Source: an uncultured Gammaproteobacteria bacterium (GTDB taxonomy: Bacteria; Patescibacteriota; Patescibacteriia; UBA9934). From it: a stretch of 64,000 nucleotides of DNA. The stretch spans positions 39,419 through 103,418 of the forward strand of contig CAYHFQ010000001.1 in NCBI GenBank assembly GCA_964355955.1, given 5' to 3'. The position numbers were made by a program, and so were the translations under genes. Of this stretch, positions 1 through 64,000 are shown in pieces. The notes beneath the pieces were generated by a model. That model did no database searches and was not told where the DNA came from. It saw only the letters and a program-made list of their open reading frames with translations. How positions within the stretch are numbered: position 1 is the stretch's first letter; each line of letters opens with the position of its first letter.

Positions 1-1662
1 CGGACCAAACATTCTCGCGGGTGCAGTTCCGTCATCATTTTGACCTTGAGGTGTTTCTCGTAAGTGGAGCGTTCAGCGGCTTTGTCGAAGAGCTCGTCGG
101 GGAAACTGAATTCTAGGTTGTTAGCGAGATCGGCCGCGTCTTCTTCGGAGATTTTGAAGATGACATAGTTGCTGACGTTCGTGATGACGGACTGGAGAAT
201 ATTCTTGTCGATTTGCTGGAGGTACTGCTGTGTGAGAGTAAGTGATAGTCCGAACTTGCGAGCTTCGGAAAGAATAGCGGCTAAGGCTTCGTTTTGGACC
301 ACGGAGACTTCGTCGATCACGAACATTATTTTCTTTTTGAGTTTACCGCTTTGGGCGAGGAGGAAAATTTGCTGAATGAGTAGACCGGCAATGAGCTTGG
401 TGGCCTTCTGACCGAGAGACGTACGGTCGAGAGAGAGGAAGACGAGATTGTTAGCGTCGATTAGCTCGCCGAGTGAAGCGGCTGTTTCGAAGTTGGTGAT
501 AGGGAGAAAGGCTAACTCGTCGAGCAGCGTGAGAATTGGAAGCGTACTTTCCTGATAAAACTTAGTTTGCAGTTCTGTAAATTCAGTATCGAAGAAGATT
601 TGAATACCTTCGGCCACGTTGCTCCCGAGGAGGACTTCTTTACGAGTGATGACGTCGGTTAGAAACTTACGTAAGGTTTCGAGCGACATGCGGCCGCCGG
701 TGAAGAGTGTGAAAAGTGTGTATTTGAGCACGCGCTCGGCCTTGGAGTTGAATTGATCTGCCATGAGAGTTTTGAAGAGGAGGATAGTGAGTTCCGAGGC
801 GAGAGTTGGTTCACCTAACTGGGCAAACAGCTGACAGGCCGTATGCACAAAGTCGACGTTGGTATGAGTCGGGTCGTTGTTAAAATCTGTATAGAGGGCA
901 GCGTGTGGGTCGAGAATGACGACAGTGTGAGTTTTGGTTATGCCAGTGTCTTCGAGTTGTTTAATGAAATGGGTTAGGTAACGTGATTTACCGGTACCGG
1001 TTTGACCGAGCACTAAACCGTGCCGAGCCACGTCGTAACGAGCAGTGGGCAGATATTTTGGTTCTTGGAAGTAAGGGAAACCTGGGACTTGGAGTAAAGC
1101 ATTAGCTGGGCTATCGCTCAAGATCTCCGCGGTTTTTTGAACTTGGACGTAGAGTGGTATTTCTTTGGGCTTGTACTGCACGCTAGTTGTTAAGTCGAGG
1201 TCGAGGAAAGTAAAGCGAGGCTTAAGGAAACGGCGTTTACAATGATAAGGTACGCCGCCAGCGTCGACGAAGAACATTTCGAGCGTATTGTAAGAGCCGA
1301 CGGGAAGACGATAAAATGACCAGCGAATGCCTTTGAGGGTGCGGGATTTGCGAAGTTGCTCCCGTTCTTTGAGGCGGATGATGTTGATTTTGTCGGAGAA
1401 GTCGACGTAACAGCGTTTCATCTCTGGATAATGTTCTGTTTGGTAACTCTTATCCCATTTAATAATGAAGGGTACGAGTTCATTAGCAAAGCCTGAAAAA
1501 TCTTTCTTGGATTCTAAGTAAAATAAAAGCTGGTTAGGTGTGAAGGCGACTTCCAGCGTCCAGTGGTCGAAGTAGTCGATACGCTGCGTGACACGATGAA
1601 TGAGAGTTTGCCAAAACTCGGTGGTTAATTTTTGTTCTTTGGTGAATAATTCGAAGCGCATA
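1..1662 (-). CDS. Conjugation/type IV secretion-type P-loop ATPase (VirB4/TraG/VirD4/HerA-like); C-terminus runs off the window
   Basis: Reverse translation from the ATG at 1662 gives a Walker A motif LGQTGTGKSRYLTHF and a Walker B-like FVIDEVS, with a ~190-aa N-terminal domain. There is no stop codon before position 1. The family call comes from motif resemblance only. Confidence 0.5.
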
Positions 1663-1665
1663 AAA

Positions 1666-2556
1666 CTAACGTCCGGCTTTGACTAAATTGATTTTGCGCT
1701 TGCCAGTTTTTAGCAGACTGCCGACACGATATGTTTGGTTCTTTGGTAGAGTGACGTGGGCCAGAGTAGTAGCGAAATCGGGGAAATAGGGACGAAGACC
1801 GAGGGAAAGAAACACGCGTTGCGGAGCTTGAAAGGCTAATTTTTTAGCCAAAAAGACGTTGGCATCTAGTTCGTAAAGTAAAATGAGAATATGGAGAATG
1901 GTAAAGTTGAGAGCAGCAACAATGACGGCCACGGAGATAGAGTTGTCACGCATGCTGAGCAAGAGGATGACGATGAGACTGGCGAGGATGACGAGGATCA
2001 GCCAGTGTTCGGGGTTGACGATAGTTTTGGCGGTGATGGCGATTTCTTCGTCGTTGGCCACCAGATCTGCCTTGGCGTAGTGTAAGTGCTGAATCATGGC
2101 GCTGCCGATGTCGTCGCGAGCACGAGTTTGGTCGACGAGCTGCAAAATGTTATCGAATTCCCCACTGGCGCGACCAGAGAAATCGAGTAAGTCGTAATCG
2201 AGGGTAGCAATGAGGTAGGAATCGATGGCGGTAGTGAGAGCTGCGTGTTCTGGAGCGTTGATGATAGCGGAGTTGCTGTGAAGGCAGATGAGCGAAGTGT
2301 TCATGCTGCTAATGAGCGCTTGCATGCGCAGATAGTTAGCTGTGGCGCCAGAAATGAAGAAGCCAATGAGAATAGCGAAGAGTAAAGCGATGACGGTTAA
2401 GAAAATGCCGATGTCCGCAGAGAGATGAAAAGGAGGGATAGCAAAAGGTAGCGTCACGAGGATGATGGGGACGATAACTTTAAAAATCTTGGTGGTCATA
2501 AATATTACTGGCATGATACCACGAGGCGGATTGCGAGACCAAAAGTTGATTGACAA
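1666..2556 (-). CDS. Hypothetical polytopic membrane protein, likely co-transcribed with the upstream ATPase
   Basis: 296-aa ORF with several hydrophobic helices. It ends 4 nt before the ATPase start. The start is uncertain; an internal Met lies at 2514. Confidence 0.45.
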   Translation of the reverse strand: MSINFWSRNPPRGIMPVIFMTTKIFKVIVPIILVTLPFAIPPFHLSADIGIFLTVIALLFAILIGFFISGATANYLRMQALISSMNTSLICLHSNSAIINAPEHAALTTAIDSYLIATLDYDLLDFSGRASGEFDNILQLVDQTRARDDIGSAMIQHLHYAKADLVANDEEIAITAKTIVNPEHWLILVILASLIVILLLSMRDNSISVAVIVAALNFTILHILILLYELDANVFLAKKLAFQAPQRVFLSLGLRPYFPDFATTLAHVTLPKNQTYRVGSLLKTGKRKINLVKAGR

Positions 2557-2636
2557 AAGCTGTGCAAACGACTACACTCCGCGGTCAACAATGTTCTTTC
2601 AACGGCGGTAAGACGCCACAACCTAAGGAGTCAACG

Positions 2637-3266
2637 ATGGGTTCGATACTTGTGCGAACTGGGACTATTCGCGCTTTTGGTCAGCATGGAGACGATTTCA
2701 CTCTACGAACTGACGACGGACAGATGTTCGGTGCTAGGCGTGCGGACTATTGTCCTCAAGGGTTCGTAGACCGGCCGAAGGCTGTCAACCATCCGAGCGT
2801 CAACACGGTAAATCATCACTGCAAAAAAAGAACTCGGATCGCATTCGTCGCTGACGAGATGACGCCGTCTGGCCGAGTTCATCGTTGGACCTTCTGCGAC
2901 CCAGGAACCATACGACTGCAGGTGGAGATTGTAGCCGAAAAGCCACGGGAATTCTGGTGCGGCCACGAGCTGGCGGATTTACAGAAGACCTTCCCGCGGC
3001 ACTTCGAGGACAGGAGTGCTGACGGCGCGTTTCTCATCCAGCTCAACCATGTCGACATTGTTACCTGGTTGCGCGCCAACAGCGGAACGGTAACAGATGA
3101 GGAACGTGACCTGCTGTGGCAGGAGGGTGGAAAGTCGGCTTGGTTCGAGATGCTGGTTGGCCAGGTATGGTACCGAACAGTCGACCCACGACTCCTGCCC
3201 ACCATGGCACCTCGACCAGAATGCACACCGCCAGCCAGGCCGAGACAACACACGCCCTGGCGCTGA
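2637..3266 (+). CDS. Hypothetical protein
   Basis: ATG at 2637 is preceded by AAGGAG (2625-2630). GC-rich, with no recognisable motif. Confidence 0.4.
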   Translation: MGSILVRTGTIRAFGQHGDDFTLRTDDGQMFGARRADYCPQGFVDRPKAVNHPSVNTVNHHCKKRTRIAFVADEMTPSGRVHRWTFCDPGTIRLQVEIVAEKPREFWCGHELADLQKTFPRHFEDRSADGAFLIQLNHVDIVTWLRANSGTVTDEERDLLWQEGGKSAWFEMLVGQVWYRTVDPRLLPTMAPRPECTPPARPRQHTPWR

Positions 3267-3307
3267 CTCCCCTCCCTGGCATGAGCGAGAGCTAAACTCG
3301 TTCGTGC

Positions 3308-3345
3308 CGTACCAAAAACCCCGCTCGAGAAGAGCGGGATTTTTG
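3308..3345. terminator. Bidirectional rho-independent terminator between convergent genes
   Basis: AAAAACCCCGCTCgagaaGAGCGGGATTTTTG: a GC stem flanked by A- and T-runs. Confidence 0.6.
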
Positions 3346-3356
3346 TTTGAGGAAAA

Positions 3357-3923
3357 TTATTTAGCGATGCGCTCGACGTAGTCACCGGTTTCTGTGGAGA
3401 CCAAGATGTGGTCGCCTTCTTTGGCAAAGATTGGCACGCGGACCATGAGACCGTTGTCCATAGTGGCGTCCTTGAGGACGTTGCCTGAGGCGGTGTCGCC
3501 CTTAACGGCCGTGTCGGTTTGGGTGATGACGTATTCGATTTTGATTGGGAGCTCCATGCTGATAGCCTTCTCGCCGTGCATGATGATGGTGACGTCCAAG
3601 CCTTCCTTGAGGTAGCGAGCGTCGTCGCCCACCACGTCGCGGCCGATGGCGACTTGCTCGTAGCTGTGGCCGTCCATGAAGGTGAGGGTGTATTCGTCGC
3701 CGAAGATGAATTGCATCTTCTTGAAACCAACTTGCTCGAAGGTGACGCTTTCGGCGGCCTTGAAGTTGTTCTCGACGACCTTGCCAGAGCTTAAGGACTT
3801 CAAGCGGGTGCGAACGAAGGAGCTGCCCTTACCTGGGCTGACGCGCTGGAAGCCGACGCAGACCCAGAGGTCGTTTTCATAGTTTAAAACTGTACCTTTG
3901 CGAATGTCATTTGGAGAGGCCAT
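3357..3923 (-). CDS. efp: Elongation factor P
   Basis: 188 aa. The KPGKG loop and the overall EF-P sequence are recognisable (…VSPGKGSSFVRTRLK…). Confidence 0.93.
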   Translation of the reverse strand: MASPNDIRKGTVLNYENDLWVCVGFQRVSPGKGSSFVRTRLKSLSSGKVVENNFKAAESVTFEQVGFKKMQFIFGDEYTLTFMDGHSYEQVAIGRDVVGDDARYLKEGLDVTIIMHGEKAISMELPIKIEYVITQTDTAVKGDTASGNVLKDATMDNGLMVRVPIFAKEGDHILVSTETGDYVERIAK

Positions 3924-3926
3924 AGT

Positions 3927-4811
3927 TTAACGAAAGCGTTCCGAAGGTGGGAACAAGTGAATAGAATCGATGCTTTGGGTACCGGCTTTGAGCATGACCA
4001 GGCGGTCGACGCCCAAGGCATTGCCAAAGGTCGGTGATGCCACGGAGGATAGCCGAGAAAGGAGGTCTTCGTCAATGGGAAAGACTTCTTTGCCCAGGGC
4101 GCGACGTTCTTCTTGCTCGATGAGGAAACGGCTGCGTTGTTCGGCCGCGTCGACCAATTCTGTAAAGCCATTACACATTTCCATGCCGTAAGCGTAGGCC
4201 TCGAAGCGTTCGGCAGCTAGACCGTCTGGTGTCTTGCGGGCCAAGGCGGCTTCCGCGACCGGGAACTCCATGACCATGAACTTGTCATGCTGCTTCATGA
4301 GGCTCGGCAGAATGTGGTGATTGAAGGTGTCGTCGCTCGTCTCCCCTGTCCACTCGGCCAGCATTTTGACGTAGCTGAAGCGCGGCCAGGCGTCTGTCCA
4401 GCCGAGATAGCCGTTGATGAGATCTTCGGTTTCCTGCATGAGGGCATGGTAGTCGGCGTGTTGCTGGTACCACTCGAGCATGGTGAATTCGATGGAATGG
4501 TCACCGCCTAACTCCTCGACGCTGCGAAAGACTGGCGTGATGGTAAAGATTTTATCGAGGCCGGAACCGAGAAGCTTTTTCATGGAAAATTCTGGGCTGG
4601 TGATGAGGGCCGCACGGACTGGGCCGCGGCCGAGGACGTTTAAGTCGATGGCGACTGGAAAGAGGTTGGGTGACAGGTCGGGACTGGCGACGGCGATGGG
4701 GGTTTGGACTTCGAGATAATTGCGCTTGGCAAAGAAGTCGCGTAGATAGGCGAAGGTGTCGTTCCAGAGTTTAGCGCGGAGAAGAGCGTCTTCACGAGAC
4801 ATCATAGGCAA
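3927..4811 (-). CDS. epmA: EF-P lysyl ligase (EpmA/PoxA/GenX, a truncated class-II LysRS paralog)
   Basis: Class II aaRS motif 2 (PVFRSVEELGGDHSIEFTMLEWY) and motif 3 (GNALGVDRLVML). It sits immediately upstream of efp. Confidence 0.85.
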   Translation of the reverse strand: MPMMSREDALLRAKLWNDTFAYLRDFFAKRNYLEVQTPIAVASPDLSPNLFPVAIDLNVLGRGPVRAALITSPEFSMKKLLGSGLDKIFTITPVFRSVEELGGDHSIEFTMLEWYQQHADYHALMQETEDLINGYLGWTDAWPRFSYVKMLAEWTGETSDDTFNHHILPSLMKQHDKFMVMEFPVAEAALARKTPDGLAAERFEAYAYGMEMCNGFTELVDAAEQRSRFLIEQEERRALGKEVFPIDEDLLSRLSSVASPTFGNALGVDRLVMLKAGTQSIDSIHLFPPSERFR

Positions 4812-4859
4812 ACTTTATGCAAAAACGGAGCTTGAAAGCCCCGTCTTGCTTGGTCGATT

Positions 4860-5090
4860 TTATTCTTGGACGAAGGGAAGCATGGCCATGATACGGGAAC
4901 GCTTGATTTCGTTGCCGACTTCGCGTTGGTGACCAGAGCAAAGGCCGGAGCGCTTGCGTGGGACGATCTTGGCGAAGGAGGAAAGGAAACGGCGCAAAAG
5001 GTCCGTGTTCTTGTAGTCGATGACGAGGTCCTTCTGCACGCAGAATGGGCAGTGACGTGCACCGTTGGTGCTAGCTTGCATTTTAGGCAT
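4860..5090 (-). CDS. rpsR: 30S ribosomal protein S18
   Basis: CPFC…IDYKN…LLRRFLS…IVPRKRSGLCSGHQRE signature. Confidence 0.9.
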   Translation of the reverse strand: MPKMQASTNGARHCPFCVQKDLVIDYKNTDLLRRFLSSFAKIVPRKRSGLCSGHQREVGNEIKRSRIMAMLPFVQE

Positions 5091-5096
5091 AATTGT

Positions 5097-5552
5097 TTAA
5101 AAAGGAATATCTTCTAATTTAATTTCTTCTTCGGCGGGAGGGAGTGGAGCGTCGTCCATGCTTGGCACGTTGCCGGAGCTATCATTTTTGGCGTAACCAC
5201 CACCAGCTTGGGCGCCAGTTGGACGGTCGAGCATGATGAGATTTTCGGCCACGATCTCTGTGCGGTAACGCTTGACGCCGTCTTGACCTTCCCATTCACG
5301 ACTTTGAATGCGACCGTCGACGTAGACTTTCTTGCCCTTGGTGAGGTACTGGGCACAGATTTCGGCCAAACGACCCCAGGCGACGATGTTGTGGTAGTCG
5401 GCTTGATCCTTCTTTTCGCCAGTGGCGGTAGTAAAGACACGATTTGTGGCAATACTGAAGGAAGTAACAGCCTGGCCGCCAGCGGTTTTGCGGAGTTCAG
5501 GATCACGGGTCAAGTTACCGATGAGCGTGGCTTTGTTTAAGGAGTTGGCCAT
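5097..5552 (-). CDS. ssb: Single-stranded DNA-binding protein
   Basis: OB-fold SSB sequence with an acidic C-terminal DIPF tail. Confidence 0.9.
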   Translation of the reverse strand: MANSLNKATLIGNLTRDPELRKTAGGQAVTSFSIATNRVFTTATGEKKDQADYHNIVAWGRLAEICAQYLTKGKKVYVDGRIQSREWEGQDGVKRYRTEIVAENLIMLDRPTGAQAGGGYAKNDSSGNVPSMDDAPLPPAEEEIKLEDIPF

Positions 5553-5571
5553 ATATGATATCTGAGAGCTA

Positions 5572-6057
5572 TTAGATGCTCTTCATGATATCACTATCCA
5601 AGATTTCATCGAGCTTTTTGTCCAAAGCCTTGGTAGAAAGTGGCTTTTCTTCAGCCTTGGCAGGAGCAGCTTCGTGACGTGGGGCCTTTTCCTCACCCTT
5701 CTCGCTGGAACGACGACCTTCAGCGTTCAATGGTGGAACGTAAGAAGTTGGACGAGCGGTGTGGGCTGGGATGCCCTTTGGCAAAGCGACGATGATGTGA
5801 CGGAGCACTTCGTCGGCCAAACGCATAACCTGGTCTACCTTAGCCATGATTTCTTGGGCGGCTTCGATGTAGAAGAGGACGTAAGTGCCGTAACGAACGT
5901 GGTCAATAGCGTAGGCCAATTTGAGCTTGCCGAGGTTCTCGGTTTTCTCAATCTTACCGCCAGCAGCTTCGATTTGCTTGGCGATTCGCTCGGAAACGGC
6001 GTCGATTTCCGTGTCGGCGAACTTGGCTGGGACGATGGTCAAGATCTCGTAGATCAT
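5572..6057 (-). CDS. rpsF: 30S ribosomal protein S6
   Basis: MIYEILTIV… S6 N-terminus. Classic rpsF-ssb-rpsR gene order. Confidence 0.88.
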   Translation of the reverse strand: MIYEILTIVPAKFADTEIDAVSERIAKQIEAAGGKIEKTENLGKLKLAYAIDHVRYGTYVLFYIEAAQEIMAKVDQVMRLADEVLRHIIVALPKGIPAHTARPTSYVPPLNAEGRRSSEKGEEKAPRHEAAPAKAEEKPLSTKALDKKLDEILDSDIMKSI

Positions 6058-6272
6058 AGGTGCTTGGCCCAGTTTTGTACTGGGCGAGCCCACTTAAGGG
6101 CGTTGGACAAGAATTAAGTGGCGTAACTCTAGCTGAAATAGCAATTAACGTCAACCTTGGGGCCAGGGACCTGAGCTTGCTAAAACTGGCGTTTTGGGCT
6201 AACATTCGGGGTCGGCCGGGCACTTTGCCCCCGATTCGTTCTTTTCCAACCCTTTCACCCAAGGAGGCGCTC

Positions 6273-7868
6273 ATGGCGACCGACCCACCAGATGACTCTG
6301 ACGAAGACATCGTCATTCCCCCACCGTTGGCCAACGGACGCTACATACTGCTGCAACTGTTGGGCCGTGGTGGCATGGCGACGGTGTGGCGAGCCTTCGA
6401 CACCGTGCTCGAACGTGAGCGAGCCATCAAGATCCTGCACCCCGAATGTGTTCACTCGAAAGACCAGATGGCGAGACTCGATAAGGAAGCTCGAGCTATG
6501 GCCAAGCTCGAGGACCACCCGAACGTGCTCCGAATTTGGGACCGCGGCATCGAAGGCGACCGCTACTACATTGTCATGGAGTTGATTCATGGCTTTGACT
6601 TGGCGCGCTACATGGAGGCACGGTGTACAGACACTCAGCCTACCAGGCCGCTGCCAGTCGGCTTCGCGATGAACATTGCTCGAACCGTGCTGGAAGTACT
6701 TGGCGCGGCTCATGCAGTTGGGATTATCCACCGTGACATCAAGCGGGAGAACATCCTCATCACTGATGACAAACGCATCTTGGTAGCTGACTTCGGTATC
6801 GCGCGAGCAACTGATAGCAAGCTGACGCGGACTTCAAGTGGGCTCGGTTCGCTGAAAGCAGCAGCACCGGAACAGTTCATTGACGCCAAACGTGCTGGAC
6901 CAGAGGCGGATATTTTCGCCTGCGGCGTGCTCCTCTTCAACATGCTGACGGATGATGATGAGACGATCGCCTTCCACTTGCAGGTCAACACTGCAGGCAG
7001 ATTGGATGGCGTACCGACTCCTTTCATCCCCATCATCCAGAAGGCCTGCGCTGCCAGGCCGGAGGATCGCTACCCTTCGGCCGAAGACATGAAGTCTGCA
7101 TTGCATGCGGCGTATGAGGAGTATCAGAAGAATCCTTCCGTGCTGGTTGTCGAGATTGACACGAGTGACATCCAGCCCTACGAGCCATCGTTGACCTTTT
7201 CGGTGGAGCCGCCGACAGCAGAAGTGCAGGAGGGCGCGGAGAACGAGGGTGTCGAGGAGGTGCTGCCCAGTTGGCCGATGTGGTTGAAGGTTGGAGCTGG
7301 CGTCGGCGTAGCGATCGCGCTCTTGAGCCTCGGCTTGGGAGTAAGGGCGATGACGGCGCGGCAAGAAATTGTTCAGCCGGAAGTCGCGCCGGTAGTGGAG
7401 GTGGCGCAGCCGGTGCCTGAGGCGAAGATCGAGGTTCAACCCGAGATCAAGCCAGTGTCGGTGACGGTGCCGACGAAGACTGAGGTGACATCGAAGCCTG
7501 AAGTGACGAAGCCGGACGTCGTGAAGAACGAGGTCAAGCCGGTGGTGACGCCGGTGGTCCAGGTGCCAGCGAAGGCGAGGATTACAGCGCCAGCGGTGAG
7601 TGGGAAGATTGCCAACGGCAGCCTCAGCTTCAGTGCTGGACTGACGCCGGTCGATGCCAATGCTCGGGGAACGCTCATCTACCGGGTAGGGAGTGACCCC
7701 AAGTGGCAGCGGCGGGTGATGCAGAGCACGGATGGGCGCTACGAAGTGACCATCGAGGGCATCGACCAGCAGGCCGACAAAGTCGAGTATGTCATCGAGA
7801 TTGCTGGCGAAAGTGAAGGAACGTTGAGGAGTGGGTCGGCGCAGATCCCACACGTCGTGAAGCCCTAG
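6273..7868 (+). CDS. Hanks-type Ser/Thr protein kinase with a TM segment, PEVxP-type repeats and a non-PASTA extracellular domain
   Basis: GRGGMATVWRA, catalytic-loop HRDIKRENIL, DFGIARA. RBS AAGGAGG sits 6 nt before the ATG at 6273. A hydrophobic TM lies after the kinase domain. Confidence 0.85.
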   Translation: MATDPPDDSDEDIVIPPPLANGRYILLQLLGRGGMATVWRAFDTVLERERAIKILHPECVHSKDQMARLDKEARAMAKLEDHPNVLRIWDRGIEGDRYYIVMELIHGFDLARYMEARCTDTQPTRPLPVGFAMNIARTVLEVLGAAHAVGIIHRDIKRENILITDDKRILVADFGIARATDSKLTRTSSGLGSLKAAAPEQFIDAKRAGPEADIFACGVLLFNMLTDDDETIAFHLQVNTAGRLDGVPTPFIPIIQKACAARPEDRYPSAEDMKSALHAAYEEYQKNPSVLVVEIDTSDIQPYEPSLTFSVEPPTAEVQEGAENEGVEEVLPSWPMWLKVGAGVGVAIALLSLGLGVRAMTARQEIVQPEVAPVVEVAQPVPEAKIEVQPEIKPVSVTVPTKTEVTSKPEVTKPDVVKNEVKPVVTPVVQVPAKARITAPAVSGKIANGSLSFSAGLTPVDANARGTLIYRVGSDPKWQRRVMQSTDGRYEVTIEGIDQQADKVEYVIEIAGESEGTLRSGSAQIPHVVKP

Positions 7869-7892
7869 TCGAACTCGACGATTAGGCACTAA

Positions 7893-7925
7893 GCTCCCCT
7901 AGACCTCGGTCTTGGGGAGCTTTCC
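7893..7925 (+). terminator. Rho-independent terminator after the kinase gene
   Basis: AGCTCCCCtagacctcggtcttGGGGAGCT followed by TTTCC. Confidence 0.5.
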
Positions 7926-7997
7926 TATTTAGGACTAGCCAAAAAGTTAGAAATACGTTACGCTCTCGCTTACTTCTGGTCACCTATTTTAACTACT

Positions 7998-9176
7998 ATG
8001 CAAACGTTCGCGATTCTCGGCTCACATCCTGACCTCTCAATGGCCGAAATTACGGCACAAACGGGGGCAATTGCTACTACTTCCGCTGGTGAGGTGGCTT
8101 TATTTGAAGATTTACAAGGTAATTTTATTGACTTACTGAGCAAGCTCGGTGGCACGCAAAAGATTGGTTACGTCATTGGCGAGGTAGCCAAAGTCGACGG
8201 AGCTGAGTTGATTGCCTTTTTGACCAGCCAGTTGGAGCAGGAGACGCGTGAAACCAAGCTGCACTTCGGCATCAGCATCTACGACTTCGGTCAGACGTCG
8301 GCGGTACAGAAGCTTTATGCCCAGTCGAGGATTATCGGCATGACCGTGAAGAGTAACTTGAAGACAGCCGGACGCAGTGCCCGTTTTGTGATGAGCAAAG
8401 AGCCAGCGTTGAACGCGGTGTCCGTCGCGCAAAATGATTTGATTGCAAAGGGTGCGGAGTTCGTGTTGTTGGCCGCTAAGGACAAAGTAGTTATCGGTAT
8501 GACGAGCGCTGTACAGGATGCGAACGACTGGAGCGAACGCGATTTTGGCCGACCACGCCGCAATGCCAAACAAGGCATGTTGCCACCAAAGTTGGCGCGC
8601 ATGATGATTAACCTCACAGGTACTTCGGCCAAGAATAAGTCGATTCTCGATCCGTTCTGCGGAAGTGGAACAGTTTTGATGGAGGGAGCGATGCTCGGAG
8701 CAGCGAAAGTTATTGGTAGCGATATTGCGAGCGGTGCCGTGCATGACACGCAGCACAACATGGCTTGGTTGAAAGAACGTGGCATTAAAGTTGGCGAGGT
8801 GGACGTGTTCATGGCCAAGGCCAGTGAGGTCAGCAACCGTTTGCCAGAGAACACCGTCGACATGATTATTACGGAAACTTACCTGGGCTTGCCCCGTCGC
8901 GGAGTTGAGACAACGGTTGATTTGTACAAGGCGGTCGATTATATTGAAACACTGTACACGGAGAGCTTCAGCACGTTGCGTGGTGTGTTGAAGGAGAACG
9001 GCATCGTGATCATTGCGGCACCAGTCCACTACCTGGATGGACAGACGTTTGAAGCACCAGTAGTGCGTATCCTCGAAGGCCTCGGTTATACGCATTCTCC
9101 CCTGCCCCATGAGCCATTGATTTATCACCGTGAGGGACAGTTGGTTGGACGTAGGTTCTTCCGGTTTACGAAATAA
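7998..9176 (+). CDS. THUMP-domain SAM-dependent RNA (guanine-N2) methyltransferase (Trm11/RlmL-like)
   Basis: N-terminal THUMP-like region. MTase motif I LDPFCGSGT and a downstream acidic motif. Confidence 0.75.
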   Translation: MQTFAILGSHPDLSMAEITAQTGAIATTSAGEVALFEDLQGNFIDLLSKLGGTQKIGYVIGEVAKVDGAELIAFLTSQLEQETRETKLHFGISIYDFGQTSAVQKLYAQSRIIGMTVKSNLKTAGRSARFVMSKEPALNAVSVAQNDLIAKGAEFVLLAAKDKVVIGMTSAVQDANDWSERDFGRPRRNAKQGMLPPKLARMMINLTGTSAKNKSILDPFCGSGTVLMEGAMLGAAKVIGSDIASGAVHDTQHNMAWLKERGIKVGEVDVFMAKASEVSNRLPENTVDMIITETYLGLPRRGVETTVDLYKAVDYIETLYTESFSTLRGVLKENGIVIIAAPVHYLDGQTFEAPVVRILEGLGYTHSPLPHEPLIYHREGQLVGRRFFRFTK

Positions 9177-9186
9177 GAGTTAGAAA

Positions 9187-9224
9187 TTCAAGTCCCGGAC
9201 TCCAGGAGTCCGGGACTTGTTTTT
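9187..9224 (+). terminator. Rho-independent terminator
   Basis: AGTCCCGGACTCCaggaGTCCGGGACTT followed by TTTTTG. Confidence 0.6.
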
Positions 9225-9242
9225 GTGATAAGATGGCTATAT

Positions 9243-9776
9243 ATGATACTTACTCAGCCTAAACACTTCGAGATTAAGACTTATTGGGACGGGAGGGCGT
9301 GCGAAGATGAGAAGTTGTGGGGTACGGTCGACCTCGAAGGGACGGAAGAGGGATTAAAGATGACGGCGACGCTGCCATGGCAAGATATGCCGAAGGTACC
9401 AGAGGTTGAGGAGGGAGAGAGGGTGGCGAACTTGTGGGAGTATGACGTGGTGGAGTGTTTTTTGGTGGGTAAGGAGAAGTATCTTGAGGTCGAGCTCGGG
9501 GCGGGTGGACACTGGTTGGTACTCGACTTTACGGCACCGCGGGTGAGGGATAATGCGTATGAAGATTTCCTGCCGACGCTTGAGTTCAAGCGGAACGTAG
9601 GCGATGGACGCTGGGAGTCCACGATAATTATTCCCTGGGAGATGGTGCCCGAGGGACTGCGTACAGCGAATGCGTTTGTGATTGTGGGTGAGAATTATTT
9701 GTGTGCAACTCCCCTGCCCGGCGAGAAGGCTGATTTTCACCAGCCGGGGAAATTTGAAAAGTTAATTATTACTTAA
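9243..9776 (+). CDS. Hypothetical protein with a CBM9-like/DOMON-like domain
   Basis: Patterns [18 protein letters not shown] and [15 protein letters not shown] resemble the family-9 carbohydrate-binding-module fold. The first ATG is at 9243; the maximal ORF starts at a GTG at 9225. Confidence 0.4.
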
Positions 9777-10282
9777 ACTGAATATATCTTTTTGCCGTGT
9801 TTTTCTACGAATGAGACTGGTATTTTTGGATTATTTATATCCTTTTCACCGTCATTATACCACTTCTCTTCCCATTTCTTATAATACTCTTCTAAAGCAT
9901 CTGGGGTTAATTGAAATATGGATTTGATTTCTATTCCTTCATAAATTGCGAATATCCAATCTACTTTGCGATATTTAGTGATAATGGAAGGATTCATGTG
10001 ATGGTGAGTTGAAAACGATTGTGTTAACTTGATGTTAACTGATTTTAATTCAAACTCATATCCATTCTGATCAACGGCATCGTTACCTTCTCTGCCTTCG
10101 AGATTAGATAAACTGGTCAGCAATAATACCTGAAGGAGTTTGCCACCATTATCCTGGAAAATGTCATCAATCCCATGGCGACTTGCTAAAGCTTGATATT
10201 CTCGTATGTACGGGAATAACCTGTTCATCTCTTTAATATCTGCTGCGAAATTTATTTTCATATTTAGGTAAATAGCTCCCAC
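9773..10282 (-). CDS. Type IIP restriction endonuclease, PvuII family (predicted CAGCTG specificity)
   Basis: …[20 protein letters not shown]…GREGNDAVD…YEFELKS…STHHHMNP…DINNPKIPV… closely matches R.PvuII as recalled, including the catalytic Asp/Glu-x-Lys (NDAVD…ELK). Alternative starts lie at 10261 and 10228. It overlaps the C gene, as in the PvuII operon. Confidence 0.8.
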
Positions 10283-10482
10283 GACTCTACAGCGAGAGCC
10301 TTAGCAATTTTTTCTATATTATCGATTGACACATTCCTCTCCCCTCTTTCAATAGAACCAATGTAGGTACGATGTAAACCTGACATACTCCCCAAATCTT
10401 CCTGAGAAATATTTTTCAATAGCCTTATTTCCTTCAGCTTCTTTGAAAAAACAATCCTTAACTTTTGCGTGTTTGCTTTCAT
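10264..10482 (-). CDS. Controller (C) protein, XRE-family HTH regulator of the R-M system
   Basis: 72-aa HTH_3 protein (…[39 protein letters not shown]…). It sits directly upstream of the endonuclease gene and overlaps it. Confidence 0.8.
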
Positions 10483-11518
10483 ACGTAAATATGATAATGT
10501 TATGATGATTATGAATCTACAGACTTTAAGTAGCATCCCTTTCAATCCAGCATATACTACAAGACTAGGCCAAGCATTTTGCGCTGACTCTCTAGATATA
10601 CTAAAAGCGATGCCTGATAACAGTGTTAATTTAGTAATTACTAGTCCTCCGTTCGCTCTCTTAAGAAAAAAAGAATACGGAAATGAAAACCAAGATCAGT
10701 ATGTAGACTGGCTTGCTCAGTTTGCAAAAATTGTGCAGCGAGTTTTAACACACGATGGTAGCTTCGTAGTGGACATTGGTGGAGCCTATGAACAAGGCGT
10801 GCCAGTAAGAAGTCTTTATAATTTTAGAGTTTTGTTAAAATTTTGTGATGAAATAGGTTTTAATCTCGCCGAAGAATTTTATTGGTATAACCCATCAAAA
10901 TTGCCTAGTCCAATAGAATGGGTAAATAAGAGAAAAATAAGAGCTAAGGACTCAGTCAATACAGTTTGGTGGTTTTCAAAAACCAAATGGCCAAAGGCAG
11001 ATGTGCGAAAAGTTTTAGTACCATACAGTGACAGGATGAAACAACTTTTAAAAAACCCTGCCGCTTTCTATTCCCCCAGTAAACGCCCTTCTGGTCATGA
11101 TATAAGTAGTCGATTTGGTACTGACAATGGAGGAGCAATTCCTTCTAACTTATTACAAATATCGAATTCCGAATCCAATAGCCAATATCTGTCTTTATGT
11201 AAATTAATTGGTGAAAAGCAACATCCGGCTAGATTTCCCGTGCAATTACCAGAATTCTTTATAAAATTTTTAACTGAACCTAACGATTTTGTAGTTGATA
11301 TTTTTGCCGGATCAAATACTACTGGGCAAGCTGCGGAAAATCTCGGAAGACGCTGGTTATCAATAGATATGGATAACCACTATGTAGCTACATCGGCATT
11401 AAGATTCTTAAACAAACAAACATTAAAAAACGATGAGATTTTAGAAATCTTTAACAAAATTCTTGCAAAGGAGCAAGTGAACATATTGTCATCTTTAAAC
11501 AAAGAAACCTTACTATAA
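10469..11518 (+). CDS. Beta-class N4-cytosine/N6-adenine DNA methyltransferase, M.PvuII-like
   Basis: Motif IV SPPF (LVITSPPFAL) sits N-terminal and motif I FAGSNTTG C-terminal, the beta-class order. Divergent from C/R. Alternative internal starts at 10502-10511 are reminiscent of the two starts of M.PvuII. Confidence 0.82.
   Translation: MFAFIRKYDNVMMIMNLQTLSSIPFNPAYTTRLGQAFCADSLDILKAMPDNSVNLVITSPPFALLRKKEYGNENQDQYVDWLAQFAKIVQRVLTHDGSFVVDIGGAYEQGVPVRSLYNFRVLLKFCDEIGFNLAEEFYWYNPSKLPSPIEWVNKRKIRAKDSVNTVWWFSKTKWPKADVRKVLVPYSDRMKQLLKNPAAFYSPSKRPSGHDISSRFGTDNGGAIPSNLLQISNSESNSQYLSLCKLIGEKQHPARFPVQLPEFFIKFLTEPNDFVVDIFAGSNTTGQAAENLGRRWLSIDMDNHYVATSALRFLNKQTLKNDEILEIFNKILAKEQVNILSSLNKETLL
10507..10534 (-). 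promoter_or_regulatory. Putative C-box operator for the C/R promoter
   Basis: Minus-strand sequence ACTTAAAGTC-TGTA-GATTCATAATC lies 25-50 nt upstream of the C start. It resembles the recalled C.PvuII operator GACTnnnAGTC-TGTA-GACTnnnAGTC, and lies inside the 5' end of the divergent M gene. Confidence 0.45.
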
Positions 11519-11521
11519 AAG

Positions 11522-12598
11522 TTACCCACCAATGCGGAAGTGGCAGACGTCGCCGTCGGCCATAATGTAGTCCTTGCCTTCAATACGGAGTTTACCAGCG
11601 TCGCGGGCGCCGGATTCACCACCGAGGGCGATATAATCGGCGTAAGAGATGACTTCGGCGCGGATGAAGTTCTTTTCGAAGTCCGTGTGGATGACACCGG
11701 CGGCTTGTGGGGCCTTCGTGCCTTCGTGAATGGTCCAAGCGCGGGTTTCAACTTCGCCGGTGGTGATGAAAGTCATGAGATGGAGCAACTTGTAACATTC
11801 ACGGATGACGCTATCGAGGCCAGATTCTTTGAAGCCAAGTTCTTGGAGCATCATGGCCGCATCTTCCGTCGACATGCCGGCGAGTTCGGCTTCAATTTTG
11901 ATGGAGATTGGGATGGCTAAGCGATTTGGACCGAGGGGAGAAGTCCAAGTACCGGAAGTAGCCACGTCTTCACTGACGTTGACGACGTAGAGAATTGGTT
12001 TATTGGTTAAGAGCATGATGCCTTGAACGGCGACCTTTTCCTCGTCGGTGAGATCCACGCTGAAGGCGAGGTGGCCGGCCGTGAGCGCGATGAACCATTT
12101 TTCCACGGCACTGGCTTGAGGGGCGAGATCCGTGTTTTTGCCGCCCTTCATTTTGTTAGCCAAGTTGTCGCGCATCTTCTCCACGGTCGCCAAGTCGGCC
12201 ATGGCTAGTTCGAGTTCGATAACCTCCACGTCGCGGAGGGGGTCGACGGAGCCATCAACGTGAGTGACGTCGTCGTTGATGAATTGACGGACAACGTGGA
12301 CAATCATGTCTGTTTCGCGAATATTGGAGAGGAACTTATTGCCCAAACCTTCGCCTTTGTGAGCGCCTTTGACGAGGCCGGCGATGTCCACGAATTCGAT
12401 GGCAGTTGGGATGATCTTGGTCGAGTTCGACATGTCAGAAAGTACCTTGAGGCGGGCGTCTGGGACTTCAACCACGCCGACGTTTGGTTCGATGGTGCAA
12501 AAGGGGAAATTGGCGCAATCGACCTGTTTTTTGGTCAAAGCTGTGAAAAGAGTGGATTTGCCCACGTTTGGGAGTCCGACGATACCGACATTAAGCAT
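11522..12598 (-). CDS. ychF: Ribosome-binding ATPase YchF (Obg-family GTPase)
   Basis: GIVGLPNVGKSTLF, DIAGLVKGA, a TGS-like C-terminus and the NxxE motif of YchF. Confidence 0.9.
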   Translation of the reverse strand: MLNVGIVGLPNVGKSTLFTALTKKQVDCANFPFCTIEPNVGVVEVPDARLKVLSDMSNSTKIIPTAIEFVDIAGLVKGAHKGEGLGNKFLSNIRETDMIVHVVRQFINDDVTHVDGSVDPLRDVEVIELELAMADLATVEKMRDNLANKMKGGKNTDLAPQASAVEKWFIALTAGHLAFSVDLTDEEKVAVQGIMLLTNKPILYVVNVSEDVATSGTWTSPLGPNRLAIPISIKIEAELAGMSTEDAAMMLQELGFKESGLDSVIRECYKLLHLMTFITTGEVETRAWTIHEGTKAPQAAGVIHTDFEKNFIRAEVISYADYIALGGESGARDAGKLRIEGKDYIMADGDVCHFRIGG

Positions 12599-12624
12599 AC
12601 TTTGGTGATAAAATTACTGGCCGA

Positions 12625-12653
12625 AGTGTAGCGGAATTATTGACAAATGCCAA
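12625..12653 (-). promoter_or_regulatory. Sigma70-like promoter of ychF
   Basis: Minus strand reads TTGGCA-17 nt-TACACT, about 25 nt upstream of the ATG. It contains the TTCCGCTACACTTCG 15-mer shared with the rpsT promoter. Confidence 0.5.
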
Positions 12654-12723
12654 GTTTTGAGGTAATTTTTGCGGTTGCCACAACGGCAACAACTCTCCCC
12701 CACCCCTCACAACCGGAGTCTCC

Positions 12724-13920
12724 ATGTCCATGTTCCTTCTCCTCATCTCCTCGCTGGCCCTGGCCACCGATGCGCCGCTCAACTGGATCAAACCGGTCGA
12801 CCCGAACCTGAAGCCGTCCGCCGCGACGGTGGTAGTACTGATCAGCCGAACCCGTGTCGACGAGACCGCGCTCAACAACATCAACAAATGGCAAGCCGAC
12901 GGCTTCCTGCTGCTCGACGGCGAGCAGGCAACGAAGGGCCAGATCCTGGCCGGCCTCAACCAGGCCAAGCAGTACGGCCACGTCATCTTGAACGTGGATG
13001 AGCTGGGCATTGGTGGCGACTTCGGTGACCCGTTCGTGATGCCGTATGGGGCTGTCCCAGACGACGTGAATGGCGTGCTGCGGCCGAGCGAGATCATGAA
13101 GACCGTCCAAGGTAGTCAGGCCTGGGTGGCCGTGATCAGCAACACCATGAACAACGAAGTGACGAGCGGCGGCAAGGAGGCCTTCATCGGGCCCGATGCC
13201 AGCCAGTGGCTCGACGCTGCAGCAGAAGGCAGCAACGTGTTCGTGCTGACGGCTGGTACGTCGCAGAATCTCCCGAGTGCACCGTGCCAGGAGAACTTTG
13301 CTGCCATGCTGTGGGGCAACCTGGCGACACGCTACGCCACTGGCCACGATCTGAGCTTCTACGAGCTCGCGCAGACGGCCAAGGAGTTGACCAACATCAC
13401 GATCGTCAACGTGGTGAGTGGCTCGACCGTTTGCAACTTCACCCCCGAGGCCAAGTACCAGGGCAGCGTGACACCGAAGACGGTCATGCTGATCGGTAGC
13501 GGCGTGTTGCCCGACCCGGTGATCGAGCTGCAACCTGAGTTCACGCCAGTCGATCCAACGATCCCCAAGCTCAGCGTACCGATGACGTCGACACTCAACG
13601 AGGTGAAGCCGAAGTCGCGTTTGCCGAGTGTGATCGGGTTCGCGGCTGGCGGCGGATGCTTGGTCGGAGGTGCGGTCGAGTCCGTGCTATTCCTGAACGG
13701 CGTCAAACAGGCCAAGGAGACCTTCGCTAGTGACAACCTGACCGCCAACTTCAGCAGCGAGGCGGAGATGGACACGGCCTACGACGCTGCCGTGACCAAG
13801 CTCAGTGCGCAAGGCAATACGGCCATCGGGCTGTACGCCTGTGCTGGTCTCGGTGTCGGCCTCGGCACCACTACCCTGTTCCTTTCCGGCCACACGGTCG
13901 GCGTGACCACAGCGTTCTAG
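12724..13920 (+). CDS. Secreted hypothetical protein (signal peptide)
   Basis: N-terminal MSMFLLLISSLALATDAPL signal. GGAG lies upstream. 398 aa, GC-rich. A long antisense ORF is attributed to high GC. Confidence 0.5.
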   Translation: MSMFLLLISSLALATDAPLNWIKPVDPNLKPSAATVVVLISRTRVDETALNNINKWQADGFLLLDGEQATKGQILAGLNQAKQYGHVILNVDELGIGGDFGDPFVMPYGAVPDDVNGVLRPSEIMKTVQGSQAWVAVISNTMNNEVTSGGKEAFIGPDASQWLDAAAEGSNVFVLTAGTSQNLPSAPCQENFAAMLWGNLATRYATGHDLSFYELAQTAKELTNITIVNVVSGSTVCNFTPEAKYQGSVTPKTVMLIGSGVLPDPVIELQPEFTPVDPTIPKLSVPMTSTLNEVKPKSRLPSVIGFAAGGGCLVGGAVESVLFLNGVKQAKETFASDNLTANFSSEAEMDTAYDAAVTKLSAQGNTAIGLYACAGLGVGLGTTTLFLSGHTVGVTTAF

Positions 13921-14001
13921 TTCTCAGCGATGCCAACTGGCGTGCGCTGACAACAAAAGTCCCCTTTCACCGATTGGTGAGAGGGGGCTTCTTCGTTTAG
14001 T

Positions 14002-14031
14002 TCAAGCGGGGCATGGTAACCCCGCCTATTA
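14002..14031. repeat. Palindromic mini-repeat, copy A (intergenic)
   Basis: TCAAGCGGGGCATGGTAACCCCGCCTATTA. Stem GCGGGG/CCCCGC. Near-identical to copies at 16694 and 32010. Confidence 0.8.
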
Positions 14032-16368
14032 AGGGGAGGTCGCTTCGGTCATTGGATCGAGTGGTGGTGGGAGCAGCTTGTCGGCTAAGCCTTGGCGGAG
14101 ACGAGAGAGGCGTGTTTTGACGAGCTCGTTATTTGGGTTGGCGTCGGCCACGGCTTGGACATGAGTTATGGCACCTTCGAGGTCGCCAGCGTTCTCGAGG
14201 ATGGTGGCCAAGTACCAATGAGCATCGGCGTAGTCGGAGCTGATATCGAGAACGCGGAGGAGTTCAGCTTTGGCGAGGTCATTCTTGCCTTGTTTGAGGT
14301 AGAGTAAAGCGAGTTGGACGCCGACACCGACATCGTTTGGATTTGATTTCCGAATAGCTTCGAGGCCCGCAATGGCGTCGGTTAATTTACCTTGGCGCTC
14401 GTAGACGCCGGCCAAGTAGTAGCCAGCCGGAGCATAGTCTGGCTTGAGTTTCTGGGCGGCGAGTAGAGCAGTGAGGGCTGAGTCCAAGGCTGAGAAACGA
14501 ACGAGTGTGGCTTTGGCGGCCAAGTCTTTGTCGGTGCCAGCCATGATGACTGCAGCCCCGTCGGCAGCAGCGAGATAGGCTTGAGCAACGTTGACGAGGT
14601 AACGAGGATTATTGGGAGCGAGTGATTGGGCATTTTGATAGGCAGCGAGTTCGAAAGAAACTGATTCAGGAAGAACTGGTGCGATTTCTTTGTAAGTGTC
14701 ACCGAGAATGACCCAGTTGGCAACGTTGCCACTGGCGAGTTCCGTGGCACGTTTAGCAGCATTGACGCTTGCGCCGACGAGTTGCTGAACGTAGGTTTGG
14801 TCAACGTCTGGCTGCTTCAGAGCAATAGCAGTTTTCTGCAAAAGAATGTGGGCGAGATTGCGATAGTAAATGTCGTTCCAGCGATTAATGACGGCGGCGC
14901 GGTCTAGTGTAGCAATAACGTCATCTGGATTGCCGCCTGTTTGACTGAGGGTGATGGCGCGTTGAAAAGATAGCTCGGCCAAATAGCGAGAACCGGCTAC
15001 GAAGAGTGTAGTGAAGAGGCCGAGGACGACGCAGACGGAGAGGAAGATGGCGACGAGGCCGGTGCGAGGAGATTGGTCAAAAGAAACTTCGTGCAATTTT
15101 TTGACGGAGAGTGAGGCGAGAATGGCAGAGAGAAGCCAGAAGCTGACGGATAAGGTGATGTTTGAGGAGATAAGGAACTGAGCCACGAAGAGCACGAGCC
15201 AAGCAGTGAGTGGTGCAATTATGATAGTTCGATTGGTGGTATGGCGGGAGCTGAAGAGGACGATGATGGCGCCGACCAGAATAGATAAGCAGATGAGCAA
15301 GTAGAAGCTGGTGCTAATGAGGCCGAGTATTGGGAGGAGAGTTAGGAAATACGAGCTGGCCGAGGAGAAAGTAGTGTCCCAGTAAGGTGTGGCGTTGATA
15401 GATGGTGAGTAGTGGGCGGCGTAGTCGAAACCGTAAGTGCCAGCACCGGAGCCGAAGAGGAGATGGTCGTGGAGGGTATTGGTGGCAATAGCGAGGCTAG
15501 CAGATTGAGTTGGGGCGATCTCTGGGGCGAAAGGACTACTGATGGGGCTCGGTAAAATAATAAAGATGAGGCTCAGTCCGAAGAGCAGCATGGGCAGGAC
15601 AAAGCGGCCGTGGTGCTTGAACTCGTTTGTCTTGATGAAGGCGATGAGGAAGAGGGAGCCGAGGCCGACGAGAGTGAGGAGCCAGAGAGGATTGTGGTCG
15701 AGAGCGAGGAGAGTGATGAAAGTTACAAGGGTTGTAATGCTAATAGAGGCGCGGACGATGAGGCCAGAGGGACCGCTCGGCAGTGAGGAGTGTGCGATGT
15801 CGGTTTGATCCGTTAACCAGAGGCCAAGACCGAGGGTCATCATGGCAATAAGATAGACGGCGAAAGTGTTGGCGCCACCGATGAGGGCTGGTATGAACTT
15901 AGCACCAAAGAAAGTTGGGAGAGCGAGCAAGGAAATGAGGGCGCTGCCAATGAGGAGAGCGGAGAGAAGGCGGCGAGTTTGACCCAGGGTTTTCAGAGAC
16001 TCGGCGCCGAGGAAGAAGAGCAGGCCGTACATGGCGAAGCTGAGGACGCTCGTGTATTCCTGCCCAGCTTGGCCCAGTAAGGATAAGTAGGGTGACTCGC
16101 GCAGGCCGGGAGTAATGAGTAGAGCAATGATGAGAAGACCAAAGAGTAAATAACTCCAGTCACGACGTAAACTTAGAGTGCGAGTTTGGATTATAGTGGC
16201 AGTTAAAGAGAGGCTCGCTAGGACGACGATGAGGACGAGGAGAGTTTGTTTAATGAGTTCACGCGGTTCGATGGTGAGGGGTAGATAGAGTAACGGTACG
16301 GCGACGGCCAAAATTAGGAACGCGGCAGACGTCCAGAGTTGGCTCAAACGGGCGAACGAAAATTTCAT
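14029..16368 (-). CDS. O-antigen ligase (Wzy_C)-like polytopic membrane protein with a C-terminal TPR repeat domain
   Basis: About 12 TM helices in the N-terminal two-thirds. TPR-like repeats at the C-terminus (…AQAYLAAADGAAVIMAG…YYLAGVYERQGKLTDA…). Confidence 0.65.
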   Translation of the reverse strand: MKFSFARLSQLWTSAAFLILAVAVPLLYLPLTIEPRELIKQTLLVLIVVLASLSLTATIIQTRTLSLRRDWSYLLFGLLIIALLITPGLRESPYLSLLGQAGQEYTSVLSFAMYGLLFFLGAESLKTLGQTRRLLSALLIGSALISLLALPTFFGAKFIPALIGGANTFAVYLIAMMTLGLGLWLTDQTDIAHSSLPSGPSGLIVRASISITTLVTFITLLALDHNPLWLLTLVGLGSLFLIAFIKTNEFKHHGRFVLPMLLFGLSLIFIILPSPISSPFAPEIAPTQSASLAIATNTLHDHLLFGSGAGTYGFDYAAHYSPSINATPYWDTTFSSASSYFLTLLPILGLISTSFYLLICLSILVGAIIVLFSSRHTTNRTIIIAPLTAWLVLFVAQFLISSNITLSVSFWLLSAILASLSVKKLHEVSFDQSPRTGLVAIFLSVCVVLGLFTTLFVAGSRYLAELSFQRAITLSQTGGNPDDVIATLDRAAVINRWNDIYYRNLAHILLQKTAIALKQPDVDQTYVQQLVGASVNAAKRATELASGNVANWVILGDTYKEIAPVLPESVSFELAAYQNAQSLAPNNPRYLVNVAQAYLAAADGAAVIMAGTDKDLAAKATLVRFSALDSALTALLAAQKLKPDYAPAGYYLAGVYERQGKLTDAIAGLEAIRKSNPNDVGVGVQLALLYLKQGKNDLAKAELLRVLDISSDYADAHWYLATILENAGDLEGAITHVQAVADANPNNELVKTRLSRLRQGLADKLLPPPLDPMTEATSP

Positions 16369-16374
16369 AGGCGA

Positions 16375-19300
16375 CTATGGTGTGGCTGGTGCTTCAGCGG
16401 CTGGAGCTGAGTCTACTGGCGCTGATTCGGCTACGGGCTCAGATGTAACGATAGGATCAGGGGAGGCTACTGGCTCGGCAAGAATAGTGGCGCCAACGGC
16501 TGGGTCGGTCGCTGCTACTGGTTCAGTTATAGTTATGGGATCGGCAACTGATTCAGGGACAGTAGTTGGTTCATCGACTACTACTGGAGCCTCGATTGGA
16601 GTCTCGGTGGTGACAGGCTCGGTGGTTGGAGCAGTGGTATCTGCCGATGGGTCGATTACTGGATTAGTCGAGCTCGGCGTGGAAACTGGCTCATCAGAGC
16701 GGGGCATGGTAACCCCGCCTATTAGATCCGCCTGGACAGGTTCGGTGGTGGCCGAGACTGGTGCGAAGTCTTTGTGGTAGGCCATGACTAACCAGTCGAC
16801 CTCAACGCCGTTTGAGTTATTGATGTCGCGGATAGTGAAGCCAGCGAGGTCGCGCTCGCTGATGTAGATTTGGCCGGTTAAGCCGGATGGGGTGGCAATG
16901 ACGCGATAAGGTGAGGTGTTACTAATGATGTCGGCGAACTGAGGGTCGACGTCGGCGAAGAGAATGCGAGCAATGCCGTTTTGGAGAGTTGATGTGCCGC
17001 TTAATTGAATGAGGTGCTGACGGCTCATGGTGGCGTAGGTTTCGACTGGCGCGCCGCTGTAGCCGGTAACTAGGCCGACGAGCTGACCGTGAGTGGTAAA
17101 ATCGCCGTTAGCGGATAATGACCAGGTGCTGCCGAGGCCTTGCAACGATGAGACAGCGAGAATGCGGCCGCCGTTCATGTTGAGCGAGCCGTCGACGTCG
17201 AGGGTGGAAGTATCCGTGAGACCGGAAACGGAATTATCGGCTGTGACGACCGGGTTAGCAGCGACAACTTCGGCTGAGGTGGCAGGGGCAGGAGCGGCAA
17301 CTGAACCACCGAACCACTGCGGTTGGACGAGCACACGGATGGTACCGGTGGAGGATGATAATGGCTCGAGGGCGTAACCGACTATACGGCCAGCGCCAAT
17401 GGCTTTAGCGCCGTAGCCGCTGGTAGTTGACGAGGCGGTGATAGGGTCACCGATATTGATGACTCCCCTGCTGTCGTCGACTAGGGTGTCGATCTGACCA
17501 ATTAAACCGACGAGACTGTAGTTTGAATTGTGTCGCAGGTCCTCCGAGCTATCGCCTACGTTATTACCAATAAAAGCAGGGTTTGTGGAGATGACGCCGA
17601 TAGGATTGGCTTGCCCAGGAGTACACTGAGTAACGTAATTATTATTAGCAGAATCCTGACAGACTACCTGTCCGCCACTCAAAGCCTCACTGTTGGTGGG
17701 AAAATATTCAGCTAAGTCAGCGCCGCCTCCGGTGAAAGCTCCGTCGGCATAGGCGTCACCACCAGTCGTGACACGGAAGGTTGTGACTGGTCCGGCGCGC
17801 AGAACAATGGCGTCGTCGGCGCTGCCGGCGTCACCGATGTCGATGGCCAAGGCGCTTTCGCCTGGGTCGTCGGCGATATGTGGCGCGGAGTGGGCTTGGG
17901 CGATGAAGATACCTTTAGCACATGGGCTGGCGGTGCAGCTGGTATTGTTAGCGTCTTGGACGACTACTAAAGCGTTACCGGTGCTAGTGGCGCTAGTGTT
18001 GTTTTGCGCAACGCTAAGCAAGGCGCCAGTAAAAGCCGAACCGGCATCGGCTCGAGTGATGGACATGCCAATACCGCTGGTGACGGAGTCGTTGATAAAA
18101 TGCTGACCGATGGTACCGGCAGTGGTGGCAATAGCGGTGTGAACGAGGTCACCGCCACTGAGGTCGAAGGCATCGGCATCGAGGTATGATAGGGAGCCAG
18201 TTGCTGAGGCGTTAGAGGCGTAGAAGGCAATGGTTGGATTATTAGTGTCACTCACGCCGTCACCAATACGCACTATGTTAGTGGCTTCGGTCACTGAGAA
18301 GGCAGCCGTTGTTGTAGTATTGCCGACGGCAAAGTTGTCGCCAGCAGTCACGTAGACCAAACCGGAGCCGTTTGGGGCCAGGGAAATGTCGCCACCTGTT
18401 GAAGAGAGAGCGAGGGCAGATGATGAAGTGACCGAGCCACCGTTGGCTGCCACGATGCCGGTAGTTGCGATATTGCCGTTACTGCCGATGGACCAATCGT
18501 TACCGCCGGTCAAAGTAAATAAAGTTGAAGCATGAGCGTTGCCAATGATGATAGTGTCCGCTTGTGTACCTTCTGTCGCGATGTTGATAGCGTCAGGACT
18601 GTCGGCTGAGGTACCGCCAATGTTGATGGTTTTGGTCGAGACACCGGCCGCGTTGTCGATGTTAAGAGTAGTGGCGGCAGAGGCGAAACTGAGTGTGGTG
18701 GCAGTTGAGGTCAGAAGGTTGAAAGTAGTGGCGCTAGTTGTGAAGTCTCCCCCATTAACTGCGAGGTCGCCTGTAGCCACGGTGTCGCCTTCAGCGTCGA
18801 CGGTAAATTTAGCTGTGCTAGTGACGGCGATGCCAAATAGAACGTCGTTGGCAGAAACGTCGGCAGTAGCTGGATTGACGAGCAATGAACCGTCAGCGTA
18901 GGTGGAGCCGTCTGGGTTACCAGTCAATTTAAGGTTACCAGCGCTTGAGAGAACTAGGGCGGCGGCTGTGGTGGCACCAACTTGAGTACTATCAAAACCA
19001 TCTAGCGTGTCGGAATTCATGGCGTAAGGAGCGGAAACGATTTGTTTGCGAGGGGTTAAAGATTCGCCTGCGACGGTAATGTCCAAGTAGAGAGTGGCAT
19101 TATTAGCAAAAACACTATCGGAAATAGCAGCGTAAGGAGTGCCGGCAGCGGTGTCGCCAAGATTTTCACTGAAGAGGCCGTCAGTTAGAGTTACAGTACG
19201 AGCCGTTGCAGCGGCACCAGAACTATTGCTGTTGGTCCAGACACATTCAGCGTCACCAGGACTACCAGTAGCAAGCGTGGTGTACAGAGCAAAGATCATG

Positions 19301-19488
19301 CTGACTGAAGCAGAACTGATTGGTACACCGTTAGCGTTTAATAAACGGCCCTGATAGTTAAGAATATTGGGGGCGGAGGCGGCGTGAACCTGGGAAAGAG
19401 TGAAACCGAAGAGGCCGGAAAATAATAAGATGGCCAGCAGTGAGCCAGCTAAGAATCGTCGCAATTGAAATGCGGCACGAGTCATCAT
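16375..19488 (-). CDS. Giant secreted surface protein (1037 aa) with a Thr/Gly/Ala-rich beta-rich region and a C-terminal Pro/Thr/Glu-rich tail
   Basis: Signal peptide (…LSQVHAAS). Low-complexity repeats. The C-terminal PVxTEP tail contains in-frame mini-repeat copy B. Confidence 0.6.
16694..16724. repeat. Palindromic mini-repeat, copy B (inside a CDS, in frame)
   Basis: TCAGAGCGGGGCATGGTAACCCCGCCTATTA. On the minus strand it encodes [12 protein letters not shown] within the 1037-aa protein. Confidence 0.8.
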
Positions 19489-22016
19489 ACCTCCGTTTTG
19501 GCTACGTCTTCAGTGGCTTCGGTTAGTGGTACGTCAAGAGCAAGAGCGGTTGGCTCGGTGCGCGTTGTATAGTCAATTGGTCGCACCAATTTCTCGGTGT
19601 AACCAGGTTTGCTATAGCTGACGTAATACTGACTTGGTCCGACTAAAAAGGCGTAGCGACCGAAACGATCCGTTAAAACCGTTTCGATAAGTTTATTATA
19701 CACGGGCTCGAACAATCTGACGACGGTGTTACTCACAGGTTGCTTAGTCACCTCATCGTAAACAATTCCCCAGCCTTTTGGTTTACGGACGCGAGCTAAG
19801 CGACGCACTAAAATATAAACAATTATTTGCACGGCACACATGATAGCAGTGAAAATTGTAGGTGTAATGATGAACACGATGGCGGAGAGAATAATACCGG
19901 CGATGGCGACTATTTGCTGGCCATGACGTAAGAGACGAATGAGCGCGGCGTTACGAGGAGTGGCGAGCGTGATAGCACCAGCTGGATCGAGCGGAATATT
20001 GGCGGCAATAGTTGCCTCCTGATCCGTAACGGTGATAACTTGGCCCGTGTAGACATCGAGGAAGGTGCCGTCGTCTTTTTTACCTTGTAGAATTACACTT
20101 GGGAAGGAATAGTTTGGCTTGAGGACTTCGATAGTGTAGGTGCCAGCCGCAATGGATAACAAATACTCACCTTTTTGGTTGGTGACGACACTGCGGATAA
20201 GTTTATGTTCGGGGCTAGAAAATAGGCGGATGATAGCGAGATCCACCGGAAGTTTGGTGGCGGCGTTATAAACGGTGCCGAAGGCCTTGCGCTTGCGGCG
20301 AGCGAAGAAGAGGAAGGGGGCAGTGAAGAGATATTGCAAGTAGGGGAAGAGGCTGAAGGAGGAGGCGAGAACGACGGCTGAAGTAGCAGCGAGGACGGCT
20401 GTGGCTGGTGTGGCTATGTCTGTGGCGACTTGAACGGCGGGAATCTCACGAATAATATCGAGCTGAGTGGTGACGGCAGAGATTGCGACTGCTACGGCAC
20501 CTGTTGGCTCGACCGGGACTGGAGCAATGACGAGTTGTTTGAGTTCGATGGATGAGGCGAGGATGTGGTTAGTGACCGTAATGGTGGCGCTAGTTCCCTC
20601 TTGATAACCGAGATGACTGGCGGTGATTTGGTAAGTACCGTTCGGGACGTAAAAAGAATAGGAGCCACTGCTGCCGACGAGTACTGGGTTGATGGCACCG
20701 TAGGCCGAGGCGTTCCAGGCAGTACGTGAGCCGCCGCTAGTTTGGTAGACGGTCACCATGGCGCCACTGACCGGCACCCATGATTTATTGATGACTTCGT
20801 AGACCATGCCGCTGCCTTGGACGTTGAGCGTGTAGGAGGAGGTGCTGGCAGTGCCATCGGAGTGGTCGGCTTGAATGGTGAGCGCGGTATCGACGGATGG
20901 TAAGACGATGTTGGCAGTGTAAGTACCGCCACTGGCGACTAAAACGTAGGCAACGTGGTCTATGATGACACGAGCTTCGGTAACGGGAACAGATTCGTCT
21001 AGGGTGACGCTGATGGTGGAAGAAGTGCCAGCGAGAGTAGTAAAAGTGTTAGCGTCTGGAGTGAGCGTCAGGCCACCGTCGACGATGAGAACGGCTGAGG
21101 TTGTAGTAGCTGGAATGACTGGTGGTTCGGTGATGGCTGGTTCAACTGGTGGCGTGGTTGGTTCGGAGGTAGGTGGTGTTGTAGCTGGGGCCGAGTCTGG
21201 AGAAGAAGCTGGCGATGGCGCTGGACTTGGAGCAGGCACTGGAGTTGGTGACGGTGTAGGAGATGGTTCTGGAGTTGGGATAGGTTCTGGGGTTGGTTCG
21301 GGCGTCGGCTCGGGAGTAGGATCGACGGGTGGAATGTCTGGTACGGGGTCTGGAGTTGGATCGGGCGTAGGGGTTGGATCTGGAGTGGGATCGCCGCCGC
21401 AAGCGCCACAGCCGTTGCCACCGTTATTATTGTCAGCTGGAGCTGCGATGGTGCCAGAAACGCCGCCCGAATTACTAGTTACGAAGGGTAAGGGGATGGA
21501 GCCAGAGTCGCCGAAGGTACCGCCGAGCGTAATGTAATAGGTGGCCGCGATGATTGGATTAGTAATTTGGTGTGTGCCACTGCCAGAAGCTGAGGCATTA
21601 GTGCCGACTTCCACCACGACTGAACTGCCGAGAGCGATGTCTCCGCCGTTGCCAGCACAGATGGTGATAGTAAGGACGTTACCAGCCATGGCGACCGAGG
21701 CTTGGTCGGCGCCAGCACAGTTGCTAGCAGTGGTGAGGTCCACACCATCGTCGGCAATATCTACGTCGTCCTCTGTGATGCTAGTTGTAGTAAATTGGGA
21801 GGCGAAGGTGAAAGTTAGGGTGCTACCACCACTAATATTACTTGCTGGCACGAAAACGAATTTGTGGTTGGAGGCAGCCGAAATGACGAGCGATGATGGT
21901 TGATCGTAAAGATCGGTTACGGTGGCGGCTTGGGCGAGGTTGGTTAACGGCAAAACACACACTCCTCCGAGTATGACAAAAAAAGTAGCACGTAAAGCTA
22001 GGAAAAACTTCCTCAC
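19485..22016 (-). CDS. Large surface protein (843 aa) with a PT-rich linker, three CarboxypepD_reg-like domains and C-terminal TM helices
   Basis: Signal peptide. ([13 protein letters not shown]…) linker. Repeats of the form GxVYxxxTKxPVxxAxVRLF…GxYxF…GxYxIxxxKPGY. A hydrophobic segment near the C-terminus. Confidence 0.6.
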
Positions 22017-22025
22017 ACTGTGGTT

Positions 22026-22946
22026 TTACCGCCGACTGCGATGCCTGCGGACAGAGACTGTGATGATTGCACCAAGCCCGATGATGACTGCCAAGGCTCG
22101 CCAAGGCAGCACTATGACGTGCGTGGCTTGGTTGAGCGTGGCGTCAGCGCCGGGATATGGGGCGGCCAACAGTTCTGCCGTAAAGAAGCCAACTTTAAGA
22201 TTGGTAACTTCGCGCCATAACTCTTGAAAGAAGTTGCCAGTGACACGAGTAGCGCCCCAGGTGGCAGTGAAGGCTCGGTTCTGAGCCGAAGGAATGCGCC
22301 TGAGAGTTGGATTCATGTCGAAGGTCGCGACTCGTTTACTGAAAACATTATACACCGTAACGGTGCCGAATGGTTGGAGTGTGCGGTCGCCGTTGTTGAT
22401 AATGTTGCTAGTGAAGTCTAGGGGCAATGAACTAGTAATGAATGATGAAGCCGAAAAGCTACTAAGCACTGGAAGAACTGACGGTTGACCAATGGTGACG
22501 AAGATGAGGCTGCTGACGCCGGGCGTAACCTGAACTGCAGCCGCTGCGGCGACTTCACGGATGATTACGCCGATGACGAGAGAGCTGGCGGTGGTGTTGG
22601 TTGGAGGTGCGACAGCAAGCGTAACTGTTTTTTGTTGGTTGGCGTCGAGAGTGAAGGCTTGAGTGTCGATGGTGACAGATGAATTCAGTGAAGTTGGCCA
22701 GGCGTCGAAGATAGGCTCACTAGTAATAGGATCGAAATGGACGAGGTTGAGGGTTGTTTGGTAGTTCTTGGTGTCAGTTGAATCGTTAGTGAGAGTAAAA
22801 ATCTTTGTAAGAGACTCGCCGGGCATTAAGGATAAATCTGTGGCGGTTGGCGTGAATGACATGGCTTGAACCGAACTTGGTAATACAAAAATCAAGAGCG
22901 TAAAAACGGCGAGTAATAAGTGGCGAAGACTAGTAGTCGCCGACAT
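22026..22946 (-). CDS. Cell-surface protein, DUF916/DUF3324-like (signal peptide plus C-terminal TM anchor and RRHRSRR tail)
   Basis: Architecture typical of WxL-cluster-associated surface proteins. The start is chosen at MSATTSLRHLLLAVFTLLIF; the maximal ORF extends to 23057. Confidence 0.5.
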   Translation of the reverse strand: MSATTSLRHLLLAVFTLLIFVLPSSVQAMSFTPTATDLSLMPGESLTKIFTLTNDSTDTKNYQTTLNLVHFDPITSEPIFDAWPTSLNSSVTIDTQAFTLDANQQKTVTLAVAPPTNTTASSLVIGVIIREVAAAAAVQVTPGVSSLIFVTIGQPSVLPVLSSFSASSFITSSLPLDFTSNIINNGDRTLQPFGTVTVYNVFSKRVATFDMNPTLRRIPSAQNRAFTATWGATRVTGNFFQELWREVTNLKVGFFTAELLAAPYPGADATLNQATHVIVLPWRALAVIIGLGAIITVSVRRHRSRR

Positions 22947-23844
22947 AAATGAGGCTAAGGGTTTGCGTATAGGTGCCGGAAGCCTGGCCGCTGATTGGCG
23001 CAACCTTGAGGGTGAGGAAGTCGCGGGTGCTAAAACTGTTGTCGCTACGGCTGGCAACTTGCTGGAGCGATGAAGTGATGGCCGTGTCTACCGTGTCGAA
23101 GGTTGATGATGTAAGGCTGGTGTCAGAGGACTTGGCGCCATATTCCCCCGCACTAGCACTAACTGTGCCGTCGGCGACATCTGTGATTGCTACGCTGTCG
23201 GCGTTTCGGAGGTCGTGATCCTCCATGACGTAGACACTGTAGCCCTGGGCGACGTCGGCGGTAACGTCCCAGCCAATCAGCGAGGTGGTGACGGCAGACG
23301 AGGTGAGCGTACCGAGGTCGAGAGTGTTGCCTGAAAGGCGGTAGACAAGGTCATTACTGCCGTCAATTGTTGGCCCAGCCCCGTTAAATGCGTCGACTGT
23401 AATAATTGGGCTAGCGATAGAGGTTATTTTTCCTATTTCGGCGACCTGGCTGCTGCCCTCGTCCTGAATGACCGCGATGTAGTCCCCAACCGAGTAACCC
23501 GAGGTGGAAGTGACAGTGACGGTAGTGGCAGTAGCGCTAGAGGCGGCGACGGCGCTCGACCGCAGTTGAGAGTTGACGGTGAAGTCCGCCACACGGTCGT
23601 AAACGCCGGCTCGGTAGCCGGAGTTTAGCTGGTAGCTGGCCGAGGAAGAGGCGCCTTGGACAAAGCCGAAGTTGTCGCGCAGTTTGTAGGTGGCGGAGGA
23701 CGCGGTATCTGATCCGCCGACGCCGACCGAGTCCCAACCGATGGAGTAATTGGTAGAAGACATGACAGCCAAAACCTGAGGGGCGTTCGAGGCCAATGCT
23801 AAGAGAAACATGACTAGCAAGATGAGGCGCCAACGTCGCTGCAT
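22930..23844 (-). CDS. Secreted Ser/Thr-rich surface protein, first gene of the surface operon
   Basis: Signal peptide MQRRWRLILLVMFLLALASNAPQVLA. Two IGWD motifs. Low-complexity S/T-rich sequence. Confidence 0.5.
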   Translation of the reverse strand: MQRRWRLILLVMFLLALASNAPQVLAVMSSTNYSIGWDSVGVGGSDTASSATYKLRDNFGFVQGASSSASYQLNSGYRAGVYDRVADFTVNSQLRSSAVAASSATATTVTVTSTSGYSVGDYIAVIQDEGSSQVAEIGKITSIASPIITVDAFNGAGPTIDGSNDLVYRLSGNTLDLGTLTSSAVTTSLIGWDVTADVAQGYSVYVMEDHDLRNADSVAITDVADGTVSASAGEYGAKSSDTSLTSSTFDTVDTAITSSLQQVASRSDNSFSTRDFLTLKVAPISGQASGTYTQTLSLIYVGDY

Positions 23845-23849
23845 ATGGC

Positions 23850-24850
23850 CACAGTATACCGCTAAAGGCTCGACTGAACCATGTTGGGTGACCCGTCACT
23901 GTTGGTAACTCGTGGATTAATTGAATACTTAAATTAAATTTTGTAAGTTTCACACTGTTTCATGTAGATGTCTACTCTAGCGTAGACAAAAATGGGTGTT
24001 TTTGGCTATTTTTACACTTTTCGATACTTAAATTTGGGTGAATTTTGAATAATTTACACAGGCAAAAGCCGGTAACTGTGGATAACTTTTGTCAGAACTA
24101 AGGTGATATTTAGTAACGGTTCTGAGCGTTACAGTTACCTGCGGCGGTTATTATATTTTGGTTTTGATCACTCCGAAACCTGTCTATGAGCATGTCACCG
24201 AAATCAATAACTGGTAAGGTTTCAGATTCATAATTTAAGAAAATTTAACTAAATTTTGACTTGGATGAATACAAAAATTACGTAAATTTGTCTATGGCGT
24301 GTTGGGCATAATCTATAATCAATGTTATATATAATTTGGCTAGTATTAGCCTAAATTTGTTTTATTCCGATTTAAAATTGATTCGTAGACCGGCGGTTTG
24401 GTAATAAAATTAATAATAACAATCATATAAAAGTGGATAAATATCTGATCCTTATACCGAAAGTGTGTTTTGAATTTACTGAACTTGAAAAATATTAGTT
24501 AGCCATATATCTAGTAGTAACAATTCTGTAAATTTATAGAGATTCGACACTTATCCACACAATCCACAGGTTATCAACAGAAATTTATCGTTGAAATGAC
24601 CAATAAAAACCCTGTTACACGTGCCATTTATCAAAAATCCCAATAAAATCGCAAAAAAACAAAATCAGTCACCTGAGTGACTGATTTTGGTTGCCGAATT
24701 CATCTCGCTGATATATTCGATTGCCTGCAAACTGATATATCGCCACTGCATCAACGAACGCTGAGCGTAGTTGAATGACAAGTGGCAAACTCGTTGTCAA
24801 CCCACTAAAGCTGAGTTTTAGTGATATGCCGACAACCGAGCTGAGCTCGG
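23850..24850. other. ~1-kb AT-rich non-coding region with DnaA-box-like 9-mers (candidate oriC or promoter hub)
   Basis: No ORF longer than 70 aa. TGTGGATAA at 24077-24085, TTATCCACA at 24551-24559, and nearby AATCCACAG and TTATCAACA. It lies upstream of the surface operon and is flanked by tRNAs. Confidence 0.35.
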
Positions 24851-24854
24851 GTGG

Positions 24855-24927
24855 ACCTGAGCGGATTCGAACCGCTGACCTCTGCAATGCGAATGCAGCG
24901 CTCTACCAACTGAGCCACAAGCCCTCA
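24855..24927 (-). tRNA. tRNA-Ala (anticodon CGC)
   Basis: Cloverleaf folded by hand. Acceptor GGGCTTG/CAGGTCC with a G3:U70 pair. Anticodon loop TTCGCAT. T-loop GGTTCGAATCC. CCA is not encoded. Confidence 0.85.
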
Positions 24928-25002
24928 TTGTAACTTTGTAAACAGAGTTGTAACACGTGCTGTAACTTATTTGTCTAGAATAGCCTAGACAAATATCTTT
25001 CT

Positions 25003-25079
25003 TGGTGACCTCGACAGGAGTTGAACCTGTAACCTTGTCCTTAGGACGGACCTGCTCTATCCAGTTGAGCTACGAGGTC
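25003..25079 (-). tRNA. tRNA-Arg (anticodon CCT)
   Basis: Acceptor GACCTCG/CGAGGTC. D-arm GCTC-AACTGGATA-GAGC. Anticodon loop GTCCTAA. T-arm ACAGG-TTCAACT-CCTGT. CCA is encoded. Confidence 0.8.
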
Positions 25080-25336
25080 ATATTCCAGCCCTGCCAGCTT
25101 TGGCCTATTTTGGGCTTGTTGCGGCGTCGACTTCTTCAACTCACGACCAAAGTGAGTCTCAGAAAGTCGACTTGCTCCGCACCCAAACTAGTCTCAAATC
25201 TGACAGTCCTGTCTGCTCTGTTCATCGAAACTAGCCTCAAATCTGAAAGTTCCGCGTACATCGTTCGTCTGTTGTCGTGCTATACTACAAGCTCGAGAAC
25301 AGGGCGAGTATAGTCATTTTTAAGCTTTGGGTCAAT

Positions 25337-26473
25337 ATGGAAAATATCCTGCTCGTGATTACTTTAGTTGTACTGGTGGCTAGTGTAACGTTTTATTTTT
25401 ATCGTGAGGTTAGCAAAAAAACCGACGGTGGAGAGCTGGCTAAAGAATTAGGAACGGCGCTCGATAACTTACGCCAGGAGATGCAGCGCTTGAATAGCGA
25501 GCAGCGCCAAGAGGTCCATGCCAAGCTTGATCGAACAAATGATCAATTATACCGAGGGATTAGCGACTCGCAAAAGAGTGCAGCAGCCCAGTTCGAACAG
25601 ATGATGAAGAACATGCAGGATGCCAGCAAAACTATGCAGGATGTGACAGGTAAGCTGGCTACACTCGATGCAACCAATAAGCAGGTGCTCGATTTCTCGT
25701 CACAATTGCAGAATTTGCAGAATATTTTAAAGAATCCTAAGCAACGTGGTGTGCTAGGTGAGTACTGGCTCGAAACGTTATTGGGCAACGTCCTACCGAA
25801 GGATGCTTATAAGGTGCAATATCATCTTGGTGTAAACGAAGCTACTGGCAAGGAATTGATTGCAGATGCCGTGATTCTGGTGCGCGATCAGATTATTCCG
25901 ATTGATGCTAAGTTTAGCCTGGAGAATTACAATCGCTTGATGGAGGAGCAAGACCCAGCTCGCAAAGTACAACTGGAAAAAGACTTGAAGTCTGATATTC
26001 AAACGCGAATTGATGAAACGTCAAAGTATATTCAACAACAGAACGGCACCATGAACTTTGCCTTCATGTTTATTCCGGCTGAGGGTGTCTACTACAATTT
26101 GATGAATGCGGAGATTGGTTCCGGCATTAACAGCCGTAATTTGCTGGAATACGCCTTCAGCAAACACGTAATGATTGTTTCGCCGACGTCGTTCTTTGCT
26201 TACTTGCAGACCGTGCTGCTAGGACTGCGAGAGTTACAGCTCGAGAAATCAACCCAGGACATTTTAAAGCGTGTGGCCGATTTGGGTAAGCATTTCCGAG
26301 CCTTTGCGGAGTTCCATAGCAAGGTTGGTAATAACTTAACGACAGTCATTAACCAATATAACTTGTCGAGTAATGAACTCAAGAAGATGAGTAAGGATGT
26401 GGTGAAGATTACGGATGGCTCGAGCGATGAAGTGCTCGAGATGGCGACGATTGAGAGGCCGGTGATTGAATAG
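25337..26473 (+). CDS. rmuC: DNA recombination protein RmuC
   Basis: N-terminal TM, then a long coiled-coil, then the conserved RmuC C-terminal domain (…FAFMFIPAEGVYYN…MIVSPTSFFAYLQTV…). Confidence 0.8.
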   Translation: MENILLVITLVVLVASVTFYFYREVSKKTDGGELAKELGTALDNLRQEMQRLNSEQRQEVHAKLDRTNDQLYRGISDSQKSAAAQFEQMMKNMQDASKTMQDVTGKLATLDATNKQVLDFSSQLQNLQNILKNPKQRGVLGEYWLETLLGNVLPKDAYKVQYHLGVNEATGKELIADAVILVRDQIIPIDAKFSLENYNRLMEEQDPARKVQLEKDLKSDIQTRIDETSKYIQQQNGTMNFAFMFIPAEGVYYNLMNAEIGSGINSRNLLEYAFSKHVMIVSPTSFFAYLQTVLLGLRELQLEKSTQDILKRVADLGKHFRAFAEFHSKVGNNLTTVINQYNLSSNELKKMSKDVVKITDGSSDEVLEMATIERPVIE

Positions 26474-26487
26474 ACCAGCCAACCCAA

Positions 26488-26520
26488 ATAGTGATAAACT
26501 CCAATAGACTTAGTTTATTG
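26488..26520 (+). terminator. Rho-independent terminator after rmuC
   Basis: AAACTCCAATAgacttagtTTATTGGAGTTTTG. Confidence 0.55.
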
Positions 26521-26532
26521 GAGTTTTGTATT

Positions 26533-26997
26533 ATGAATGATTTAGAATATTTAGCACTAGCGACAAAACAAGCAAGAAGCTCGGCTGAACAAGGCGGCTT
26601 TCCGGCTGGAGCCGTGCTGGTGAAGGATGGCTTGGTTGTTGCCCAAGGAGTGAGTATTGGTGCTACATTGTGTGATCCGACAAGCCACGGCGAGATAGCG
26701 ACGATTCGCGAGGCCTGCAATCAACTTAAAACGACGAGTTTAATTGGAGCAACGCTTTATACGTCGATGGAGCCATGCTTAATGTGTTTCTGTGCAGCTT
26801 ATTGGGCCGATGTGTCCAGGATTGTTTATGGTTGTCGACGAACGCCGGAGATGATTAAGAATGGTTATTATCAAGGGACTACGGAGATTGCGATGGTAAA
26901 TGCGGATAATAATCGAAAGATTCAATTAGAGTTTAGACCTGAATTTGAAGATGAAGTACAGCAACTAATTTCTGATTGGGCTGAGAGTGTTATATAA
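26533..26997 (+). CDS. CMP/dCMP-type zinc deaminase (TadA-like or guanine deaminase family)
   Basis: HGE…PCLMC zinc-binding signature (HGEIATIREA … MEPCLMCFCA). Confidence 0.75.
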   Translation: MNDLEYLALATKQARSSAEQGGFPAGAVLVKDGLVVAQGVSIGATLCDPTSHGEIATIREACNQLKTTSLIGATLYTSMEPCLMCFCAAYWADVSRIVYGCRRTPEMIKNGYYQGTTEIAMVNADNNRKIQLEFRPEFEDEVQQLISDWAESVI

Positions 26998-26998
26998 T

Positions 26999-27568
26999 AT
27001 GAAAATTATTCTCGGTTCGCAATCCAGGTTTAGGGCGCAGGCGCTGATGGAGGCGGGGATTGTGGTGGATGAATGTATAAGTCCGGGGATAGATGAGAAA
27101 GCGATACGAAATGATAATCCGGAAGAGTTGGTGCTGGCGTTGGCTAAGGCGAAAGCTGCAGCGATAATCGATAAGATTGATGGGCCGGCGATTTTGATTA
27201 CGGCGGATCAAGTGGTGATGTGTAATGGCGAAATACGGGAGAGGCCGGTAGATAGGGCGGAGGCAATAAGGTTTTTGGCAAGTTATGTAGCGTGGCCAGC
27301 AGTGGTAGTAAATGGACTGCAAGTGACGAATACGGCGACGGGTAAAGTGGCGACCGGGATTGATCGGTCCGAGATTATTTATAAGCCTACGCTGCTCGCG
27401 AAGATTGAAGAGATAGTGGATAATTCGTTTGCGCTTGAGGCGGCAGGTGCGTTAGTGGAGGAGAATCCGATGATGATTCCGCATGAGCTGAGACGAACAG
27501 GGGAGATTGATAGTTTTATGGGCATGCCGATTGAGTTGGTGAAGAGGTTGATGAGGGAAGTTGAGTAA
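26999..27568 (+). CDS. maf: Maf-like nucleoside triphosphate pyrophosphatase (septum formation protein Maf)
   Basis: MKIILGSQSRFR… N-terminus and overall Maf family pattern. Confidence 0.8.
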   Translation: MKIILGSQSRFRAQALMEAGIVVDECISPGIDEKAIRNDNPEELVLALAKAKAAAIIDKIDGPAILITADQVVMCNGEIRERPVDRAEAIRFLASYVAWPAVVVNGLQVTNTATGKVATGIDRSEIIYKPTLLAKIEEIVDNSFALEAAGALVEENPMMIPHELRRTGEIDSFMGMPIELVKRLMREVE

Positions 27569-27572
27569 CACA

Positions 27573-27612
27573 AAACGTTACACCAGTTCGGTGTAACGTT
27601 TTATGTGTGATC
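27573..27612. terminator. Bidirectional terminator between maf (+) and rpsT (-)
   Basis: AAAACGTTACACCagttcGGTGTAACGTTTT: a perfect 13-bp stem with flanking A- and T-runs. Confidence 0.65.
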
Positions 27613-27619
27613 GCGTCAA

Positions 27620-27889
27620 TTACTTTTTGAGAGCTAGGTTGAGCTTGGCGGCCAAGCGGGACTTGGTGCGACCAGCGGTGTTGGCGCTGATGACGTTCTT
27701 GCCAGCGGCTTTGTCCAAGGCTTGGGTCAACTTAGCGTAGATGGTCTTAGCATCCATAGCTTTGCCGGCTTCCAAGGCTTTGCGGAACTGGCGCTTCAAG
27801 CTGTCGACGAGGTTGCGGCGAACGGCGTTACGTTCAGCGCGCTTATTGGCTTGACGCAAGGCTTTGATGGCGTTTTGTAGGTTTGGCAT
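27620..27889 (-). CDS. rpsT: 30S ribosomal protein S20
   Basis: 89 aa, basic. MPNLQNAIKALRQANKRAERN… is the typical S20 N-terminus. Confidence 0.88.
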   Translation of the reverse strand: MPNLQNAIKALRQANKRAERNAVRRNLVDSLKRQFRKALEAGKAMDAKTIYAKLTQALDKAAGKNVISANTAGRTKSRLAAKLNLALKK

Positions 27890-27930
27890 AACAAAATTGG
27901 TGGGGAATTGATTAACTCAAGATTGTGCGA

Positions 27931-27959
27931 AGTGTAGCGGAAGTTCGAAAAAACGTCAA
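27931..27959 (-). promoter_or_regulatory. Sigma70-like promoter of rpsT
   Basis: Minus strand reads TTGACG-17 nt-TACACT. It shares the 15-mer TTCCGCTACACTTCG with the ychF promoter. Confidence 0.55.
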
Positions 27960-28047
27960 GAAACCGTGCCTTAAACAGAATGAGGACCCCAACCCGGCGG
28001 CTGGCCAGATAGGGTCCTCGACGACGCGGTTCTATGTGGTTTTGTAC

Positions 28048-28617
28048 CTACTGACGGGGAACTGCCGTCAGAGCTTTTCCGCCATAGGTGTCACCTAACG
28101 AGCAGATGAGTGTTCGGATCTGGTTCTTGCGCTTCGTGACGCCCAGAATGTAACGATTCTCAACCTCGACATGATCACGCACGGAGCTTGTGTCTACGAG
28201 ACGGAAGATCGTCCCACAGACCACCAGCATGCTGAACCAGCTATCTGGGAAGAGGCTGGGATCCGCCTTGATGTGATCGATGATGTGACTCGGCAGCACG
28301 CTAGGATGTTCACTCAGCATGACCTTGCCGACCAGGAAGGCGTCGGACAACTGAGTAGGACAGAAGCGAACGTCAAGCCTATTGAAATCGAACCGGCCAC
28401 GGAAAAGGTTCGGCAGCTGATCCTCCTCATAGTAGGCATAACCCTCAGGGATCTTGGGGGTGACGGAGCAGTCGACCCAGACAGGCCTGCTGGAGGTGAT
28501 GAACTGGCGAAGGTGTTGGCGATCCTGAGCCATGGCGAGCAGATCCGCCGAGGTACCGTCTTCGGCAGCGATACTGGCAAGGAGGGTGTTGATACTGGAT
28601 TGGTCGAAAGAGTGCAT
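28048..28617 (-). CDS. Hypothetical protein (GC-rich)
   Basis: 189-aa ORF between holA and rpsT on the same strand. No recognisable motif. Confidence 0.4.
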   Translation of the reverse strand: MHSFDQSSINTLLASIAAEDGTSADLLAMAQDRQHLRQFITSSRPVWVDCSVTPKIPEGYAYYEEDQLPNLFRGRFDFNRLDVRFCPTQLSDAFLVGKVMLSEHPSVLPSHIIDHIKADPSLFPDSWFSMLVVCGTIFRLVDTSSVRDHVEVENRYILGVTKRKNQIRTLICSLGDTYGGKALTAVPRQ

Positions 28618-28686
28618 GGGAACTCCTGCAGGTGGGAAAGGGAAGCCACCTAGCGGCAGCCTATCACAAATTAGCCCTAGAGCAAA

Positions 28687-29658
28687 CTAAATAGCCAGCA
28701 TTTCAGCCACAAGGCGGTCCACAGCCAGGCCGGCGTCTAGGCCGCCGGTTTTGGCGTCGTGGTCTAGTTTGACGAGGAGTTGATGGAGATTCAAAAGCTG
28801 GAGGAGGGTGAAGCGCTTGGCTTGGCTGGTGGCTTTGCCGGCTACGAACGGGTGTAAGGAGAGGCGTTTGGCGACGTCCGCCGCGGCCCCAGGCTCGTCG
28901 GCGAGGAGGACGCGGATCTGTAGGAGAATGCGGATTTGGCGGGCCAACATGGTGAGGAGGTAGAAGTCGACGGAACCGGCGGCCCGTTCTGTGGCCAAGA
29001 GGCGCAGTGCGTTTTTGGCGTCGCGCTGACTGATAGCATCCACGAAGGCGAAAATGTTAGATTCACTGGAGCTTTGGACGAGTAGGTCGAGCATGGCGGA
29101 CGTGATTGGCTGGCCGCCCGAGTAGGCGACGAGTTTGGCGAGCTCGTTTTGTAGTTGCCAGGCGTCGGAGCCGACCCGCGTGGCGAGATCGGTAGCTGTC
29201 GATAACGTGAGTTGGCCGCCTTGTTTTTTGGCCTCTTCCACCAGCCAGGCGTAGAGAACAGAGCCGGTGCGTTTAACTTCGGAGTAAGTGTGGACTTCAG
29301 CCCCGTCTTTGAGGCGTTTGAAGAGTTCGTGCTTCTCGACCTTAGCGGAATCGAGATTGTCGACGAGGACGAGGATGGTAGAAGACGGGGTTTTGGCGAG
29401 GCCTTCCGCCCACATTATGGCGTCATCTTTCTTGAGGCCGTCCATGAGGTTATGAACAATGACCATACGCTTCTCGCTGAGAAAAGGCGAGGACATGATA
29501 GCCTGGAGCACGTCGGGATAGTCGGTATGGTCTTGGCCGATGGTGAAAGAAGCAAGATTGAGGCCAGTAGTATCAAATTTGGTAGTAAATTGCGTGGTTA
29601 ATTGCAAAAGTTTGGCTTTGAGCCGAACGCCGTCGTCGCCGTAAATGAAAATAATCAT
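28687..29658 (-). CDS. holA: DNA polymerase III delta subunit
   Basis: MIIFIYGDDGVRLKAK… N-terminus and a three-domain holA-like sequence. The maximal ORF extends to 29814, but MIIF is the typical start. Confidence 0.75.
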   Translation of the reverse strand: MIIFIYGDDGVRLKAKLLQLTTQFTTKFDTTGLNLASFTIGQDHTDYPDVLQAIMSSPFLSEKRMVIVHNLMDGLKKDDAIMWAEGLAKTPSSTILVLVDNLDSAKVEKHELFKRLKDGAEVHTYSEVKRTGSVLYAWLVEEAKKQGGQLTLSTATDLATRVGSDAWQLQNELAKLVAYSGGQPITSAMLDLLVQSSSESNIFAFVDAISQRDAKNALRLLATERAAGSVDFYLLTMLARQIRILLQIRVLLADEPGAAADVAKRLSLHPFVAGKATSQAKRFTLLQLLNLHQLLVKLDHDAKTGGLDAGLAVDRLVAEMLAI

Positions 29659-29768
29659 AGCTCCCCGATAGTAACGGATTTTGACGGAAAAAGCGAAGGC
29701 CCCAAGTCCAGGTGGACGAGGGGCCGACACGACGACGGTGAGAGCGGGCGGTGTGGACCGAGCCGATC

Positions 29769-30146
29769 CTACATGGCGAACTGGCGACGAGTGAAGATCC
29801 ACATGTCGACGCACGCGCCCGAAGGATTGTTCTCGATGGCCTCGATCTTGAAATCGACCAGTCCTCGAGTGGCAGTGGCGAGAATGCCCAACGCCGCATT
29901 GTGCATGGTGCGTTCCGCAGCCGTGTAGCGCACACGCAGCCTCACCTCACGTCCCACCTGCAAGCGGGTGATGAAGGTACCAAGGCAGAAGTCGCCGAGC
30001 ACTGCGCGGTAGGGTCGCAGATGACGATGCAGAGCAGCACGGTCACGAACGATGGTGACGGAAATAGCCAAGAGAGACTCCGGGTTTGCTGGGAGACGAG
30101 CCAGGGATTGGCACGAGGGGAGCAAAACGTGGCTAAAGTTTGCCAC
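29769..30146 (-). CDS. Hypothetical small protein (GC-rich; strand uncertain)
   Basis: 125-aa ORF between polA and holA on the minus strand. A 132-aa ORF overlaps on the plus strand. Placement is by operon logic only. Confidence 0.25.
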   Translation of the reverse strand: MANFSHVLLPSCQSLARLPANPESLLAISVTIVRDRAALHRHLRPYRAVLGDFCLGTFITRLQVGREVRLRVRYTAAERTMHNAALGILATATRGLVDFKIEAIENNPSGACVDMWIFTRRQFAM

Positions 30147-30292
30147 TAATATACAAAAAAGTCAACTTTAATATCGCTTAGAGTGAGTGAGTTACTTCTA
30201 ACTGCGCGCCGTCAACCGTGCCATCTGACTCACCTCGTGTGACTCGGGAGCTGGCACAGGGCCGGTGCTCGTGTCGGCGTAACTCACTCACT

Positions 30293-32959
30293 CTATGCTA
30301 AATCGCCCCAGTTGGTGCCGGTTTCGACGTCGACGAGGAGAGGGACATCGAGGGTAATGACGGAGGTCATGATTTCCTGAACTTTTTGCGAGACTACGGG
30401 GACGTCGGCCAGGTCAGCTTCCAGGACAAGTTCGTCGTGGACTTGGAGAATTAGTTTGGTGCTGAGGCCGGAGGAAGTGAGCCAATCTTGGACACGACGC
30501 ATGGCGATTTTTATAATGTCGGCTTGCGTGCCTTGGGCTGGCATGTTGATGGCCATTCTTTCCGCCATGGCGACTAACTGGGGCATATTGCCGTTGATTT
30601 CTGGGAGGTAGCGGCGGCGACCGAAGAGCGTTTCTACGTATTCGTCGGCGTGAGCTTTGGCTTTCATGGTGTCGATAAAGTCGCGGATGCCGGGGTGAGC
30701 TTGGAAATAAAGCTCTATAAATCCTTTAGCTTCTTCGAAGCTGACCTTCGATGAACGTGCCAGCGCACGGGCGCCGATGCCGTAGAGAATGCCGAAGTTG
30801 ATGGCTTTGGCGGCGTAACGTTGTTCTTTGGTCACCTCAGATTCTGGAATGCCCCACATTTCCGCGGCGGTGCGTTTGTGAATGTCGGCGTTATCCTGGA
30901 AGGCGGTAATGAAACCGGTGTCCTTGGCGAGCACGGCAGCTAAACGTAATTCAATTTGCGAATAGTCGGCGCTGATGAGGACTCGGCCTGGTGGAGCGAT
31001 GAAGGCTTTGCGGATCTCGCGACCGAGTTCGGAGCGCACTGGAATGTTCTGTAAGTTTGGATTTGATGATGACAAACGGCCCGTGGCAGCGATACATTGA
31101 TTAAATTCGGCGTGAATGCGACCGTCTGCTGCGACGAGAAGAGGAAGGGAATCGGCGTAAGTATTTTTTAGTTTGGCGATTTCGCGGTACTCGCTGATGA
31201 GAGCGACGATGGGGTGCAGAGCAGTAATTTTTTCGAGCTCGGGGGCGGCGGTGGAGAAGCCGCTCTTGGTTTTTTTGATGCCCTTAGTCGGAATGGCTAG
31301 GTCGATGTAGAGAATGTCAGCCAGCTGCGAAGGAGATTGAATGTTGAATTCTTTTCCGGCCGCAGCGTATATCTTGGTGGTGAGACCGGCCAGGGTGATA
31401 GCAAACTTTTTAGATAGTTCTTGGAGGATCGAACTGTCGACGGCGATGCCTGTGTGTTCCATTTGAAAGAGGACGCCGATGAGGGGCATTTCGATTTCGG
31501 CGGAAAGTTTGGTCATGCCGACGTGGGCAAGTTTGGCTTGGAGGGCGGTCGACAAAGTGAGAAGAGTGCTGAGCGTCGAGGCGACGTCGCCCTGTAGCTC
31601 GATGTTGAGCGAATCGCTGACGATATCAGCAAAAGCCATGGCCCGTTCGCCCGAGGAGAGGAGGTAGGCCGCGACCATGGTGTCGAAGCAGGGGCGATTA
31701 AGGGCTGGGGTGACGTCGACGCCGGCTTGGGCGAAAGTGTGCCAGATGGCCTTGAGATCGTGGGCGATGATGAGATTGGCGGTCGATAATAGTTTTACGA
31801 TGTCGGTCATGACGTCGACGCTTGGTGAGTCCGCAATGAAAGTGGTTTTGCCGTCGGTGAGGGCGATGCTTGAGAGACCAGCAGTGCTGAAGAGATCTTG
31901 CTGAGGCTTGTTGGTTAAGAGAATCGCGAGTTTGGTTGAGTTGAGAGTGTTTAGTTCGCCGAGCTTAATAGTTGATTTTTTTGGAGTTGTAATTGTGGCG
32001 GCAGGTACATCAGGGCGGGGGGCGGTGACCCCGCCTATTACGGTTTCGGAGGAAGAGACTACGGGCTCGGACGATGCGGGGAGGTACTTTTTGAGGAGGG
32101 TGTTGAATTCGAGGTCTTGCAGGAGGGGGATGAGGGTGGTGGTGTCGGGTGGTTGAACGGTGGCTTGGTCGAGAGAGAAGTCGGCAAGGGGGACGTCGCG
32201 GACAATGGTGACCAGGCGTTTCATTTGCTTGGCTACTTCGGCTTGGCCGGTGAGCTTTTTGGCGTACTTGGAGGGAACCATGCCAGTGGCGAGATTGGCA
32301 AAAATGCCGTCGACTGTGCCGAATTGTTCGAGGAGTTCGAGGGCGGATTTTTCGCCAATGCCAACTACGCCTGGGAGGTTGTCAGAATGGTCGCCGATGA
32401 GAGTTTTGTAGTCGATGAGTTGATTAGGACGGAGGTGATAGCGGGCAATGACAGCGGCTTCGTCGTACAGAGTTGTTTGCGAGAGGCCTTTGACGAAGAA
32501 GACGACGTGCGTCGTGTCGTCGACCAATTGGAGAGCATCGAGATCGCCAGTGACAATGAGAGTTTTAATGCCTTTGGTTTTGTTGATGGTGGCGATGGTG
32601 CCGAGGATGTCGTCGCCCTCAAAACCGGGGACGGAAAGCGAGGGGAGGTGATAGGCTTTGAGAACTTCCTGAATCATGGGGATTTGGGCGTAGAGTTCAG
32701 GGGCCTTTTTTTCGCGTTGGGATTTATATTCCACGTACTCGTCGTGGCGGAAGGTTTTGCCAGGCAAGTCCCAAGCGACGGCCATATAATCCGGCTTAAG
32801 TTGCGAGAGCATTTTCTCGATGACCATGATAAAGCCGTAAACAGCGTTGACTACGCGGCCATCTTTGGTGGTGAGGGGCGGAATGGCGTGCCAGGCGCGG
32901 TGGAGCAAGGCGTTGCCGTCGAGAATAAGAAAAGTTTTGGCGGAGGCGGATGATGTCAT
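30293..32959 (-). CDS. polA: DNA polymerase I
   Basis: 5'-3' exonuclease N-terminus (…FLILDGNALLHRAWHA…). Pol A motifs (…RRYAAKAINFGILYGIGARALA…, …QVHDELVLE…). The first Met before the exonuclease domain is at 32959; the maximal ORF extends to 33007. Confidence 0.92.
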   Translation of the reverse strand: MTSSASAKTFLILDGNALLHRAWHAIPPLTTKDGRVVNAVYGFIMVIEKMLSQLKPDYMAVAWDLPGKTFRHDEYVEYKSQREKKAPELYAQIPMIQEVLKAYHLPSLSVPGFEGDDILGTIATINKTKGIKTLIVTGDLDALQLVDDTTHVVFFVKGLSQTTLYDEAAVIARYHLRPNQLIDYKTLIGDHSDNLPGVVGIGEKSALELLEQFGTVDGIFANLATGMVPSKYAKKLTGQAEVAKQMKRLVTIVRDVPLADFSLDQATVQPPDTTTLIPLLQDLEFNTLLKKYLPASSEPVVSSSETVIGGVTAPRPDVPAATITTPKKSTIKLGELNTLNSTKLAILLTNKPQQDLFSTAGLSSIALTDGKTTFIADSPSVDVMTDIVKLLSTANLIIAHDLKAIWHTFAQAGVDVTPALNRPCFDTMVAAYLLSSGERAMAFADIVSDSLNIELQGDVASTLSTLLTLSTALQAKLAHVGMTKLSAEIEMPLIGVLFQMEHTGIAVDSSILQELSKKFAITLAGLTTKIYAAAGKEFNIQSPSQLADILYIDLAIPTKGIKKTKSGFSTAAPELEKITALHPIVALISEYREIAKLKNTYADSLPLLVAADGRIHAEFNQCIAATGRLSSSNPNLQNIPVRSELGREIRKAFIAPPGRVLISADYSQIELRLAAVLAKDTGFITAFQDNADIHKRTAAEMWGIPESEVTKEQRYAAKAINFGILYGIGARALARSSKVSFEEAKGFIELYFQAHPGIRDFIDTMKAKAHADEYVETLFGRRRYLPEINGNMPQLVAMAERMAINMPAQGTQADIIKIAMRRVQDWLTSSGLSTKLILQVHDELVLEADLADVPVVSQKVQEIMTSVITLDVPLLVDVETGTNWGDLA
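32010..32040. repeat. Palindromic mini-repeat, copy C (inside polA, in frame)
   Basis: TCAGGGCGGGGGGCGGTGACCCCGCCTATTA. On the minus strand it encodes IGGVTAPRPD in the linker between the 5'-exonuclease and 3'-exonuclease-like domains of Pol I. Confidence 0.8.
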
Positions 32960-33064
32960 AATAGTTGGATTGTACAGGTGGGGGCGATAAAAAAGAAGTG
33001 CGCCCACCCCGAGGTGAGTCGGGAGGGCGCAGGGTGATCTGCGAGGGAATCAGGTGGACGGGGG

Positions 33065-33463
33065 CTAGTCCTCGCCTTCATCGATGACGTGCGCGTCGGG
33101 ATCGCCGAGCGCGACGTCATGAGTCTCTTCCTCCTCCGCCTGGGCGAAGTGCAGCTCGGCGGCAGCCTGGACGCGGGCGTAGAGGTTCTCGTCGTTGATG
33201 GGCGTGAAGGACTCGCCGCCGTCTTCGTCGGCCTCGTAGCGGAAGAGGAAGATCTCCGTGTTCTCGGCGGCGTCGTCCTCGTCGGCTGGCGTCAGGGCGG
33301 CGAACTGGCCCTCACCCTCGAGGTCGACGACTGTCAGGAAGACGAAGTCCTGCTCGTTGCCGTCCGCGTCCTGGAGGGTGACGATGTTGTCGTCATCGCT
33401 GTCGAACTCGTCGTCGAGATCTTCATCGCCGTCGTGATCGAGGCTGGTGGGGTCGATAGGCAT
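33065..33463 (-). CDS. DUF1292-family highly acidic protein
   Basis: …NIVTLQDADGNEQDFVFLTVVDLEGEGQFAALTPADEDD…EIFLFRYEADEDG… matches the DUF1292 pattern (ITLxDEDGNExEFEVL…). Confidence 0.6.
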   Translation of the reverse strand: MPIDPTSLDHDGDEDLDDEFDSDDDNIVTLQDADGNEQDFVFLTVVDLEGEGQFAALTPADEDDAAENTEIFLFRYEADEDGGESFTPINDENLYARVQAAAELHFAQAEEEETHDVALGDPDAHVIDEGED

Positions 33464-33650
33464 GGGGTCATCCTGGTGGTGAGTGCTAAGTGAATCCTAG
33501 CGGCCAGAGCTTACATGATTAACTAGAAAAAGGCTAGGGTTGGGAGTAAAAGAAAAGCGCCGCCCCGACAAGTCGGAGCGGACGCAGATGATCTACGCCG
33601 AGGGCGCGCTGATCAGTGGAGACGCGGTAGGCCGCGGAGGGTTGGCCCGA

Positions 33651-33974
33651 CTAGCCCTGGAGCTCAGTGCCCTGGTCGGTGGTGCCGGTGTCGGTGAGCT
33701 TGAGCTTGGTGTCCGTCGTGCCGTCGTTGGCGTCGGTCGTGGTGCCGTCACCGGTGGTCTCGAGCTCGGTGTCGGCGGTGCCGTCGGTGGACTTGGTCTC
33801 GAGTGCGGGGTCATCACCAGCGGGCTCGCCGACGACCTCGGTGGTCGCCGAGCCGTCGCCGTTGCCGGTCTCAGTGTTGCCGTCGCCGCTCGTGCCCGGG
33901 CCCTCGCCGTCGCCTTCGCCGTCAACGTTGCAATTTCCCTGGAAGCCCAGGAGGAGGATGCTGGTCAGTTTCAT
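33651..33974 (-). CDS. Small secreted Asp/Thr/Gly-rich low-complexity protein
   Basis: N-terminal signal MKLTSILLLGFQG. The region is extremely GC-rich, with long ORFs in several frames, so coding status is uncertain. Confidence 0.3.
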   Translation of the reverse strand: MKLTSILLLGFQGNCNVDGEGDGEGPGTSGDGNTETGNGDGSATTEVVGEPAGDDPALETKSTDGTADTELETTGDGTTTDANDGTTDTKLKLTDTGTTDQGTELQG

Positions 33975-34113
33975 TTGTCTTGGCCCTTTCTTTTTTGTCT
34001 TTTTGGTCGGTTGATGCCCGAGAGAACCTCTGGCGGGGGGAATGGTACAACATTAGCAAAAAAATGTCCAGCCCGACCCCTTTGAGGGCCTGGCTGGACG
34101 AGGGGGACGCCGG

Positions 34114-35088
34114 CTAGAAGGTGCGATCGTCGAGGCTGGGCGGCGCACGGAGAGGCGTGGAAGGCGGCGAGCAAGGGCTCGAATAACTGCCCGGCTGGTG
34201 GTGCTTGGGACGCATTGACCTCTTGCCTGAAGGAGAGGCCAAAGCAGAGCGGGTGATTGACCCCGCATCCAGGTGCAGGTCGCGACGCAAGGTGATGGTG
34301 ATGCGGCGCTTGTCCTGCAAGCCAATCCGGTCCACCCCGGGGACTTCGAGAACACGATCGGGGCCCATGTTGACCATGAACTGAGGGTGTTCCTGCCCGT
34401 GAGCGTCGTAGTACCGAATTCCCTGGTCGGCCAATACCGCCATGAGAGGTTCCTTCTGCTGCCAGCCACGGATCAGGAGTTCGCCGGGCTGACGGGCTCG
34501 GCCTTCGTCTGGCTGGATGAGAGGCCGACCATTGCGAGCTCGATCCAGGAAGACGTCGATGGCGATGACGTGGAAGCGGTCGCCTGCCATGATGGCGAGG
34601 TGGCCGTGACCAGCGTAGAAGGCGGAGAATTCGCCAGGGATGAGGATGACACGTTGCTTTACGCCCTTCAAATTGTTGACGTAGAGCAAGCCGCTCGTCT
34701 GGAAGGAGCGATCGGCCTGGGCACTGGTGCCGTAGTGGCTACCGGGCACTGGGAGTAACTTGTAGAGCAAGCTGGCCTCCAGGTCGGCAATCGACTCCGG
34801 CAGAGCCTCGTGACCGGCCTGGATGGTGACCAGGTAGAAGCGCTTGAGAGCTCGCTTACCGAGATGAATGCCTTCGCAGCGCTCGGTGTAGCCGTCATTC
34901 ACGGGAACACTCGCCGCATCGGTCGAGTAGATGACTCCGCCATCGTGGTGAATGGCGAAGCGGGTGAGGACGTCAGGCCTGATGAGCCGGCTTGGGTCAA
35001 CACGATGTTTACGATAGTGCTCCTCTTGATCCTGCTGGCGACACAGCATGTCAAAAAGATCGAAAAGATGAATTTTCTGCAAATCCAT
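34114..35088 (-). CDS. Hypothetical protein, possibly a divergent calcineurin-like metallophosphoesterase
   Basis: Ordered His/Asp-containing motifs (IHHDGG … AGHE … AGHGH … IRGW … AHGQEH) loosely follow metallophosphatase motif order. Very GC-rich. The C-terminal 40 aa look like read-through. Confidence 0.35.
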   Translation of the reverse strand: MDLQKIHLFDLFDMLCRQQDQEEHYRKHRVDPSRLIRPDVLTRFAIHHDGGVIYSTDAASVPVNDGYTERCEGIHLGKRALKRFYLVTIQAGHEALPESIADLEASLLYKLLPVPGSHYGTSAQADRSFQTSGLLYVNNLKGVKQRVILIPGEFSAFYAGHGHLAIMAGDRFHVIAIDVFLDRARNGRPLIQPDEGRARQPGELLIRGWQQKEPLMAVLADQGIRYYDAHGQEHPQFMVNMGPDRVLEVPGVDRIGLQDKRRITITLRRDLHLDAGSITRSALASPSGKRSMRPKHHQPGSYSSPCSPPSTPLRAPPSLDDRTF

Positions 35089-35397
35089 GAGCTTGTACCT
35101 GGGGTGGAGGGTTGTATTCGTTACCGGCTCAAAATGATACCGACGACGGACTAAGCTAATGTGCCTGAGATTAGAGGCTTAGTCAATAATTTTGTGGCCT
35201 TGGGTTTGCTATTTATGCAAAATTACGCTATATTTTTGGCGGGAAATGCATAGTAGCAGCCTGAGGACTTTCAGATTTGAGACTAGTTTCGATGAACGTC
35301 GAGCAAAGCTCCTGAGGCGTATAGTAGTCTATACGGTGAAGGAGTTTGCGATGACGTGAGTCGAAAATAGGCCAAATATGGAAGGCCGAGTAAACGA

Positions 35398-35474
35398 GCT
35401 CCGATAGCTCAGTTGGATAGAGCAGGGGACTTCTAAGCCCAAGGTCGATGGTTCGATTCCATCTCGGAGCACCA
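35398..35474 (+). tRNA. tRNA-Arg (anticodon TCT)
   Basis: Acceptor GCTCCGA/TCGGAGC. D-arm GCTC-AGTTGGATA-GAGC. Anticodon loop CTTCTAA. T-arm GATGG-TTCGATT-CCATC. CCA is encoded. Two mismatches in the anticodon stem. Confidence 0.75.
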
Positions 35475-35477
35475 AAA

Positions 35478-35516
35478 ACACCTCGTCAATGTGACGGGGT
35501 GGTTTTGTTTTTGACT
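35478..35516 (+). terminator. Rho-independent terminator after tRNA-Arg(TCT)
   Basis: ACCTCGTCAatgTGACGGGGT followed by GGTTTTGTTTTTG. Confidence 0.55.
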
Positions 35517-35586
35517 TTTTCTGTTGTTTTAGCTATATTTTTGTGGTCTTGGCCAAATTACTGGAAGATATACACATGGAGTCAAC

Positions 35587-35874
35587 ATGGAAGAAAAGAG
35601 CCAGGTGAAAGAGTTGCTCGGCGACATCATGTTCGTGGTGGTGGGAATGGGAGTACTACTTGCCGCGTTGGTCGACATACCAATATTCCCGTACTGGCAG
35701 CCTGCTTTCAAATGGCTGTGTCTTCTAGTGTCACTGGTAATGATGGTGATTGTTCTTGTGCGGTTCCATAAAAAGCGCGCAATGGGGCTACCACTTTCAC
35801 CGTGGACATTTCTTTTGTACTGGGTCGGACAAGCGCTGTGTATTTTCGGCATGATGATACACCTCTGGGACTGA
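35587..35874 (+). CDS. Small hypothetical membrane protein (3 predicted TM)
   Basis: 95-aa ORF with three hydrophobic stretches. AT-rich. Confidence 0.35.
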   Translation: MEEKSQVKELLGDIMFVVVGMGVLLAALVDIPIFPYWQPAFKWLCLLVSLVMMVIVLVRFHKKRAMGLPLSPWTFLLYWVGQALCIFGMMIHLWD

Positions 35875-36006
35875 CTGCCCGACTCGGCGACGAATTTCTG
35901 CCCCTGCTGACCTCGGTCGGTGGGGGCGTCCTCTTTTTTATCGATTAATGGCTGGTGGCTTGCTAATTTAATGGTTTTCGGTTATTATTTTCCCGCAAAC
36001 GAGCAT

Positions 36007-36082
36007 GGTGCCTATAGCACAGTGGTTAGTGCACCGGGTTGTGGTCCCGGCTACGAGGGTCCGATTCCCTCTAGGCACCCCA
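36007..36082 (+). tRNA. tRNA-His (anticodon GTG) with an encoded G-1
   Basis: Acceptor GTGCCTA/TAGGCAC with an extra 5' G pairing with discriminator C73. Anticodon stem-loop CCGGG-TTGTGGT-CCCGG. T-arm GAGGG-TCCGATT-CCCTC. CCA is encoded. Confidence 0.85.
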
Positions 36083-36089
36083 GCAGAGA

Positions 36090-36118
36090 ACCCTCCGTAA
36101 TTGGAGGGTTTTTGCTTT
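36090..36118 (+). terminator. Rho-independent terminator after tRNA-His
   Basis: GAACCCTCCgtaattGGAGGGTTTTTGC. Confidence 0.65.
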
Positions 36119-36155
36119 AGCTAGAACTTCCTCGATGATCGCAAATGTGATAGTT

Positions 36156-36941
36156 CTAGGATTTAAATGAATACGGCTGGCCCTGGTTGAACAGGGTGTT
36201 AAAGGTGGCTTTGAAGGAGTCCGCGATGCCGGGGTGAGTGATGGTGACGACCAAGTTGGTTTGCGGGAAGAGATATGCGAGGGTGGAGCCGTACATGATG
36301 GTGAGGCCTTGGAAGGGTAAGGCGGATTCGGGATAGGTGCGGACGCTAATTTGGCGCTGTTGGAGTAAGGCGAGGTTGATGGGCGAAATGAGGGTGTTGG
36401 GGATTTGGGTGGCTTCAGCAGTGAGGATGAGTTTGGTGGCGATTTTACGGGCGATGATTTTAGAGAAAAAATTGTTTGTCTCCGTGTTGCTTAAGAGAGT
36501 CAGCTCGCTGTTTAAAGCTGTGGCGCCTTCAATGACGTAGAAAGTTGAACCTTCCGGGAGGGAAGAGATTTCATCGTAAACTTTGAAGTAGCCGGCGCGA
36601 GATTCGCTGACTTGGACGCGGGGCGCTTCAACTTCAATTTTTTGGAGGACTTCCAACTGCGGCACGAGGCTTTTAAAGTCCGTGGTTAGGCGGTCAAAGC
36701 GGGCAGCGAGTGTGGCTGGCGGCGTGGCGGTGTAAAGGAGGGTGCGGCCGTGGTTAGATTCGACGACGAGTTCTTTGGCGAGGAGCTTTTTGAGGTGAAA
36801 ATGCGTAGCGGTGCGGTTTTTTTTGATTTTGCTAGCAATATCAGAGACGCCAGCTGTGCCCAGTTTGAGTAAAGCGAGGTAAATGTCGGCTTCGTCAGCG
36901 GTGACGGAGAAGTAACTTAGGAGTTCTTTGGGATTGGTCAT
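36156..36941 (-). CDS. TrmB-family transcriptional regulator (copy 1)
   Basis: N-terminal wHTH (…SVTADEADIYLALLKLGTAGVSDIASKIKKNRTATHFHLKKLLAKELV…) plus a TrmB-like C-terminal domain. The first ATG is at 36941; the maximal ORF starts at a TTG at 36977. Confidence 0.65.
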   Translation of the reverse strand: MTNPKELLSYFSVTADEADIYLALLKLGTAGVSDIASKIKKNRTATHFHLKKLLAKELVVESNHGRTLLYTATPPATLAARFDRLTTDFKSLVPQLEVLQKIEVEAPRVQVSESRAGYFKVYDEISSLPEGSTFYVIEGATALNSELTLLSNTETNNFFSKIIARKIATKLILTAEATQIPNTLISPINLALLQQRQISVRTYPESALPFQGLTIMYGSTLAYLFPQTNLVVTITHPGIADSFKATFNTLFNQGQPYSFKS

Positions 36942-37067
36942 ATGGGTTATATTAGACTGAAACTGGCATTTTGTCAACTATTTTAATCATCAAATTATAC
37001 CTTATTTATTGAATAATCTAGTTATTTATAAACTTATGCACATTATTGTTGACGAAAGAGGTAAAAA

Positions 37068-37850
37068 ATGGTATTGTATGTAGTCGAGCAGGGAATGGCC
37101 CGGTTCGACAAACAACCACAAGACACGGAGACTACCATGCGAATCCTCATCATCGACGACACCCCCGCCAACCTCAAGGCCGCCGAACAGACCCTCGCTG
37201 GCCACCAGCTGACGTTGGTTGGTAGCTACGACGATGCATACAAGCTGCTCGAGGAGCCTTCTGCCGACTACAAGGAAGTGGAGGCAGAGTTGAAGAGACT
37301 CGGCTACAACCGGCGTCCTGACCTCAGCCAGGAAGAAAAAAACGCCTTCCAAAAGGAGCAGGCGCGGCTTGAGAAGGAGCTGCGACCGGCTGGGAACTTC
37401 GATGTCGTGTTGTGCGACATGATGATGCCAGCTGGTAAGCGAATCCAGGTGTCGAATGACCTGGTCGGGCAGTTGATGCCGGTCGGCTTTGCCTTGGTAC
37501 TCGACGCCGTGTTGCATGGCGCCAAATACGTCGGCATGCTGACCGACGGCGACCACCACAACCACCCTGCGGTCGCCTGGATTGATCGCCTGTCCAGCTA
37601 TCACGGATGGAGTGATGATCCGTACAAGTGCCCGGCACGCTTCATCGTGAACGGAGCGACGGTCGGGTACTTCCGCGGTCAAAATACCTTCCTGGTGGAG
37701 GGAGAAACGTGCGAAAAATGCAAAGGCACTCGGATTGATGACAACAGTGAGTTTGCAGGGCCGCCAGTTTGCTACGCCTGCACCGCCGATGGCAAGGTTC
37801 GTGCGAAGGATTGGGGGAAGGTACTCAAGCGGCTGCTCGGCGAAGGGTAG
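37068..37850 (+). CDS. Atypical CheY-like receiver-domain protein with a C-terminal Cys4 zinc-ribbon-like region
   Basis: MRILIIDDTPANLKAAEQ… (DD pair), DVVLCDMMMP (phospho-acceptor Asp context), and a C-terminal CEKCKG…CYAC. GC-rich. RBS AAGAGG lies before 37068. There is no output domain of known type. Confidence 0.55.
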   Translation: MVLYVVEQGMARFDKQPQDTETTMRILIIDDTPANLKAAEQTLAGHQLTLVGSYDDAYKLLEEPSADYKEVEAELKRLGYNRRPDLSQEEKNAFQKEQARLEKELRPAGNFDVVLCDMMMPAGKRIQVSNDLVGQLMPVGFALVLDAVLHGAKYVGMLTDGDHHNHPAVAWIDRLSSYHGWSDDPYKCPARFIVNGATVGYFRGQNTFLVEGETCEKCKGTRIDDNSEFAGPPVCYACTADGKVRAKDWGKVLKRLLGEG

Positions 37851-37977
37851 AGGCAAACAATACATTAACAACTTTCCTTGGCGTGAGTAGCACTCGCTCG
37901 CGCCCAGCATCGAGACGCCGAGCTGTTCGGCGGATCGACACTGATAACAATGCAACCAACGAACTACGGAGTCAGCC

Positions 37978-39486
37978 ATGACCATGAACGTCGCCTTTGT
38001 TTCCCCTCAGCGCCAGGTCGATGCCATTCACGAGCCACCCCGCGGTGGGGTGCAGATCGGGCCGGCCTTGATGGCCTCGCTGCTCAATGGATATTACCTC
38101 GACGAGTCCGTCCGCAACGGCGGATGGCAGCGGCGTGAGCTCTGCGTTCGCACGCTGTGGCCAGGTGAGCGTGGCATCCACGAGACGCCGCTCAACCGCA
38201 CGTGGGGGGAAGTGCATGAGGAGAAGATGTACGACTTCCACAAGCTGTCGTCGACTGACTTCATCAGGAAGTACTCGGCGTTCAGGGAAGATGGCCGCGT
38301 GCAGCGCATCATCGCGCGGATCGGAATTCCGGAAGAGGAAACGATCCAGCACTTGCGCGACCTCCGCGTCGAGGCGGTCGGCATCCCCTTGGCGGCGTCG
38401 GCCAACTACCTGGCGGCCACGTCGCTCGGCAGGCGGATCAAGCGCGAGCTCGGCATCCGAGTGGTGATGGGTGGCCAGCACATCACGGCGGATCCTGAAC
38501 AGTTCGTCCGCGACAATCCGTGGGTCGACCACGTCGCGCAGGGCGACGCCATCACGACCATCGAGGACATGATGGCCGGCCGGGCAACGAGCAAGATTGT
38601 GAAGGGAGGATTCCAGAAGATGGAGGAATACCCAATCATGAACTGCGAGTTGTTGGCCGATGCTGGCTACTCGACTCCACCGACGCACAACTACCCCTCG
38701 GGGTTGAAGTCGATTGACTGGATGGCCAGTCGTGGGTGCTACCGTCATTGCGAATTCTGCTTTGCCGGGCGTCCGGAGCAGAAAGTCACGCAGTCTGGTT
38801 GGGACAAGATCCGACAGCAGCTCGACCACTTTGTGGCCTATGGCTACCAGGAGATTGTGCTGCAAGACGACGCGATTCTCTCTCGCCCGAAGGAGTTCTT
38901 CATTCCTTTGCTCGGGGAGATGAAGCAGCGCGGACTCTCGTGGTCAGACAACGGTGGCGTGGAGTTCGAGAGCCTGTCGGATGAGGTCACCGCGGCCATC
39001 ATGGCGTACAACGATGGCGGGTCGGGCGAGTGTTTCTCGCTGTACGTGCCGTTCAATCCGCGGCAGGGAAATGAGAAGCAGAGCTCGGCAGGGTCGATGA
39101 CCACGAAGTACGAGAACAGCAAGGAGAACCTGAAAAAGCTGCGCTCGGCGGGAGTGTACGTGTTGACGAGCATCATGGTCGGTACACCAGACCAGACACA
39201 CGAGACGTTCGCGGAAGACATGGCTGCTTCCAGGAAGTTGATCGTGGATGGGTACCTCGACTCGGCGCTGCCGTTGTCCGCCACCATGCTGCCCGGCACC
39301 AGGTGGTTCGAACGCAACGGCCACAACATCGTCCACCAGGACGACTGGGCAGGCTACAACCTGTTCAGCACCCACCACAACACCAACGACATGACTGCTC
39401 GTAAGATCGAGGAGGGCATGGTCCGGTGGGTGAAGGAGTCAGGCGACGTGCAGACGATCGAGGCCTGGCAGTGTGCCTTTGCGTAA
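37978..39486 (+). CDS. B12-binding-domain radical SAM enzyme (class B-like)
   Basis: Radical SAM cluster motif CYRHCEFC (CxxxCxxC) preceded by SRG. An N-terminal Rossmann-like B12-binding-type region (…VVMGGQHITADPEQF…). RBS GGAG is present. GC-rich. Confidence 0.75.
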   Translation: MTMNVAFVSPQRQVDAIHEPPRGGVQIGPALMASLLNGYYLDESVRNGGWQRRELCVRTLWPGERGIHETPLNRTWGEVHEEKMYDFHKLSSTDFIRKYSAFREDGRVQRIIARIGIPEEETIQHLRDLRVEAVGIPLAASANYLAATSLGRRIKRELGIRVVMGGQHITADPEQFVRDNPWVDHVAQGDAITTIEDMMAGRATSKIVKGGFQKMEEYPIMNCELLADAGYSTPPTHNYPSGLKSIDWMASRGCYRHCEFCFAGRPEQKVTQSGWDKIRQQLDHFVAYGYQEIVLQDDAILSRPKEFFIPLLGEMKQRGLSWSDNGGVEFESLSDEVTAAIMAYNDGGSGECFSLYVPFNPRQGNEKQSSAGSMTTKYENSKENLKKLRSAGVYVLTSIMVGTPDQTHETFAEDMAASRKLIVDGYLDSALPLSATMLPGTRWFERNGHNIVHQDDWAGYNLFSTHHNTNDMTARKIEEGMVRWVKESGDVQTIEAWQCAFA

Positions 39487-39518
39487 ACAATTCAACCATT
39501 AGGAGGATTAAACTATCG

Positions 39519-39565
39519 AGTAAAACTCACCGCTCACTGAGCCGCTGCTCAGTGAGCGGCTCTTT
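39519..39565 (+). terminator. Rho-independent terminator after the radical SAM gene
   Basis: CCGCTCACTGAGCcgctGCTCAGTGAGCGG (13-bp stem) followed by CTCTTTGTTTT. Confidence 0.7.
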
Positions 39566-39573
39566 GTTTTGAT

Positions 39574-39617
39574 CAATGTTTACAGACAAGGGACGAAGTT
39601 CGACGTCGTCCTGGGAG
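39574..39617. repeat. Direct repeat DR1 with an internal hairpin (GGACGA…TCGTCC), left flank of the kinase cassette
   Basis: CAATGTTTACAGACAAGGGACGAAGTTCGACGTCGTCCTGGGAG. About 40 of 44 nt are identical to DR2 at 40638-40680. Confidence 0.7.
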
Positions 39618-39667
39618 TTGGCATTGCTAACAAAAATTGTCATTTTGATATACTGTATTGGTTATCT

Positions 39668-40630
39668 ATGGATGCAATACATCAGAAAAATATCGACGCC
39701 CTGACTGAGCTCATCCGATCTGGAGAAATGGGGGAGTCGCTGACCTCATCAACTCCGAATATATCATTTTTTAGAACGGGAGGCGGCAATTATTTATACC
39801 TTATCGAACTTGGTACCGCAAAATATCTAGCGCGGGTTAATTATTATTTTTTGAAGAATGAGTGGGGTGCAAAGGAACACGAGTTCCAAACCCTAAAAAT
39901 GATAGAAGGGCTCGGTATTGCACCTCGCGCTCATTATCTTGATGCAGGTAACGGTTTGTTTGGTCAGCAATTCATTATCGTTGATTTTATCGAGGGAAAT
40001 CCTGTGAACAAAATTGGCGATTCCCACGTCATTAATCTTGCGTCGATATTAAGAACATTACACACTAACGTCCCATTTAAAAAATCAGGTAATACGTTTC
40101 CGCCAAATGATAGCCTGCCATATACCTGTGATATTTTTGACGAATTTGCTGATGGCGAAGACAAACAAATTGAGAAGTACAGAAATCTCGAAGGTATTGA
40201 AGGTATTATCGAACCATACACGCGCCTTCTAAAGGCGTTGGGAGACTGGTTTCACTCCTTAACCTGCTTTAATGATTGCCGCACGTTTTGCCTGTGCCAC
40301 GCGGATTTGAAAAAGGAAAATATACTTGAAACTCCGGATGACAATATTTTCCTCATCGATTGGGAATATGCGGGTTCAGATATACCTGAAACGGACATTG
40401 GTCGGCTATTTTCCGGATGTGACTTCACTGAAAAACAGCAGGAATTATTCTTTTCATACTATTTCACTAGTTCGCCAGATGAAAAAACTCTGGAACGCAT
40501 CATGAGTGTTAAGATGGTTCTCGATTTCTTCCGGATTATTGAGGATTATATTCTGCTCAAGAGGAAAAGCTGGGATGCAGAAGCTATGCTTGGTGAACTT
40601 CTGGCGTTCGAGGATAATTTCACTAGTTGA
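39668..40630 (+). CDS. Choline/ethanolamine-kinase-like phosphotransferase (APH/ChoK family, LicA-like)
   Basis: Brenner motif CHADLKKENIL and LIDWEYAGSDIPETDIGRLF, as in LicA-type choline kinases and APH enzymes. AT-rich compared with its flanks. Confidence 0.7.
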   Translation: MDAIHQKNIDALTELIRSGEMGESLTSSTPNISFFRTGGGNYLYLIELGTAKYLARVNYYFLKNEWGAKEHEFQTLKMIEGLGIAPRAHYLDAGNGLFGQQFIIVDFIEGNPVNKIGDSHVINLASILRTLHTNVPFKKSGNTFPPNDSLPYTCDIFDEFADGEDKQIEKYRNLEGIEGIIEPYTRLLKALGDWFHSLTCFNDCRTFCLCHADLKKENILETPDDNIFLIDWEYAGSDIPETDIGRLFSGCDFTEKQQELFFSYYFTSSPDEKTLERIMSVKMVLDFFRIIEDYILLKRKSWDAEAMLGELLAFEDNFTS

Positions 40631-40637
40631 GATGGGC

Positions 40638-40680
40638 CAATGTTTGCAGGCAAGGGACGAAGTCCGACGTCGTCCTGAGG
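40638..40680. repeat. Direct repeat DR2, right flank of the kinase cassette
   Basis: CAATGTTTGCAGGCAAGGGACGAAGTCCGACGTCGTCCTGAGG. Same hairpin core as DR1, followed by TTTTATAC. It may also act as a bidirectional terminator. Confidence 0.7.
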
Positions 40681-40682
40681 TT

Positions 40683-41459
40683 TTATACACTCTGTGTCCA
40701 CAGCGCGGCGAAGATGCTGCGGAGCATGGCCACGATGTATTCGTCTTCCACGAGGACGGCCAGCGGGGCTTTGGGCTGCCAGATGATGACCTTGTTGGCG
40801 TAGAGCATGAAGCCGGTGACGAAGGGGAGGGTGCCTTGGAAGATACGCGTGGTGCGCATTTGGAGTTTGTCGTTTTGTTCGAGTTTGGCAGCGTCGGCGC
40901 CAGGAGTGAGGAGGGAATTCATGTGAATGTTTTTGCTGGTACGGATACGGATCCATTCGAGTTCGGTTTCCCAGGAAATGAGGCCGATGAAGGCGTCGGC
41001 AGAACCGAAGAAGTCGATTTTGTCTTTGGCTTCGTCCAATACTTTGAAAAAGATTTTATTCCACTGATCTTCACCTTCGTAAACTTTTATTTTAGTGGGA
41101 GTTTCGCCCTGGTGGTAGAGCGCGAGTAAATCTGGCATGGAGCCGACGAGGGTTTGATCAAGGCTCTCCATGGCGGCACGTTTTTTACGTAATTGCTCCA
41201 AGACGACGGTTGGCGGCTCCACCACAAAGGTGCGGGACTGCTTTTTACGCTGTGAAAACTTGGTTAAACCATGCTTTTCTAGCCCAGCAATGACTTTGTA
41301 GACGTTGGGCCGTGGCATGCTCAAATGCTCCGCTAACGAGACGATGGTGACGGAACCGAGTGTCAAGGAAGTGAGGTAGAGGTTAGCTTCGCTTTCGGTT
41401 AAACCGAGTTCTTTGAGGGAAGTGTAGAGATTTTGTTTCACCTCGGTATTAGAAAGCAT
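40683..41459 (-). CDS. TrmB-family transcriptional regulator (copy 2)
   Basis: N-terminal wHTH (…LTESEANLYLTSLTLGSVTIVSLAEHLSMPRPNVYKVIAGLEKHGL…) plus a TrmB-like C-terminal domain. Confidence 0.65.
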   Translation of the reverse strand: MLSNTEVKQNLYTSLKELGLTESEANLYLTSLTLGSVTIVSLAEHLSMPRPNVYKVIAGLEKHGLTKFSQRKKQSRTFVVEPPTVVLEQLRKKRAAMESLDQTLVGSMPDLLALYHQGETPTKIKVYEGEDQWNKIFFKVLDEAKDKIDFFGSADAFIGLISWETELEWIRIRTSKNIHMNSLLTPGADAAKLEQNDKLQMRTTRIFQGTLPFVTGFMLYANKVIIWQPKAPLAVLVEDEYIVAMLRSIFAALWTQSV

Positions 41460-41599
41460 AGCGATTTGCTAGTTATTTGTGTTTATAGCGTATATTTTTA
41501 TTATACATTGTTAGTAAATAGAGCGCAAATATATTGACTTTAGTGTATATTTCTGGTATTCTATTTGGTCAGTGACGTTGCTAATAAGAACCAATAGCT

Positions 41600-43051
41600 A
41601 TGAAGAAGTTCAAGAAAGTTGTGGTACTCGATACAGTCATCTTCTACCCCGAGCATCGTGCGCTGTTGAATAAACTGGCGGAGGAGGTGTTGGAGTTTCC
41701 ATCGAGTTTACCGGAGAGGTTAGAGCAGCAGTTTAGTGAACAGCCAGAGTTGTTCGCTGAGACTAAGTGTTATACCGAGCTCGGGGCGAATAACACGCCG
41801 CTGCAACTTTTGATGAATAGGGTTGAGGGCGCTGAGGTGATTATTAGTTGTTGGACGAATATTCCTGATGAGATTTTAAGATTGAACCCGCAATTGAAGC
41901 TGGTTATTTTTTGGACGCATGAGAAGGAGCATAGGATTAATGTCGAGTTGGCGCGAGAGTTGGGGATTGAGGTTAAGAATATTCCGGACTACGGCACCGA
42001 AGCTGTAGCTGAAGTTGTGTTTGCCGGTTTGTGGCAATTGCTGATGAGAAATTATGCGAGTGATGGCTCGGCCGATAAAAAAGATGGGCTAAAGAACTCG
42101 ATTGTGAATGATGTGTTTAGTCGCATTAGACTGCTGCCGGAGAACGAGAAGAATACGCGACTAGGGAAGTTTAGCCATCACTTCCATAAATTAGGACAAG
42201 TGAAGTTCGACTTCGATAAGAAGAATCTGGAGCAACTTATTCCGGAGCGGATGATCGAACATAAACAGATTGGCCTGATGAATATTGAAAAAATCGATGA
42301 GACCGTGAAGGTACTAAGAACGTTCGGCGTGATCGTCGAAGAGAAAATGATCAACGATTTTACGCTGGCGTCGACCTATAAGTTTTTAAGCGAGAACGAA
42401 ATTGTTTATCGCGATAAACGATTAGTGGCGAAGAGCGAAGTCGATAAAATTGAGCAGATGTGGCCAGGGAAGTTGGTTGACGTTAATTCTCTTGTTAAAT
42501 CAGATTACGAGTTCGCCGATAAAGTTTTTGGGCTAGTGGGCCTAGGAAGAATTGGCGAGCAGGTGGCGAGGATAGCGAAGGGCCTGGGGTTCGAGGTTAT
42601 CTACTATTCGAAGCGGCGTAATGAAGTAATCGAAGAGAGGCTCGGTATTAAATATAATGAGATTGATGAACTAGCAAGAGTGAGTGATGTCATTTCACTT
42701 CATGTGCCAGCGCATAAGGCTGAGAATGTGATCGATAAAAAATTCATCGATGAGATGAAGGCTGGCGCGCTGTTCATTAATACGGCGGATGGGAATGCGG
42801 TTGACCAAGTGGCTCTCACCGAACGGATGATGAAGCGAGAGATATTCGCTTATCTAGATGTTTATCCCGGCTTGCCGAGGAAAGATATTTTGGGGCTGCC
42901 GATGATAGATAAGAAAGATTGGAAACTGCATAAGGCGCTAGCAAATAATGTGCTGGCGTACAGGGCAGGTTGGAAGACGCAGGAGTCGATTAGAGTCAAA
43001 ACTTATAAACTGTTAGGCGAGATGACGAGTTATTTAATGAACGATAAATAA
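41600..43051 (+). CDS. D-isomer-specific 2-hydroxyacid dehydrogenase-family protein with a ~150-aa insertion
   Basis: NAD-binding GLVGLGRIGEQVA (GxGxxG), SLHVP and INTADG motifs of the 2-Hacid_dh_C family. An N-terminal catalytic lobe and an extra insert (…RNYASDGSADKKDG…). Confidence 0.7.
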   Translation: MKKFKKVVVLDTVIFYPEHRALLNKLAEEVLEFPSSLPERLEQQFSEQPELFAETKCYTELGANNTPLQLLMNRVEGAEVIISCWTNIPDEILRLNPQLKLVIFWTHEKEHRINVELARELGIEVKNIPDYGTEAVAEVVFAGLWQLLMRNYASDGSADKKDGLKNSIVNDVFSRIRLLPENEKNTRLGKFSHHFHKLGQVKFDFDKKNLEQLIPERMIEHKQIGLMNIEKIDETVKVLRTFGVIVEEKMINDFTLASTYKFLSENEIVYRDKRLVAKSEVDKIEQMWPGKLVDVNSLVKSDYEFADKVFGLVGLGRIGEQVARIAKGLGFEVIYYSKRRNEVIEERLGIKYNEIDELARVSDVISLHVPAHKAENVIDKKFIDEMKAGALFINTADGNAVDQVALTERMMKREIFAYLDVYPGLPRKDILGLPMIDKKDWKLHKALANNVLAYRAGWKTQESIRVKTYKLLGEMTSYLMNDK

Positions 43052-43056
43052 ATTCT

Positions 43057-44595
43057 ATGATTAATGAACAAGAAAAGACGACCCGCACGAAGTTCAACTT
43101 CCTCAAGAAATATTACGATGAAACGTGGGATGAGGCGGCGCATACGCTGCATGTTGGTTTATTTAAGAAGGAAACGGATTCCCTCTCCACAGCCTACAAA
43201 CAGGCGACTGAACATCTCTTAGCCAATATTGAAACAATTGCGCCGATAAGCAAGAGCTCGATCGTGCTCGATGTTGGTTGTGGTACGGGAAAGACGTTAA
43301 TTGAGTTGTGCGCGAAGTTTGGCTGCAGCGGCGTCGGCGTCGACTTAAGCGATGAGCAGATTAAGGATGCTAAGATTTATGTGCGCGAGTTGAATGCTGA
43401 ACGAATGGCCAAAAAGTTGCCGAAGCTACTGGTTAAGTTTGTTCGGGCAAGTGCCAGCGAACTGAGCCAAGTGTTTGCCAAGGATGAACAGTTTAGCCAT
43501 GTGATCAGCCAGGACGCGATCATGTTGGTGGCGGACAAGCAGGCGTTGTACGAGAACGTGTACCGTTTGTTAGCACCAGGTGGCGTGTTCGCCGTGGCCG
43601 ACTTTTTGGCGCAGGCGGCGCAGAGTGAATTGACCACGACGGAGCATGACTTGGTGTACAAGATGGTCAATTGGAATGAGGGTTTCTCGTTTAAGGTGTA
43701 CCAGCAGATCTTGCAGGCGACTGGCTTGAACGTGGTTAAGGCTGAGCAACGTGACCAAGATATGATTTGGACGTATGCCAAGCTGGCTAAAAAGATGAAG
43801 GCGCACGAGAATAAGGCGGACGGAACTTACACCGAGCTGAAAAACCGTTACGAGGGAATTGTTAGTGCAATTGAGAACGGCAAGATGGGTTGGGGCTTTT
43901 TCTTCGCCCAGAAGCCGGTGAGAAAAACTGCTTTGATTGCGGGAACCAAAACAAAGTCTATTGGTCGCTTTGTAGCTGTAGCTTTGCACAAGTTGGGCTA
44001 TGAGATTTATTTGTATGGCCGGAGTGCGAAGACTGTCGATAAGGCTGGTTGGCACGAACGAGCTTGTGATATCAGCAACGAAAAGAGTATCAGTAAGTTA
44101 TTAAACGAGGTGCAAAGTTTGGACTTAGTGCTAATGTTTGCTGATGCCGAGGGCGGACACGGAACCATCGAAGAGCTGACTAAGGAGGGAGTTGAGAGCT
44201 GTTTTGGCGCGAAGTTAGTAGGCAGTGTCTTACTGACGAAGGCGATTGTGCAGAAGTTCAAGAACCGCCAGACGCCGATTCAGATGATTTGGGGTGCGGG
44301 TGGCGTCAGCGATAAGCCGAAAGACTTAATAATTTATGGGCTGATTAATAATGGCTTGGCGGCGTTCGTCAAAGAACTTAATCGTCACTACCATAATATA
44401 GTCGAGGCGTTCTACTTGCCGTTTACCGTCATCTCACCGTCTACGCTCGGTGATGCTTACATTAAACAAGTTGGACCACAACTACAAAAAATGGCTAAGC
44501 ATCCAAGCACAATCGTCGACACGATCATGGGTGTGATTGGGAAGCAGGTAATGCAGGGGGGGGGAATGATAGTGATAGAAAGTAAGGTAATTTAG
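43057..44595 (+). CDS. Fusion protein: class I SAM-dependent methyltransferase (CFA-synthase-like) plus a C-terminal SDR-like Rossmann domain
   Basis: Motif I VLDVGCGTGKTLIEL. The C-terminal half carries IAGTKTKSIGRFVA (TGxxxGxG-like) with a YxxxK-type context. The fusion architecture is unusual. Confidence 0.6.
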   Translation: MINEQEKTTRTKFNFLKKYYDETWDEAAHTLHVGLFKKETDSLSTAYKQATEHLLANIETIAPISKSSIVLDVGCGTGKTLIELCAKFGCSGVGVDLSDEQIKDAKIYVRELNAERMAKKLPKLLVKFVRASASELSQVFAKDEQFSHVISQDAIMLVADKQALYENVYRLLAPGGVFAVADFLAQAAQSELTTTEHDLVYKMVNWNEGFSFKVYQQILQATGLNVVKAEQRDQDMIWTYAKLAKKMKAHENKADGTYTELKNRYEGIVSAIENGKMGWGFFFAQKPVRKTALIAGTKTKSIGRFVAVALHKLGYEIYLYGRSAKTVDKAGWHERACDISNEKSISKLLNEVQSLDLVLMFADAEGGHGTIEELTKEGVESCFGAKLVGSVLLTKAIVQKFKNRQTPIQMIWGAGGVSDKPKDLIIYGLINNGLAAFVKELNRHYHNIVEAFYLPFTVISPSTLGDAYIKQVGPQLQKMAKHPSTIVDTIMGVIGKQVMQGGGMIVIESKVI

Positions 44596-44640
44596 AAGTG
44601 AATTGCAACAGAAAACCCTCCGTGGTGGAGGGTTTTTGGT

Positions 44641-45873
44641 TTATAAGCGAGTGATGTCGCGGGGATAAAAGAGGTTCAGCGTCCATTCGAAGATAATGCG
44701 TAGGCGCTTTTTGTGACTGGCGAATTTGAAGAGATAGATGGTGCGCCAGAGCCACCAGGTGAGACGACCGCTCAAGTTGATGCGACCGATGGTGCCAGCG
44801 GCGAACCACTGGCCGAGGGAAACGAAGCTGCCGCGGGAGTGATAAACGAAAGTCTGGAGAGGGCGACCAGCGAGGAGAAGAACGATGTTGTTAGCCACAG
44901 CGCGACCTTGAGCGACGGCGACTTGAGCCAGCATGGGTAGGCCAGCAGCCGCGTCGCCCAGGATAAAGATGTTTTTGTCGAGCTCAGCTCGATTGTTGAT
45001 ATGCGACCAAAGCTCAGCTTTGGTTGGCTCGCTGCCAGAATAACTGACGAGCTTAGGCAGTGACGCCTTGACGCCAGCGGTCCAAATGGTGAGGCCGGAG
45101 GGGATGCGCCAGCCGTCGTTCAGGTTGACGCCAGTCGCGTCGACCTCGCCGACTTGAATGCCGAGACGTAACTCGACATCGAGTTTGCGAAGACGACGTT
45201 CGGCGGCCTTGCGGGTGGGAAGAGAGAACTGGGCGAGAAGTTCTGGGCCAGCGCTAACGAGCGTGACGGAAACTTCGTTATGTAAAATGCAGCTGGTTTT
45301 GTCGCAGAAGTAACGATGAGCAATATGGAAAGCGAATTCCGCCAGCTCGGCAGCGAGTTCAACACCGGTGGCACCAGCACCGACCACGACGAAGGAGAGG
45401 AGATTTTTGCGTTCGGCTGAAGTGGTGACGAGTGAGGCGGTTTCGAAGGCGTCGATGATACGAGCGCGGATGGCGCTGGCGTCGGCTAAAGTTTTGAGAG
45501 GGAGGGAGAATTCTTGGGCACCTGGAGTGTCGAAGTAATTGGTGCTGGCGCCGGTTGAGAGAACTAAAATGTCGTAAGGGATGGAGTGATGGCCGAGGAA
45601 GACGGTCTTTTTACTGGCGTCGACCTTAGTCACTTCACCTTGGATGACGCTGATGCCGGTGTGGGCGAAAATTTCACGCAATGGCTCTGCCACGCTGCCG
45701 GCACTGAGGCCGCCGGTGGCAACTTCGTGCAGGAGGGGAGTAAAGAGAAAATAGTTGGTGGTGTTGATGAGAGTGACGGAGATTTTGCCCTGCTTGACCT
45801 GGCCGCGTAGACCCCAGGCGACTTCCATGCCGCCAAACCCGCCGCCGACGATGACAATGTGTTTCTTTTTCAT
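44641..45873 (-). CDS. ndh: Type II NADH dehydrogenase (NDH-2)
   Basis: Two dinucleotide-binding motifs (IVIVGGGFGG and FVVVGAGATGVELA) and overall NDH-2 similarity. Confidence 0.85.
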   Translation of the reverse strand: MKKKHIVIVGGGFGGMEVAWGLRGQVKQGKISVTLINTTNYFLFTPLLHEVATGGLSAGSVAEPLREIFAHTGISVIQGEVTKVDASKKTVFLGHHSIPYDILVLSTGASTNYFDTPGAQEFSLPLKTLADASAIRARIIDAFETASLVTTSAERKNLLSFVVVGAGATGVELAAELAEFAFHIAHRYFCDKTSCILHNEVSVTLVSAGPELLAQFSLPTRKAAERRLRKLDVELRLGIQVGEVDATGVNLNDGWRIPSGLTIWTAGVKASLPKLVSYSGSEPTKAELWSHINNRAELDKNIFILGDAAAGLPMLAQVAVAQGRAVANNIVLLLAGRPLQTFVYHSRGSFVSLGQWFAAGTIGRINLSGRLTWWLWRTIYLFKFASHKKRLRIIFEWTLNLFYPRDITRL

Positions 45874-45915
45874 GTGCCGGGATTATACACCACCGGAAAT
45901 GATGAGGAAATGAAG

Positions 45916-46836
45916 TTAGGTAGCTTCTGGTTTATCATGGAATTTGGTGTAGACGCGTTTGAGTTCTTTGTCGGTGATATGGGTGTAGACCTGAGTGGTG
46001 ACGATGCTCGAGTGGCCCAGGAGGGATTGGACGGAGCGGATGTCGGCGCCGTTACGGAGGAGATCCGTGGCAAAAGTGTGACGGAGGGTGTGCGGGGTGA
46101 CGCGTTTGGTGATTCCGGCGTTACGGGCAAAGCCGTCGATGACGCGCTGGACAGAACGGGGGGTGAGGGCGGCGACACCACCTTTTTTAGCGCGGTCGTG
46201 GCGGACAAACATGAAGGGAGCAACATCTTGGCGGACGTCTAAGTACATTTTGAGACATTGTTTGGCGGCGGGTGAGAGGAAAACCACGCGGTGCTTGCTG
46301 CCTTTGCCTTTGATGGTAAATTCGTCGAGCTTGAGGTTAACTTGTTCGATGAGGAGATTGGAAAGTTCGGAGACGCGAAGGCCAGAGGAGAAGAGGAGTT
46401 CCAAAATGGCGCGATCGCGGAGGCCGACGAGTGAGGTGTCGCGGGCGGCGAGGAGGAGCATGCGCTTCAGCTCTTCCGCTTCGAGGAAGCTGACGTGGCG
46501 GCCTTCCTGTTTGGCGAGTTCGATCTTTTCCGGCGAGAGACTTTTAATGTCGCGCTTGGCTAAGAATTTTAAGAATGAGCGCAGGGCGATGAGGTGATAG
46601 TTCTGCGTGGTTTTTTGCAGCGTGGCTTCTTCGCGGCCGGCCAGGTCGCGGTTAAGAAAGAGGCGGAATTTGCGGACTAGTTCTTGCGTAATATCACTGG
46701 GTTCGCTAATAGCAGCCCAGTCGAGAAAGCGGCGCAAGTAAAAACAATAATTTTTGACGGTGAGCAAAGAACGCCCGCGTTCGATTTCTAAGTATTCTAA
46801 AAATTGTTGGAGATATTTGTCGATTAGTTTGGCCAT
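45916..46836 (-). CDS. Tyrosine site-specific recombinase XerC/XerD
   Basis: Catalytic R…HxxR…Y box (…LRHTFATDLLRNGADIRSVQSLLGHSSIVTTQVYTHI…). An N-terminal SAM-like core-binding domain. Confidence 0.85.
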   Translation of the reverse strand: MAKLIDKYLQQFLEYLEIERGRSLLTVKNYCFYLRRFLDWAAISEPSDITQELVRKFRLFLNRDLAGREEATLQKTTQNYHLIALRSFLKFLAKRDIKSLSPEKIELAKQEGRHVSFLEAEELKRMLLLAARDTSLVGLRDRAILELLFSSGLRVSELSNLLIEQVNLKLDEFTIKGKGSKHRVVFLSPAAKQCLKMYLDVRQDVAPFMFVRHDRAKKGGVAALTPRSVQRVIDGFARNAGITKRVTPHTLRHTFATDLLRNGADIRSVQSLLGHSSIVTTQVYTHITDKELKRVYTKFHDKPEAT

Positions 46837-46919
46837 ACCAATGTATTATACGACACAGTTGGCAGGGAGGATAGTATTCCTTGTCACATTTCCAAAAATG
46901 TGTTATTATTTCAATATCA

Positions 46920-46965
46920 CTACGAAAAAGACCCTGCTGCAGATACGTCTGCAATGGGGGCTTTT
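46920..46965. terminator. Bidirectional hairpin terminator
   Basis: CCCTGCTGCAGAtacgTCTGCAatGGGGG with T-runs on both sides. Confidence 0.45.
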
Positions 46966-46971
46966 TCATTT

Positions 46972-47463
46972 TTAGGCTCTTTTTTTACAGGTAAATTTAT
47001 GATAATGGTCGGCCAAGTTGAGTAACGGAACGCTGGTGCGCTTAAGCAAAATCGAGCATTTGTTTTTGTTGGGTATCAATAATGAGACTGGAAATTGACG
47101 CTCAACTAGGAAATCTACTAAACAACGAAAATCGCCATCGCCTGAAACTATTACACAACCGTCAAAAACTTTTTCGTAATAATCTGAAACTACCTGTAAG
47201 ACTAGCTCAGCATCGCAATTGCCCTTGATTAAACCGAGCGAAGTAGTGACTGTTTCTTTGAAGATGAGAATGAAGCCAGCTTCCTGAAGATGTTTATATA
47301 GTTTAGTGCGCTGCGGAATCAAACCGATAAATAAATAGACTTTAGTAGCGCCAAATTTTTGCCGTAGCCAGCCACGCATTTTGGCGTAATCGATATTATG
47401 GCCGAGTTCGGTTGAACCTTTATGTAGGTTGGCTCCATCAATATAAATACCCGTATTTTCCAT
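46972..47463 (-). CDS. NYN-domain (LabA-like, PIN-fold) protein, paralog 1
   Basis: IYIDGANL… and VSGDGDF motifs of the NYN family. The first plausible Met (MENTGIY) is at 47463. Confidence 0.65.
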   Translation of the reverse strand: MENTGIYIDGANLHKGSTELGHNIDYAKMRGWLRQKFGATKVYLFIGLIPQRTKLYKHLQEAGFILIFKETVTTSLGLIKGNCDAELVLQVVSDYYEKVFDGCVIVSGDGDFRCLVDFLVERQFPVSLLIPNKNKCSILLKRTSVPLLNLADHYHKFTCKKRA

Positions 47464-47580
47464 ATTTGGTATTGTACCATTTCCATTGTCTCCGCTAAAC
47501 GCGAAACCGGAGTCTGCACGCACGATGGCGGCAAACTCCGGTTAGAGACGCTGGGCCACTTCGCGAGGAAGTGCCGAGGG

Positions 47581-48108
47581 TCAGGGGGTGGGCTGTTGCT
47601 CGTCCGAGATCACCAAACGGTGTTCTGCGTCCATCATGTCGACGAGATTGATCATGTAGATGCTCCAGCTCCCTGATTGCCAGTAGAGCAACGGAGCGAA
47701 CATATAGTTGCAGTCGGAAAAGGCAGAGTCATCTGGCCACATGACCGTAGTGCCGGTGAAACCCACCCCCTTGTACCGCTTCCATTCCTCAGGAATGAGG
47801 TGCTGGTTGCGATATAGAAAAGCAAGCATATTGATATTACCCGGGCGCTTGGTCTTGAGACGTTCGACCAACACATCGACGAGAATCGGACAGCCGATGC
47901 GCTGTTCCGGGCTCTGGTAGAGCTTGAGGCTGTTGACCGCGACCAGACCACAGGGCCGGTGTGCAATGATCTTCATGCCAAGCTCAGGAAAGTGATCTGT
48001 TGGTGGGGTAGTACAGTCGACAATACCGATGATGACGCCGGTAGCACGAAGGGCGGCCAAAGCGTCGGCCTCGGTGTCGAAGGACTGTGCGAAAGGGAGA
48101 GAGGACAT
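47581..48108 (-). CDS. Hypothetical protein (GC-rich)
   Basis: ORF starting at MSSLPF… with no recognisable motif. Confidence 0.4.
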   Translation of the reverse strand: MSSLPFAQSFDTEADALAALRATGVIIGIVDCTTPPTDHFPELGMKIIAHRPCGLVAVNSLKLYQSPEQRIGCPILVDVLVERLKTKRPGNINMLAFLYRNQHLIPEEWKRYKGVGFTGTTVMWPDDSAFSDCNYMFAPLLYWQSGSWSIYMINLVDMMDAEHRLVISDEQQPTP

Positions 48109-48247
48109 GGGATCTCCGAGGGATTGAGGGTTGGGAGGGTGCGTAGGGATTAAACCCACGACTGGTTATAATAGCAGAAAATAGGCCCAAAGTCAAGTTA
48201 ATTGATGCACAAAATGGCTAAAGTTGGCCTAATTAGTGGTTAATCTA

Positions 48248-48276
48248 TTGACCAAGATAACTAATTCCGCTATTGT
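48248..48276 (+). promoter_or_regulatory. Sigma70-like promoter of rpsO
   Basis: TTGACC-17 nt-TATTGT, with TTCCGC immediately upstream of the -10, about 80 nt before the rpsO ATG. Confidence 0.45.
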
Positions 48277-48359
48277 TGGCCTACTTAATAAAAGTCGTGG
48301 ACTGAGGTTGACCAGTTTGAGCGCTGGCGACTCCTATCCTCGAGTGAACATGATTCGCT

Positions 48360-48650
48360 ATGCTCAGCGCAAAACAGAAAGAGAATCTGATCAAAAAGTA
48401 CGGTACGCACGCCAAGGACACTGGTTCCCCACAGGTGCAAATCGCCCTTTTGACCAAAGAAGTTGAAGAATTGACTAAGCACTTGAAGGATCACCGCAAG
48501 GACTTCAGTTCCCGCCGTGGTTTGATCAAGAAAGTGGCAGAACGCCGACGCTTGATGAAGTACTTGGAGCGTGAAGACGAGAAGGCTTACCTCGAGTTGG
48601 TAGCCGACCTCGGTTTGAAGACCCAGCAATTGAAGGCCAAGACAGCCTAA
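48360..48650 (+). CDS. rpsO: 30S ribosomal protein S15
   Basis: …DTGSPQVQIALLTKEVEELTKHLKDHRKDFSSRRGL… S15 signature. Confidence 0.9.
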   Translation: MLSAKQKENLIKKYGTHAKDTGSPQVQIALLTKEVEELTKHLKDHRKDFSSRRGLIKKVAERRRLMKYLEREDEKAYLELVADLGLKTQQLKAKTA

Positions 48651-48675
48651 GTCAAAGAGTTTAGGAAAGTGACAC

Positions 48676-48710
48676 CTCGCTCTTTCGTAGAGCGGGGTGT
48701 TACTGTATAC
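48676..48710 (+). terminator. Rho-independent terminator/attenuator after rpsO
   Basis: CCTCGCTCTttcgtAGAGCGGGG followed by a T-containing tract. Confidence 0.5.
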
Positions 48711-48755
48711 TAAAAACACATTTCATTATCATTTTTTTAAAGAGTTTTTTCTTTT

Positions 48756-49394
48756 ATGTTAGATACTTCAAACCGCCGCGTGGGTGTGTTCATCGACATC
48801 CAAAACATGTACTACAGTGCCCGTAATTTGTACGGCAACAAGGTCAACTTTACGAACATTGTAACGGGAACGACGGGTGATCAGAAGCTCATTCGGGCGA
48901 TTGCTTACTGCGTGTCAACCAAGACAGGTGACGAAACGCCATTCCTTGAGGCTTTGCACGGCGCTGGCATTGAGGTGATGACTAAGGAGTTGCTAGAATA
49001 TGATTCCGGTCATAAGAAAGGGGACTGGGACGTGGGGATTACCATCGACATTATTCGTATGCTCGACATGCTCGACGTAGTAGTGCTCGTCAGTGGCGAC
49101 GGCGACTACGTGCCAGTTGGCGAATATGTGAAAGGTCATGGTCGTATTTTCCATGTGGCGTCATTCCGCGAGTCAACGTCGACCCGGTTGGTAGAATGCG
49201 CTGACGTGTACACCAACTTGAGTGATGATACTGCCACCTTCCTGTTGCCTGGCAGTAACAAGCCGCGCCCAGCCAAGCCAGGAAGCAGCAGCATCGACCC
49301 AACGTCGACGGAGGATGAACCGAGCCTTGCAGTAGATAAGAACGTGGTGAATGATGCGGAGAGGAAGCCTCGAAGGTATGTGAGGAAAAGCTAG
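48756..49394 (+). CDS. NYN-domain (LabA-like) protein, paralog 2
   Basis: VGVFIDIQN… and VSGDGDY motifs. Inserted between rpsO and pnp. Confidence 0.65.
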   Translation: MLDTSNRRVGVFIDIQNMYYSARNLYGNKVNFTNIVTGTTGDQKLIRAIAYCVSTKTGDETPFLEALHGAGIEVMTKELLEYDSGHKKGDWDVGITIDIIRMLDMLDVVVLVSGDGDYVPVGEYVKGHGRIFHVASFRESTSTRLVECADVYTNLSDDTATFLLPGSNKPRPAKPGSSSIDPTSTEDEPSLAVDKNVVNDAERKPRRYVRKS

Positions 49395-49501
49395 TTGGAT
49401 AGTTGATCCACAGTCATTGATAACAAAATTATCGATGGCTGCAATCACTTATTCATAACACTCGGTCTGTTATTTCGACGTTAGGAGACATCTTCAGATA
49501 G

Positions 49502-51715
49502 ATGTCAGCTATGGTCGGGATGAACAGCGAGTTCTATATTATGGCAACGAACAAGTTTAGCATGGAGTACGGCGGTAAAACGCTGACGATTGAAACAGGC
49601 AAGATGGCGCAAGCGGCGAACGGCAGCTGTTTGGTGCAGTACGGCAACACGGTGGTCCTCGCCACCGCAGTGTTGGCTAAGGACAAGCGCCCAGGCCTTG
49701 GCTTCTTCCCACTGATGGTGGAGTTTGAAGAGAAGCTGTACGCCGCTGGCCGCATTAAGGGTTCACGTTTTATTAAGCGTGAGGGTCGGCCAACAGATGA
49801 AGCGGTGTTGAATGCTCGGTTTATTGACCGCGCGATTCGCCCGTTGTTCGATAAACGGATTGAACACGACGTGCAGGTGATTGTAAGCGTACTGGCCTTT
49901 GACGGCGAGAACGACGCTGACGTGCCAGGCCTGATTGCCGCCAGCTGTGCCTTGCACATGAGCGATATCCCATGGAATGGTCCGATTGCCGCAGCTCGTG
50001 TCAACGAAGCGAATGGAGAATTGATCATTAACGGCACCTACGAACAGCGTGGTGTCAGCCAGTTCGACATCGACGTTGCTGGAACACCGGAGAAGATTGT
50101 GATGATTGAAGCTGGCGCTAACCAGGTGGACGAGGAAATGGTGCTGAAGGCTTTTGAGTTTGGTAGTAAGGCGCTTGGTCCGGTAATTAAATTGATTGAG
50201 GAAGTGCGTGCGGCAGTTGGTAAAGAGAAGAAGGACTTATTTACGCCAACCACGGAAGCTGAGAAGCTCGGTCACAGTAAGCGTGAAGCGGTGAAAGAGA
50301 TGGCTTTGACCTTCTTGGAACCGGTGATTCGCGAGTTGTTCTTTGGCGCACCAAAGGCCAGCAAGACAGAACGGGCTGTGGCGCGCGATGAAGTTAAGCA
50401 CCGTTTGGCTGAGTATTTGGTAGCCCAGGGAGTGGAGTCAGCTGAGGTTGGTTACGCCGGCAGCTTGGTTTATGGTGCGATTGAGGGAGTAATTACTAAG
50501 ATGATTTTGGATGAAGGCAAGCGCGTTGACGGTCGGGCCTTGAACGAGATCCGTCCATTGTCGAGTGAGGTAGCGACGTTGCCTTGTGTGCACGGTTCCG
50601 CCTTGTTTATGCGCGGCGAAACGCAGGTGCTGTCTATTTGTACGCTTGGTGCGCCGGGCGATAAGCAGACGCTCGACGGCATGGAATTAACTGGCGAAAA
50701 GCGCTTCATGCATCACTATAACTTCCCTCCATTCTCCGTCGGCGAAGCTAAGCCACTCCGTGGTGCCAGCCGCCGCGATATTGGCCATGGTGCGCTCGCT
50801 GAAAAGGCCCTGAACTTCATGATCCCGGCGAAGGAAATCTTCCCATACTCCATTCGCGTCGTGTCGGAAGTACTGGGTAGCAACGGCAGCAGCTCCATGG
50901 GTTCAACCTGTGGTACAACGCTGGCTTTGATGGACGCTGGTGTGCCGATTTTGGCGCCAGTGGCTGGTATCGCGATGGGTTTGGCCAGTGACGGCAAGCG
51001 CAGTGTGGTGATTACCGACTTGCAGGACTTGGAAGACGGTGAGGGTGGCATGGACTTCAAGATTACTGGTACGGCCAAAGGTATTACGGCGATTCAGATG
51101 GATACTAAGACTGAAGGTTTGACTCGTGAAATCATGGCCGAAGCTGTACGCGGTGCTAAGACAGCCCGCTTGCAAGTGCTCGACGTAATGTTGGCCGCAT
51201 TGCCAGCTCCACGTAAGGAACTGTCGCCGAATGCCCCACGTATCTTGCAGTTGAAGATTAACCCAGAGAAGATTCGTGAGGTTATTGGCCCGGGCGGTAA
51301 GATGATCAACGAGATTATTGCTAAGACTGGCGTTAGTTCGATTGATATTGAACAAGACGGCTTGGTGATGATTACGGCGCTTGATGGTCCTTCTGGTGAA
51401 GCTGCGCTCAAGTGGGTGACGGATTTGACCCGTGAAGTGCAAGCCGGTGAGTTGTTTGACGGTGAAGTGGTCCGCTTGATGGAATTCGGCGCGTTTGTGC
51501 AGATTTTGCCAGGTAAGGATGGCTTGGTGCATATTTCCGAAATGGCTCCATGGCGCGTCGACAAGGTGACTGACATTGTGAAAGTTGGCGACAAGGTGAA
51601 GGTTAAGGTTATTGAAATTGATGACAAGGGCCGCACGAATTTGAGCATGAAACAGGCTGAGGGTAACGTCTACCCAGAACGCCCAGCGGCCGCGGCACCG
51701 ACTACTAAACGATAA
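49502..51715 (+). CDS. pnp: Polynucleotide phosphorylase
   Basis: Two RNase PH-like domains, then KH, then a C-terminal S1 domain (…GLVHISEMAPWRVDKV…). Alignment to E. coli suggests the true start may be the ATG at 49541. Confidence 0.92.
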   Translation: MSAMVGMNSEFYIMATNKFSMEYGGKTLTIETGKMAQAANGSCLVQYGNTVVLATAVLAKDKRPGLGFFPLMVEFEEKLYAAGRIKGSRFIKREGRPTDEAVLNARFIDRAIRPLFDKRIEHDVQVIVSVLAFDGENDADVPGLIAASCALHMSDIPWNGPIAAARVNEANGELIINGTYEQRGVSQFDIDVAGTPEKIVMIEAGANQVDEEMVLKAFEFGSKALGPVIKLIEEVRAAVGKEKKDLFTPTTEAEKLGHSKREAVKEMALTFLEPVIRELFFGAPKASKTERAVARDEVKHRLAEYLVAQGVESAEVGYAGSLVYGAIEGVITKMILDEGKRVDGRALNEIRPLSSEVATLPCVHGSALFMRGETQVLSICTLGAPGDKQTLDGMELTGEKRFMHHYNFPPFSVGEAKPLRGASRRDIGHGALAEKALNFMIPAKEIFPYSIRVVSEVLGSNGSSSMGSTCGTTLALMDAGVPILAPVAGIAMGLASDGKRSVVITDLQDLEDGEGGMDFKITGTAKGITAIQMDTKTEGLTREIMAEAVRGAKTARLQVLDVMLAALPAPRKELSPNAPRILQLKINPEKIREVIGPGGKMINEIIAKTGVSSIDIEQDGLVMITALDGPSGEAALKWVTDLTREVQAGELFDGEVVRLMEFGAFVQILPGKDGLVHISEMAPWRVDKVTDIVKVGDKVKVKVIEIDDKGRTNLSMKQAEGNVYPERPAAAAPTTKR

Positions 51716-51719
51716 GAAT

Positions 51720-52961
51720 GTGCCAGGAGCGCTAAACATTCCTCTTGAGGGACAAATAACAACCCGGCATGATTACGCTCGGGTTGTTGCCCTTTATAGT
51801 GCGCTTGCGTTAGGCTTAGTGGTCGGAATTGTGGCTTGGCGAGCCCAGTACGTAGTTTCTCCGACCTTACGGTATCAGCCAAAGGACACAGCAATGAGTA
51901 TTCATTTACTGGTGACACCGAAGAATAGGCGGATAATAACCGAGCATTTGAATGGATTAGCTGTAATTGCTGGATCACCAGTATCGCTCGGTGAAATAAT
52001 CGATGTAAGCAAGAGGGAAGTAACATTCAATATTGGTAACGACGGCTCGGTTAGTTACGTTGTCGATACCGTACTAAATGAAGAGAGTAGCAAGAGCTTA
52101 GAGGGTTTCGGCTATAAAACTAGCGTTCATGGCGGTACAACGGTGATAACGAGGAACAACAAGGAGGTGATCGATACTGGTACCCATGTGACTTTACGTG
52201 CTTTGTCGCCGTTTTTTCAGGGTGAAGTGGTTACGAATGGAGCTGAGGCGGCTCGCGAGCCGCTGCATATAAGCGCTAAGGGAATCACTATTCGAGGAAC
52301 GGATGTGGCGACCGATGATGCAATGATGCCGATGATCAGTGCAGATGCTAAGGTTTTAGCTAATTTAACTGTGCCAGCTAATTCGTTACAGTTGCCGAGC
52401 ATGATCGCCACGCTCTTGCCGATACCAGCAGATAGCCGAGCATTAACAATGTTACTGGCGAATGGTGGGTCGATTCTATTAACCGAGGATGCGGCAGGCC
52501 TGGGCTATTATTTGAGCTTTGGGCCAGGTGATATGACGGTTGACGAAGCTGCTAACCTTGGTAAGGATATGATGAATAGGGTGAGCTTGGCTACGCTAGC
52601 GTGGACAACTAGTGATGGAACGAGCTATAACGAGCTGAGAAGTAACCCGGCTGATATCACGACTGAGATTAAAGCCGAGGAGACCTATACCTTCATTACC
52701 CTGACTAATAGAGCTGGAGAGACTTTACGGATTGCTAAGACACCAAGCTTGATAACCGTAGCTAATCGCGAAATTTCTTTAGAAAATGGGGCTAGGCCAG
52801 CGTCGACCTGCTTAAATAATGCGCATACCTGGTTCGCGACTTCACTGATTACCGAGCAGGCACCGACAATGCTTCTGAACAATAATCGTGCAGCGTCACT
52901 GTTCTTAAAAAACTTCAGTGAAGTGGCCATAAATAACAATCAGACTAAACTTTGTTGGTAA
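51720..52961 (+). CDS. Hypothetical membrane-anchored protein
   Basis: Single N-terminal TM (VVALYSALALGLVVGIVAW) followed by a large extracytoplasmic domain. No motif recognised. Confidence 0.45.
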   Translation: MPGALNIPLEGQITTRHDYARVVALYSALALGLVVGIVAWRAQYVVSPTLRYQPKDTAMSIHLLVTPKNRRIITEHLNGLAVIAGSPVSLGEIIDVSKREVTFNIGNDGSVSYVVDTVLNEESSKSLEGFGYKTSVHGGTTVITRNNKEVIDTGTHVTLRALSPFFQGEVVTNGAEAAREPLHISAKGITIRGTDVATDDAMMPMISADAKVLANLTVPANSLQLPSMIATLLPIPADSRALTMLLANGGSILLTEDAAGLGYYLSFGPGDMTVDEAANLGKDMMNRVSLATLAWTTSDGTSYNELRSNPADITTEIKAEETYTFITLTNRAGETLRIAKTPSLITVANREISLENGARPASTCLNNAHTWFATSLITEQAPTMLLNNNRAASLFLKNFSEVAINNNQTKLCW

Positions 52962-52969
52962 AAAAGTGA

Positions 52970-53046
52970 GAGAGGGGGATAAGTGCTGTTATCCCCACAA
53001 GTTATCCACAGGGGTATACAGAATTAGTTCAGAAAGTTATCCACAA
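52970..53046. promoter_or_regulatory. Cluster of three DnaA-box-like 9-mers plus a GGGGATAA/TTATCCCC palindrome
   Basis: TTATCCCCA (52989), TTATCCACA (53002) and TTATCCACA (53037), all in the same orientation within 57 bp. The palindrome GGGGATAAgtgctgTTATCCCC lies at 52972-52996. Confidence 0.5.
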
Positions 53047-53149
53047 ATAGAGATTTTCCTTATTTTGCAGGGCTTGTAGGCTGTTTACAATAGGTGTTCA
53101 GGGAACTATAATATTAATGTGAACTTCTCACTTGTTCTTTCCACAAAAC

Positions 53150-53560
53150 CTCTAAGCTCCGTGCGAAGCATCGTACGGCTGACATAGGGGAAGTCCTCCG
53201 AAGCCCCCACAATTTAGCTTCGGGGGATACCTCACTACTTTACTCTCATACTATTGGTCGACTGGGCTCGCGTCTTGTATGCGTCCGGCATGCCAGGGAA
53301 CCCTATCGGGGTAGAGTAGAACGTCAAAGCGTCTGACTGTCGACGCCGATCTGAGGCTGCGTTGCCCGGTGATGTCTCTAAGAATGAGATATGACCTGGA
53401 AACCCAGCAACAGAGCCGGTGTCCATCACACGCCCTCGTCTGAGGGACATAAGCCAATCTGTTGAGCCAGGACATCATCGTAGATTTATTCTATCTTTCC
53501 TAGGCCTCGCGCCTCAACACTTTTCTCGCTTATCTCCCTCTTTTCTTTTCCCCAAATTTT
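53150..53560. ncRNA. Candidate structured non-coding RNA or leader (unclassified)
   Basis: ~400-nt GC-rich segment with only short, overlapping ORFs and many local stem-loops (e.g. CCGAAGCccccacaatttaGCTTCGG). It sits between the DnaA-box cluster and the dksA-like gene. RNase P, tmRNA and SRP hallmarks were not found. Confidence 0.25.
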
Positions 53561-53601
53561 GCTATAGTAGCCAGCACTTAAAGGCATCTGATTTTAACCG
53601 T

Positions 53602-53967
53602 ATGGACAAGACACTTTTGGCTCAATTGACCGAGGCTTTGAAGACTGAAAAGGCTAAGCTCGAAGCAGAAATTGCGAAGATTGCGCATCGTGGCGTAGAC
53701 GGCGCAGTAGCAACTGATTTTCCGGATCATGGCGATAGTGAAGACGAGAATGCGGCCGAGGTGGCTGAGTTCAGCGACAACTTGTCATTAGAAAGTGAAC
53801 TTGAAGATGGCTTGAAAGATATTAAGTCGGCTTTGAAGGCGATTGAAAACGGTACCTACGGCCAGTGTAAGTACTGCAAACAAGTAATTGATGTGCAACG
53901 CTTGCTGGCGCGCCCAACGAGCACTTCGTGTATTGCTTGTAAGAAGACGCTCACCCAGGAAGTTTAG
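53602..53967 (+). CDS. DksA/TraR-family C4 zinc-finger protein
   Basis: Coiled-coil N-terminus and C-terminal CxxC…CxxC (CKYCKQ…CIACKK). Confidence 0.65.
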   Translation: MDKTLLAQLTEALKTEKAKLEAEIAKIAHRGVDGAVATDFPDHGDSEDENAAEVAEFSDNLSLESELEDGLKDIKSALKAIENGTYGQCKYCKQVIDVQRLLARPTSTSCIACKKTLTQEV

Positions 53968-54035
53968 AACAAGAAGACCTGCGAATGATCGCGGGTCTTT
54001 TGTTTGGAGGGAGGGTAAGGTATTATTCGATCATT

Positions 54036-54458
54036 ATGGATCAAGCAGTAATTAAACTAGGTGCAGGCTGCGTAGTTATTAAGGATGGAATGACGTTGTT
54101 AGCCAAGAGAAAAGGTAAATTCGCAACTGGCATGTGGGGTAGCATGGGCGGTCATGTTGAGTTTGGCGAAAGCCCGACTGAGGCCGCAATTCGCGAGGCT
54201 AAAGAAGAGTTGGGAATTGAGGTTGGCAATTTAGAATTTGTGCAGTGCATGAGCATGATGCACGATGGTAAACATTATTTGGATGTTTCGTTTAAGGCCG
54301 ATATCATCAGCGGTGAACCGACTATCATGGAGCCGGATAAGATCGCGGAAATCGGCTGGTTCCCGCTAACTAATTTGCCTTCGCCGATGTTTCCGCCGGT
54401 GTCGACGGTGTTGGATGCGATTACGAGTGGGAATAAGTACCTGGAGATAAGGGAATAA
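54036..54458 (+). CDS. NUDIX hydrolase
   Basis: Nudix box GGHVEFGESPTEAAIREAKEELGIE. RBS GGAGGGAGGG lies upstream. Confidence 0.8.
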   Translation: MDQAVIKLGAGCVVIKDGMTLLAKRKGKFATGMWGSMGGHVEFGESPTEAAIREAKEELGIEVGNLEFVQCMSMMHDGKHYLDVSFKADIISGEPTIMEPDKIAEIGWFPLTNLPSPMFPPVSTVLDAITSGNKYLEIRE

Positions 54459-54534
54459 ACCTATGCGGGATAGGATTCCGAAGATTGAGGAAAAGTGAGG
54501 ATTTGATGGGAGAGTTATTCTTGATGAGGCCTAT

Positions 54535-54900
54535 ATGATTGTCTTTGTAGCAAGTTCAAGAAAATATTATGACCGGGTAAAGATGCTTAAAGCAGAGCTC
54601 GATAAGTTTGACGTTAAGGGTTATTATCCGTACTTTGATTTACCAGATATTGAGGGTGATGACGAAAGGAAGAAGCAGGTGACTCTGCAGCATTTTCCTG
54701 AGATTGATCAGGTTGATACTTTGTATATTGTTGCTCCGGCTGGATATGTTGGTTATTCGGTGACGATTGAGACGGCCTATGCTTATGCTAAAGGCAAACG
54801 GATTATTAGTTCAGAGCCGATAACTGAATTTGCGGTGAGAGCGCTGGTGTCGGAGGTGATGACGCCTGATGAGTTCGTAGCTAGCGCGGGACGACGTTGA
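54535..54900 (+). CDS. Hypothetical protein, possibly nucleoside 2-deoxyribosyltransferase-like Rossmann fold
   Basis: 121 aa. …LYIVAPAGYVGYSVTIETAYAYAKGKRII… pattern. Weak call. Confidence 0.3.
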   Translation: MIVFVASSRKYYDRVKMLKAELDKFDVKGYYPYFDLPDIEGDDERKKQVTLQHFPEIDQVDTLYIVAPAGYVGYSVTIETAYAYAKGKRIISSEPITEFAVRALVSEVMTPDEFVASAGRR

Positions 54901-54925
54901 ACGTCGTCCATGACCTATATTTATT

Positions 54926-55375
54926 ATGCGCAAGCCAGTTTTGATTATTTTAATAGCGGGGATTATCGAGATTGTCGATGTAGTTTTTAAAGCGGCGGCG
55001 ATTCGCGGTTTCAAACCTGATAGCGAAGTACTGAGCTGGCCGGTGGATTTGGCGCTGCATAAGAATCCGGGGATAACGGGGGATACAATGATTCCGCTCT
55101 TCATTGTGATACCGCTGACGATTATTGTGATTGGTTTTTTAGTGAGGTTTGCGTGGATGAAGAGAAAGATGAACGTGATGCAAGCAGCGGGAGCAAGTGT
55201 CGTGGTGATTGGGGCGATGGGTAACCTCGTCGATAGAGTCGTGAATGGATTTACGACGGATTATCTGATATTTTTTAGATTATCGGCGATCAATTTATCA
55301 GATATCCTCATAGTAGCTGGCGCGATTATTTTAATCGTTTATAATAAGTCCATTCCCCAGTCGACGAAACAGTGA
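54926..55375 (+). CDS. lspA: Lipoprotein signal peptidase (signal peptidase II)
   Basis: Four TM segments. Conserved GAMGNLVDR and FTTDY motifs, and a NLSD box. Confidence 0.8.
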   Translation: MRKPVLIILIAGIIEIVDVVFKAAAIRGFKPDSEVLSWPVDLALHKNPGITGDTMIPLFIVIPLTIIVIGFLVRFAWMKRKMNVMQAAGASVVVIGAMGNLVDRVVNGFTTDYLIFFRLSAINLSDILIVAGAIILIVYNKSIPQSTKQ

Positions 55376-55528
55376 AAACTTCCCCAGTCGGTCTATTTTC
55401 AACTCACATCTGCACAAACTTTCTCACCGTAGCACTAACTACGCCTCGAAAGCTTTGTTTGCTGTTCATTGAAACTAGCCTCAACTGGAAAAGTTTTCTT
55501 ATAATTCTCTCCCCGTAATTAATACAAT

Positions 55529-57058
55529 ATGGGGTCTGCTTGTAGTTATGCGTCAGCGTTACTGGGTTTAACAGCACAAACGATACGAGTTGAGGCGGAT
55601 ATTACATCGGGGCTGCCGAAGTTCCTGATTGTCGGTCTGCCAGATACGGCGGTGAATGAATCGCGGGAGAGAGTGAGAGCAGCAATCAAGAATAGTGGCC
55701 TAAAGTTTCCGCGGACACACATTACGATTAATTTGGCGCCGGCGGATGTGAAGAAACAAGGGCCAGCTTATGATTTGGCGATTGCGGTGGCGGTGCTGGC
55801 GGCGCATGGTCATTTCGAGACACCGATCAAGTTAAGTGATTATGTGTTCTTGGGTGAATTAGCGCTTGATGGACGAGTTTGCCCAGTAAGAGGGGCGTTG
55901 CTCGCGGCTATGATGGCCAAAGCACAGGGGTTTAAGGGGATTATCGTCGCCAAGGAAAATGCGGATGAGGCGGCGTTAGTAGCTGACTTGCCGGTGCACC
56001 CGGTGGCGACGCTCGAGGAGTGTTTAGTGTGTTTGGAGGGGATCGATAAGTCGTTTACCACACAGATCAGCCAGCCGGCCGTAGCGACGGAGACTCAACC
56101 AGCGGACGACATGCATAATATTCGCGGACAAGCGCAAGTTAAACGAGCAATGGAAATTGCGGCGGCTGGAGGACATAATATCCTGCTGTCTGGTACACCG
56201 GGTAGTGGCAAGACGATGCTGGCCCGAGCACTGCCGTCGATTCTGCCGACGCTGACGTTTAGCGAAGCGCTCGAGATTACGATGATTCATTCCGTGGCGG
56301 GAACACTTGATGGAGCGAGGGCGTTGGCGGCAGCACGACCATTTCGCAGTCCGCACCATACGAGTTCGGGTACAGCGTTGGTTGGTGGTGGAGCGTGGCC
56401 GAAGCCGGGCGAAGTGTCGCTAGCACACCGCGGCGTGTTGTTTCTGGATGAGTTTCCAGAGTTTTCGCGGACGGTACTCGAAAACTTGCGGCAGCCACTC
56501 GAGGATGGCGTGGTGACAATTTCGCGAGCAGCGGGGACATTAGAATTTCCGGCGCGATTTATGTTGGTGGCGGCCATGAATCCGTGCCCCTGTGGCTTCC
56601 TGAATGACCCAGGACGGGCCTGCACCTGCAATCCGCACCAGATACTCAAGTACCAACAAAAAATCTCCGGGCCGCTGCTCGACCGTATTGATATGTGTTG
56701 CGAAGTGCCGCGCGTCGACTTTGCTAAGTTGACGAGTCGCGAGAACGAAGAATCGTCAGGTGACATTCGAGAACGAGTACAGGCTGCCCGAGATGTGCAA
56801 ACGCAAAGATTCGTGGGCAGCAATGTGCACACGAATGCTGAGCTGCGGTCACAATTACTGCGGGAACACTGTGTGCTCGACGAAGAGAGTAATAACTTAA
56901 TGAAGCACGCCGTCGATAGGTTGGCGATGAGCGCTCGAGGTTATACGCGAGTGTTGCGAGTGGCGAGAACGATTGCGGATTTAGCGGGGGTGTCGATTAT
57001 TACGGCAGGGCATATTGCCGAGGCGTTGCAATACAGGCCCAGGACGGCGGTGCAATGA
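55529..57058 (+). CDS. comM: Mg-chelatase-like AAA+ ATPase YifB/ComM
   Basis: N-terminal Lon-like domain. Walker A GTPGSGKT. ChlI-type AAA+ core and a C-terminal domain. Confidence 0.85.
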   Translation: MGSACSYASALLGLTAQTIRVEADITSGLPKFLIVGLPDTAVNESRERVRAAIKNSGLKFPRTHITINLAPADVKKQGPAYDLAIAVAVLAAHGHFETPIKLSDYVFLGELALDGRVCPVRGALLAAMMAKAQGFKGIIVAKENADEAALVADLPVHPVATLEECLVCLEGIDKSFTTQISQPAVATETQPADDMHNIRGQAQVKRAMEIAAAGGHNILLSGTPGSGKTMLARALPSILPTLTFSEALEITMIHSVAGTLDGARALAAARPFRSPHHTSSGTALVGGGAWPKPGEVSLAHRGVLFLDEFPEFSRTVLENLRQPLEDGVVTISRAAGTLEFPARFMLVAAMNPCPCGFLNDPGRACTCNPHQILKYQQKISGPLLDRIDMCCEVPRVDFAKLTSRENEESSGDIRERVQAARDVQTQRFVGSNVHTNAELRSQLLREHCVLDEESNNLMKHAVDRLAMSARGYTRVLRVARTIADLAGVSIITAGHIAEALQYRPRTAVQ

Positions 57059-57260
57059 AGTTGTCGCTCGCAACCGCCCTGCTTCTCGTTTGGCCATCGT
57101 CGGGTCCTGCCGACTGCGGACCCCATTGGGTGCTCACTAGCGTTGCGCGCCCAATAGGGGACCCCCCTCCGTGTCACCCGACTAGAGGAAGTTGTATACG
57201 AGGCCTTCTCTCGAAGCAGTGCGGCTGCTCGCTCCTACAAGGCTCAGGCTGCTAAAAAGT

Positions 57261-58403
57261 TTAGCGAAGATACTCGAGGGGGTTGCGGAAGTCGTGACGT
57301 CCGCCCTGGCCGATGACTTCGAAGTGCAAGTGAGTACCAGTTGAGGTGCCGGTTGAGCCACAGCGACCAAGTGGGGCGCCGGCGGTGACGGTTTGACCGG
57401 TTTTAACGTAAAGAGAGTAATGGTGACCGTAACGCGTCATAAGGCCATTAGCGTGCTGAATTTCTACGGTGTTGCCGTAGCCATTGCGCCAGCCAGCATA
57501 AGAGACGACACCGTCCATAGCGGCATAGTTATCGTTTGTTGAGGTGCCGTTACTGTGGCCATTACAATCGACGTCGAGGCCAGAGTGAGACCAGCTGAGG
57601 CCACGAACGATGTAGGTGAGATCGGTCGGCCAGAGCATTTTAGCGCCAGCGTAACGGGCTGTGGAAGGCTTGGCAGTAGTCGGTACGGCGGTAAGTACGC
57701 GGCCGGCGGTGCTCGTTTTGACGGCAGGAGCAACGTAAAGGGCTGAGCCGCCAGGAATAATGACCTGCTGACCAACGGTTAAGGTACCACTAGCGTCTAG
57801 CTTGTTGAAGGCGATAATTTTGCTTTGATCGACGCTGTAAAGCTTAGCAATGCGCGCGATAGTGTCGCCCTTCTTAACGGTGGCAGCGATACCGGAGACA
57901 GGCAGAATGGTGAGCGACTGACCAGGTTTAACGAGTGAACGAGAAGTTAGCTTATTAGCCCACAGCAAAGTGTTGAGACTGATGCCGTAACGGGAAGCGA
58001 TAGTCGACAAGGTGTCGCCGCTGCCAACAATATAGGTTTCAATCTTTTCGCGCGGAGCCACGCTAGCACTGCCGTCGGCGATAGTAAGAGCGGAAAGGGA
58101 ACTGCTACCAACGACCATGGAGCTTGGCACCTGTTCGTAACCAATGAGGGTATTGGCATCGAGTGATGGGGTAAGCGTGCTGCCAGCCAGGTATTTAACA
58201 GGAGCTGAGGCGCTGATGTGGGTGACGTTGGCGTATTCGTCGGTTAGCTGCTCGGAGTGTTGGGTGACCAAACCGTACATAAGACTGCGTTGGCCGTAGG
58301 TTTCGGCCCGAACGGTGCCCAATTGGAAATTAACAACACCAGCCACGACAGCAATAACTACAGCCACAATGTGGAGCATGTGACGGTTAGCCAGGGCGTA
58401 CAT
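57261..58403 (-). CDS. LysM-domain M23 (LytM-type) peptidoglycan endopeptidase
   Basis: Two LysM-like segments (…GDTLSTIASRYGISLNTL…, …GDTIARIAKLYSVDQSKI…). C-terminal M23 motif HxxxD…GSTGTSTGTHLHFEV. The ATG start is at 58403; the maximal ORF (TTG) extends to 58649. Confidence 0.8.
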   Translation of the reverse strand: MYALANRHMLHIVAVVIAVVAGVVNFQLGTVRAETYGQRSLMYGLVTQHSEQLTDEYANVTHISASAPVKYLAGSTLTPSLDANTLIGYEQVPSSMVVGSSSLSALTIADGSASVAPREKIETYIVGSGDTLSTIASRYGISLNTLLWANKLTSRSLVKPGQSLTILPVSGIAATVKKGDTIARIAKLYSVDQSKIIAFNKLDASGTLTVGQQVIIPGGSALYVAPAVKTSTAGRVLTAVPTTAKPSTARYAGAKMLWPTDLTYIVRGLSWSHSGLDVDCNGHSNGTSTNDNYAAMDGVVSYAGWRNGYGNTVEIQHANGLMTRYGHHYSLYVKTGQTVTAGAPLGRCGSTGTSTGTHLHFEVIGQGGRHDFRNPLEYLR

Positions 58404-58794
58404 GAACTTGTTTTTGGCGGGGCGGTACCAGTGCTCGAGGCGACGGCGGAGAAGATAAAGACCATGATAAACAGGAACAACAAGATGGGGGAGGACAACC
58501 CGGCCGACGGCTAGAAAGGGCCGAGCGACTACTTTAAGGCTGCGCAAACCAAGGGACTTCGTACGCACTAAAATGCGAACGACGACTAAACTGCCACGGA
58601 CAAAGATGTTCTTGATAGTAGGAATATGCCTAGGGGTCAAGAATAACAACCTATAGAATAGCTCGAAAGCCGTGGGTGGTCAAAGTAGCTCGTTCGAAAG
58701 TGAAAAATAATTTTGCTAACTGTAGCAAAAGAATTGACACATTTTGTCAAGCTGACTATACTCTGGCGACTTAGAATCAGCTGAAATTTTCTTT

Positions 58795-60084
58795 ATGTCA
58801 TACGTTGTTGAACAGCTCCCCGAGAACAAGGCCAAGATCACCGTGACCATCCCAGCAGAAGAGGTAACCGAGGCTTGTCATGTAGCTGCCGAACACATGG
58901 CGGAAGATGTAACCATTCCTGGTTACCGCCCGGGCAAGGCACCTTATGAGGCGATTAAGCAAAAAATTGGTGAAATGGCCATTTTGGAGCACGCCACCGA
59001 AGATTTGGTGCGTCAGACCTTTGTCGCCGCCATGGTCGAAGCTGACTTGGATGTGGTCGGCCAGCCGTTCTTTGCCATGGAGAAGTTGGCTCCAGATAAC
59101 GACTTTATTTACACGGCGGAGATCGCTTTGATGCCGCAGATTACTAAGTTGGCTGATTGGACTAAGTTGTCCGTCGAAAAGAAAGAGACCGAGCCAACTA
59201 AGGAGTTGCTCGAACAGGCCAAGGCCGACATTGTGCGCATGCAGACCAAAGAGGTGAAGGCCGAAGCTGGTCGCGCGCTGACCATGGGCGATAAGGCGAT
59301 TGTGAACCTGACCATGAAGAAGGACGGAGTGGTGCTAGAAGGTGGCGAGAGCAAGAACCATGGTGTATTCACGAATGAGAGCTATTACGTGCCTGGTTTT
59401 GTCGACGAGATTTTGGGCTTGAAAGAAGGTGAGGAAAAGACTTTCACTTTGAACTTCCCAGCCGAGCACTACCAGAAGCACTTGGCCGGTCAGCCGGTTG
59501 ATTTCACCATTAAGTTGAATGAGATCTTCTTACTCCAGCCACCAATGTTTGATGATGCGTTTGCCGTCACCGTTGGTTTGACCAGTGCTAGTGAGATGGA
59601 AGAAAAGCTCATGGAAAACTTGCGCGCCGAGAACAAGATTGAAGAGGCACGACGCTTGGATAAGGCGGTGCTCGACCTCGTGGCCGACAAGTCGACGTTC
59701 GATATTATTCCAGATTTGCTGGTCAACCAAGAAATTGAAAAGATGACGCACGAATTGGAGCACCAGGTAACCAGCCAGGGCATGGACTTCACCCAATACT
59801 TGGCCTCGATCAACAAGTCGTTGACCGACCTCAAGATTGATTTCACCCCAGCCGCCTTGCAACGAATTAAGGTAGGAATTATTTTGAAGAAGATTTCTGC
59901 CGAGGAGAAAGTAACAGTCGACCAAACGGTGCTCGACGCTGAGCTCGACAAAGTTGCTGAGCAGTACAAGGACGACGCTGAGGCTGCTAAACAGATTTAT
60001 GAGCCACAGTACCGGGATTATATTGAGAGGCAGATGGTGAACCGGAAGACCATCGACCTTTTGAAAGAGAAGATGGTGAGGTAA
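58795..60084 (+). CDS. tig: Trigger factor
   Basis: N-terminal ribosome-binding domain with a PGYRPGKAPY motif. PPIase-like middle domain and C-terminal arm. Confidence 0.9.
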   Translation: MSYVVEQLPENKAKITVTIPAEEVTEACHVAAEHMAEDVTIPGYRPGKAPYEAIKQKIGEMAILEHATEDLVRQTFVAAMVEADLDVVGQPFFAMEKLAPDNDFIYTAEIALMPQITKLADWTKLSVEKKETEPTKELLEQAKADIVRMQTKEVKAEAGRALTMGDKAIVNLTMKKDGVVLEGGESKNHGVFTNESYYVPGFVDEILGLKEGEEKTFTLNFPAEHYQKHLAGQPVDFTIKLNEIFLLQPPMFDDAFAVTVGLTSASEMEEKLMENLRAENKIEEARRLDKAVLDLVADKSTFDIIPDLLVNQEIEKMTHELEHQVTSQGMDFTQYLASINKSLTDLKIDFTPAALQRIKVGIILKKISAEEKVTVDQTVLDAELDKVAEQYKDDAEAAKQIYEPQYRDYIERQMVNRKTIDLLKEKMVR

Positions 60085-60097
60085 GTGATGAGAAAAT

Positions 60098-60150
60098 AAA
60101 ACACCTCCTGGAGCTGCGCAAAGCTCCGGGAGATGTTTTATTTTGTCCGA
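60098..60150 (+). terminator. Rho-independent terminator after tig
   Basis: CCTCCTGGAGCTgcgcaaAGCTCCGGGAG followed by ATGTTTTATTTTG. Confidence 0.65.
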
Positions 60151-60184
60151 ATCCAAAGCGTCGATCAGCCACGGCTTGGAAAGG

Positions 60185-60282
60185 GGCGCGAGGGGAGTGC
60201 GGTGCAGCACCCTATTCTCACGCGAGGTTTGTTTATTAATGGGCTCGAGGGGAGTGGTACGGACCACTCGACCCTCACGCAG
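60185..60282. repeat. Two adjacent GC-rich hairpin repeats downstream of paralog gene 2
   Basis: GCGCGAGGGGAGTGcggtgcagCACCCTATTCTCACGCGAGG and CGAGGGGAGTGGtacggaCCACTCgaCCCTCACGCAG. They share their core with the repeat at 60713-60760. Confidence 0.6.
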
Positions 60283-60307
60283 ACTGCTAATCAGTGGTAT
60301 GCCAGTA

Positions 60308-60640
60308 CTACGTCCTCGGCTTCACGTCGAAACGTAAGTTCCAGGAATCCATGTTTTGAACGAAATCAATTTTCAGGCGTTCGGCCAGTCGATCTCGCGA
60401 TGCAAGAACGTTAGGCCAATGCTCATAGGTGATCGGCAAGTACACAATGTGCTGCACATAACCGCGTTGATTATGTACCGCGCAGATGTCACTACCTCCA
60501 CACGTCCTGAAAACGACCTCGTATGAGTAGTGTTCGTCACCCCGGTTACCACGATAGAAGAACAGGAGGTAGTCACCGGTGGTAAGCTGATGATGACGAA
60601 TGCCGTTCTTGGTGAAATGAGTAATGGAGTCAAACAACAT
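60308..60640 (-). CDS. Hypothetical small protein, tandem paralog 2 (His/Cys-containing)
   Basis: 110 aa. The leader immediately upstream (…CTTCGGCACGGAGATAACATG) is almost identical to that of paralog 1. Confidence 0.4.
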   Translation of the reverse strand: MLFDSITHFTKNGIRHHQLTTGDYLLFFYRGNRGDEHYSYEVVFRTCGGSDICAVHNQRGYVQHIVYLPITYEHWPNVLASRDRLAERLKIDFVQNMDSWNLRFDVKPRT

Positions 60641-60712
60641 GTTATCTCCGTGCCGAAGTGATCGGCGTGTGGGTTTACCGGATCTGAAGCATCGAGAATT
60701 CGATACCTCGGA

Positions 60713-60760
60713 AGGGGGCGCGAAGGGAGTGGAGTGAACACTCGACCCTCGCGCAGAGAT
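60713..60760. repeat. GC-rich hairpin repeat downstream of paralog gene 1
   Basis: GCGCGAAGGGAGTGgagtgaaCACTCgaCCCTCGCGCAG. Confidence 0.6.
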
Positions 60761-60769
60761 CCGCAGTTT

Positions 60770-61195
60770 TTAGCTTGTGAAAGCCACAACTGCAAATGAG
60801 ACGCTGCCGCCAGCTTCGTTGACCCATCCGAACTGCCACCCCGTGCCGTTTTCTCCACGGCTCAAGCACTTGAAGTAACATTCGTCGCGCTCGGAGATAA
60901 ACCTCGTCTCCGTGGCCACGACATACCAGCAGTGCAGGGGTACTCGATCCAGAATGGACCGGTTTCGCTCGAGGAACACCAGCACATTGATGTTCACAGG
61001 ATTGAGGTTGGCTTGCCGAGTCTTGCAGGACAGGTTGACGCCGTCGCTCTTCATCGTCTGGAAAAAGACGATTTTGCTCGGGTCTACCTGGCCACATGGC
61101 GCGTGATCTACCTGCTTATGGTGCAACCAGGGGTGGGGGTTGACCAGGGTCAGGGCAGCGTCGCCGTCGATCATGAGGTTGGGATTGATGGACAT
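60770..61195 (-). CDS. Hypothetical small protein, tandem paralog 1 (His/Cys-containing)
   Basis: 141 aa from the ATG at 61195, with GGAG 8 nt upstream. Leader …CTTCGGCACGGAGTCTAACATG. The maximal ORF extends to 61261. Confidence 0.4.
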   Translation of the reverse strand: MSINPNLMIDGDAALTLVNPHPWLHHKQVDHAPCGQVDPSKIVFFQTMKSDGVNLSCKTRQANLNPVNINVLVFLERNRSILDRVPLHCWYVVATETRFISERDECYFKCLSRGENGTGWQFGWVNEAGGSVSFAVVAFTS

Positions 61196-61385
61196 GTTAG
61201 ACTCCGTGCCGAAGATGTCGGCGATGGGTGGTGGTGCCGAGTGTGAGCAGAAGCGCTCCAACTCGACTGAGTACTATACCATATTTTAGTGTTATTTTCA
61301 ATAACTGTATGCCGAGGATTACTGTGTATAAGTCCTATTTACAGCCTTACAGTTGAGTTATATACTGTTACTATATATAACAACT

Positions 61386-62126
61386 ATGGCTATTGCTTAT
61401 ACCGAGACGCTCAGAAATGTGGGGCTCAGTCAGACTGAGGCGGATTTATATGTGGCTTGTACGGCGTTGGGAGAGGCGCCGGCGAGTGTGATTGCCAGAA
61501 AAACGGGGATGAATAGGTCCACTACCTATGTTGGGTTGAAAGCGATGGAGAAAAAGGGGCTAGTTGGGTCCACCGAGACCAATGGCACACAGTTGTTTTA
61601 TGCCAAGGAACCGGATTTGTTATTGAAACAGGCGGAGCGAAGTGTGGAGGATTTACGGAAGACGTTGCCGGATTTGCGGGCGTTGTCGGGCCGGGTGTCG
61701 TCCAAGCAACCGAGAGTGCAGTATTACCCGGGGATTGAGGGGGTGAAGACGGTGCTGGAGGATACGCTGACGGCGAAGGAGACTATTTTGACGTTTGGCG
61801 ATGCAGATTTGGTGGTGGCGAACCTGAAGGATTATTACAGCGACTATATTGCTAGGCGGACGGCGGCGGGGATTAGGACGCAGGCGGTGCTGAATGAGGG
61901 CAATGTGGGTAAGAAGTTTTTTGCGGCGAGTCGGGAAGAGCTGCGTGAGGTGCGGTTGGTACCGAAGACGTATGCGATGCCGAATGAGATCAAGATTTAC
62001 GACGGCAAGGTGGCGATCATGTCGCATAAGTCGCCGTATGGTGGGATTTTGATTCACGACCAGGCGATGTACGAGACGCAACGGTCGATTTTTGCGATGG
62101 CGTGGGAGTTTGCGAAGGGGGAGTAA
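61386..62126 (+). CDS. TrmB-family transcriptional regulator (copy 3)
   Basis: N-terminal wHTH (…LSQTEADLYVACTALGEAPASVIARKTGMNRSTTYVGLKAMEKKGLV…) plus a TrmB-like C-terminal domain. The first ATG is at 61386; the ORF track starts at a TTG at 61353. Confidence 0.7.
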   Translation: MAIAYTETLRNVGLSQTEADLYVACTALGEAPASVIARKTGMNRSTTYVGLKAMEKKGLVGSTETNGTQLFYAKEPDLLLKQAERSVEDLRKTLPDLRALSGRVSSKQPRVQYYPGIEGVKTVLEDTLTAKETILTFGDADLVVANLKDYYSDYIARRTAAGIRTQAVLNEGNVGKKFFAASREELREVRLVPKTYAMPNEIKIYDGKVAIMSHKSPYGGILIHDQAMYETQRSIFAMAWEFAKGE

Positions 62127-62143
62127 AGGGTGTGGTAAAATGC

Positions 62144-62172
62144 GTATAGTAATCTTGATATCGTAAATTGTG
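62144..62172. promoter_or_regulatory. Perfect 9-bp inverted repeat (putative operator) upstream of the ORF6N gene
   Basis: CTTGATATCgtaaattgTGATATCAAG, located 30 nt upstream of the ORF6N start. Confidence 0.3.
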
Positions 62173-62199
62173 ATATCAAGTTCGGAATGATTTAGTTTT

Positions 62200-62712
62200 A
62201 TGCCTTCAACAGTGCCAATAGAAATAATTGAGAATAAAATTTACGTTTTTCGCGGCCAAAAAGTAATGCTTGACCGTGACTTAGCGAAACTTTACGGAGT
62301 TCAAACAAAACGCTTTAATGAAGCTGTTCGAAGAAATATTCGCCGTTTCCCTGAGGATTTTTCTTTTAGACTGACGAAAGATGAGTTTACGAGTTTGAGG
62401 TCGCAAATTGCGACCTCAAACCGTGGAGGCCAACGCTATGAGCCTTTTGTCTTCACAGAACAGGGTATTGCCATGCTCTCTAGCGTCTTGAATAGTGAAA
62501 AGGCAATTGCAATAAATATCCAAATTATTCGTGCATTCATTTATTTACGTGACATGGCGATTGAAAATTCTGATCTCCGTTTGCGTCTGGAATACATAGA
62601 GAAGAATTATGATCAACAGTTTAGGATTATTTTTAATGCTTTACAGAATCCACAACAGAATGACCTGATCGAAGATGATCGAGAACCGATGGGCTTTAAA
62701 GATAACTCTTAA
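62200..62712 (+). CDS. ORF6N-domain protein (phage-associated DNA-binding/antirepressor-like family)
   Basis: …FRGQKVMLDRDLAKLYGVQTKRFNEAVRRNIRRFPEDFSFRLT…EPFVFTEQGIAMLSSVL… matches the ORF6N domain pattern. Confidence 0.65.
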   Translation: MPSTVPIEIIENKIYVFRGQKVMLDRDLAKLYGVQTKRFNEAVRRNIRRFPEDFSFRLTKDEFTSLRSQIATSNRGGQRYEPFVFTEQGIAMLSSVLNSEKAIAINIQIIRAFIYLRDMAIENSDLRLRLEYIEKNYDQQFRIIFNALQNPQQNDLIEDDREPMGFKDNS

Positions 62713-62721
62713 ACATATTTT

Positions 62722-63573
62722 ATGCGCTTTGGGGCTCATGTTAGTGCGGCTGGAGGGTTGTGGAAGGCGGGGGATAGGGGCGCTGCTTTAGGCTGCGAGG
62801 TGATACAGATATTTTCGAGATCACCGCAGGCGTTTGCGGCCAAGGCGATTACGGAGGAGGAGGCCGAAATGTTTAAGGCGGCCATGAAAGAGAATGGGAT
62901 TAAGGACGTGTATATTCACGCGCCGTATATTGTGAATTTAGCGAGTGCGAAGAATACGACCAGGTTTGGGAGTGTGAAGATTTTAAGGGAAGAGCTCGAA
63001 CGGGGGACGCAGCTCGGGGCGAAGGCGATCATGTTTCATCCGGGGAGTGCGAAGGAGGTTGGTGAGGAGGAGGGGAGAGAGTTGGTGATTAAGGGACTCG
63101 ACCGAATTATGGACGGGTACACTGGGAGTTGTCAGTTGCTGATCGAAATTAGTGCTGGGGCTGGGGCGGTGATGGGTGATTCGTTCGAAGAAATTGCGGC
63201 GTTTATTGCTGGTGCTAAACGGGGTAAGGAGATTGGCGTGTGTTTTGATACGCAGCATGCCTTTGCCAGCGGGTACGACCTGAGGACCAAGGCTGACGTC
63301 GACAAAACTTTTGCTGATTTTGATAGGATTATTGGGCTCGATAAATTAGTGGCGAGTCATTGTAATGACAGTAAGGTGGAGTTTGAAGCACATAAAGATC
63401 GGCACCAGCATTTAGGGCATGGTTTTATCGGGGCAGATGCGTTTAAGTATTTAGTGGGGCACCCGAAGTTGAAGCATATCGATTTGATTCTCGAGACGCC
63501 GTTTGATGATGAGGAAGAACCAGGAAATAGGGAGGAGGATATGGCGTTGTTGAAGAAATTTAGGGGCGTATGA
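62722..63573 (+). CDS. nfo: Endonuclease IV (AP endonuclease, Nfo)
   Basis: MRFGAHVSAAGG… N-terminus and a TIM-barrel xylose-isomerase-like sequence with conserved His/Asp/Glu metal ligands (…HAPYIVNLAS…, …FHPGS…, …CFDTQHAFASGYD…). Confidence 0.9.
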   Translation: MRFGAHVSAAGGLWKAGDRGAALGCEVIQIFSRSPQAFAAKAITEEEAEMFKAAMKENGIKDVYIHAPYIVNLASAKNTTRFGSVKILREELERGTQLGAKAIMFHPGSAKEVGEEEGRELVIKGLDRIMDGYTGSCQLLIEISAGAGAVMGDSFEEIAAFIAGAKRGKEIGVCFDTQHAFASGYDLRTKADVDKTFADFDRIIGLDKLVASHCNDSKVEFEAHKDRHQHLGHGFIGADAFKYLVGHPKLKHIDLILETPFDDEEEPGNREEDMALLKKFRGV

Positions 63574-63821
63574 TCCTAACCGTGCATGTAAAACCGAATG
63601 CCAAGGAGACAAAAGTCACGGGGTGGCTCGATTCGGGTACGGTGGTAGTGGCAGTTCATGCGCCGGCGACGGAGGGAAAGGCTAATGAGGAACTGGTGGC
63701 GTTTGTGGCGAAGAGTCTCAAAATGGCGAAGATGTTTGTAGTCTTAAAAAGGGGACACGCGAGTAAGGTAAAACATTTGGAGTTGCCAGATGGGACGTCG
63801 CTCAAAAATTTGGGGCAGTAG
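63570..63821 (+). CDS. DUF167 (YggU-family) protein
   Basis: 83 aa. …VHVKPNAKETKV…VAVHAPATEGKANEELVAFVAK… is typical of the DUF167/YggU family. Overlaps the nfo stop by 4 nt. Confidence 0.7.
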   Translation: MILTVHVKPNAKETKVTGWLDSGTVVVAVHAPATEGKANEELVAFVAKSLKMAKMFVVLKRGHASKVKHLELPDGTSLKNLGQ

Positions 63822-64000
63822 TTAAGGCAAATCGACGCCACCTTTAGTTAAGGGGTGACAACGGAGGATGCGCCAAGAGCCTTTGAGAATGCCCTTAACG
63901 AGGCCGTCGTGCATGATAGAGAGGCGACAGTATTCGGAACAGGAGGGATAGAAGGGGCAGAAACCGTAAGGGTAGAGGCCTTTCATGGGCCCGTGATCAA

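What the first reader, a model, noticed from the sequence alone, without database searches (positions are those of the whole stretch)
14002..32040. A ~30-bp palindromic mini-repeat present three times, twice inserted in frame inside protein-coding genes (polA and a giant surface protein)
The sequence TCA(R)GCGGGG-N3-GGT(R)ACCCCGCCTATTA occurs at 14002-14031 (intergenic), 16694-16724 and 32010-32040. It contains the hairpin GCGGGG…CCCCGC. The last two copies lie inside minus-strand CDSs in the same orientation and frame. They add the peptide …IGGVT(A/M)PR(P/S)D… to the Pro/Thr-rich C-terminal tail of the 1037-aa surface protein and to the inter-domain linker of DNA polymerase I. Both positions should tolerate insertions. 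Copies A and B are identical over 27 nt; copy C differs at a few loop positions. This looks like a REP/MITE-like mobile or recombinogenic element that can settle as an in-frame coding insertion. That is unusual and would be overlooked by gene-level annotation.
Basis: seen in the sequence. Interest (0 to 1): 0.8.

Follow-up and report, generated by a model that had tools for sequence, protein, structure and literature searches.

The report
REP palindromes inserted in frame in genes
The three ~33-bp hairpin repeats are REP elements, partnered with a REP-associated tyrosine transposase (RAYT), in a tiny-genome Uhrbacteria (CPR) bacterium; two sit in frame inside polA and a surface-protein gene, which is real but already described in other bacteria.

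Summary
In detail: three copies, chance expectation 0.01, and no further copies in the 64 kb. On the coding (minus) strand the unit is about 33 nt: (T)AATA-GGCGGGG-T-Y-ACC-R-YN-CCCCGCY-..GA. It has a 7-bp G+C stem and one perfectly covarying inner pair.

It is a REP (repetitive extragenic palindrome) of the GTAG-tagged kind, here tagged ATAG. The source genome very probably encodes a bona fide RAYT (P0236, NCBIfam REP_Tyr_transpos above cut-off). That gene lies in a cluster of six copies of this same element. Related Uhrbacteria genomes carry 7-12 exact-pattern copies.

Copy A is an exact 33-nt insertion at a stop codon and supplies the TAA. Copies B and C are translated as (L/V)IGGVT(M/A)PR(S/P)D in a low-complexity tail and in the polA inter-domain linker. 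About nine independent intragenic insertions in polA, dnaX, ribonucleotide reductase and membrane proteins use this one frame.

In-frame intragenic REPs, including one in a polA linker, and REPs that donate stop codons were described in 2013 (PMC3733652). So this is a new member of a known kind. The new points are the CPR host, the frame bias and a REP inside the RAYT gene itself.

The parts
14001..14033 (-). REP copy A (sense strand: CTTAATAGGCGGGGTTACCATGCCCCGCTTGAA). Its TAA at 14029-14031 is the stop codon of the 779-aa gene. It lies in the 3' UTR, upstream of the real terminator.
   Evidence: 48.6 bits; exact 33-nt insertion relative to sister genome L086 (CCA TAA CGAAGAAG).
16694..16726 (-). 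REP copy B, translated in frame as [11 protein letters not shown] (about aa 922-932) in the Pro/Thr/Glu-rich C-terminal tail of the 1037-aa protein.
   Evidence: 48.4 bits; orthologues P0122 and P0123 have the tail but lack this peptide (net +33 nt relative to L086).
32010..32042 (-). REP copy C (GGC/G loop variant), translated in frame as VIGGVTAPRPD (aa ~322-333 of the ORF) in the polA linker.
   Evidence: 50.7 bits; the 5'-3' exonuclease domains end at aa 289 and DNA_pol_A starts at aa 527; hypervariable linker; decayed orthologous copy in L079.
14029..16368 (-). Host gene of copy A: a 779-aa polytopic membrane protein with C-terminal TPR repeats.
16375..19488 (-). Host gene of copy B: a 1037-aa secreted or surface protein with no Pfam domain. 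The low-complexity tail is conserved among six orthologues.
30293..33007 (-). Host gene of copy C: DNA polymerase I (polA).
13957..13990 (.). Conserved terminator hairpin between the convergent genes, downstream of copy A and also present in the sister genome that lacks the REP. It shows that the REP is not the terminator.

Best explanation
The three repeats are REP elements (repetitive extragenic palindromes) of a REP-RAYT system in a Candidatus Uhrbacteria (CPR/Patescibacteria) genome. Each unit is about 33 nt: a 5' tag (A)ATAG, a 7-bp G+C stem with a small internal loop and an ACC triloop closed by a covarying pair, and a short 3' tail. The inferred mechanism, by analogy with E. coli TnpA-REP, is as follows. 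The genome's single RAYT is an HUH/Y1 enzyme related to IS200 transposases. It recognises the tag plus hairpin on single-stranded DNA and cuts and rejoins it, so units are spread and kept uniform. In a ~1-Mb, gene-dense genome many insertions land in genes. A 33-nt unit is 11 codons, so it never shifts the frame. Only insertions in frames without stops and in tolerant places survive, such as inter-domain linkers, low-complexity tails and stop-codon regions. That produces the peptide IGGVTxPRxD/E in polA and the surface protein, and a REP-supplied TAA at the end of the TPR gene. Shown here: repeat family, structure, RAYT association, insertion relative to empty sites, frame bias. Inferred: RAYT catalysis, and selection as the cause of the frame bias. 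Any RNA-level effect (3'-end protection, slower termination) would be secondary.
For: (1) Family. The pattern scan of 185,579 species genomes found the motif in multiple copies in Uhrbacteria MAGs: 12 in LJ_bin-3226, 7 in Umea1p2_bin-0579, 2 in UBA11707.
(2) Anatomy. In 27 CPR copies the A at -3 is invariant although it was not in the search pattern. Conservation stops at about -4 and +25. The inner pair covaries perfectly, C-G in 16 copies and T-A in 11. On the 26-sequence alignment A2 the split is 16/10 and 99.5% of cells pair. Divergent copies show compensatory stem changes: GACGGGG/CCCCGTC in L061, and C-G to T-A in L057. Folding gives -15.5 to -16 kcal/mol as RNA and -7 to -9 as DNA.
(3) RAYT. 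P0236 (161 aa) is recorded on a longest contig of 1,085,513 bp, the same length as for P0121, which is 100% identical to the window's surface protein. It scores 101.7 bits against NCBIfam NF047646, REP-associated tyrosine transposase (cut-off 80). Its best PDB hit is 4ER8 TnpA-REP, with the HUH and Tyr motifs aligned. In L089 six REP copies lie within 1.8 kb around it, including copies directly upstream and downstream. The same layout occurs in L061 and L002.
(4) Insertion. Copy A is exactly +33 nt relative to L086. The first ribonucleotide-reductase copy is a 33-nt gap relative to L059. Copy B is net +33 nt.
(5) Context. Of the 27 CPR copies, 10 are inside long sense ORFs in the IGGVTxPR frame and about 10 lie at or within 23 nt after a sense-strand stop codon. 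Two more in-frame copies lie in the L089 ribonucleotide-reductase gene. Host genes are identified.
(6) Precedent. GTAG REPs that donate stop codons and intragenic REPs in polA, dnaE2 and uvrA are documented in PMC3733652.
Against: No RAYT gene lies in the 64-kb window itself, and its presence in the same genome rests on matching contig length, not on a read-through sequence. The tag is ATAG, not the canonical GTAG. Two of the three window copies are intragenic, against the 'extragenic' definition. No catalysis or recent transposition is shown. The polA site gives no clean indel because the linker is hypervariable. The strong sense-strand and single-frame bias is not predicted by passive insertion plus a stop-codon filter, because 4 of 6 frames are open.
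Confidence: 0.85

Rival explanations
1. The hairpin is primarily an RNA-level regulatory element selected in the sense orientation. It would protect mRNA 3' ends, or slow ribosomes at or near stop codons and at domain boundaries. RAYT linkage would be incidental.
For: At least 20 of 27 copies are in the sense orientation relative to the overlapping or upstream gene. About 10 sit at or within 23 nt after a stop codon. Convergent genes in L002 each carry their own sense copy. The RNA hairpin is stable at -15.5 to -16 kcal/mol. Some intergenic copies are followed by T-runs (L032, L051, L046). From my own knowledge, E. coli REPs within about 15 nt of a stop codon reduce expression through ribosome stalling (Liang, Rudd and Deutscher 2015); that paper is not in the searchable library.
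Against: Sister genome L086 has the same gene, stop codon and terminator without the REP, so the element is dispensable there. Copies A, B and C have no U-tract, and the real terminator lies downstream of A. Antisense copies exist in dnaX, in L054 and in RAYT genes. Clustering around RAYT is explained by the transposase and not by RNA function.
Confidence: 0.1
2. IGGVTxPR is a functional peptide module, such as a protease, modification or interaction site, conserved at the protein level. The nucleotide similarity would follow from that.
For: The same frame is used in about nine independent host-gene sites. The decayed polA copy in L079 keeps IGGGVTKPRPD although its hairpin is destroyed.
Against: Copy A and about half of all copies are untranslated. 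Other copies are translated in other frames or on the other strand, as [16 protein letters not shown] or AGYGNPAY. Synonymous positions are fixed. The one variable synonymous position (GTY) covaries with the first base of a codon four positions on, which is a nucleic-acid constraint.
Confidence: 0.03
3. The element is a protein-binding or uptake signal, such as a DUS/USS-like DNA uptake sequence, a gyrase site or another site, spread by recombination and not by a transposase.
For: From my own knowledge, USS/DUS also occur in coding DNA in preferred frames, and DUS pairs can form terminator-like hairpins. Also from my own knowledge, CPR bacteria depend on DNA uptake. Orthologous copies stay identical to the consensus across species.
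Against: Density is about 1 per 21 kb in the window and about 10 exact-pattern copies per MAG, against about 1 per kb for DUS/USS. Copies cluster tightly around and inside the RAYT gene. The tag-plus-hairpin architecture is that of REPs.
Confidence: 0.03
4. The similarity is chance similarity of G+C-rich linker sequence.
For: None beyond the small copy number in the window.
Against: Zero of 100 shuffles give 3 matches. There are 56 model hits in related loci. An A at -3 that was not searched for is invariant.
Confidence: 0.005

Closest known systems
GTAG-tagged REPs and their REPtrons (E. coli REP/BIME with RayT/TnpA-REP, PDB 4ER8; GTAG families of Di Nocera et al. 2013, including Opitutus terrae)
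   Same: A 20-40-nt G+C hairpin with a conserved 5' tetranucleotide. Dispersed copies, mostly just downstream of genes. The tag often supplies the stop codon. The cognate RAYT is flanked by copies. Occasional in-frame intragenic copies occur in replication and repair genes, including a polA linker (R. palustris, aa 338-367, which is a CGTC-tagged REP). Opitutaceae MAGs carry GTAG-GCGGGGTGACCTCACCCCGC, which shares the stem and GGT/ACC loop core with the CPR element.
   Different: The tag is ATAG (A invariant in 27/27 CPR copies). The host is a ~1-Mb CPR genome. Roughly 40% of copies are intragenic, almost all in one frame. The RAYT gene itself carries an in-frame REP. Copies are mostly singletons and not REPIN/BIME dimers. 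The RAYT is only 29% identical to the Verrucomicrobia RAYT next to the look-alike REP.
Rickettsia palindromic elements (RPE; RPE-4/-6 are CGTC-tagged REPs)
   Same: Palindromic repeats found in frame inside genes that stay functional, in a small genome.
   Different: RPE-1 is 100-150 bp. RPEs carry the CGTC tag, not (G/A)TAG, and no associated transposase is known (PMC3733652). There is no sequence similarity.
Bacterial MITEs (Correia/NEMIS, RUP, Nezha)
   Same: Non-autonomous short repeats mobilised in trans that can fuse to ORFs.
   Different: MITEs are 70-300 bp with terminal inverted repeats and target-site duplications made by DDE transposases. This element is a single 33-nt hairpin linked to a Y1/HUH enzyme.
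IS200/IS605 insertion sequences
   Same: The enzyme family (PF01797 Y1_Tnp) and recognition of subterminal DNA hairpins on single strands.
   Different: P0236 matches the RAYT equivalog above its cut-off and IS200 only below its cut-off. The repeat is a lone hairpin, not the two distinct ends of an IS that carries its own gene.
DNA uptake sequences (Neisseria DUS, Pasteurellaceae USS)
   Same: Short motifs tolerated in coding DNA in preferred reading frames.
   Different: They are about 20-fold denser and have no cognate transposase.

Membership tests
REP / REPtron (REP-RAYT system) | Short (20-40 nt) imperfect palindrome with a G+C-rich stem | tested here: met
   7-bp stem GGCGGGG/CCCCGCY with an 8-nt loop region. 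99.5% of cells pair. The inner pair covaries C-G/T-A.
REP / REPtron (REP-RAYT system) | Conserved tetranucleotide tag (GTAG) at one end of the hairpin | tested here: inconclusive
   The tag sits at the correct position and is invariant, but it reads ATAG in all 27 CPR copies. The look-alike family in Opitutaceae reads GTAG. Published families show degeneracy at positions 2-4, not at position 1.
REP / REPtron (REP-RAYT system) | Many dispersed copies within one genome | tested here: met
   3 copies in the 64-kb window. 6 copies in the 12.7-kb RAYT locus L089. 12 and 7 exact-pattern copies in two related MAGs. The whole-genome count for the source contig could not be made.
REP / REPtron (REP-RAYT system) | A cognate RAYT gene (Y1/HUH, distinct from IS200 TnpA) flanked by the REPs | tested here: met
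   P0236: NF047646 101.7 bits against cut-off 80; IS200 model 24 bits against cut-off 55. Best PDB hit is 4ER8. REPs lie 15 nt upstream of the gene, inside it and immediately downstream. The same holds in L061 and L002. Assignment to the source genome is by identical longest-contig length, 1,085,513 bp.
REP / REPtron (REP-RAYT system) | Extragenic location | tested here: not met
   Copies B and C are inside ORFs, and about 40% of copies in relatives are too. Published REP families have the same exceptions, so this feature is descriptive and not decisive.
REP / REPtron (REP-RAYT system) | RAYT binds and cleaves the REP on single-stranded DNA | not testable with these tools
   This needs purified P0236 and REP oligonucleotides.
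MITE | Terminal inverted repeats flanking a 70-300-bp body, with target-site duplication | tested here: not met
   The unit is 33 nt and nothing is conserved outside -4..+25. At the one clean empty site only a 3-nt TAA microhomology is seen.
Rickettsia RPE / CGTC REPs | CGTC tag; no linked transposase | tested here: not met
   The tag is ATAG, and a RAYT is linked.
Intrinsic terminator | G+C hairpin directly followed by a U-tract | tested here: not met
   The window copies are followed by CTGATG, CTGATG and TTGAAC. The terminator-like hairpin lies downstream at 13957-13990.
DNA uptake sequence | Very high genomic density (about 1 per kb) | tested here: not met
   3 copies per 64 kb.

The most novel reading that the evidence does not exclude
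In these ultra-small CPR genomes the REP-RAYT system may have adapted to the lack of intergenic space. The mobile unit would be exactly 11 codons. It would be kept almost exclusively in the one sense frame that encodes a flexible Gly/Pro peptide. It would preferentially decorate linkers of replication proteins (polA, dnaX, ribonucleotide reductase). The RAYT gene would carry its own REP in frame in a fixed loop, seen in all 11 homologues, possibly as an autoregulatory or self-targeting feature. Sister genomes hold a different hairpin family at the same sites, which hints at family turnover at fixed permissive sites. On this reading the coding-linker niche and the RAYT-internal REP are functional features of a distinct REPtron variant and not accidents.
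Probability: 0.2. Interest if true: 0.65.

Novelty: new member of a known kind. Interest (0 to 1): 0.4.

Why it matters
It places a REP-RAYT system in the Candidate Phyla Radiation; I found no paper on this in the searchable library. It also gives a natural map of insertion-tolerant sites in essential proteins: the polA linker, the dnaX linker, loops of ribonucleotide reductase and surface-protein tails.

In practice these 33-nt units create spurious indels and shared peptides (IGGVTxPR) in unrelated proteins. That can mislead orthologue alignment, domain calling and homology searches in CPR genomes. Presence or absence of the units could serve as strain markers.

The single-frame bias and the REP inside the RAYT gene are testable leads on how REPs are tolerated or controlled. 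The basic phenomenon, in-frame intragenic REPs including one in polA, is already published, so the finding extends a known picture and does not open a new one.

Tried and rejected
- Rfam at gathering thresholds found only four tRNAs in the window and no known RNA family at the repeats.
- The covariance-model search found no extra or degenerate copies in the window and none in 20 kb around polA in three close relatives.
- I looked for a clean polA indel. The linker is hypervariable, and the nearest relatives carry either a decayed copy (L079) or a different hairpin element (L080, L082). No clean empty site exists there.
- The metagenome pattern scan gave only 3 loci, so it added little.
- phmmer with E. 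coli RayT against all window ORFs gave no hit. The RAYT lies elsewhere in the genome and was reached only through the relatives' RAYT.
- I considered gene fusion by loss of a REP-borne stop codon for copy B. I rejected it because all six orthologues have the same low-complexity tail.
- I considered replication-strand bias as the cause of the common orientation. It is weakened by convergent genes that each carry a sense copy (L002), and by the opposite orientation of the RAYT-flanking copies on the same strand as their neighbours.
- I considered cross-contamination between Opitutaceae and CPR bins. I rejected it because the two variants differ consistently (GTAG/TGACC against ATAG/TYACC) and the Opitutaceae flanks are visibly G+C-richer and unlike those of the CPR loci, which are 47-55% G+C.
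- The paper on REPs near stop codons and trans-translation was not in the library. It is cited from my own knowledge only.
Full report
**Observation**

The 23-mer pattern matches only at 14006-14028, 16699-16721 and 32015-32037. The chance expectation is 0.01, and 0 of 100 shuffles reach three matches. Looser searches for the tail or for the bare hairpin find the same three sites and nothing else.

All neighbouring genes are on the minus strand, so the element is best read there: 5'-TAATAG-GCGGGG-loop-CCCCGC-YYTGA.
- Copy B lies in frame in the 1037-aa ORF 16375..19488 and reads [11 protein letters not shown].
- Copy C lies in frame in polA, 30293..33007, and reads VIGGVTAPRPD.
- Copy A overlaps the end of the 779-aa ORF 14029..16368. 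Its TAA is that gene's stop codon.

Two independent assemblies match the window exactly over 9.1 and 8.4 kb. L091 spans copies A and B; L092 ends before copy A and contains copy B only. The repeats are therefore not assembly artefacts.

**Family and anatomy**

One scan of a genome per species found the pattern in 78 loci. They fall into two consistent variants:
- Candidatus Uhrbacteria/Patescibacteria MAGs read ATAG-GCGGGG-T-Y-ACC-R-YN-CCCCGC. There are 12 copies in LJ_bin-3226, 7 in Umea1p2_bin-0579 and 2 in UBA11707.
- Opitutaceae/Verrucomicrobia MAGs read GTAG-GCGGGGTGACCTCACCCCGC. That is a textbook GTAG-tagged REP.

In 27 CPR copies nothing is conserved beyond about -4 to +25. The A that completes ATAG is invariant although it was not part of the search pattern. 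The two variable loop positions covary without exception, C-G in 16 copies and T-A in 11 (16/10 on the 26-sequence alignment A2). On the coding strand these two positions are a synonymous third base (GTY) and the first base of the codon after ACC. The constraint is therefore on nucleic-acid structure, not on the peptide.

Divergent copies found with a covariance model show compensatory stem changes: GACGGGG/CCCCGTC in L061, and C-G to T-A in L057. The hairpin is stable as RNA (-15.5 to -16 kcal/mol) and as DNA (-7 to -9 kcal/mol). The model finds exactly three copies in the window; the next best hit scores 8.7 bits. Rfam has no family for it.

**The partner enzyme**

I ran phmmer with E. coli RayT against every ORF of the fetched loci. 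It hit ORFs beside the repeats in four loci from three lineages. Pfam Y1_Tnp supports them, above its cut-off for the Uhrbacteria ORF (L002) and for L061.

A profile of those two retrieved P0236, a 161-aa protein. Its longest contig is 1,085,513 bp. That is the same length recorded for P0121, the protein 100% identical to the window's surface protein. I take this to mean the source genome encodes it. This is inferred from the matching contig length, not read directly.

P0236 passes NCBI's curated equivalog model for REP-associated tyrosine transposase (101.7 bits against a cut-off of 80). It fails the IS200 model. Its best solved relative is TnpA-REP, PDB 4ER8, with the HUH and catalytic-Tyr motifs aligned.

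In the 12.7-kb locus L089 six REP copies lie within 1.8 kb:
- two in frame in the ribonucleotide reductase gene;
- one intergenic;
- one 15 nt upstream of the RAYT start;
- one inside the RAYT gene, read as [10 protein letters not shown];
- one directly after the RAYT stop.

The same REP-[RAYT with internal REP]-REP layout recurs in L061 and L002. This is the defining REPtron arrangement.

**Are they insertions?**

- Copy A. The sister genome L086 (surface protein 75% identical) reads CCA TAA CGAAGAAG. The window reads CCT TAA [33 nt] CGAAGAAG. The terminator hairpin that follows is the same in both. This is an exact 33-nt insertion with a 3-nt TAA microhomology at the junction.
- Copy B. All six orthologues have the Pro/Thr/Glu-rich tail, so the tail is real. 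P0122 and P0123 lack the REP peptide. The net difference to L086 between conserved anchors is 33 nt.
- Ribonucleotide reductase. The first copy corresponds to a 33-nt gap in L059.
- Copy C. The polA linker is hypervariable, so no clean empty site exists. L079 (polA 88% identical) carries a decayed copy at the same place: ATAGGAGGTGGTGTTACCAAGCCCCGTCCTGA, read as IGGGVTKPRPD. Other close relatives carry unrelated sequence, and distant orthologues have a shorter linker.

Pfam places the polA insertion between the 5'-3' exonuclease domains, which end at aa 289, and the polymerase domain, which starts at aa 527.

**Context statistics**

Of the 27 CPR copies, 10 lie inside long sense-strand ORFs, always in the frame that gives IGGVT[AMV]PR. 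About 10 lie at or within 23 nt after a sense-strand stop codon, and the stop is often the element's own TAA or TAG. Only 3-4 are antisense. One search adds two more in-frame sense copies in the L089 ribonucleotide-reductase gene.

Host genes include polA, dnaX (an inverted pair in L078, half-decayed in L057), class II ribonucleotide reductase (two sites, shared by up to three species) and several membrane proteins.

Collapsing orthologous sites leaves about 9 of 11 independent intragenic events in one of the four stop-free frames. By my own binomial calculation on those counts, P is about 1e-4. A 33-nt unit is 11 codons, so frame preservation is automatic. The choice of frame is not explained by stop codons alone. 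I attribute it to selection for the small, flexible Gly/Pro peptide over alternatives such as RRGHRPPP. That is an inference.

**Mechanism**

The best-supported reading is a REP-RAYT system. RAYT acts on the tag plus hairpin in single-stranded DNA; this step is inferred from E. coli biochemistry. In a gene-dense ~1-Mb genome the surviving copies are those at gene ends, where they can donate the stop codon, and in tolerant protein segments.

The decayed polA copy lies in a relative with no other copies in 20 kb. The window's copy still matches the consensus perfectly. This fits published ideas that REPs persist only while their RAYT is present, but I did not test that.

RNA-level roles are possible secondary effects and are not needed to explain the data. 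The same gene, stop codon and terminator work without the REP in L086.

**Comparison with what is known**

Di Nocera et al. 2013 (PMC3733652) describe the following:
- GTAG- and CGTC-tagged REP superfamilies;
- REPs mostly just downstream of ORFs;
- REP termini that supply the stop codon;
- REPtrons;
- intragenic in-frame REPs enriched in replication and repair genes, with the most in Opitutus terrae, and with one in a polA at aa 338-367.

What I did not find described:
- a REP-RAYT system in CPR/Patescibacteria;
- the ATAG tag;
- the near-exclusive single reading frame;
- a REP in frame inside the RAYT gene at a fixed loop in all 11 homologues.

I file this as a new member of a known kind, with interest 0.4.

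**Limits**

- The whole source genome could not be scanned.
- RAYT activity and REP mobility are inferred.
- The similarity between the CPR REP and the Opitutaceae REP, whose neighbouring RAYTs are only 29% identical, is unexplained. It could be common descent, transfer or convergence.

Noticed in passing
L089 4929-4961; L061 1474-1506; L002 2361-2393; proteins P0234-P0244: The RAYT genes of this clade carry a REP copy in frame inside their own coding sequence, in the loop just before the conserved IWQDSFFDY motif. It reads RGxVTPPI, RRGHRPPP or AGCGDPAY depending on strand and frame. Some homologues have 2-3 such inserts. In L002 homology to RAYT stops after the internal REP, so that gene may be truncated. 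Verrucomicrobia RAYTs have a native ITPPVWQ at that position, so whether this is an insertion, a replacement or shared origin is unresolved.
   Followed up: partly
L080 10907-10924 and 13403-13420; L087 12515-12532; L086 about 13090-13130: Sister genomes carry a second, unrelated mini-palindrome of about 42 nt: AACCCTCCCCCAGYYATGGGGGAGWTGGWGGGGGCYTTAA. It is read in frame as (N)PPPAMGELEGA. It sits in the polA linker and the surface-protein tail at about the same sites as the window's REPs, and also in holA (23 nt replaced by 44 nt). In L086 it supplies the stop codon of the surface-protein gene. It is absent from the window.
   Followed up: partly
window 44983-45030 (minus strand), inside ORF 44641..45873 (NDH-2, Pyr_redox_2): A third repeat family of about 50 nt has two hairpins: CCAAAGCTSAGCTTTGG ... 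CGAGCTNAGCTCG. It occurs once in the window, in frame in an NDH-2 gene (EPTKAELWSHINNRAELD). It also occurs in six of the fetched loci (L002, L007, L011, L051, L080/L081, L086), including in frame as SQSSALAANxxxELSS in surface-protein tails and next to a REP in L007.
   Followed up: partly
L001, L003-L006, L008-L010 and about 45 further Opitutaceae/Verrucomicrobia loci: Opitutaceae MAGs hold many copies of GTAG-GCGGGGTG(A/G)CCTCACCCCGC, which shares the stem and loop core with the CPR REP. In SMAG_U6205 the flanks are also repeated, which suggests a longer unit. RAYT-like ORFs lie in L005 and L031, and the one in L031 is about 115 nt from a copy. Why two distant phyla share this REP core is unexplained.
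   Followed up: partly
L023, L027, L028, L061, L077: MAGs labelled 'uncultured Gammaproteobacteria' carry the CPR-type REP (tag ATAG, or GTAG in L023). Four of the loci come from the 839-kb contig of binchicken_co134_9 (60-62% G+C); L027 comes from a second MAG (51% G+C). binchicken_co134_9 encodes a RAYT 46% identical to the Uhrbacteria one. The taxonomic label or the history of this system deserves a check.
   Followed up: no
window 1-64000: GC skew of the + strand is positive in every 2-kb bin (up to +0.33), although the genes examined lie on the minus strand. Coding strands in this organism are therefore markedly C-rich, which favours Pro/Thr/Ala/Ser-rich low-complexity tails.
   Followed up: no
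window 25175-25251 and 55462-55495: A 34-nt direct repeat (CTGTTCATCGAAACTAGCCTCAAATCTGAAAGTT) is present twice in tandem just beyond the tRNA genes at 24852-25079 and once 30 kb away. It could be a promoter or regulatory box.
   Followed up: no
window 39574-39613 and 40638-40677: A 40-nt direct repeat, 93% identical, with copies 1064 bp apart. It probably lies in paralogous genes.
   Followed up: no
L016 2289-2347: A REP copy whose loop appears to carry an extra ~26 nt (model hit of 59 nt, 32.5 bits).
   Followed up: no

Follow-up and report, generated by a model that had tools for sequence, protein, structure and literature searches.

Among described enzymes, those nearest to the protein considered here are radical SAM enzymes in which an N-terminal Rossmann-like B12 domain precedes a TIM-barrel core with a single CxxxCxxC motif: TokK (a B12-dependent methylase), CysS, TsrM and QCMT/MgmA. 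TsrM, encoded in the thiopeptide (thiostrepton) cluster, is a tryptophan 2-C-methyltransferase that acts on free L-tryptophan. AprD4 is a diol dehydratase whose substrate is an aminoglycoside and whose gene lies within a biosynthetic cluster; AprD4-type enzymes share the B12-radical SAM fold without binding cobalamin, and cobalamin-independent enzymes occur within the similarity networks of the B12-radical SAM enzymes (PMC12931638).

Single-domain response regulators of the CheY type are recognized by an acidic pair, a phospho-acceptor Asp, a Thr/Ser and a Lys, with no output domain. Regulators of the TrmB family are classically sugar-responsive rather than amino-acid-responsive, the classical members being archaeal, and the Lrp/AsnC family senses amino acids. 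Auxiliary or self-resistance tryptophanyl-tRNA synthetases (TrpRS) are described for D. radiodurans (TrpRS II) and for the indolmycin and chuangxinmycin clusters; papers on the chuangxinmycin cluster reportedly speak of a TrpRS as well as of a radical SAM enzyme.

The locus lies in a 64-kb stretch of DNA, analysed at its full length and called the window below, from a genome of Candidatus Uhrbacteria (CPR). A sequence-only reading had described here a GC-rich module of a receiver and a B12-binding radical SAM enzyme (rSAM), bracketed by TrmB-family regulators. Both open reading frames exist as described, at 37068-37850 (+, 260 aa as annotated) and 37978-39486 (+). The conserved unit, however, is another one: a divergent winged-helix regulator together with the rSAM, found in CPR bacteria and DPANN archaea, both of them symbionts of very small size (Table 1).

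Table 1. Features of the regulator-rSAM locus (positions in the window)
Feature	Position	Strand	Basis
TrmB-family winged-helix regulator, divergent partner of the rSAM	36156-36941	-	PF01978
Putative divergent control region: two promoters, 5' UTR, RBS	36942-37136	.	consensus scan and conservation
Divergent single-domain receiver-like protein, 237 aa	37137-37850	+	revised start, family alignment
Intercistronic leader, common to L016	37866-37977	+	blastn block starts at 37866
B12-binding-domain radical SAM enzyme, 502 aa	37978-39486	+	Pfam, AF2
Predicted intrinsic terminator closing the receiver-rSAM unit	39530-39570	+	13-bp GC-rich stem, 4-nt loop, T-rich tail

A divergent regulator and its control region

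A divergent winged-helix regulator stands beside the rSAM gene in 28 of the 34 informative loci, and is of the TrmB type in CPR and of a tandem Lrp/AsnC type in DPANN. TrmB orthologues divergently adjoin the rSAM in 12 CPR genomes (upstream of it in L004-L006, L016-L019, L029, L032, L039 and L040), and these rSAM-adjacent TrmBs are reciprocal best matches across CPR phyla; beyond the regulator, the neighbouring genes of the CPR loci are not conserved. The tandem Lrp/AsnC-type regulator precedes the rSAM in 16 DPANN loci. Homology (orthology) of the CPR and DPANN regulators was considered and rejected: hhalign gave 29% probability, confined to the wHTH, and because the similarity is that weak and that restricted, the two types represent a non-orthologous replacement. 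Regulators do lie on both sides of the two genes, as had been claimed, and PF01978 recognizes each of them (36.5 bits for the partner of the rSAM and 44.6 bits for the second, at 40683-41459; cut-off 25.6), but they do not form a joint bracket. The second TrmB controls its own neighbouring operon, and there are two independent divergent regulator-target units.

A consensus scan of the control region picked out a promoter for each direction. The candidate for TrmB, on the minus strand, consists of TTGACA (36977-36972), N17 and TAATAT (to 36949), and the candidate for the slot and the rSAM of TTGACG (37049-37054), N17 and the extended -10 element TGnTATTGT (37069-37077). The block is conserved in the window, L006, L016, L017 and L018, and in L006 the rSAM follows directly on the corresponding promoter and UTR. 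These elements may well function as promoters or operators; a search for inverted repeats of at least 8 nt in 36930-37140 found none. Because the receiver-like gene is placed between promoter/5' UTR and rSAM, the two genes are probably co-transcribed up to the terminator.

The leader that precedes the rSAM, present in the window and L016 and missing from L006, L017 and L018, contains two adjacent stable hairpins (37880-37904 and 37905-37943) with no U-tract, followed by the GGAG RBS of the rSAM at 37968-37971. The same two-hairpin architecture is predicted in L016, with fold z-scores of -2.9 in the window and -4.5 in L016. One metagenome scan for further instances yielded a single match, a chance one, within the gene for a LolD-like ABC ATPase of a GC-rich, unrelated organism. 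Rfam, run on 33000-42000 of the window, returned two tRNAs and neither a riboswitch nor a T-box.

The receiver-like gene in a variable slot

The annotated start of the receiver, 37068, falls within the promoter block conserved in five genomes, and in relatives stop codons close this reading frame. Homology to the sister genome L016 ends exactly at the ATG at 37137, which is preceded by a GGAG RBS (37127-37130). For these reasons the true coding sequence is most likely the shorter one of 237 aa (Table 1), and not the 260-aa frame of the annotation.

The protein is divergent and receiver-like. Pfam Response_reg scores 22.5-22.8 bits, under its cut-off of 30.2, and Foldseek returns weak matches to REC domains (probability 0.99, E about 1e-2, TM about 0.5) for an AF2 model of pLDDT 85.7, in which residues 1-20 of the annotated form are disordered. 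The REC quintet (D30/D31, D117, T/S159 and K247) is nevertheless kept across 22 homologues, which bears out the DD pair and the phospho-acceptor Asp read earlier in DVVLCDMMMP; D31, D117, H163, H164, D173, K247 and W249 are invariant in the 22-sequence alignment, the family having an invariant His-His after strand 4. Two insertions also occur in the family, one helical and variable, the other a Zn ribbon. Four Cys (C215, C218, C235 and C238) form the Cys4 motif that had been noted, but the ribbon does not end the protein: it is inserted ahead of a last helix that bears a conserved GKDWG motif, and the insertion varies, being present in about 10 of the 22 aligned members by reading of the alignment. 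The stated lack of a DNA-binding or enzymatic output domain agrees with Pfam and NCBIfam profile searches, which found none, and no histidine kinase adjoins the receiver among the neighbouring genes. The whole family comprises only 22 clusters among 5.8 billion proteins.

In the closest relative, L016, whose rSAM is 91% identical, an unrelated 133-aa ORF sits exactly where the receiver does. Between window and L016 the homology covers 36177-37139 and 37866-39573, with different genes in the gap (slot boundaries 37139/37866 by blastn), and the slot is empty in three other Uhrbacteria relatives, L006, L017 and L018. A tblastn search of the other rSAM loci collected by then recovered the receiver only in this strain's own copies (L001-L003); the four contexts of homologues seen elsewhere have no adjacent rSAM. 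The receiver is strain-specific, exchangeable cargo in a variable slot and not a conserved partner of the rSAM.

It is against this distribution that the two-gene module must be judged, that is, a dedicated signalling or modification system in which, for example, the phosphorylated receiver activates or targets the rSAM. In this strain the genes have one promoter and one terminator in common and are 127 nt apart, the receiver keeps all five canonical residues of the phospho-acceptor site, and another member of its family, L012, likewise has a divergent TrmB upstream. The pair is, however, not conserved across related loci: among the rSAM loci searched the receiver is confined to this strain, its place is taken by another ORF or empty in relatives, and the four family contexts seen elsewhere lack an rSAM. 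Synteny largely refutes the module, which is now very improbable, and because the juxtaposition is strain-specific the "system" is not worth pursuing as such. Both genes are indeed GC-richer than their neighbours (rSAM 60.8%, GC3 0.82; receiver 58.5%, GC3 0.74; window 51.5%; TrmB genes 51-52%; kinase-like gene 41%). Joint horizontal acquisition was considered as the cause and rejected, since rSAM orthologues in receiver-less relatives have the same GC3 (0.82-0.85), so that the shared richness is no evidence for it.

The radical SAM enzyme and its possible substrate

The domains first read in the rSAM are upheld by Pfam: PF02310 (B12-binding) scores 37.7 bits against a cut-off of 32.1 and PF04055 (Radical_SAM) 38.8 bits against 29.5, and the canonical CxxxCxxC, CYRHCEFC at 38737-38760, supplies C254, C258 and C261, invariant in the family. 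The AF2 model (pLDDT 93.8) matches rSAM cores, with a family-specific insertion of ~65 aa (residues about 43-110) in the N-terminal Rossmann-like domain. Close homologues number 55, and the family amounts to ~15 full-length clusters at 50% identity among 1.84 billion representatives; 38 residues are invariant across its CPR, DPANN and free-living members, and the free-living clade is nested within CPR/DPANN diversity. In a sequence-profile search of the PDB the best match is TokK, over the cobalamin-domain region (E 6e-12; a second value for this region is 1.4e-5), and AprD4 goes undetected. Foldseek matches AprD4 as well as MgmA/QCMT, TokK, CysS and TsrM, the latter four at E 1e-9 to 1e-13, and the best global TM-score belongs to AprD4 (TMq 0.65, TMt 0.72).

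No NCBIfam model comes near its cut-off, the best scoring 39 bits versus 575 and others 17-32 versus 251-700 (overall, 17-39 bits against cut-offs of 250-700), which leaves the rSAM outside the named B12-rSAM families HpnJ, BchE, PhpK, KedN5, Sden_1168 and the RiPP C-methyltransferases. A SPASM/twitch signature in the C-terminal half was sought and is lacking: PF13186 does not match, the family has just three invariant Cys, and the 7 Cys of the window protein are scattered. Clustering of 15-75-aa ORFs around the rSAM in the family loci collected (duplicate contigs left out) revealed only out-of-frame shadows of conserved genes, in agreement with the earlier remark that no substrate gene or precursor peptide lies nearby, and no conserved small ORF separates receiver and rSAM, the ATG at 37950 not being conserved in L016. 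Because no characterised family is matched and no substrate gene or precursor peptide adjoins it, the rSAM is, on sequence grounds, an undescribed enzyme of a small, discrete, class-B-like family with a single [4Fe-4S] motif. A full-text search of the literature returned nothing on this family, or on TrmB in CPR.

A clue to function comes from seven free-living bacterial genomes in which rSAM orthologues are operon-linked. A YbaK-type aminoacyl-tRNA editing protein and a transporter are encoded in every one of these operons, and a TrpRS paralogue in six of them: Paenibacillus (L035, L036 and L044), L071, L073 and Limnospira (L069/L070). These paralogues score 206-277 bits with TIGR00233 (cut-off 177), and for the Limnospira copy the match to TrpRS II of D. 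radiodurans (PDB 2A4M) has E 3e-127. The tRNA_edit protein occurs in Prosthecochloris L049 as it does in the six TrpRS-bearing loci. The transporter is either a TrpX-like ABC system (NF041285, narrowly missed at 326 bits with a cut-off of 390) or a Na+ symporter. No T-box or tryptophan-specific RNA element was detected before the Paenibacillus operons, nor before those of Prosthecochloris and L071/L073 (gathering or E<0.5), and the full-text literature yielded no linkage of an rSAM with TrpRS and YbaK.

Since TrpRS paralogue, YbaK-type deacylase and amino-acid transporter are all operon-linked to the free-living orthologues, it can be suggested with moderate confidence that tryptophan or Trp-tRNA is what the rSAM modifies, probably by methylating it. 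The regulators beside the DPANN rSAMs, being of the Lrp/AsnC family that senses amino acids, fit this link. The 64-kb window contains neither a TrpRS paralogue nor a YbaK-like gene, none was seen beside CPR or DPANN rSAM loci, and the rSAM is the only component common to the window and the free-living operons; the tryptophan assignment consequently rests on orthology at 41% identity. Further points run against it, the lack of a T-box or tryptophan-specific RNA element before the Paenibacillus operons among them. The best global TM-score (0.65) is to AprD4, which is cobalamin-free, and for this reason the use of cobalamin, like the substrate and the methylation, is something we infer. TrmB regulators, moreover, are classically sugar-responsive, and cobalamin synthesis is not to be expected of CPR and DPANN organisms.

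In the explanation favoured, TrmB and rSAM form a divergent regulator-enzyme unit with an AT-rich control region and predicted back-to-back promoters, the receiver-like gene occupies a variable slot between promoter/5' UTR and rSAM, and the enzyme, most likely a cobalamin-dependent C-methyltransferase, would act on tryptophan, free or esterified to tRNA-Trp. Expression of the rSAM would be gated by a ligand-sensing regulator, because its product would be an amino-acid analogue. A divergent unit with an exchangeable slot gene and a tryptophan-modifying, class-B-like rSAM is given an even chance of being correct. A narrower version, in which the rSAM methylates or otherwise modifies tryptophan while esterified to tRNA-Trp, with a dedicated TrpRS II-type synthetase supplying the substrate in free-living bacteria and the YbaK-type deacylase releasing or proofreading the product, is decidedly improbable; if true, then in CPR and DPANN, where the rSAM is retained alone under a ligand-gated regulator, the modified Trp-tRNA or freed analogue could enter translation, or the analogue could serve against the host as a tryptophan antimetabolite.

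The same operons could also reflect a tRNA-Trp substrate of an enzyme that modifies a macromolecule of translation (tRNA, rRNA, or a protein of the ribosome or another one), as do MiaB, RimO, Mmp10 and QCMT. Linkage to aminoacyl-tRNA synthetase and editing genes fits such a role, as do the Foldseek matches to MgmA/QCMT, MiaB and RimO (E 1e-11 to 1e-13) and the retention of the family in minimal CPR/DPANN genomes, where translation-related functions dominate. Yet it is a rather unlikely one, for the enzyme has no TRAM domain, no conserved N-terminal Cys and no Cys cluster beyond that of C254, C258 and C261, the sole invariant cysteines, MiaB/RimO models of NCBIfam score 20-24 bits versus 251-355, the distribution is patchy (~15 clusters at 50% identity), and the amino-acid-type transporters point to a small-molecule substrate. 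That small molecule might instead have nothing to do with tryptophan and be, for example, a sugar, a cofactor or the head-group of a lipid, if the rSAM were a radical enzyme that resembled AprD4 or ArsL in having a degenerate Rossmann domain and working without cobalamin. The top TM-score of AprD4, the presence of such enzymes within B12-rSAM similarity networks (PMC12931638) and lipid- and kinase-type genes scattered near some CPR loci (PAP2 in L004; APH-like in the window and L005) lend this some weight, to which the typical sugar response of TrmB may be added. It is unlikely all the same: sequence profiles group the N-terminal domain with genuine B12 binders, as PF02310 is above its cut-off and the PDB profile search finds TokK as its top PDB match and AprD4 not at all, the neighbouring CPR genes are not conserved, and the free-living operons consistently carry tryptophan and tRNA genes.

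A tryptophan-modifying rSAM would be of interest beyond this strain. The family is compact and uncharacterised, is kept with a dedicated regulator (28 of 34 informative loci) and has repeatedly been exchanged between CPR bacteria and DPANN archaea; its retention is notable in ~1-Mb genomes that must scavenge SAM precursors and cobalamin. The culturable Paenibacillus and Limnospira, in which the rSAM is linked to synthetases of the TrpRS II type and to trans-editing factors, offer a testable entry point: a new radical enzyme that modifies tryptophan could emerge from it, and it could also bear on the role of auxiliary TrpRS II proteins.

Comparison with known systems

The receiver shares with CheY-like regulators the acidic pair, phospho-acceptor Asp, Thr/Ser and Lys and the absence of an output domain; unlike them, it falls below the Pfam cut-off and carries the His-His pair and the helical and Zn-ribbon insertions. 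The window TrmB resembles TrmB/TrmBL regulators in its N-terminal wHTH (PF01978), its length of about 260 aa, as in TrmBL2, and its divergent target gene. Whereas its classical counterparts are sugar regulators of archaea, the CPR bacterium has many paralogues, each with a different target gene. As in the auxiliary-TrpRS systems, the free-living rSAM orthologues adjoin a second TrpRS, of the TrpRS II type in Limnospira; unlike those systems, the window has no TrpRS paralogue, and a YbaK-type editing protein combined with TrpRS was not found in the literature searched.

With TokK, CysS, TsrM and QCMT/MgmA the rSAM has domain order and single CxxxCxxC in common at 11-18% identity, and differs in its own ~65-residue N-terminal insertion and in a short C-terminal region without the C-terminal domain of TokK/TsrM. 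AprD4 gives the best superposition, with the sequence profile silent. TsrM is not the closest relative by structure or sequence (Foldseek E 2e-9; PDB profile E 0.15) and is not encoded beside TrpRS and YbaK genes, but it is the B12-binding rSAM fold at work on free L-tryptophan, the kind of reaction suggested for the enzyme described here.

The regulator-radical SAM unit

The sequence-only reading of this locus is accurate as a description, since both ORFs, their GC contents, the enzyme domains, the receiver active-site residues and the flanking TrmB-type genes were all found. GC is 58.5% in the gene for the receiver-like protein (receiver) and 60.8% in that for the B12-binding-type radical SAM enzyme (rSAM), against 51.5% for the window, 51-52% for both TrmB genes and 41% for the kinase-like gene downstream. 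The rSAM protein carries PF02310 (B12-binding) and PF04055 (Radical_SAM), each above its gathering score, and the CYRHCEFC motif is invariant across the family. Among genomes, the closest matches are MAGs of Candidatus Uhrbacteria.

Among 1.84 billion representative proteins, a profile found only about 15 full-length family clusters, past which scores drop to a generic B12-rSAM background lacking the N-terminal 100 residues. Every NCBIfam model scores rSAM far below its own cut-off, in keeping with the proposed place of rSAM outside characterised families; the enzyme adds a new member to a known class, and its family is uncharacterised. The three cysteines of the cluster motif are the only invariant ones, and a second cluster is absent, be it of the SPASM/twitch type, for which a check had been proposed, or of the methylthiotransferase type. 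The reported lack of a precursor peptide also held, no small ORF being conserved in family loci. One Nanoarchaeota contig carries two tandem family copies (L050, about 6354-9326), and an MNT-HEPN-type pair directly follows rSAM in two separate DPANN lineages, with another close to the Limnospira copy.

When neighbouring ORFs were clustered around 47 family loci, a regulator adjoined rSAM in 28 of the 34 with an informative upstream region: a divergent TrmB directly upstream in 12 CPR genomes, and a 320-aa tandem Lrp/AsnC-type protein in 16 DPANN genomes. The rSAM-adjacent TrmBs are one another's best matches across CPR phyla, and the DPANN regulator has no homology to TrmB beyond the wHTH. The architecture is thus kept up by regulators that are not orthologous. 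What makes up the true unit is an uncharacterised radical SAM enzyme of the B12 type, probably gated by its regulator.

TrmB genes do stand on both flanks, as had been claimed, but their "bracketing" of a module resolves into two independent units side by side: the downstream TrmB (40683-41459; 95-96% identical in relatives L006 and L016) remains paired there with an operon of its own, divergent from it and encoding the 2-hydroxyacid dehydrogenase and the methyltransferase-SDR protein. In L006, L016 and the CPR locus L040 this TrmB and the dehydrogenase show synteny and high conservation. The dehydrogenase bears a long N-terminal extension.

Locations of features in the window and in related loci (L006, L016-L018, Uhrbacteria relatives, L016 being the sister genome; L007-L009 and L050, DPANN)
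Feature	Location	Strand	Remarks
Receiver, annotated form	window 37068-37850	+	ORF present
rSAM	window 37978-39486	+	ORF present
Two-hairpin RNA leader element	window 37880-37943; L016 about 7893-7968		adjacent stable hairpins, no U-tract
APH/choline-kinase-family gene	window 39668-40630		AT-rich, 41% GC; 3' of rSAM terminator, window's strain only
Phd/YefM-PemK (MazF-like) toxin-antitoxin pair	L016 9632-10274		same position as window kinase-family gene
Second TrmB unit	window 40683-44595		TrmB divergent from 483-aa 2-hydroxyacid dehydrogenase, then 512-aa SAM-methyltransferase/SDR fusion
tRNA-Arg(TCT), 95-aa orphan ORF, tRNA-His(GTG)	window 35398-35474, 35587-35874, 36008-36082		tRNAs around the ORF
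Divergent TrmB + 337-aa radical SAM pair	L006 5039-6974; L016 4345-6281; L018 4294-about 6200		extra pair; MoaA-like, weak
Very GC-rich stretch	window 33540-35088		60-67%; long ORFs, both strands
D/G/T-rich low-complexity ORF	window 33651-33974	-	inside GC-rich stretch
HEPN/nucleotidyltransferase pair	L007-L009 9600-10677; L050, 3' of rSAM; L069 (Limnospira) 391-1495
Free-living rSAM gene sets	L069/L070 (Limnospira) 7920-12633; L071 448-6244; L073 7086-18408; L035/L036/L044 (Paenibacillus) about 8000-15700; L049 (Prosthecochloris) 1425-9407
Phage-type integrase fragment + group II intron	L071 6666-7802		Rfam RF02001, 153 bits; directly 3' of rSAM-TrpRS-YbaK-ABC operon

The receiver gene and its variable slot

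The receiver assignment is supported by the complete active-site set in an alignment of 22 homologues (D30/D31, D117, T/S159, K247), although Pfam Response_reg scores 22.5 bits, below its cut-off of 30.2. The same alignment reveals a variable helical insertion, a CxxC...CxxC ribbon in about half of the members, and an invariant, family-specific His-His (163-164; codons at 37623-37628). This pair and D173, which both come after strand 4, are foreign to ordinary receiver domains and hint at a metal or catalytic site.

The annotated ATG (37068) is overlapped by a plus-strand promoter (TTGACG at 37049-37054, a 17-nt spacer and TGnTATTGT ending at 37077). Stop codons close the equivalent frame in L006 and L016; window-L016 homology stops exactly at an ATG at 37137 preceded by GGAG; nearly all aligned homologues begin MKILVIDD, and residues 1-20 of the annotated protein are disordered in the predicted model. 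On this evidence the receiver CDS most likely spans 37137-37850.

Alignable in five Uhrbacteria genomes, the intergenic region beside the upstream TrmB contains back-to-back sigma-70-like predicted promoters. With a strong predicted terminator 3' of rSAM, receiver and rSAM would probably form one transcript in the window's strain, yet the two-gene module that had been proposed is not conserved. The L016 rSAM is 91% identical to that of the window, and homology runs through 36177-37139 and 37866-39573; between these blocks L016 holds a 133-aa ORF that is unrelated to the receiver and matches no family. In L006, L017 and L018, rSAM follows directly on the shared promoter and UTR. Among the rSAM loci searched by tblastn, the receiver matched only copies of the window's own strain, and rSAM is absent from the four receiver-homologue contexts examined, in one of which (L012) the homologue follows a divergent TrmB. 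The receiver thus sits in a variable slot as cargo, and its pairing with rSAM is a strain-specific juxtaposition.

A 112-nt leader 5' of rSAM, common to the window and L016, folds as two stable hairpins that may serve in RNA processing or stability, or mark the recombination boundary of an exchangeable gene. Their pairing is kept between these two genomes; relatives without a slot gene lack them. Flanking positions vary too, the kinase-family gene (top NCBIfam match guanitoxin kinase GntI, far below cut-off) being swapped for the Phd/YefM-PemK pair in L016. The position of the tRNA-flanked ORF is that of the TrmB/337-aa radical SAM pair in three relatives, the region as a whole being a patchwork in which TrmB-target units differ from strain to strain. 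The GC-rich stretch also holds a 324-aa ORF without a Pfam match, and gene calls of relatives conflict on which strand of the stretch codes.

Free-living orthologues and related enzymes

In an NJ tree, free-living rSAM members nest within CPR/DPANN diversity, with 52-57% identity to DPANN members and 41% to the window protein. Seven such genomes were examined: three Paenibacillus, Limnospira, Prosthecochloris and two further bacteria (L071, L073). In all seven, the neighbours of rSAM encode a tRNA_edit protein of YbaK type and a transporter (TrpX-like ABC system or Na+ symporter), and in six also a TrpRS paralogue above the trpS cut-off; the Limnospira paralogue belongs to the TrpRS II type of Deinococcus (E 3e-127 against PDB 2A4M). 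This linkage, and the fact that the DPANN regulators are of an amino-acid-sensing type, make tryptophan or Trp-tRNA the putative substrate. TrpRS paralogues and YbaK-like editing genes are absent from the window and the CPR/DPANN rSAM loci, and searches of window 33000-42000, of the Paenibacillus and Prosthecochloris loci and of those of the two further bacteria found no riboswitch or T-box. The integrase fragment and group II intron beside the L071 operon suggest that it lies on a mobile element. In Paenibacillus the gene set grows into a larger, biosynthetic-looking cluster, with a hydrolase, a thioester-reductase-like enzyme, a second B12-rSAM and an adenylating enzyme; in Limnospira it sits amid defence and toxin-antitoxin genes.

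The interest of the locus rests on the rSAM family, whose link to the biology of tryptophan and tRNA can be put to the test, and not on the receiver pairing. Cobalamin use by rSAM is unproven, because AprD4-like proteins of the same fold bind none (PMC12931638). The confident AF2 model (pLDDT 93.8) resembles MgmA/QCMT, AprD4 (top TM-score, 0.65), TokK, CysS and TsrM, with MiaB and RimO as more remote matches; TokK is the top PDB match by sequence profile, and by analogy with class B enzymes the chemistry is likely to be methylation.

Follow-up and report, generated by a model that had tools for sequence, protein, structure and literature searches.

REP-like palindromes bracket a candidate gene cassette with a choline kinase-like gene in Candidatus Uhrbacteria

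Comparison with related genomes supports the view that a small-molecule kinase gene and one of the two palindromic repeats bracketing it form a strain-specific insertion of ~1 kb, that is, a real gene cassette. By their sequence, the two repeats (DR1 and DR2) are members of a REP-like family of interspersed palindromes which in sister genomes flanks a Y1/RAYT-type transposase gene. The locus lies in a 64-kb stretch of DNA, hereafter the window, and its main features are listed in Table 1. Sequence comparison places the organism in Candidatus Uhrbacteria (Patescibacteria) as a close relative of UBA11707: the radical-SAM gene and TrmB-family regulator 2, between which the cassette sits, have the 90% cluster partners HCC83511.1 and HCC83508.1, respectively, in Ca. 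Uhrbacteria.

Table 1. Positions of the features discussed in the text, in window coordinates.
Feature	Position	Strand	Description or basis
PvuII-type restriction endonuclease and N4/N6 DNA methylase	9773..11518		GC ~35%; Pfam; blastn synteny
tRNA-His(GTG)	36008..36082	+	ARAGORN
TrmB-family regulator 1	36156..36977	-	Pfam PF01978; BLASTP
B12-binding radical SAM gene, left flank of the slot	37978..39486	+	GC-rich; Pfam
Intrinsic terminator of the radical-SAM gene	39530..39569		Hairpin 39530-39559; 13-14 bp stem, bidirectional, then T-tail
Window-specific segment relative to L060	39574..40637	+	1064 bp, one repeat period: one REP unit, promoter-like site, kinase gene, 7 nt
DR1, REP-like unit	39574..39617	+	17-nt 5' arm CAATGTTTACAGACAAG 39574-39590; hairpin GGACGAAGT-TCG-ACGTCGTCC 39591-39611; tail TGGGAG
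Promoter-like site of the kinase	39627..39654	+	Predicted by consensus match only: CTAACA, 16-nt spacer, TG-n-TATACT
Cargo gene, choline-kinase/APH-fold small-molecule kinase	39668..40630	+	320 aa; Pfam
DR2, REP-like unit	40638..40680	+	5' arm CAATGTTTGCAGGCAAG; hairpin GGACGAAGT-CCG-ACGTCGTCC 40655-40675; tail TGAGG
TrmB-family regulator 2, right flank of the slot	40683..41459	-	Pfam PF01978
Third family hairpin	54889..54909	+	GGACGACGT-TGA-ACGTCGTCC; identical to the UBA11707 (L041) copy; without CAATGTTT arm

Three alleles of one slot

The slot between the radical-SAM terminator and TrmB-family regulator 2 was found in three states. In the relative L065 it is empty, the terminator being followed directly by the stop codon of regulator 2, with neither kinase nor repeat; the two flanks adjoin or share 3 nt there, whereas 1112 nt lie between them in the window. 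In L060, a closer relative than L065, it is occupied by a PemK/MazF toxin-antitoxin pair and a REP doublet, and in the window by a REP, the kinase gene and a second REP. The kinase is absent from all three of L065, L060 and L061. The radical-SAM terminator is kept in both L060 and L065 and lies outside the repeat, as judged from the terminator scan, folding and a three-way comparison of the junctions; the flanks are 83-87% identical to those of the relatives.

Homology with L060 breaks at 39573|39574 and at 40637|40638, which is the first base of each repeat (blastn aligned L060 11518-13270 with window 39573-37866 and L060 7272-10822 with window 44164-40638; the coordinates were confirmed by eye). 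The alignment runs through DR2, which is orthologous to the 5' arm and second hairpin of the L060 doublet and is therefore the resident repeat. By parsimony, the event would be an insertion here, not a deletion in L065. The empty and the toxin-antitoxin alleles, together with breakpoints that fall on the repeat edges, bear out the original prediction of a cassette-like insertion. The arrangement that it proposed to look for in relatives, a radical-SAM gene, a single repeat and a TrmB gene without the kinase, was encountered in part: kinase-free alleles do exist, but L065 has no repeat and L060 has a doublet plus the toxin-antitoxin pair. The name TrmB holds as a family name, the gene coding for an HTH transcriptional regulator (PF01978) and not for a tRNA methyltransferase.

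The identical kinase protein with the same neighbours is present on five independent contigs, one of them of 1.085 Mb, and the two repeat copies differ from each other at three positions, so the arrangement is not an assembly artefact.

An alternative history without any cassette has also to be considered, in which the kinase is an old resident and two repeats landed independently in its spacers. Repeats of the REP type are indeed dispersed and their presence varies among relatives, and more distant relatives have the kinase in the same region of the chromosome, near tRNA-His/PolA. We nevertheless regard such a chance adjacency as very unlikely, because the L060 breakpoints match the repeat period with nucleotide precision, both copies are cut at the same base and share a full 17-nt arm that other single hairpins in this genome lack, and the kinase is missing from the three relatives named above. 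Moreover, the only two full units in the ~94 kb sampled lie in neighbouring spacers in the same orientation, for which a rough estimate of the chance is ~1%.

In the more distant relatives L002/L003 and L069 the kinase stands directly after tRNA-His without repeats, and in L004 a partial copy of tRNA-His is found just upstream of it. TrmB-family regulator 1, which follows tRNA-His in the window, has its orthologue (60% aa) in the TrmB-family gene located after the L002/L003 kinase. No flanking repeats were found around the kinase homologues of L004, L006, L068 and L069, so the kinase is not generally repeat-flanked. Relatives with a repeat-free kinase at the same position had been named as evidence against a cassette; the repeat-free kinases occupy another position, after tRNA-His, which argues for relocation of the gene and not against its mobility.

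Structure and distribution of the repeats

The two repeats are real and lie where the original prediction had put them, bracketing one intact AT-rich kinase gene. DR1 (39574-39613) and DR2 (40638-40677) are 93% identical (37/40 core positions), with a start-to-start spacing of 1064 bp. A 27-nt core matched only these two sites in the 64-kb window and gave 0 matches in 100 dinucleotide-preserving shuffles, so the likeness is not expected by chance. Both units fold in the same way, into a 9-bp stem GGACGAAGT/ACGTCGTCC with one A.G mismatch and a 3-nt loop. The stem GGACGA/TCGTCC that had been read in them is common to both copies, but it is only a part of the whole. The folding energy is no better than that of shuffled sequences (z -1.0 and -0.35), as is expected for so short a unit. 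Both are intergenic, with the hairpin on the plus strand and the arm in the same orientation, and both are truncated at the 5' edge of CAATG, ~4 nt from the place that the other hairpin takes in the doublets. DR2 has the tail CTGAG(G/A) in common with L060 only. A longer hairpin, CAATG...CATTG, can be drawn around DR1; it has no counterpart in DR2 and was taken as chance. Covariation amounts to one clear compensatory pair (G-C to T-A, in L060), which is too little for a claim, and an Rfam search of the locus at E<=1 returned nothing.

In the ~94 kb sampled of the 1.085-Mb genome there are two full units, adjacent and in the same orientation, one perfect hairpin and one degenerate hairpin; DR1 and DR2 carry the full 17-nt arm, which is missing from the other single hairpins. 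The search for additional copies of the 44-mer proposed in the original prediction thus yielded only DR1 and DR2 as full units in this sample, and related units in sister genomes. At the third hairpin, inspection by eye suggests that an ORF terminates in the TGA of the loop.

The kinase gene and TrmB-family regulator 2 are convergent, and DR2 lies in the 3' untranslated region of each, with a short T-run beginning 5 nt past its stem; DR2 would probably serve as a 3' stem-loop for the kinase mRNA. The T-run, as well as the palindromic symmetry that a dimeric HTH protein would need, might speak for regulatory duplicates, either operators of the TrmB-family protein or ordinary terminators kept by selection. 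Such an explanation is highly improbable, since in other genomes the repeat is present at loci unrelated to this one and flanks a transposase gene, and the folding energies do not exceed those of shuffles. As for operators, DR2 lies downstream of both genes and not in a promoter. As for terminators, neither copy was called by the terminator scan, and the true terminator hairpin, which adjoins DR1, is separate and unduplicated; the suggestion of a terminator duplicated by insertion is therefore abandoned.

A REP-like family around a Y1 transposase gene

The repeat unit consists of a conserved 17-nt 5' arm, CAATGTTTRCAGRCAAG, followed by the 9-bp hairpin. A hairpin identical to this one, together with the CAATGTTT(A/G)CAGG arm, was found in DeMMO3_42 (L016, L027, L035), in UBA11707 (L037, L041) and in L060. 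These copies, the hairpin at 54889 and one at L066:2539 are the further members of the family. In L016, L027, L037 and L060 they form inverted, REPIN-like doublets, and the window copies are singlets (arm plus one hairpin). Differences in REP presence among relatives were seen in the Xer|NDH2 spacer and at the 3' end of PolA.

The doublets in L037 (UBA11707) and L016 (DeMMO3_42) bracket a gene for an IS200-like Y1 (RAYT-type) transposase of 215/216 aa, the 215-aa protein being HCC83531.1. It matches Pfam Y1_Tnp with E-values from 7e-5 to 1.5e-4, and its sole NCBIfam match is the REP-associated tyrosine transposase (E 7.5e-9), at 35.6 bits against a cut-off of 80. The HUH histidines and the tyrosine are invariant in 16 RAYT homologues, whose profile weakly matches the ISDra2 TnpA structure 2xm3 (E 0.036) and E. 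coli TnpA-REP 4er8 (E 0.46). The slot between a 183-aa gene and YchF, which contains REP-RAYT-REP in UBA11707 and DeMMO3_42, is taken in the window by the restriction-modification genes, so the source genome lacks the cognate RAYT at the syntenic position. In addition, tblastn of the RAYT against the 64-kb window found none, and among the RAYT homologues there was no cognate orthologue on the 1.085-Mb contig. The RAYT paralogue that the source genome does possess (P0114) is flanked by an unrelated 36-nt palindrome, which is absent from the window.

A scan of species-representative genomes with the hairpin pattern (the source genome not being in the set) returned 45 loci, 38 of which were single matches in GC-rich unrelated genomes and judged chance; only DeMMO3_42 and UBA11707 were informative. 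One metagenome scan was empty and the other gave 8 matches, all in GC-rich coding DNA and judged chance, as were the exclusively hairpin-less matches among viral contigs. The cassette had no blastn match in plasmids and phages. The original prediction had weighed the 44-mer as a common genome-wide terminator unrelated to mobility: the repeat is clade-wide, but it is tied to mobility and is not a plain terminator.

The cargo kinase

As originally predicted, the cargo protein belongs to the APH/choline-kinase family: it matches Pfam Choline_kinase (E 2.4e-12) and APH (E 3.2e-12), and the catalytic motifs HADLKKEN and IDWEY are intact. The best solved structure is the choline kinase 4r77 (E 3e-12), which we take to be LicA of Streptococcus pneumoniae. 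NCBIfam gave only sub-threshold matches, with APH(9)-Ia reaching 19 bits against a cut-off of 680; the suggested link to antibiotic resistance is therefore not upheld. From these profile matches the enzyme is nearest to the LicA-type choline kinases and not to resistance APHs, and the locus has no resistance or clinical meaning. It shares with LicA-type and other APH-fold kinases both Pfam domains and the HxDxxxxN and D-x-E motifs and, unlike them, reaches no curated family threshold. Its homologues (n=99) are, where the source is named, from Patescibacteria lineages or listed as "thiamine kinase-like enzyme" (JGI), and the family is widespread among Patescibacteria. A NUDIX gene adjoins the kinase in two relatives.

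The kinase gene has a GC content of 0.412 and a GC3 of 0.41, as compared with a GC3 of 0.60-0.66 in housekeeping genes. The described contrast of an AT-rich gene between GC-rich neighbours applies to the left side, where the radical-SAM gene has GC 0.608 and GC3 0.82, but the TrmB-family gene on the right is only average (GC 0.508). Nucleotide homology of the kinase region with its relatives starts at 39635 (L002), 39665 (L004) and 39627 (L006) by blastn. The second-hexamer region of the promoter-like site, TTTTGATATACT, resembles TTTTGGGATATACT upstream of the L003 kinase. At 73% nucleotide identity, the gene is no closer to its nearest homologue than the divergence of housekeeping genes would permit, so that a recent horizontal transfer is not established.

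The locus is not an integron

A single gene between similar imperfect palindromes, with a tyrosine recombinase gene 5 kb away, has the outward look of an integron cassette, in which the repeats would be attC-type sites recombined by an integron integrase. The probability of this verges on negligible. The recombinase (45916-46836), the sole tyrosine recombinase in the vicinity, is Xer-like, scoring 240, 229 and 228 bits with XerC, XerA and XerD as against 131 bits, in two stretches, with the integron-integrase model TIGR02249 (cut-off 265), and it is syntenic beside S15/PNPase in relatives with different cassettes. No GTTRRRY/RYYYAAC (R'/R'') cores are common to the two copies, neither GTTGGCA after DR1 nor GTTTTAT after DR2 fitting the pattern. 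Instead of a long bulged attC, the hairpin has a short stem of 9 bp that is almost perfect, and the single cassette, which carries a promoter-like site itself, does not belong to an array. The integron or attC analogy drawn in the original prediction was dropped on these grounds. What the locus does share with integrons is a compositionally foreign single-gene cassette beside an imperfect palindrome and alternative cassettes at one slot; unlike them it has no IntI, and its palindrome family is linked to an HUH transposase and not to a tyrosine recombinase.

How the cassette may have entered

From the anatomy of the locus it is reasonably likely that a REP together with the kinase joined the 5' edge of a resident REP, by means of a Y1 enzyme or by a crossover between two REPs. 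A DNA piece of one REP unit plus the kinase gene would join the chromosome at the 5' edge of DR2, either through Y1-transposase-type single-strand cut-and-paste of a REP-to-REP segment or through a single crossover between a REP on a circular intermediate and the resident one. By either route the cargo would end up between two REPs in direct orientation. For the L060 toxin-antitoxin cassette, the point of entry would have been this nucleotide or one very near it. Against a REP-targeted entry stand the missing cognate RAYT, the singlet state of the window copies and the lack of a GTAG tag, and it is on the anatomy that the proposed mechanism would rest. A reading of the repeats as a target-site duplication was considered and rejected. 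A lagging-strand argument for Y1 transposition was likewise set aside: GC skew is positive on the plus strand across the window and still positive beyond dnaA/dnaN just to the right, so the direction of replication is not assignable.

Homologous recombination of the RecA type, with no transposase involved, would make the repeats passive homology patches of ~40 bp; a REP-flanked segment might be looped out at another locus or in another strain and re-integrated by a single crossover at the resident REP, or the whole allele of another strain might be swapped in via the flanking genes. The insert is exactly one repeat period with junctions that cannot be placed within the repeat, as a Campbell-type crossover gives, the cognate RAYT is missing from the source genome, and the 83-87% identity of the flanks suffices for allelic exchange. 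We consider recombination alone somewhat unlikely, because the 5' edge of the REP arm served, to the nucleotide or almost so, as the entry point of both the toxin-antitoxin and the kinase cassette, which looks site-specific, and because the repeat family is tied to a Y1 transposase gene in sister genomes. Furthermore, 40 bp is about the lower limit for efficient RecA recombination.

Comparison with known REP and insertion sequence systems

REP/REPIN elements with RAYTs are described in Enterobacteria, Pseudomonas and Stenotrophomonas (PMC2817692, PMC3116915, PMC3733652, PMC5581495). The present family resembles them as short, GC-rich, extragenic palindromes that are dispersed and variably present among relatives, as inverted doublets with a conserved spacer in the sister genomes (the window singlets look like doublet remnants), and in the "REPtron" layout of an IS200-like HUH/Y1 gene bracketed by repeats, which is found in UBA11707 and DeMMO3_42 and not in the source genome. 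It differs in the Patescibacteria (CPR) host and in an apparently low copy number in the ~94 kb sampled. Two copies here bracket a cargo gene while the cognate RAYT is missing, and the transposase of the sister genomes remains far below the NCBIfam RAYT cut-off. Classical RAYT-associated REPs have a conserved GTAG tetranucleotide at one end (PMC3733652), whereas no GTAG lies beside the DR hairpins, whose stem carries CGTC/GACG instead. A full-text literature search found no paper combining RAYT/REPIN with Patescibacteria.

The pentanucleotide TTGAT, the target of ISDra2, ends the left flank of DR1 and that of the L060 copy at the Xer site, and CTGAT precedes the hairpin at 54889 by 18 nt; the coincidence is limited to two or three sites. 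Elements of the IS200/IS605 family (IS608, ISDra2; PMC6006769) resemble the unit in their subterminal hairpins, which are alike and equally oriented at the two ends, in a left end located ~17-19 nt 5' of the hairpin foot and in the lack of conventional inverted terminal repeats, and their Y1/HUH enzymes are of the family to which the RAYT of the sister genomes belongs. Unlike them, the unit described here contains only the kinase between its repeats, with neither tnpA nor tnpB inside, and its right-hand hairpin is already present in a kinase-free relative, so it is not a simple two-ended element.

REPs are also known to be favoured by insertion sequences as targets, as in the insertion of ISPpu9 into REPs (PMC8450116), and to be the points at which duplications are joined. 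Here as there, REPs are the entry point of foreign DNA and the boundaries of rearrangements, except that no transposase comes with the DNA inserted here and that a REP copy is brought along or duplicated.

Implications

Most descriptions of REP/RAYT systems present them as self-contained repeat populations in Proteobacteria, and how REPs spread and whether they carry other DNA is unsettled. The locus offers a REP-like family and a Y1 transposase in reduced Patescibacteria genomes, as well as a natural series at one slot: empty, toxin-antitoxin with a REP doublet, and REP-kinase-REP. Its nucleotide-exact breakpoints make two ideas testable, namely that the 5' edge of the REP arm is the site of both cleavage and entry and that REP-to-REP segments are able to carry cargo. 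A further step, which we hold to be distinctly unlikely, would be that the REP/Y1 system is a gene-capture platform in these CPR bacteria, with REPs as fixed entry points and an HUH enzyme moving a REP plus one gene as single-stranded circles. If true, its cargo would be the kinase, the toxin-antitoxin pair and perhaps the restriction-modification genes, and the whole would correspond in function to integron cassettes, with HUH chemistry in place of that of a tyrosine recombinase. Overall, the locus shows the shuffling of accessory genes in CPR genomes that are poor in classical mobile elements.

Alleles of the kinase slot

Both repeat units, DR1 and DR2, were confirmed where the original prediction had placed them on either side of the kinase gene: a repeat search aligned 39574-39613 with 40638-40677 at 93% identity (37/40, three differing positions) and a spacing of 1064 bp. 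The 27-nt repeat core occurs at these two sites only in the window and had 0 matches in 100 dinucleotide-preserving shuffles. Each unit folds into a hairpin, GGACGAAGT-loop-ACGTCGTCC, whose 9-bp stem has a single A.G mismatch and whose loop is 3 nt long. DR2 follows the stop codon of the kinase at a distance of 8 nt and that of TrmB-2, a TrmB-family regulator gene, at 3 nt, its probable role being that of a 3′ stem-loop; it was not called by the terminator scan. The same scan placed the strong intrinsic terminator of the radical-SAM gene just upstream of DR1 and separate from it.

Alleles of the slot between this terminator and the TrmB-2 stop codon were collected through members of the TrmB-2 protein cluster, and kinase-less arrangements, for which this comparison had been suggested earlier, do exist. 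In the relative L065, the T-tail of the terminator directly meets the TrmB-2 stop codon, with neither kinase nor repeat, the flanks abutting or overlapping by 3 nt, compared with 1112 nt between them in the window. In L060, a UBA11707-like locus whose flanks share 83-87% identity with those of the window, a PemK/MazF toxin, its antitoxin and a full REP doublet (two inverted hairpins with a spacer) fill the slot. In L061-L064, tRNA-His adjoins TrmB-2 and the entire block from TrmB-1, the other TrmB-family gene, to the radical-SAM gene is absent.

Homology between the window and L060 ends at 39573 and restarts at 40638; therefore, the window-specific DNA, 39574-40637, is one repeat period, comprising DR1, a promoter-like site, the kinase gene and 7 nt. 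The L060-specific DNA amounts to 695 nt, that is, the toxin-antitoxin pair and the other hairpin. In the L060 doublet, the arm (the conserved 17-nt 5′ part of the unit) plus the second hairpin is the orthologue of DR2. The tail CTGAG(G/A) is common to DR2 and L060, while DR1 has CTGGG, usual in the family. Each cassette is placed between T(T/G)GAT and CAATG, the nucleotide position being identical or almost so, and the L060 left junction includes ATGTTTA, which may be an arm remnant. The alignments show a polymorphic slot, with an insert of one repeat period and a putative entry point shared by two cassettes.

Compared with L060, L061, L065 and L002, the wider region is a plasticity zone extending from polA/tRNA-His to an Xer-like recombinase. 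Its repeated modules combine a TrmB-family regulator with divergent enzyme gene(s), either radical SAM or 2-hydroxyacid dehydrogenase + methyltransferase/SDR, and their content differs in every relative examined. In L060, the zone has an inserted IS3-type transposase and a shorter methyltransferase gene (378 vs 512 aa).

Coordinates of the features discussed (positions refer to the window unless a locus is named)
Feature	Position	Remark
Restriction endonuclease, PvuII-type (PF09225, E 1e-64) + N4/N6 DNA methylase	9773-11518	GC ~35%; between 183-aa gene and YchF
GCGGGG-N8-CCCCGC hairpin, then CTATTA	13986-14031, 16679-16724, 31995-32040	loose copies (67-76%)
Degenerate tandem repeats	21217-21393	
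~110-nt element	25099-25265, 55462-55495; L061 1338-1477; L066 18649-18760; L060 ~11470-11500	
polA-end inverted repeat	30198-30276; L066 15087-15165	L066 probably same genome
Plasticity zone	36000-46900	
tRNA-His	36008-36082	
TrmB-1	36156-36977 (-)	
260-aa gene and B12-radical-SAM gene	37068-39486	
Radical-SAM gene terminator	39530-39559	
DR1	39574-39617	
Kinase gene	39668-40630 (+)	
DR2	40638-40680	
TrmB-2	40683-41459 (-)	
Perfect hairpin without arm	54889-54909	DR1/DR2 family
Degenerate hairpin	L066:2539	DR1/DR2 family
GC-rich element, ~90 nt	57097-57190 (-)	
36-nt palindrome	L066/L067 9853-9888, 10686-10721, 12949-12982	probably same genome as window

The repeat family and its transposase

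Since the radical-SAM and TrmB-family proteins fall into the same 90% clusters as Candidatus Uhrbacteria HCC83511.1 and HCC83508.1, and all named kinase homologues are from Patescibacteria, the window belongs to a Uhrbacteria lineage close to UBA11707. A hairpin scan of species-representative genomes, with a pattern allowing loop variation, gave several matches each in only two genomes, MAG DeMMO3_42 and Ca. Uhrbacteria UBA11707; most matches were singles in unrelated GC-rich genomes and were judged to be chance. In both sister genomes the unit is a doublet: a hairpin, a ~21-nt spacer with CAATGTTT(A/G)CAGG, and the same hairpin inverted. At the DeMMO3_42 locus L016, one hairpin matches the DR2 hairpin exactly, and the other member of the pair is the DR1 hairpin in reverse complement. 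DR1 and DR2 are half-doublets, consisting of the spacer arm and one hairpin, and truncation falls on one base in both, the C of CAATG, ~4 nt from the place of the other hairpin in doublets. This identical truncation and the nucleotide-exact breakpoints oppose a chance adjacency of repeats and kinase. As to further copies, DR1 and DR2 are the only full units in ~94 kb of the source genome (window, L066 and L095 extension), which also holds one perfect hairpin lacking the arm (54889-54909) and one degenerate hairpin (L066:2539).

Both sister genomes contain an AT-rich 215/216-aa gene bracketed by two doublets, with products 75% identical to each other. It matches Pfam Y1_Tnp (IS200-like), and its sole NCBIfam match, below threshold, is 'REP-associated tyrosine transposase' (RAYT). 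In an alignment of 16 RAYT homologues, neither the HUH histidines nor the catalytic tyrosine vary, and a profile of this alignment weakly matched ISDra2 TnpA and E. coli TnpA-REP. Repeats bracketing the transposase gene are the known layout of REP/REPIN elements with RAYT transposases (PMC2817692, PMC3116915, PMC3733652), and DeMMO3_42 and UBA11707 have the same arrangement of doublets around a Y1 gene. These comparisons show DR1 and DR2 to belong to a REP-like family linked to a putative Y1 transposase. Operator or terminator duplicates, the latter already considered in the original prediction, were rejected, as the same sequence brackets the transposase gene and recurs at unrelated loci in other genomes. 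The proposed integron-like attC sites were abandoned as well: the recombinase encoded nearby is of the Xer-like type and keeps its synteny in relatives, attC cores are absent, and a promoter-like site is present within the cassette itself.

The window itself has no RAYT. At the syntenic site, from the methyltransferase/183-aa gene to YchF, UBA11707 and DeMMO3_42 carry REP-RAYT-REP and the window a PvuII-type restriction-modification pair, by which the transposase block appears to have been replaced. No RAYT homologue ≥75% identical was found on a 1.085-Mb contig carrying the same kinase locus. A paralogue, P0114 (227 aa, sharing 50% identity with the UBA11707 enzyme), appears to be on this contig, flanked by a perfect 36-nt palindrome, TGGTCTACATTCAATGTATACATTGAATGTAGACCA, that differs from the DR1/DR2 family; a third copy stands behind the adjacent S8 peptidase gene, and the window has none. 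Since no cognate RAYT was found, the GGACGA-type units of the source genome are probably orphans.

The kinase gene as cargo

The 320-aa product matched Pfam Choline_kinase and APH about equally and retains the catalytic motifs. Its nearest solved relative is the LicA-type choline kinase 4r77 (E 3e-12); none of the curated families matched at threshold. The assignment to the choline-kinase/APH fold was therefore upheld, closest to the LicA type, and a resistance role, mentioned for this family in the original prediction, was not, no resistance APH having matched. The identical protein with the same neighbours is present on five independent contigs (one of 1.085 Mb); because of this agreement and the three differences between the repeat copies, an assembly artefact is unlikely.

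The description of an AT-rich gene between GC-rich neighbours held for the kinase (GC 0.41, GC3 0.41) and the radical-SAM gene (GC 0.61, GC3 0.82), less so for the TrmB-family gene (GC 0.51); housekeeping GC3 is 0.60-0.66. The low GC3 points to a foreign or pan-genomic source, and the nucleotide identity to L002 of 73%, barely above the housekeeping 66-70%, is no demonstration of recent transfer. The 260-aa and B12-radical-SAM genes (GC3 0.72 and 0.82; housekeeping ~0.63) deviate in composition as much as the kinase does, towards high GC instead.

In L002/L003, which carry the closest homologue (76% aa), the gene is directly 3′ of tRNA-His and convergent with an orthologue of TrmB-1, not TrmB-2. 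In L069 the kinase is immediately 3′ of tRNA-His, and in L004 it is preceded by a tRNA-His fragment. None of these copies has flanking repeats; they lie after tRNA-His, however, and not at the same site, as the counter-evidence named earlier would require. In the window, tRNA-His is followed at once by TrmB-1, with the kinase 3.5 kb further on; the gene would thus have either relocated locally or been re-acquired. In L004, a 48-nt copy of the 3′ half of tRNA-His (5353-5400) lies ~1.4 kb downstream of the full gene (3881-3955) and just upstream of the kinase homologue, as if a small island had integrated into this tRNA gene. A NUDIX gene stands beside the kinase homologue in two relatives.

Other features of the region

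The GC-rich element lies between convergent genes, is 81-83% conserved in the distant CPR loci L035 and L068, and folds into a long hairpin, for which three sequences give 3 compensatory pairs. At a cut-off of E<=1, Rfam still had nothing similar; the element is a possible structured RNA that lacks annotation, perhaps an SRP-like RNA of divergent sequence. The ~110-nt interspersed element (TTTGGCCTATTTTGGGCTTG ... AAACTAGTCTCAAATCTGACAGTC) adjoins tRNA genes, with a partial tandem copy, and the L060 toxin-antitoxin cassette starts with its first 30 nt. A long inverted repeat (GAGTGAGTGAGTTAC ... GTAACTCACTCACTC) occupies the polA 3′ end, where DeMMO3_42 (L027) has a REP doublet. At least one of the three GCGGGG-N8-CCCCGC copies is apparently inside the polA frame, so part of this family may be a chance match. 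The degenerate 6/12/18-nt tandem repeats (GGNNCTGGAGTTGG-like) within an 843-aa ORF (19485-22016, opposite strand) mark a repeat protein region of low complexity. On the + strand, GC skew is positive across 1-64000 and L095 11280-20852, past rnpA-dnaA-dnaN (~1-5 kb right of the window end); as it stays positive beyond dnaA, this gene is no skew-switch mark here.

Proposed mechanism

REP/RAYT systems, REP-bounded rearrangements and REP-targeted insertions are already known. A full-text literature search found no description of a REP/RAYT-type family in Patescibacteria, of a cargo gene between same-orientation REP units, or of a one-slot natural allele series empty/toxin-antitoxin/kinase. We propose that an intermediate carrying a REP and the kinase would have joined the 5′ edge of a resident REP. 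One route would be HUH/Y1-type cleavage of single strands at one arm edge and then the next, followed by pasting into the same site; the distance of ~17 nt between the cut and the foot of the hairpin in the DR unit resembles the left-end geometry of IS608. The other would be a single crossover between REPs. The orphan status of the units weakens a current RAYT-driven mechanism, not a past one. We regard this overall picture as rather probable, about evenly divided between the enzymatic and the recombinational branches.
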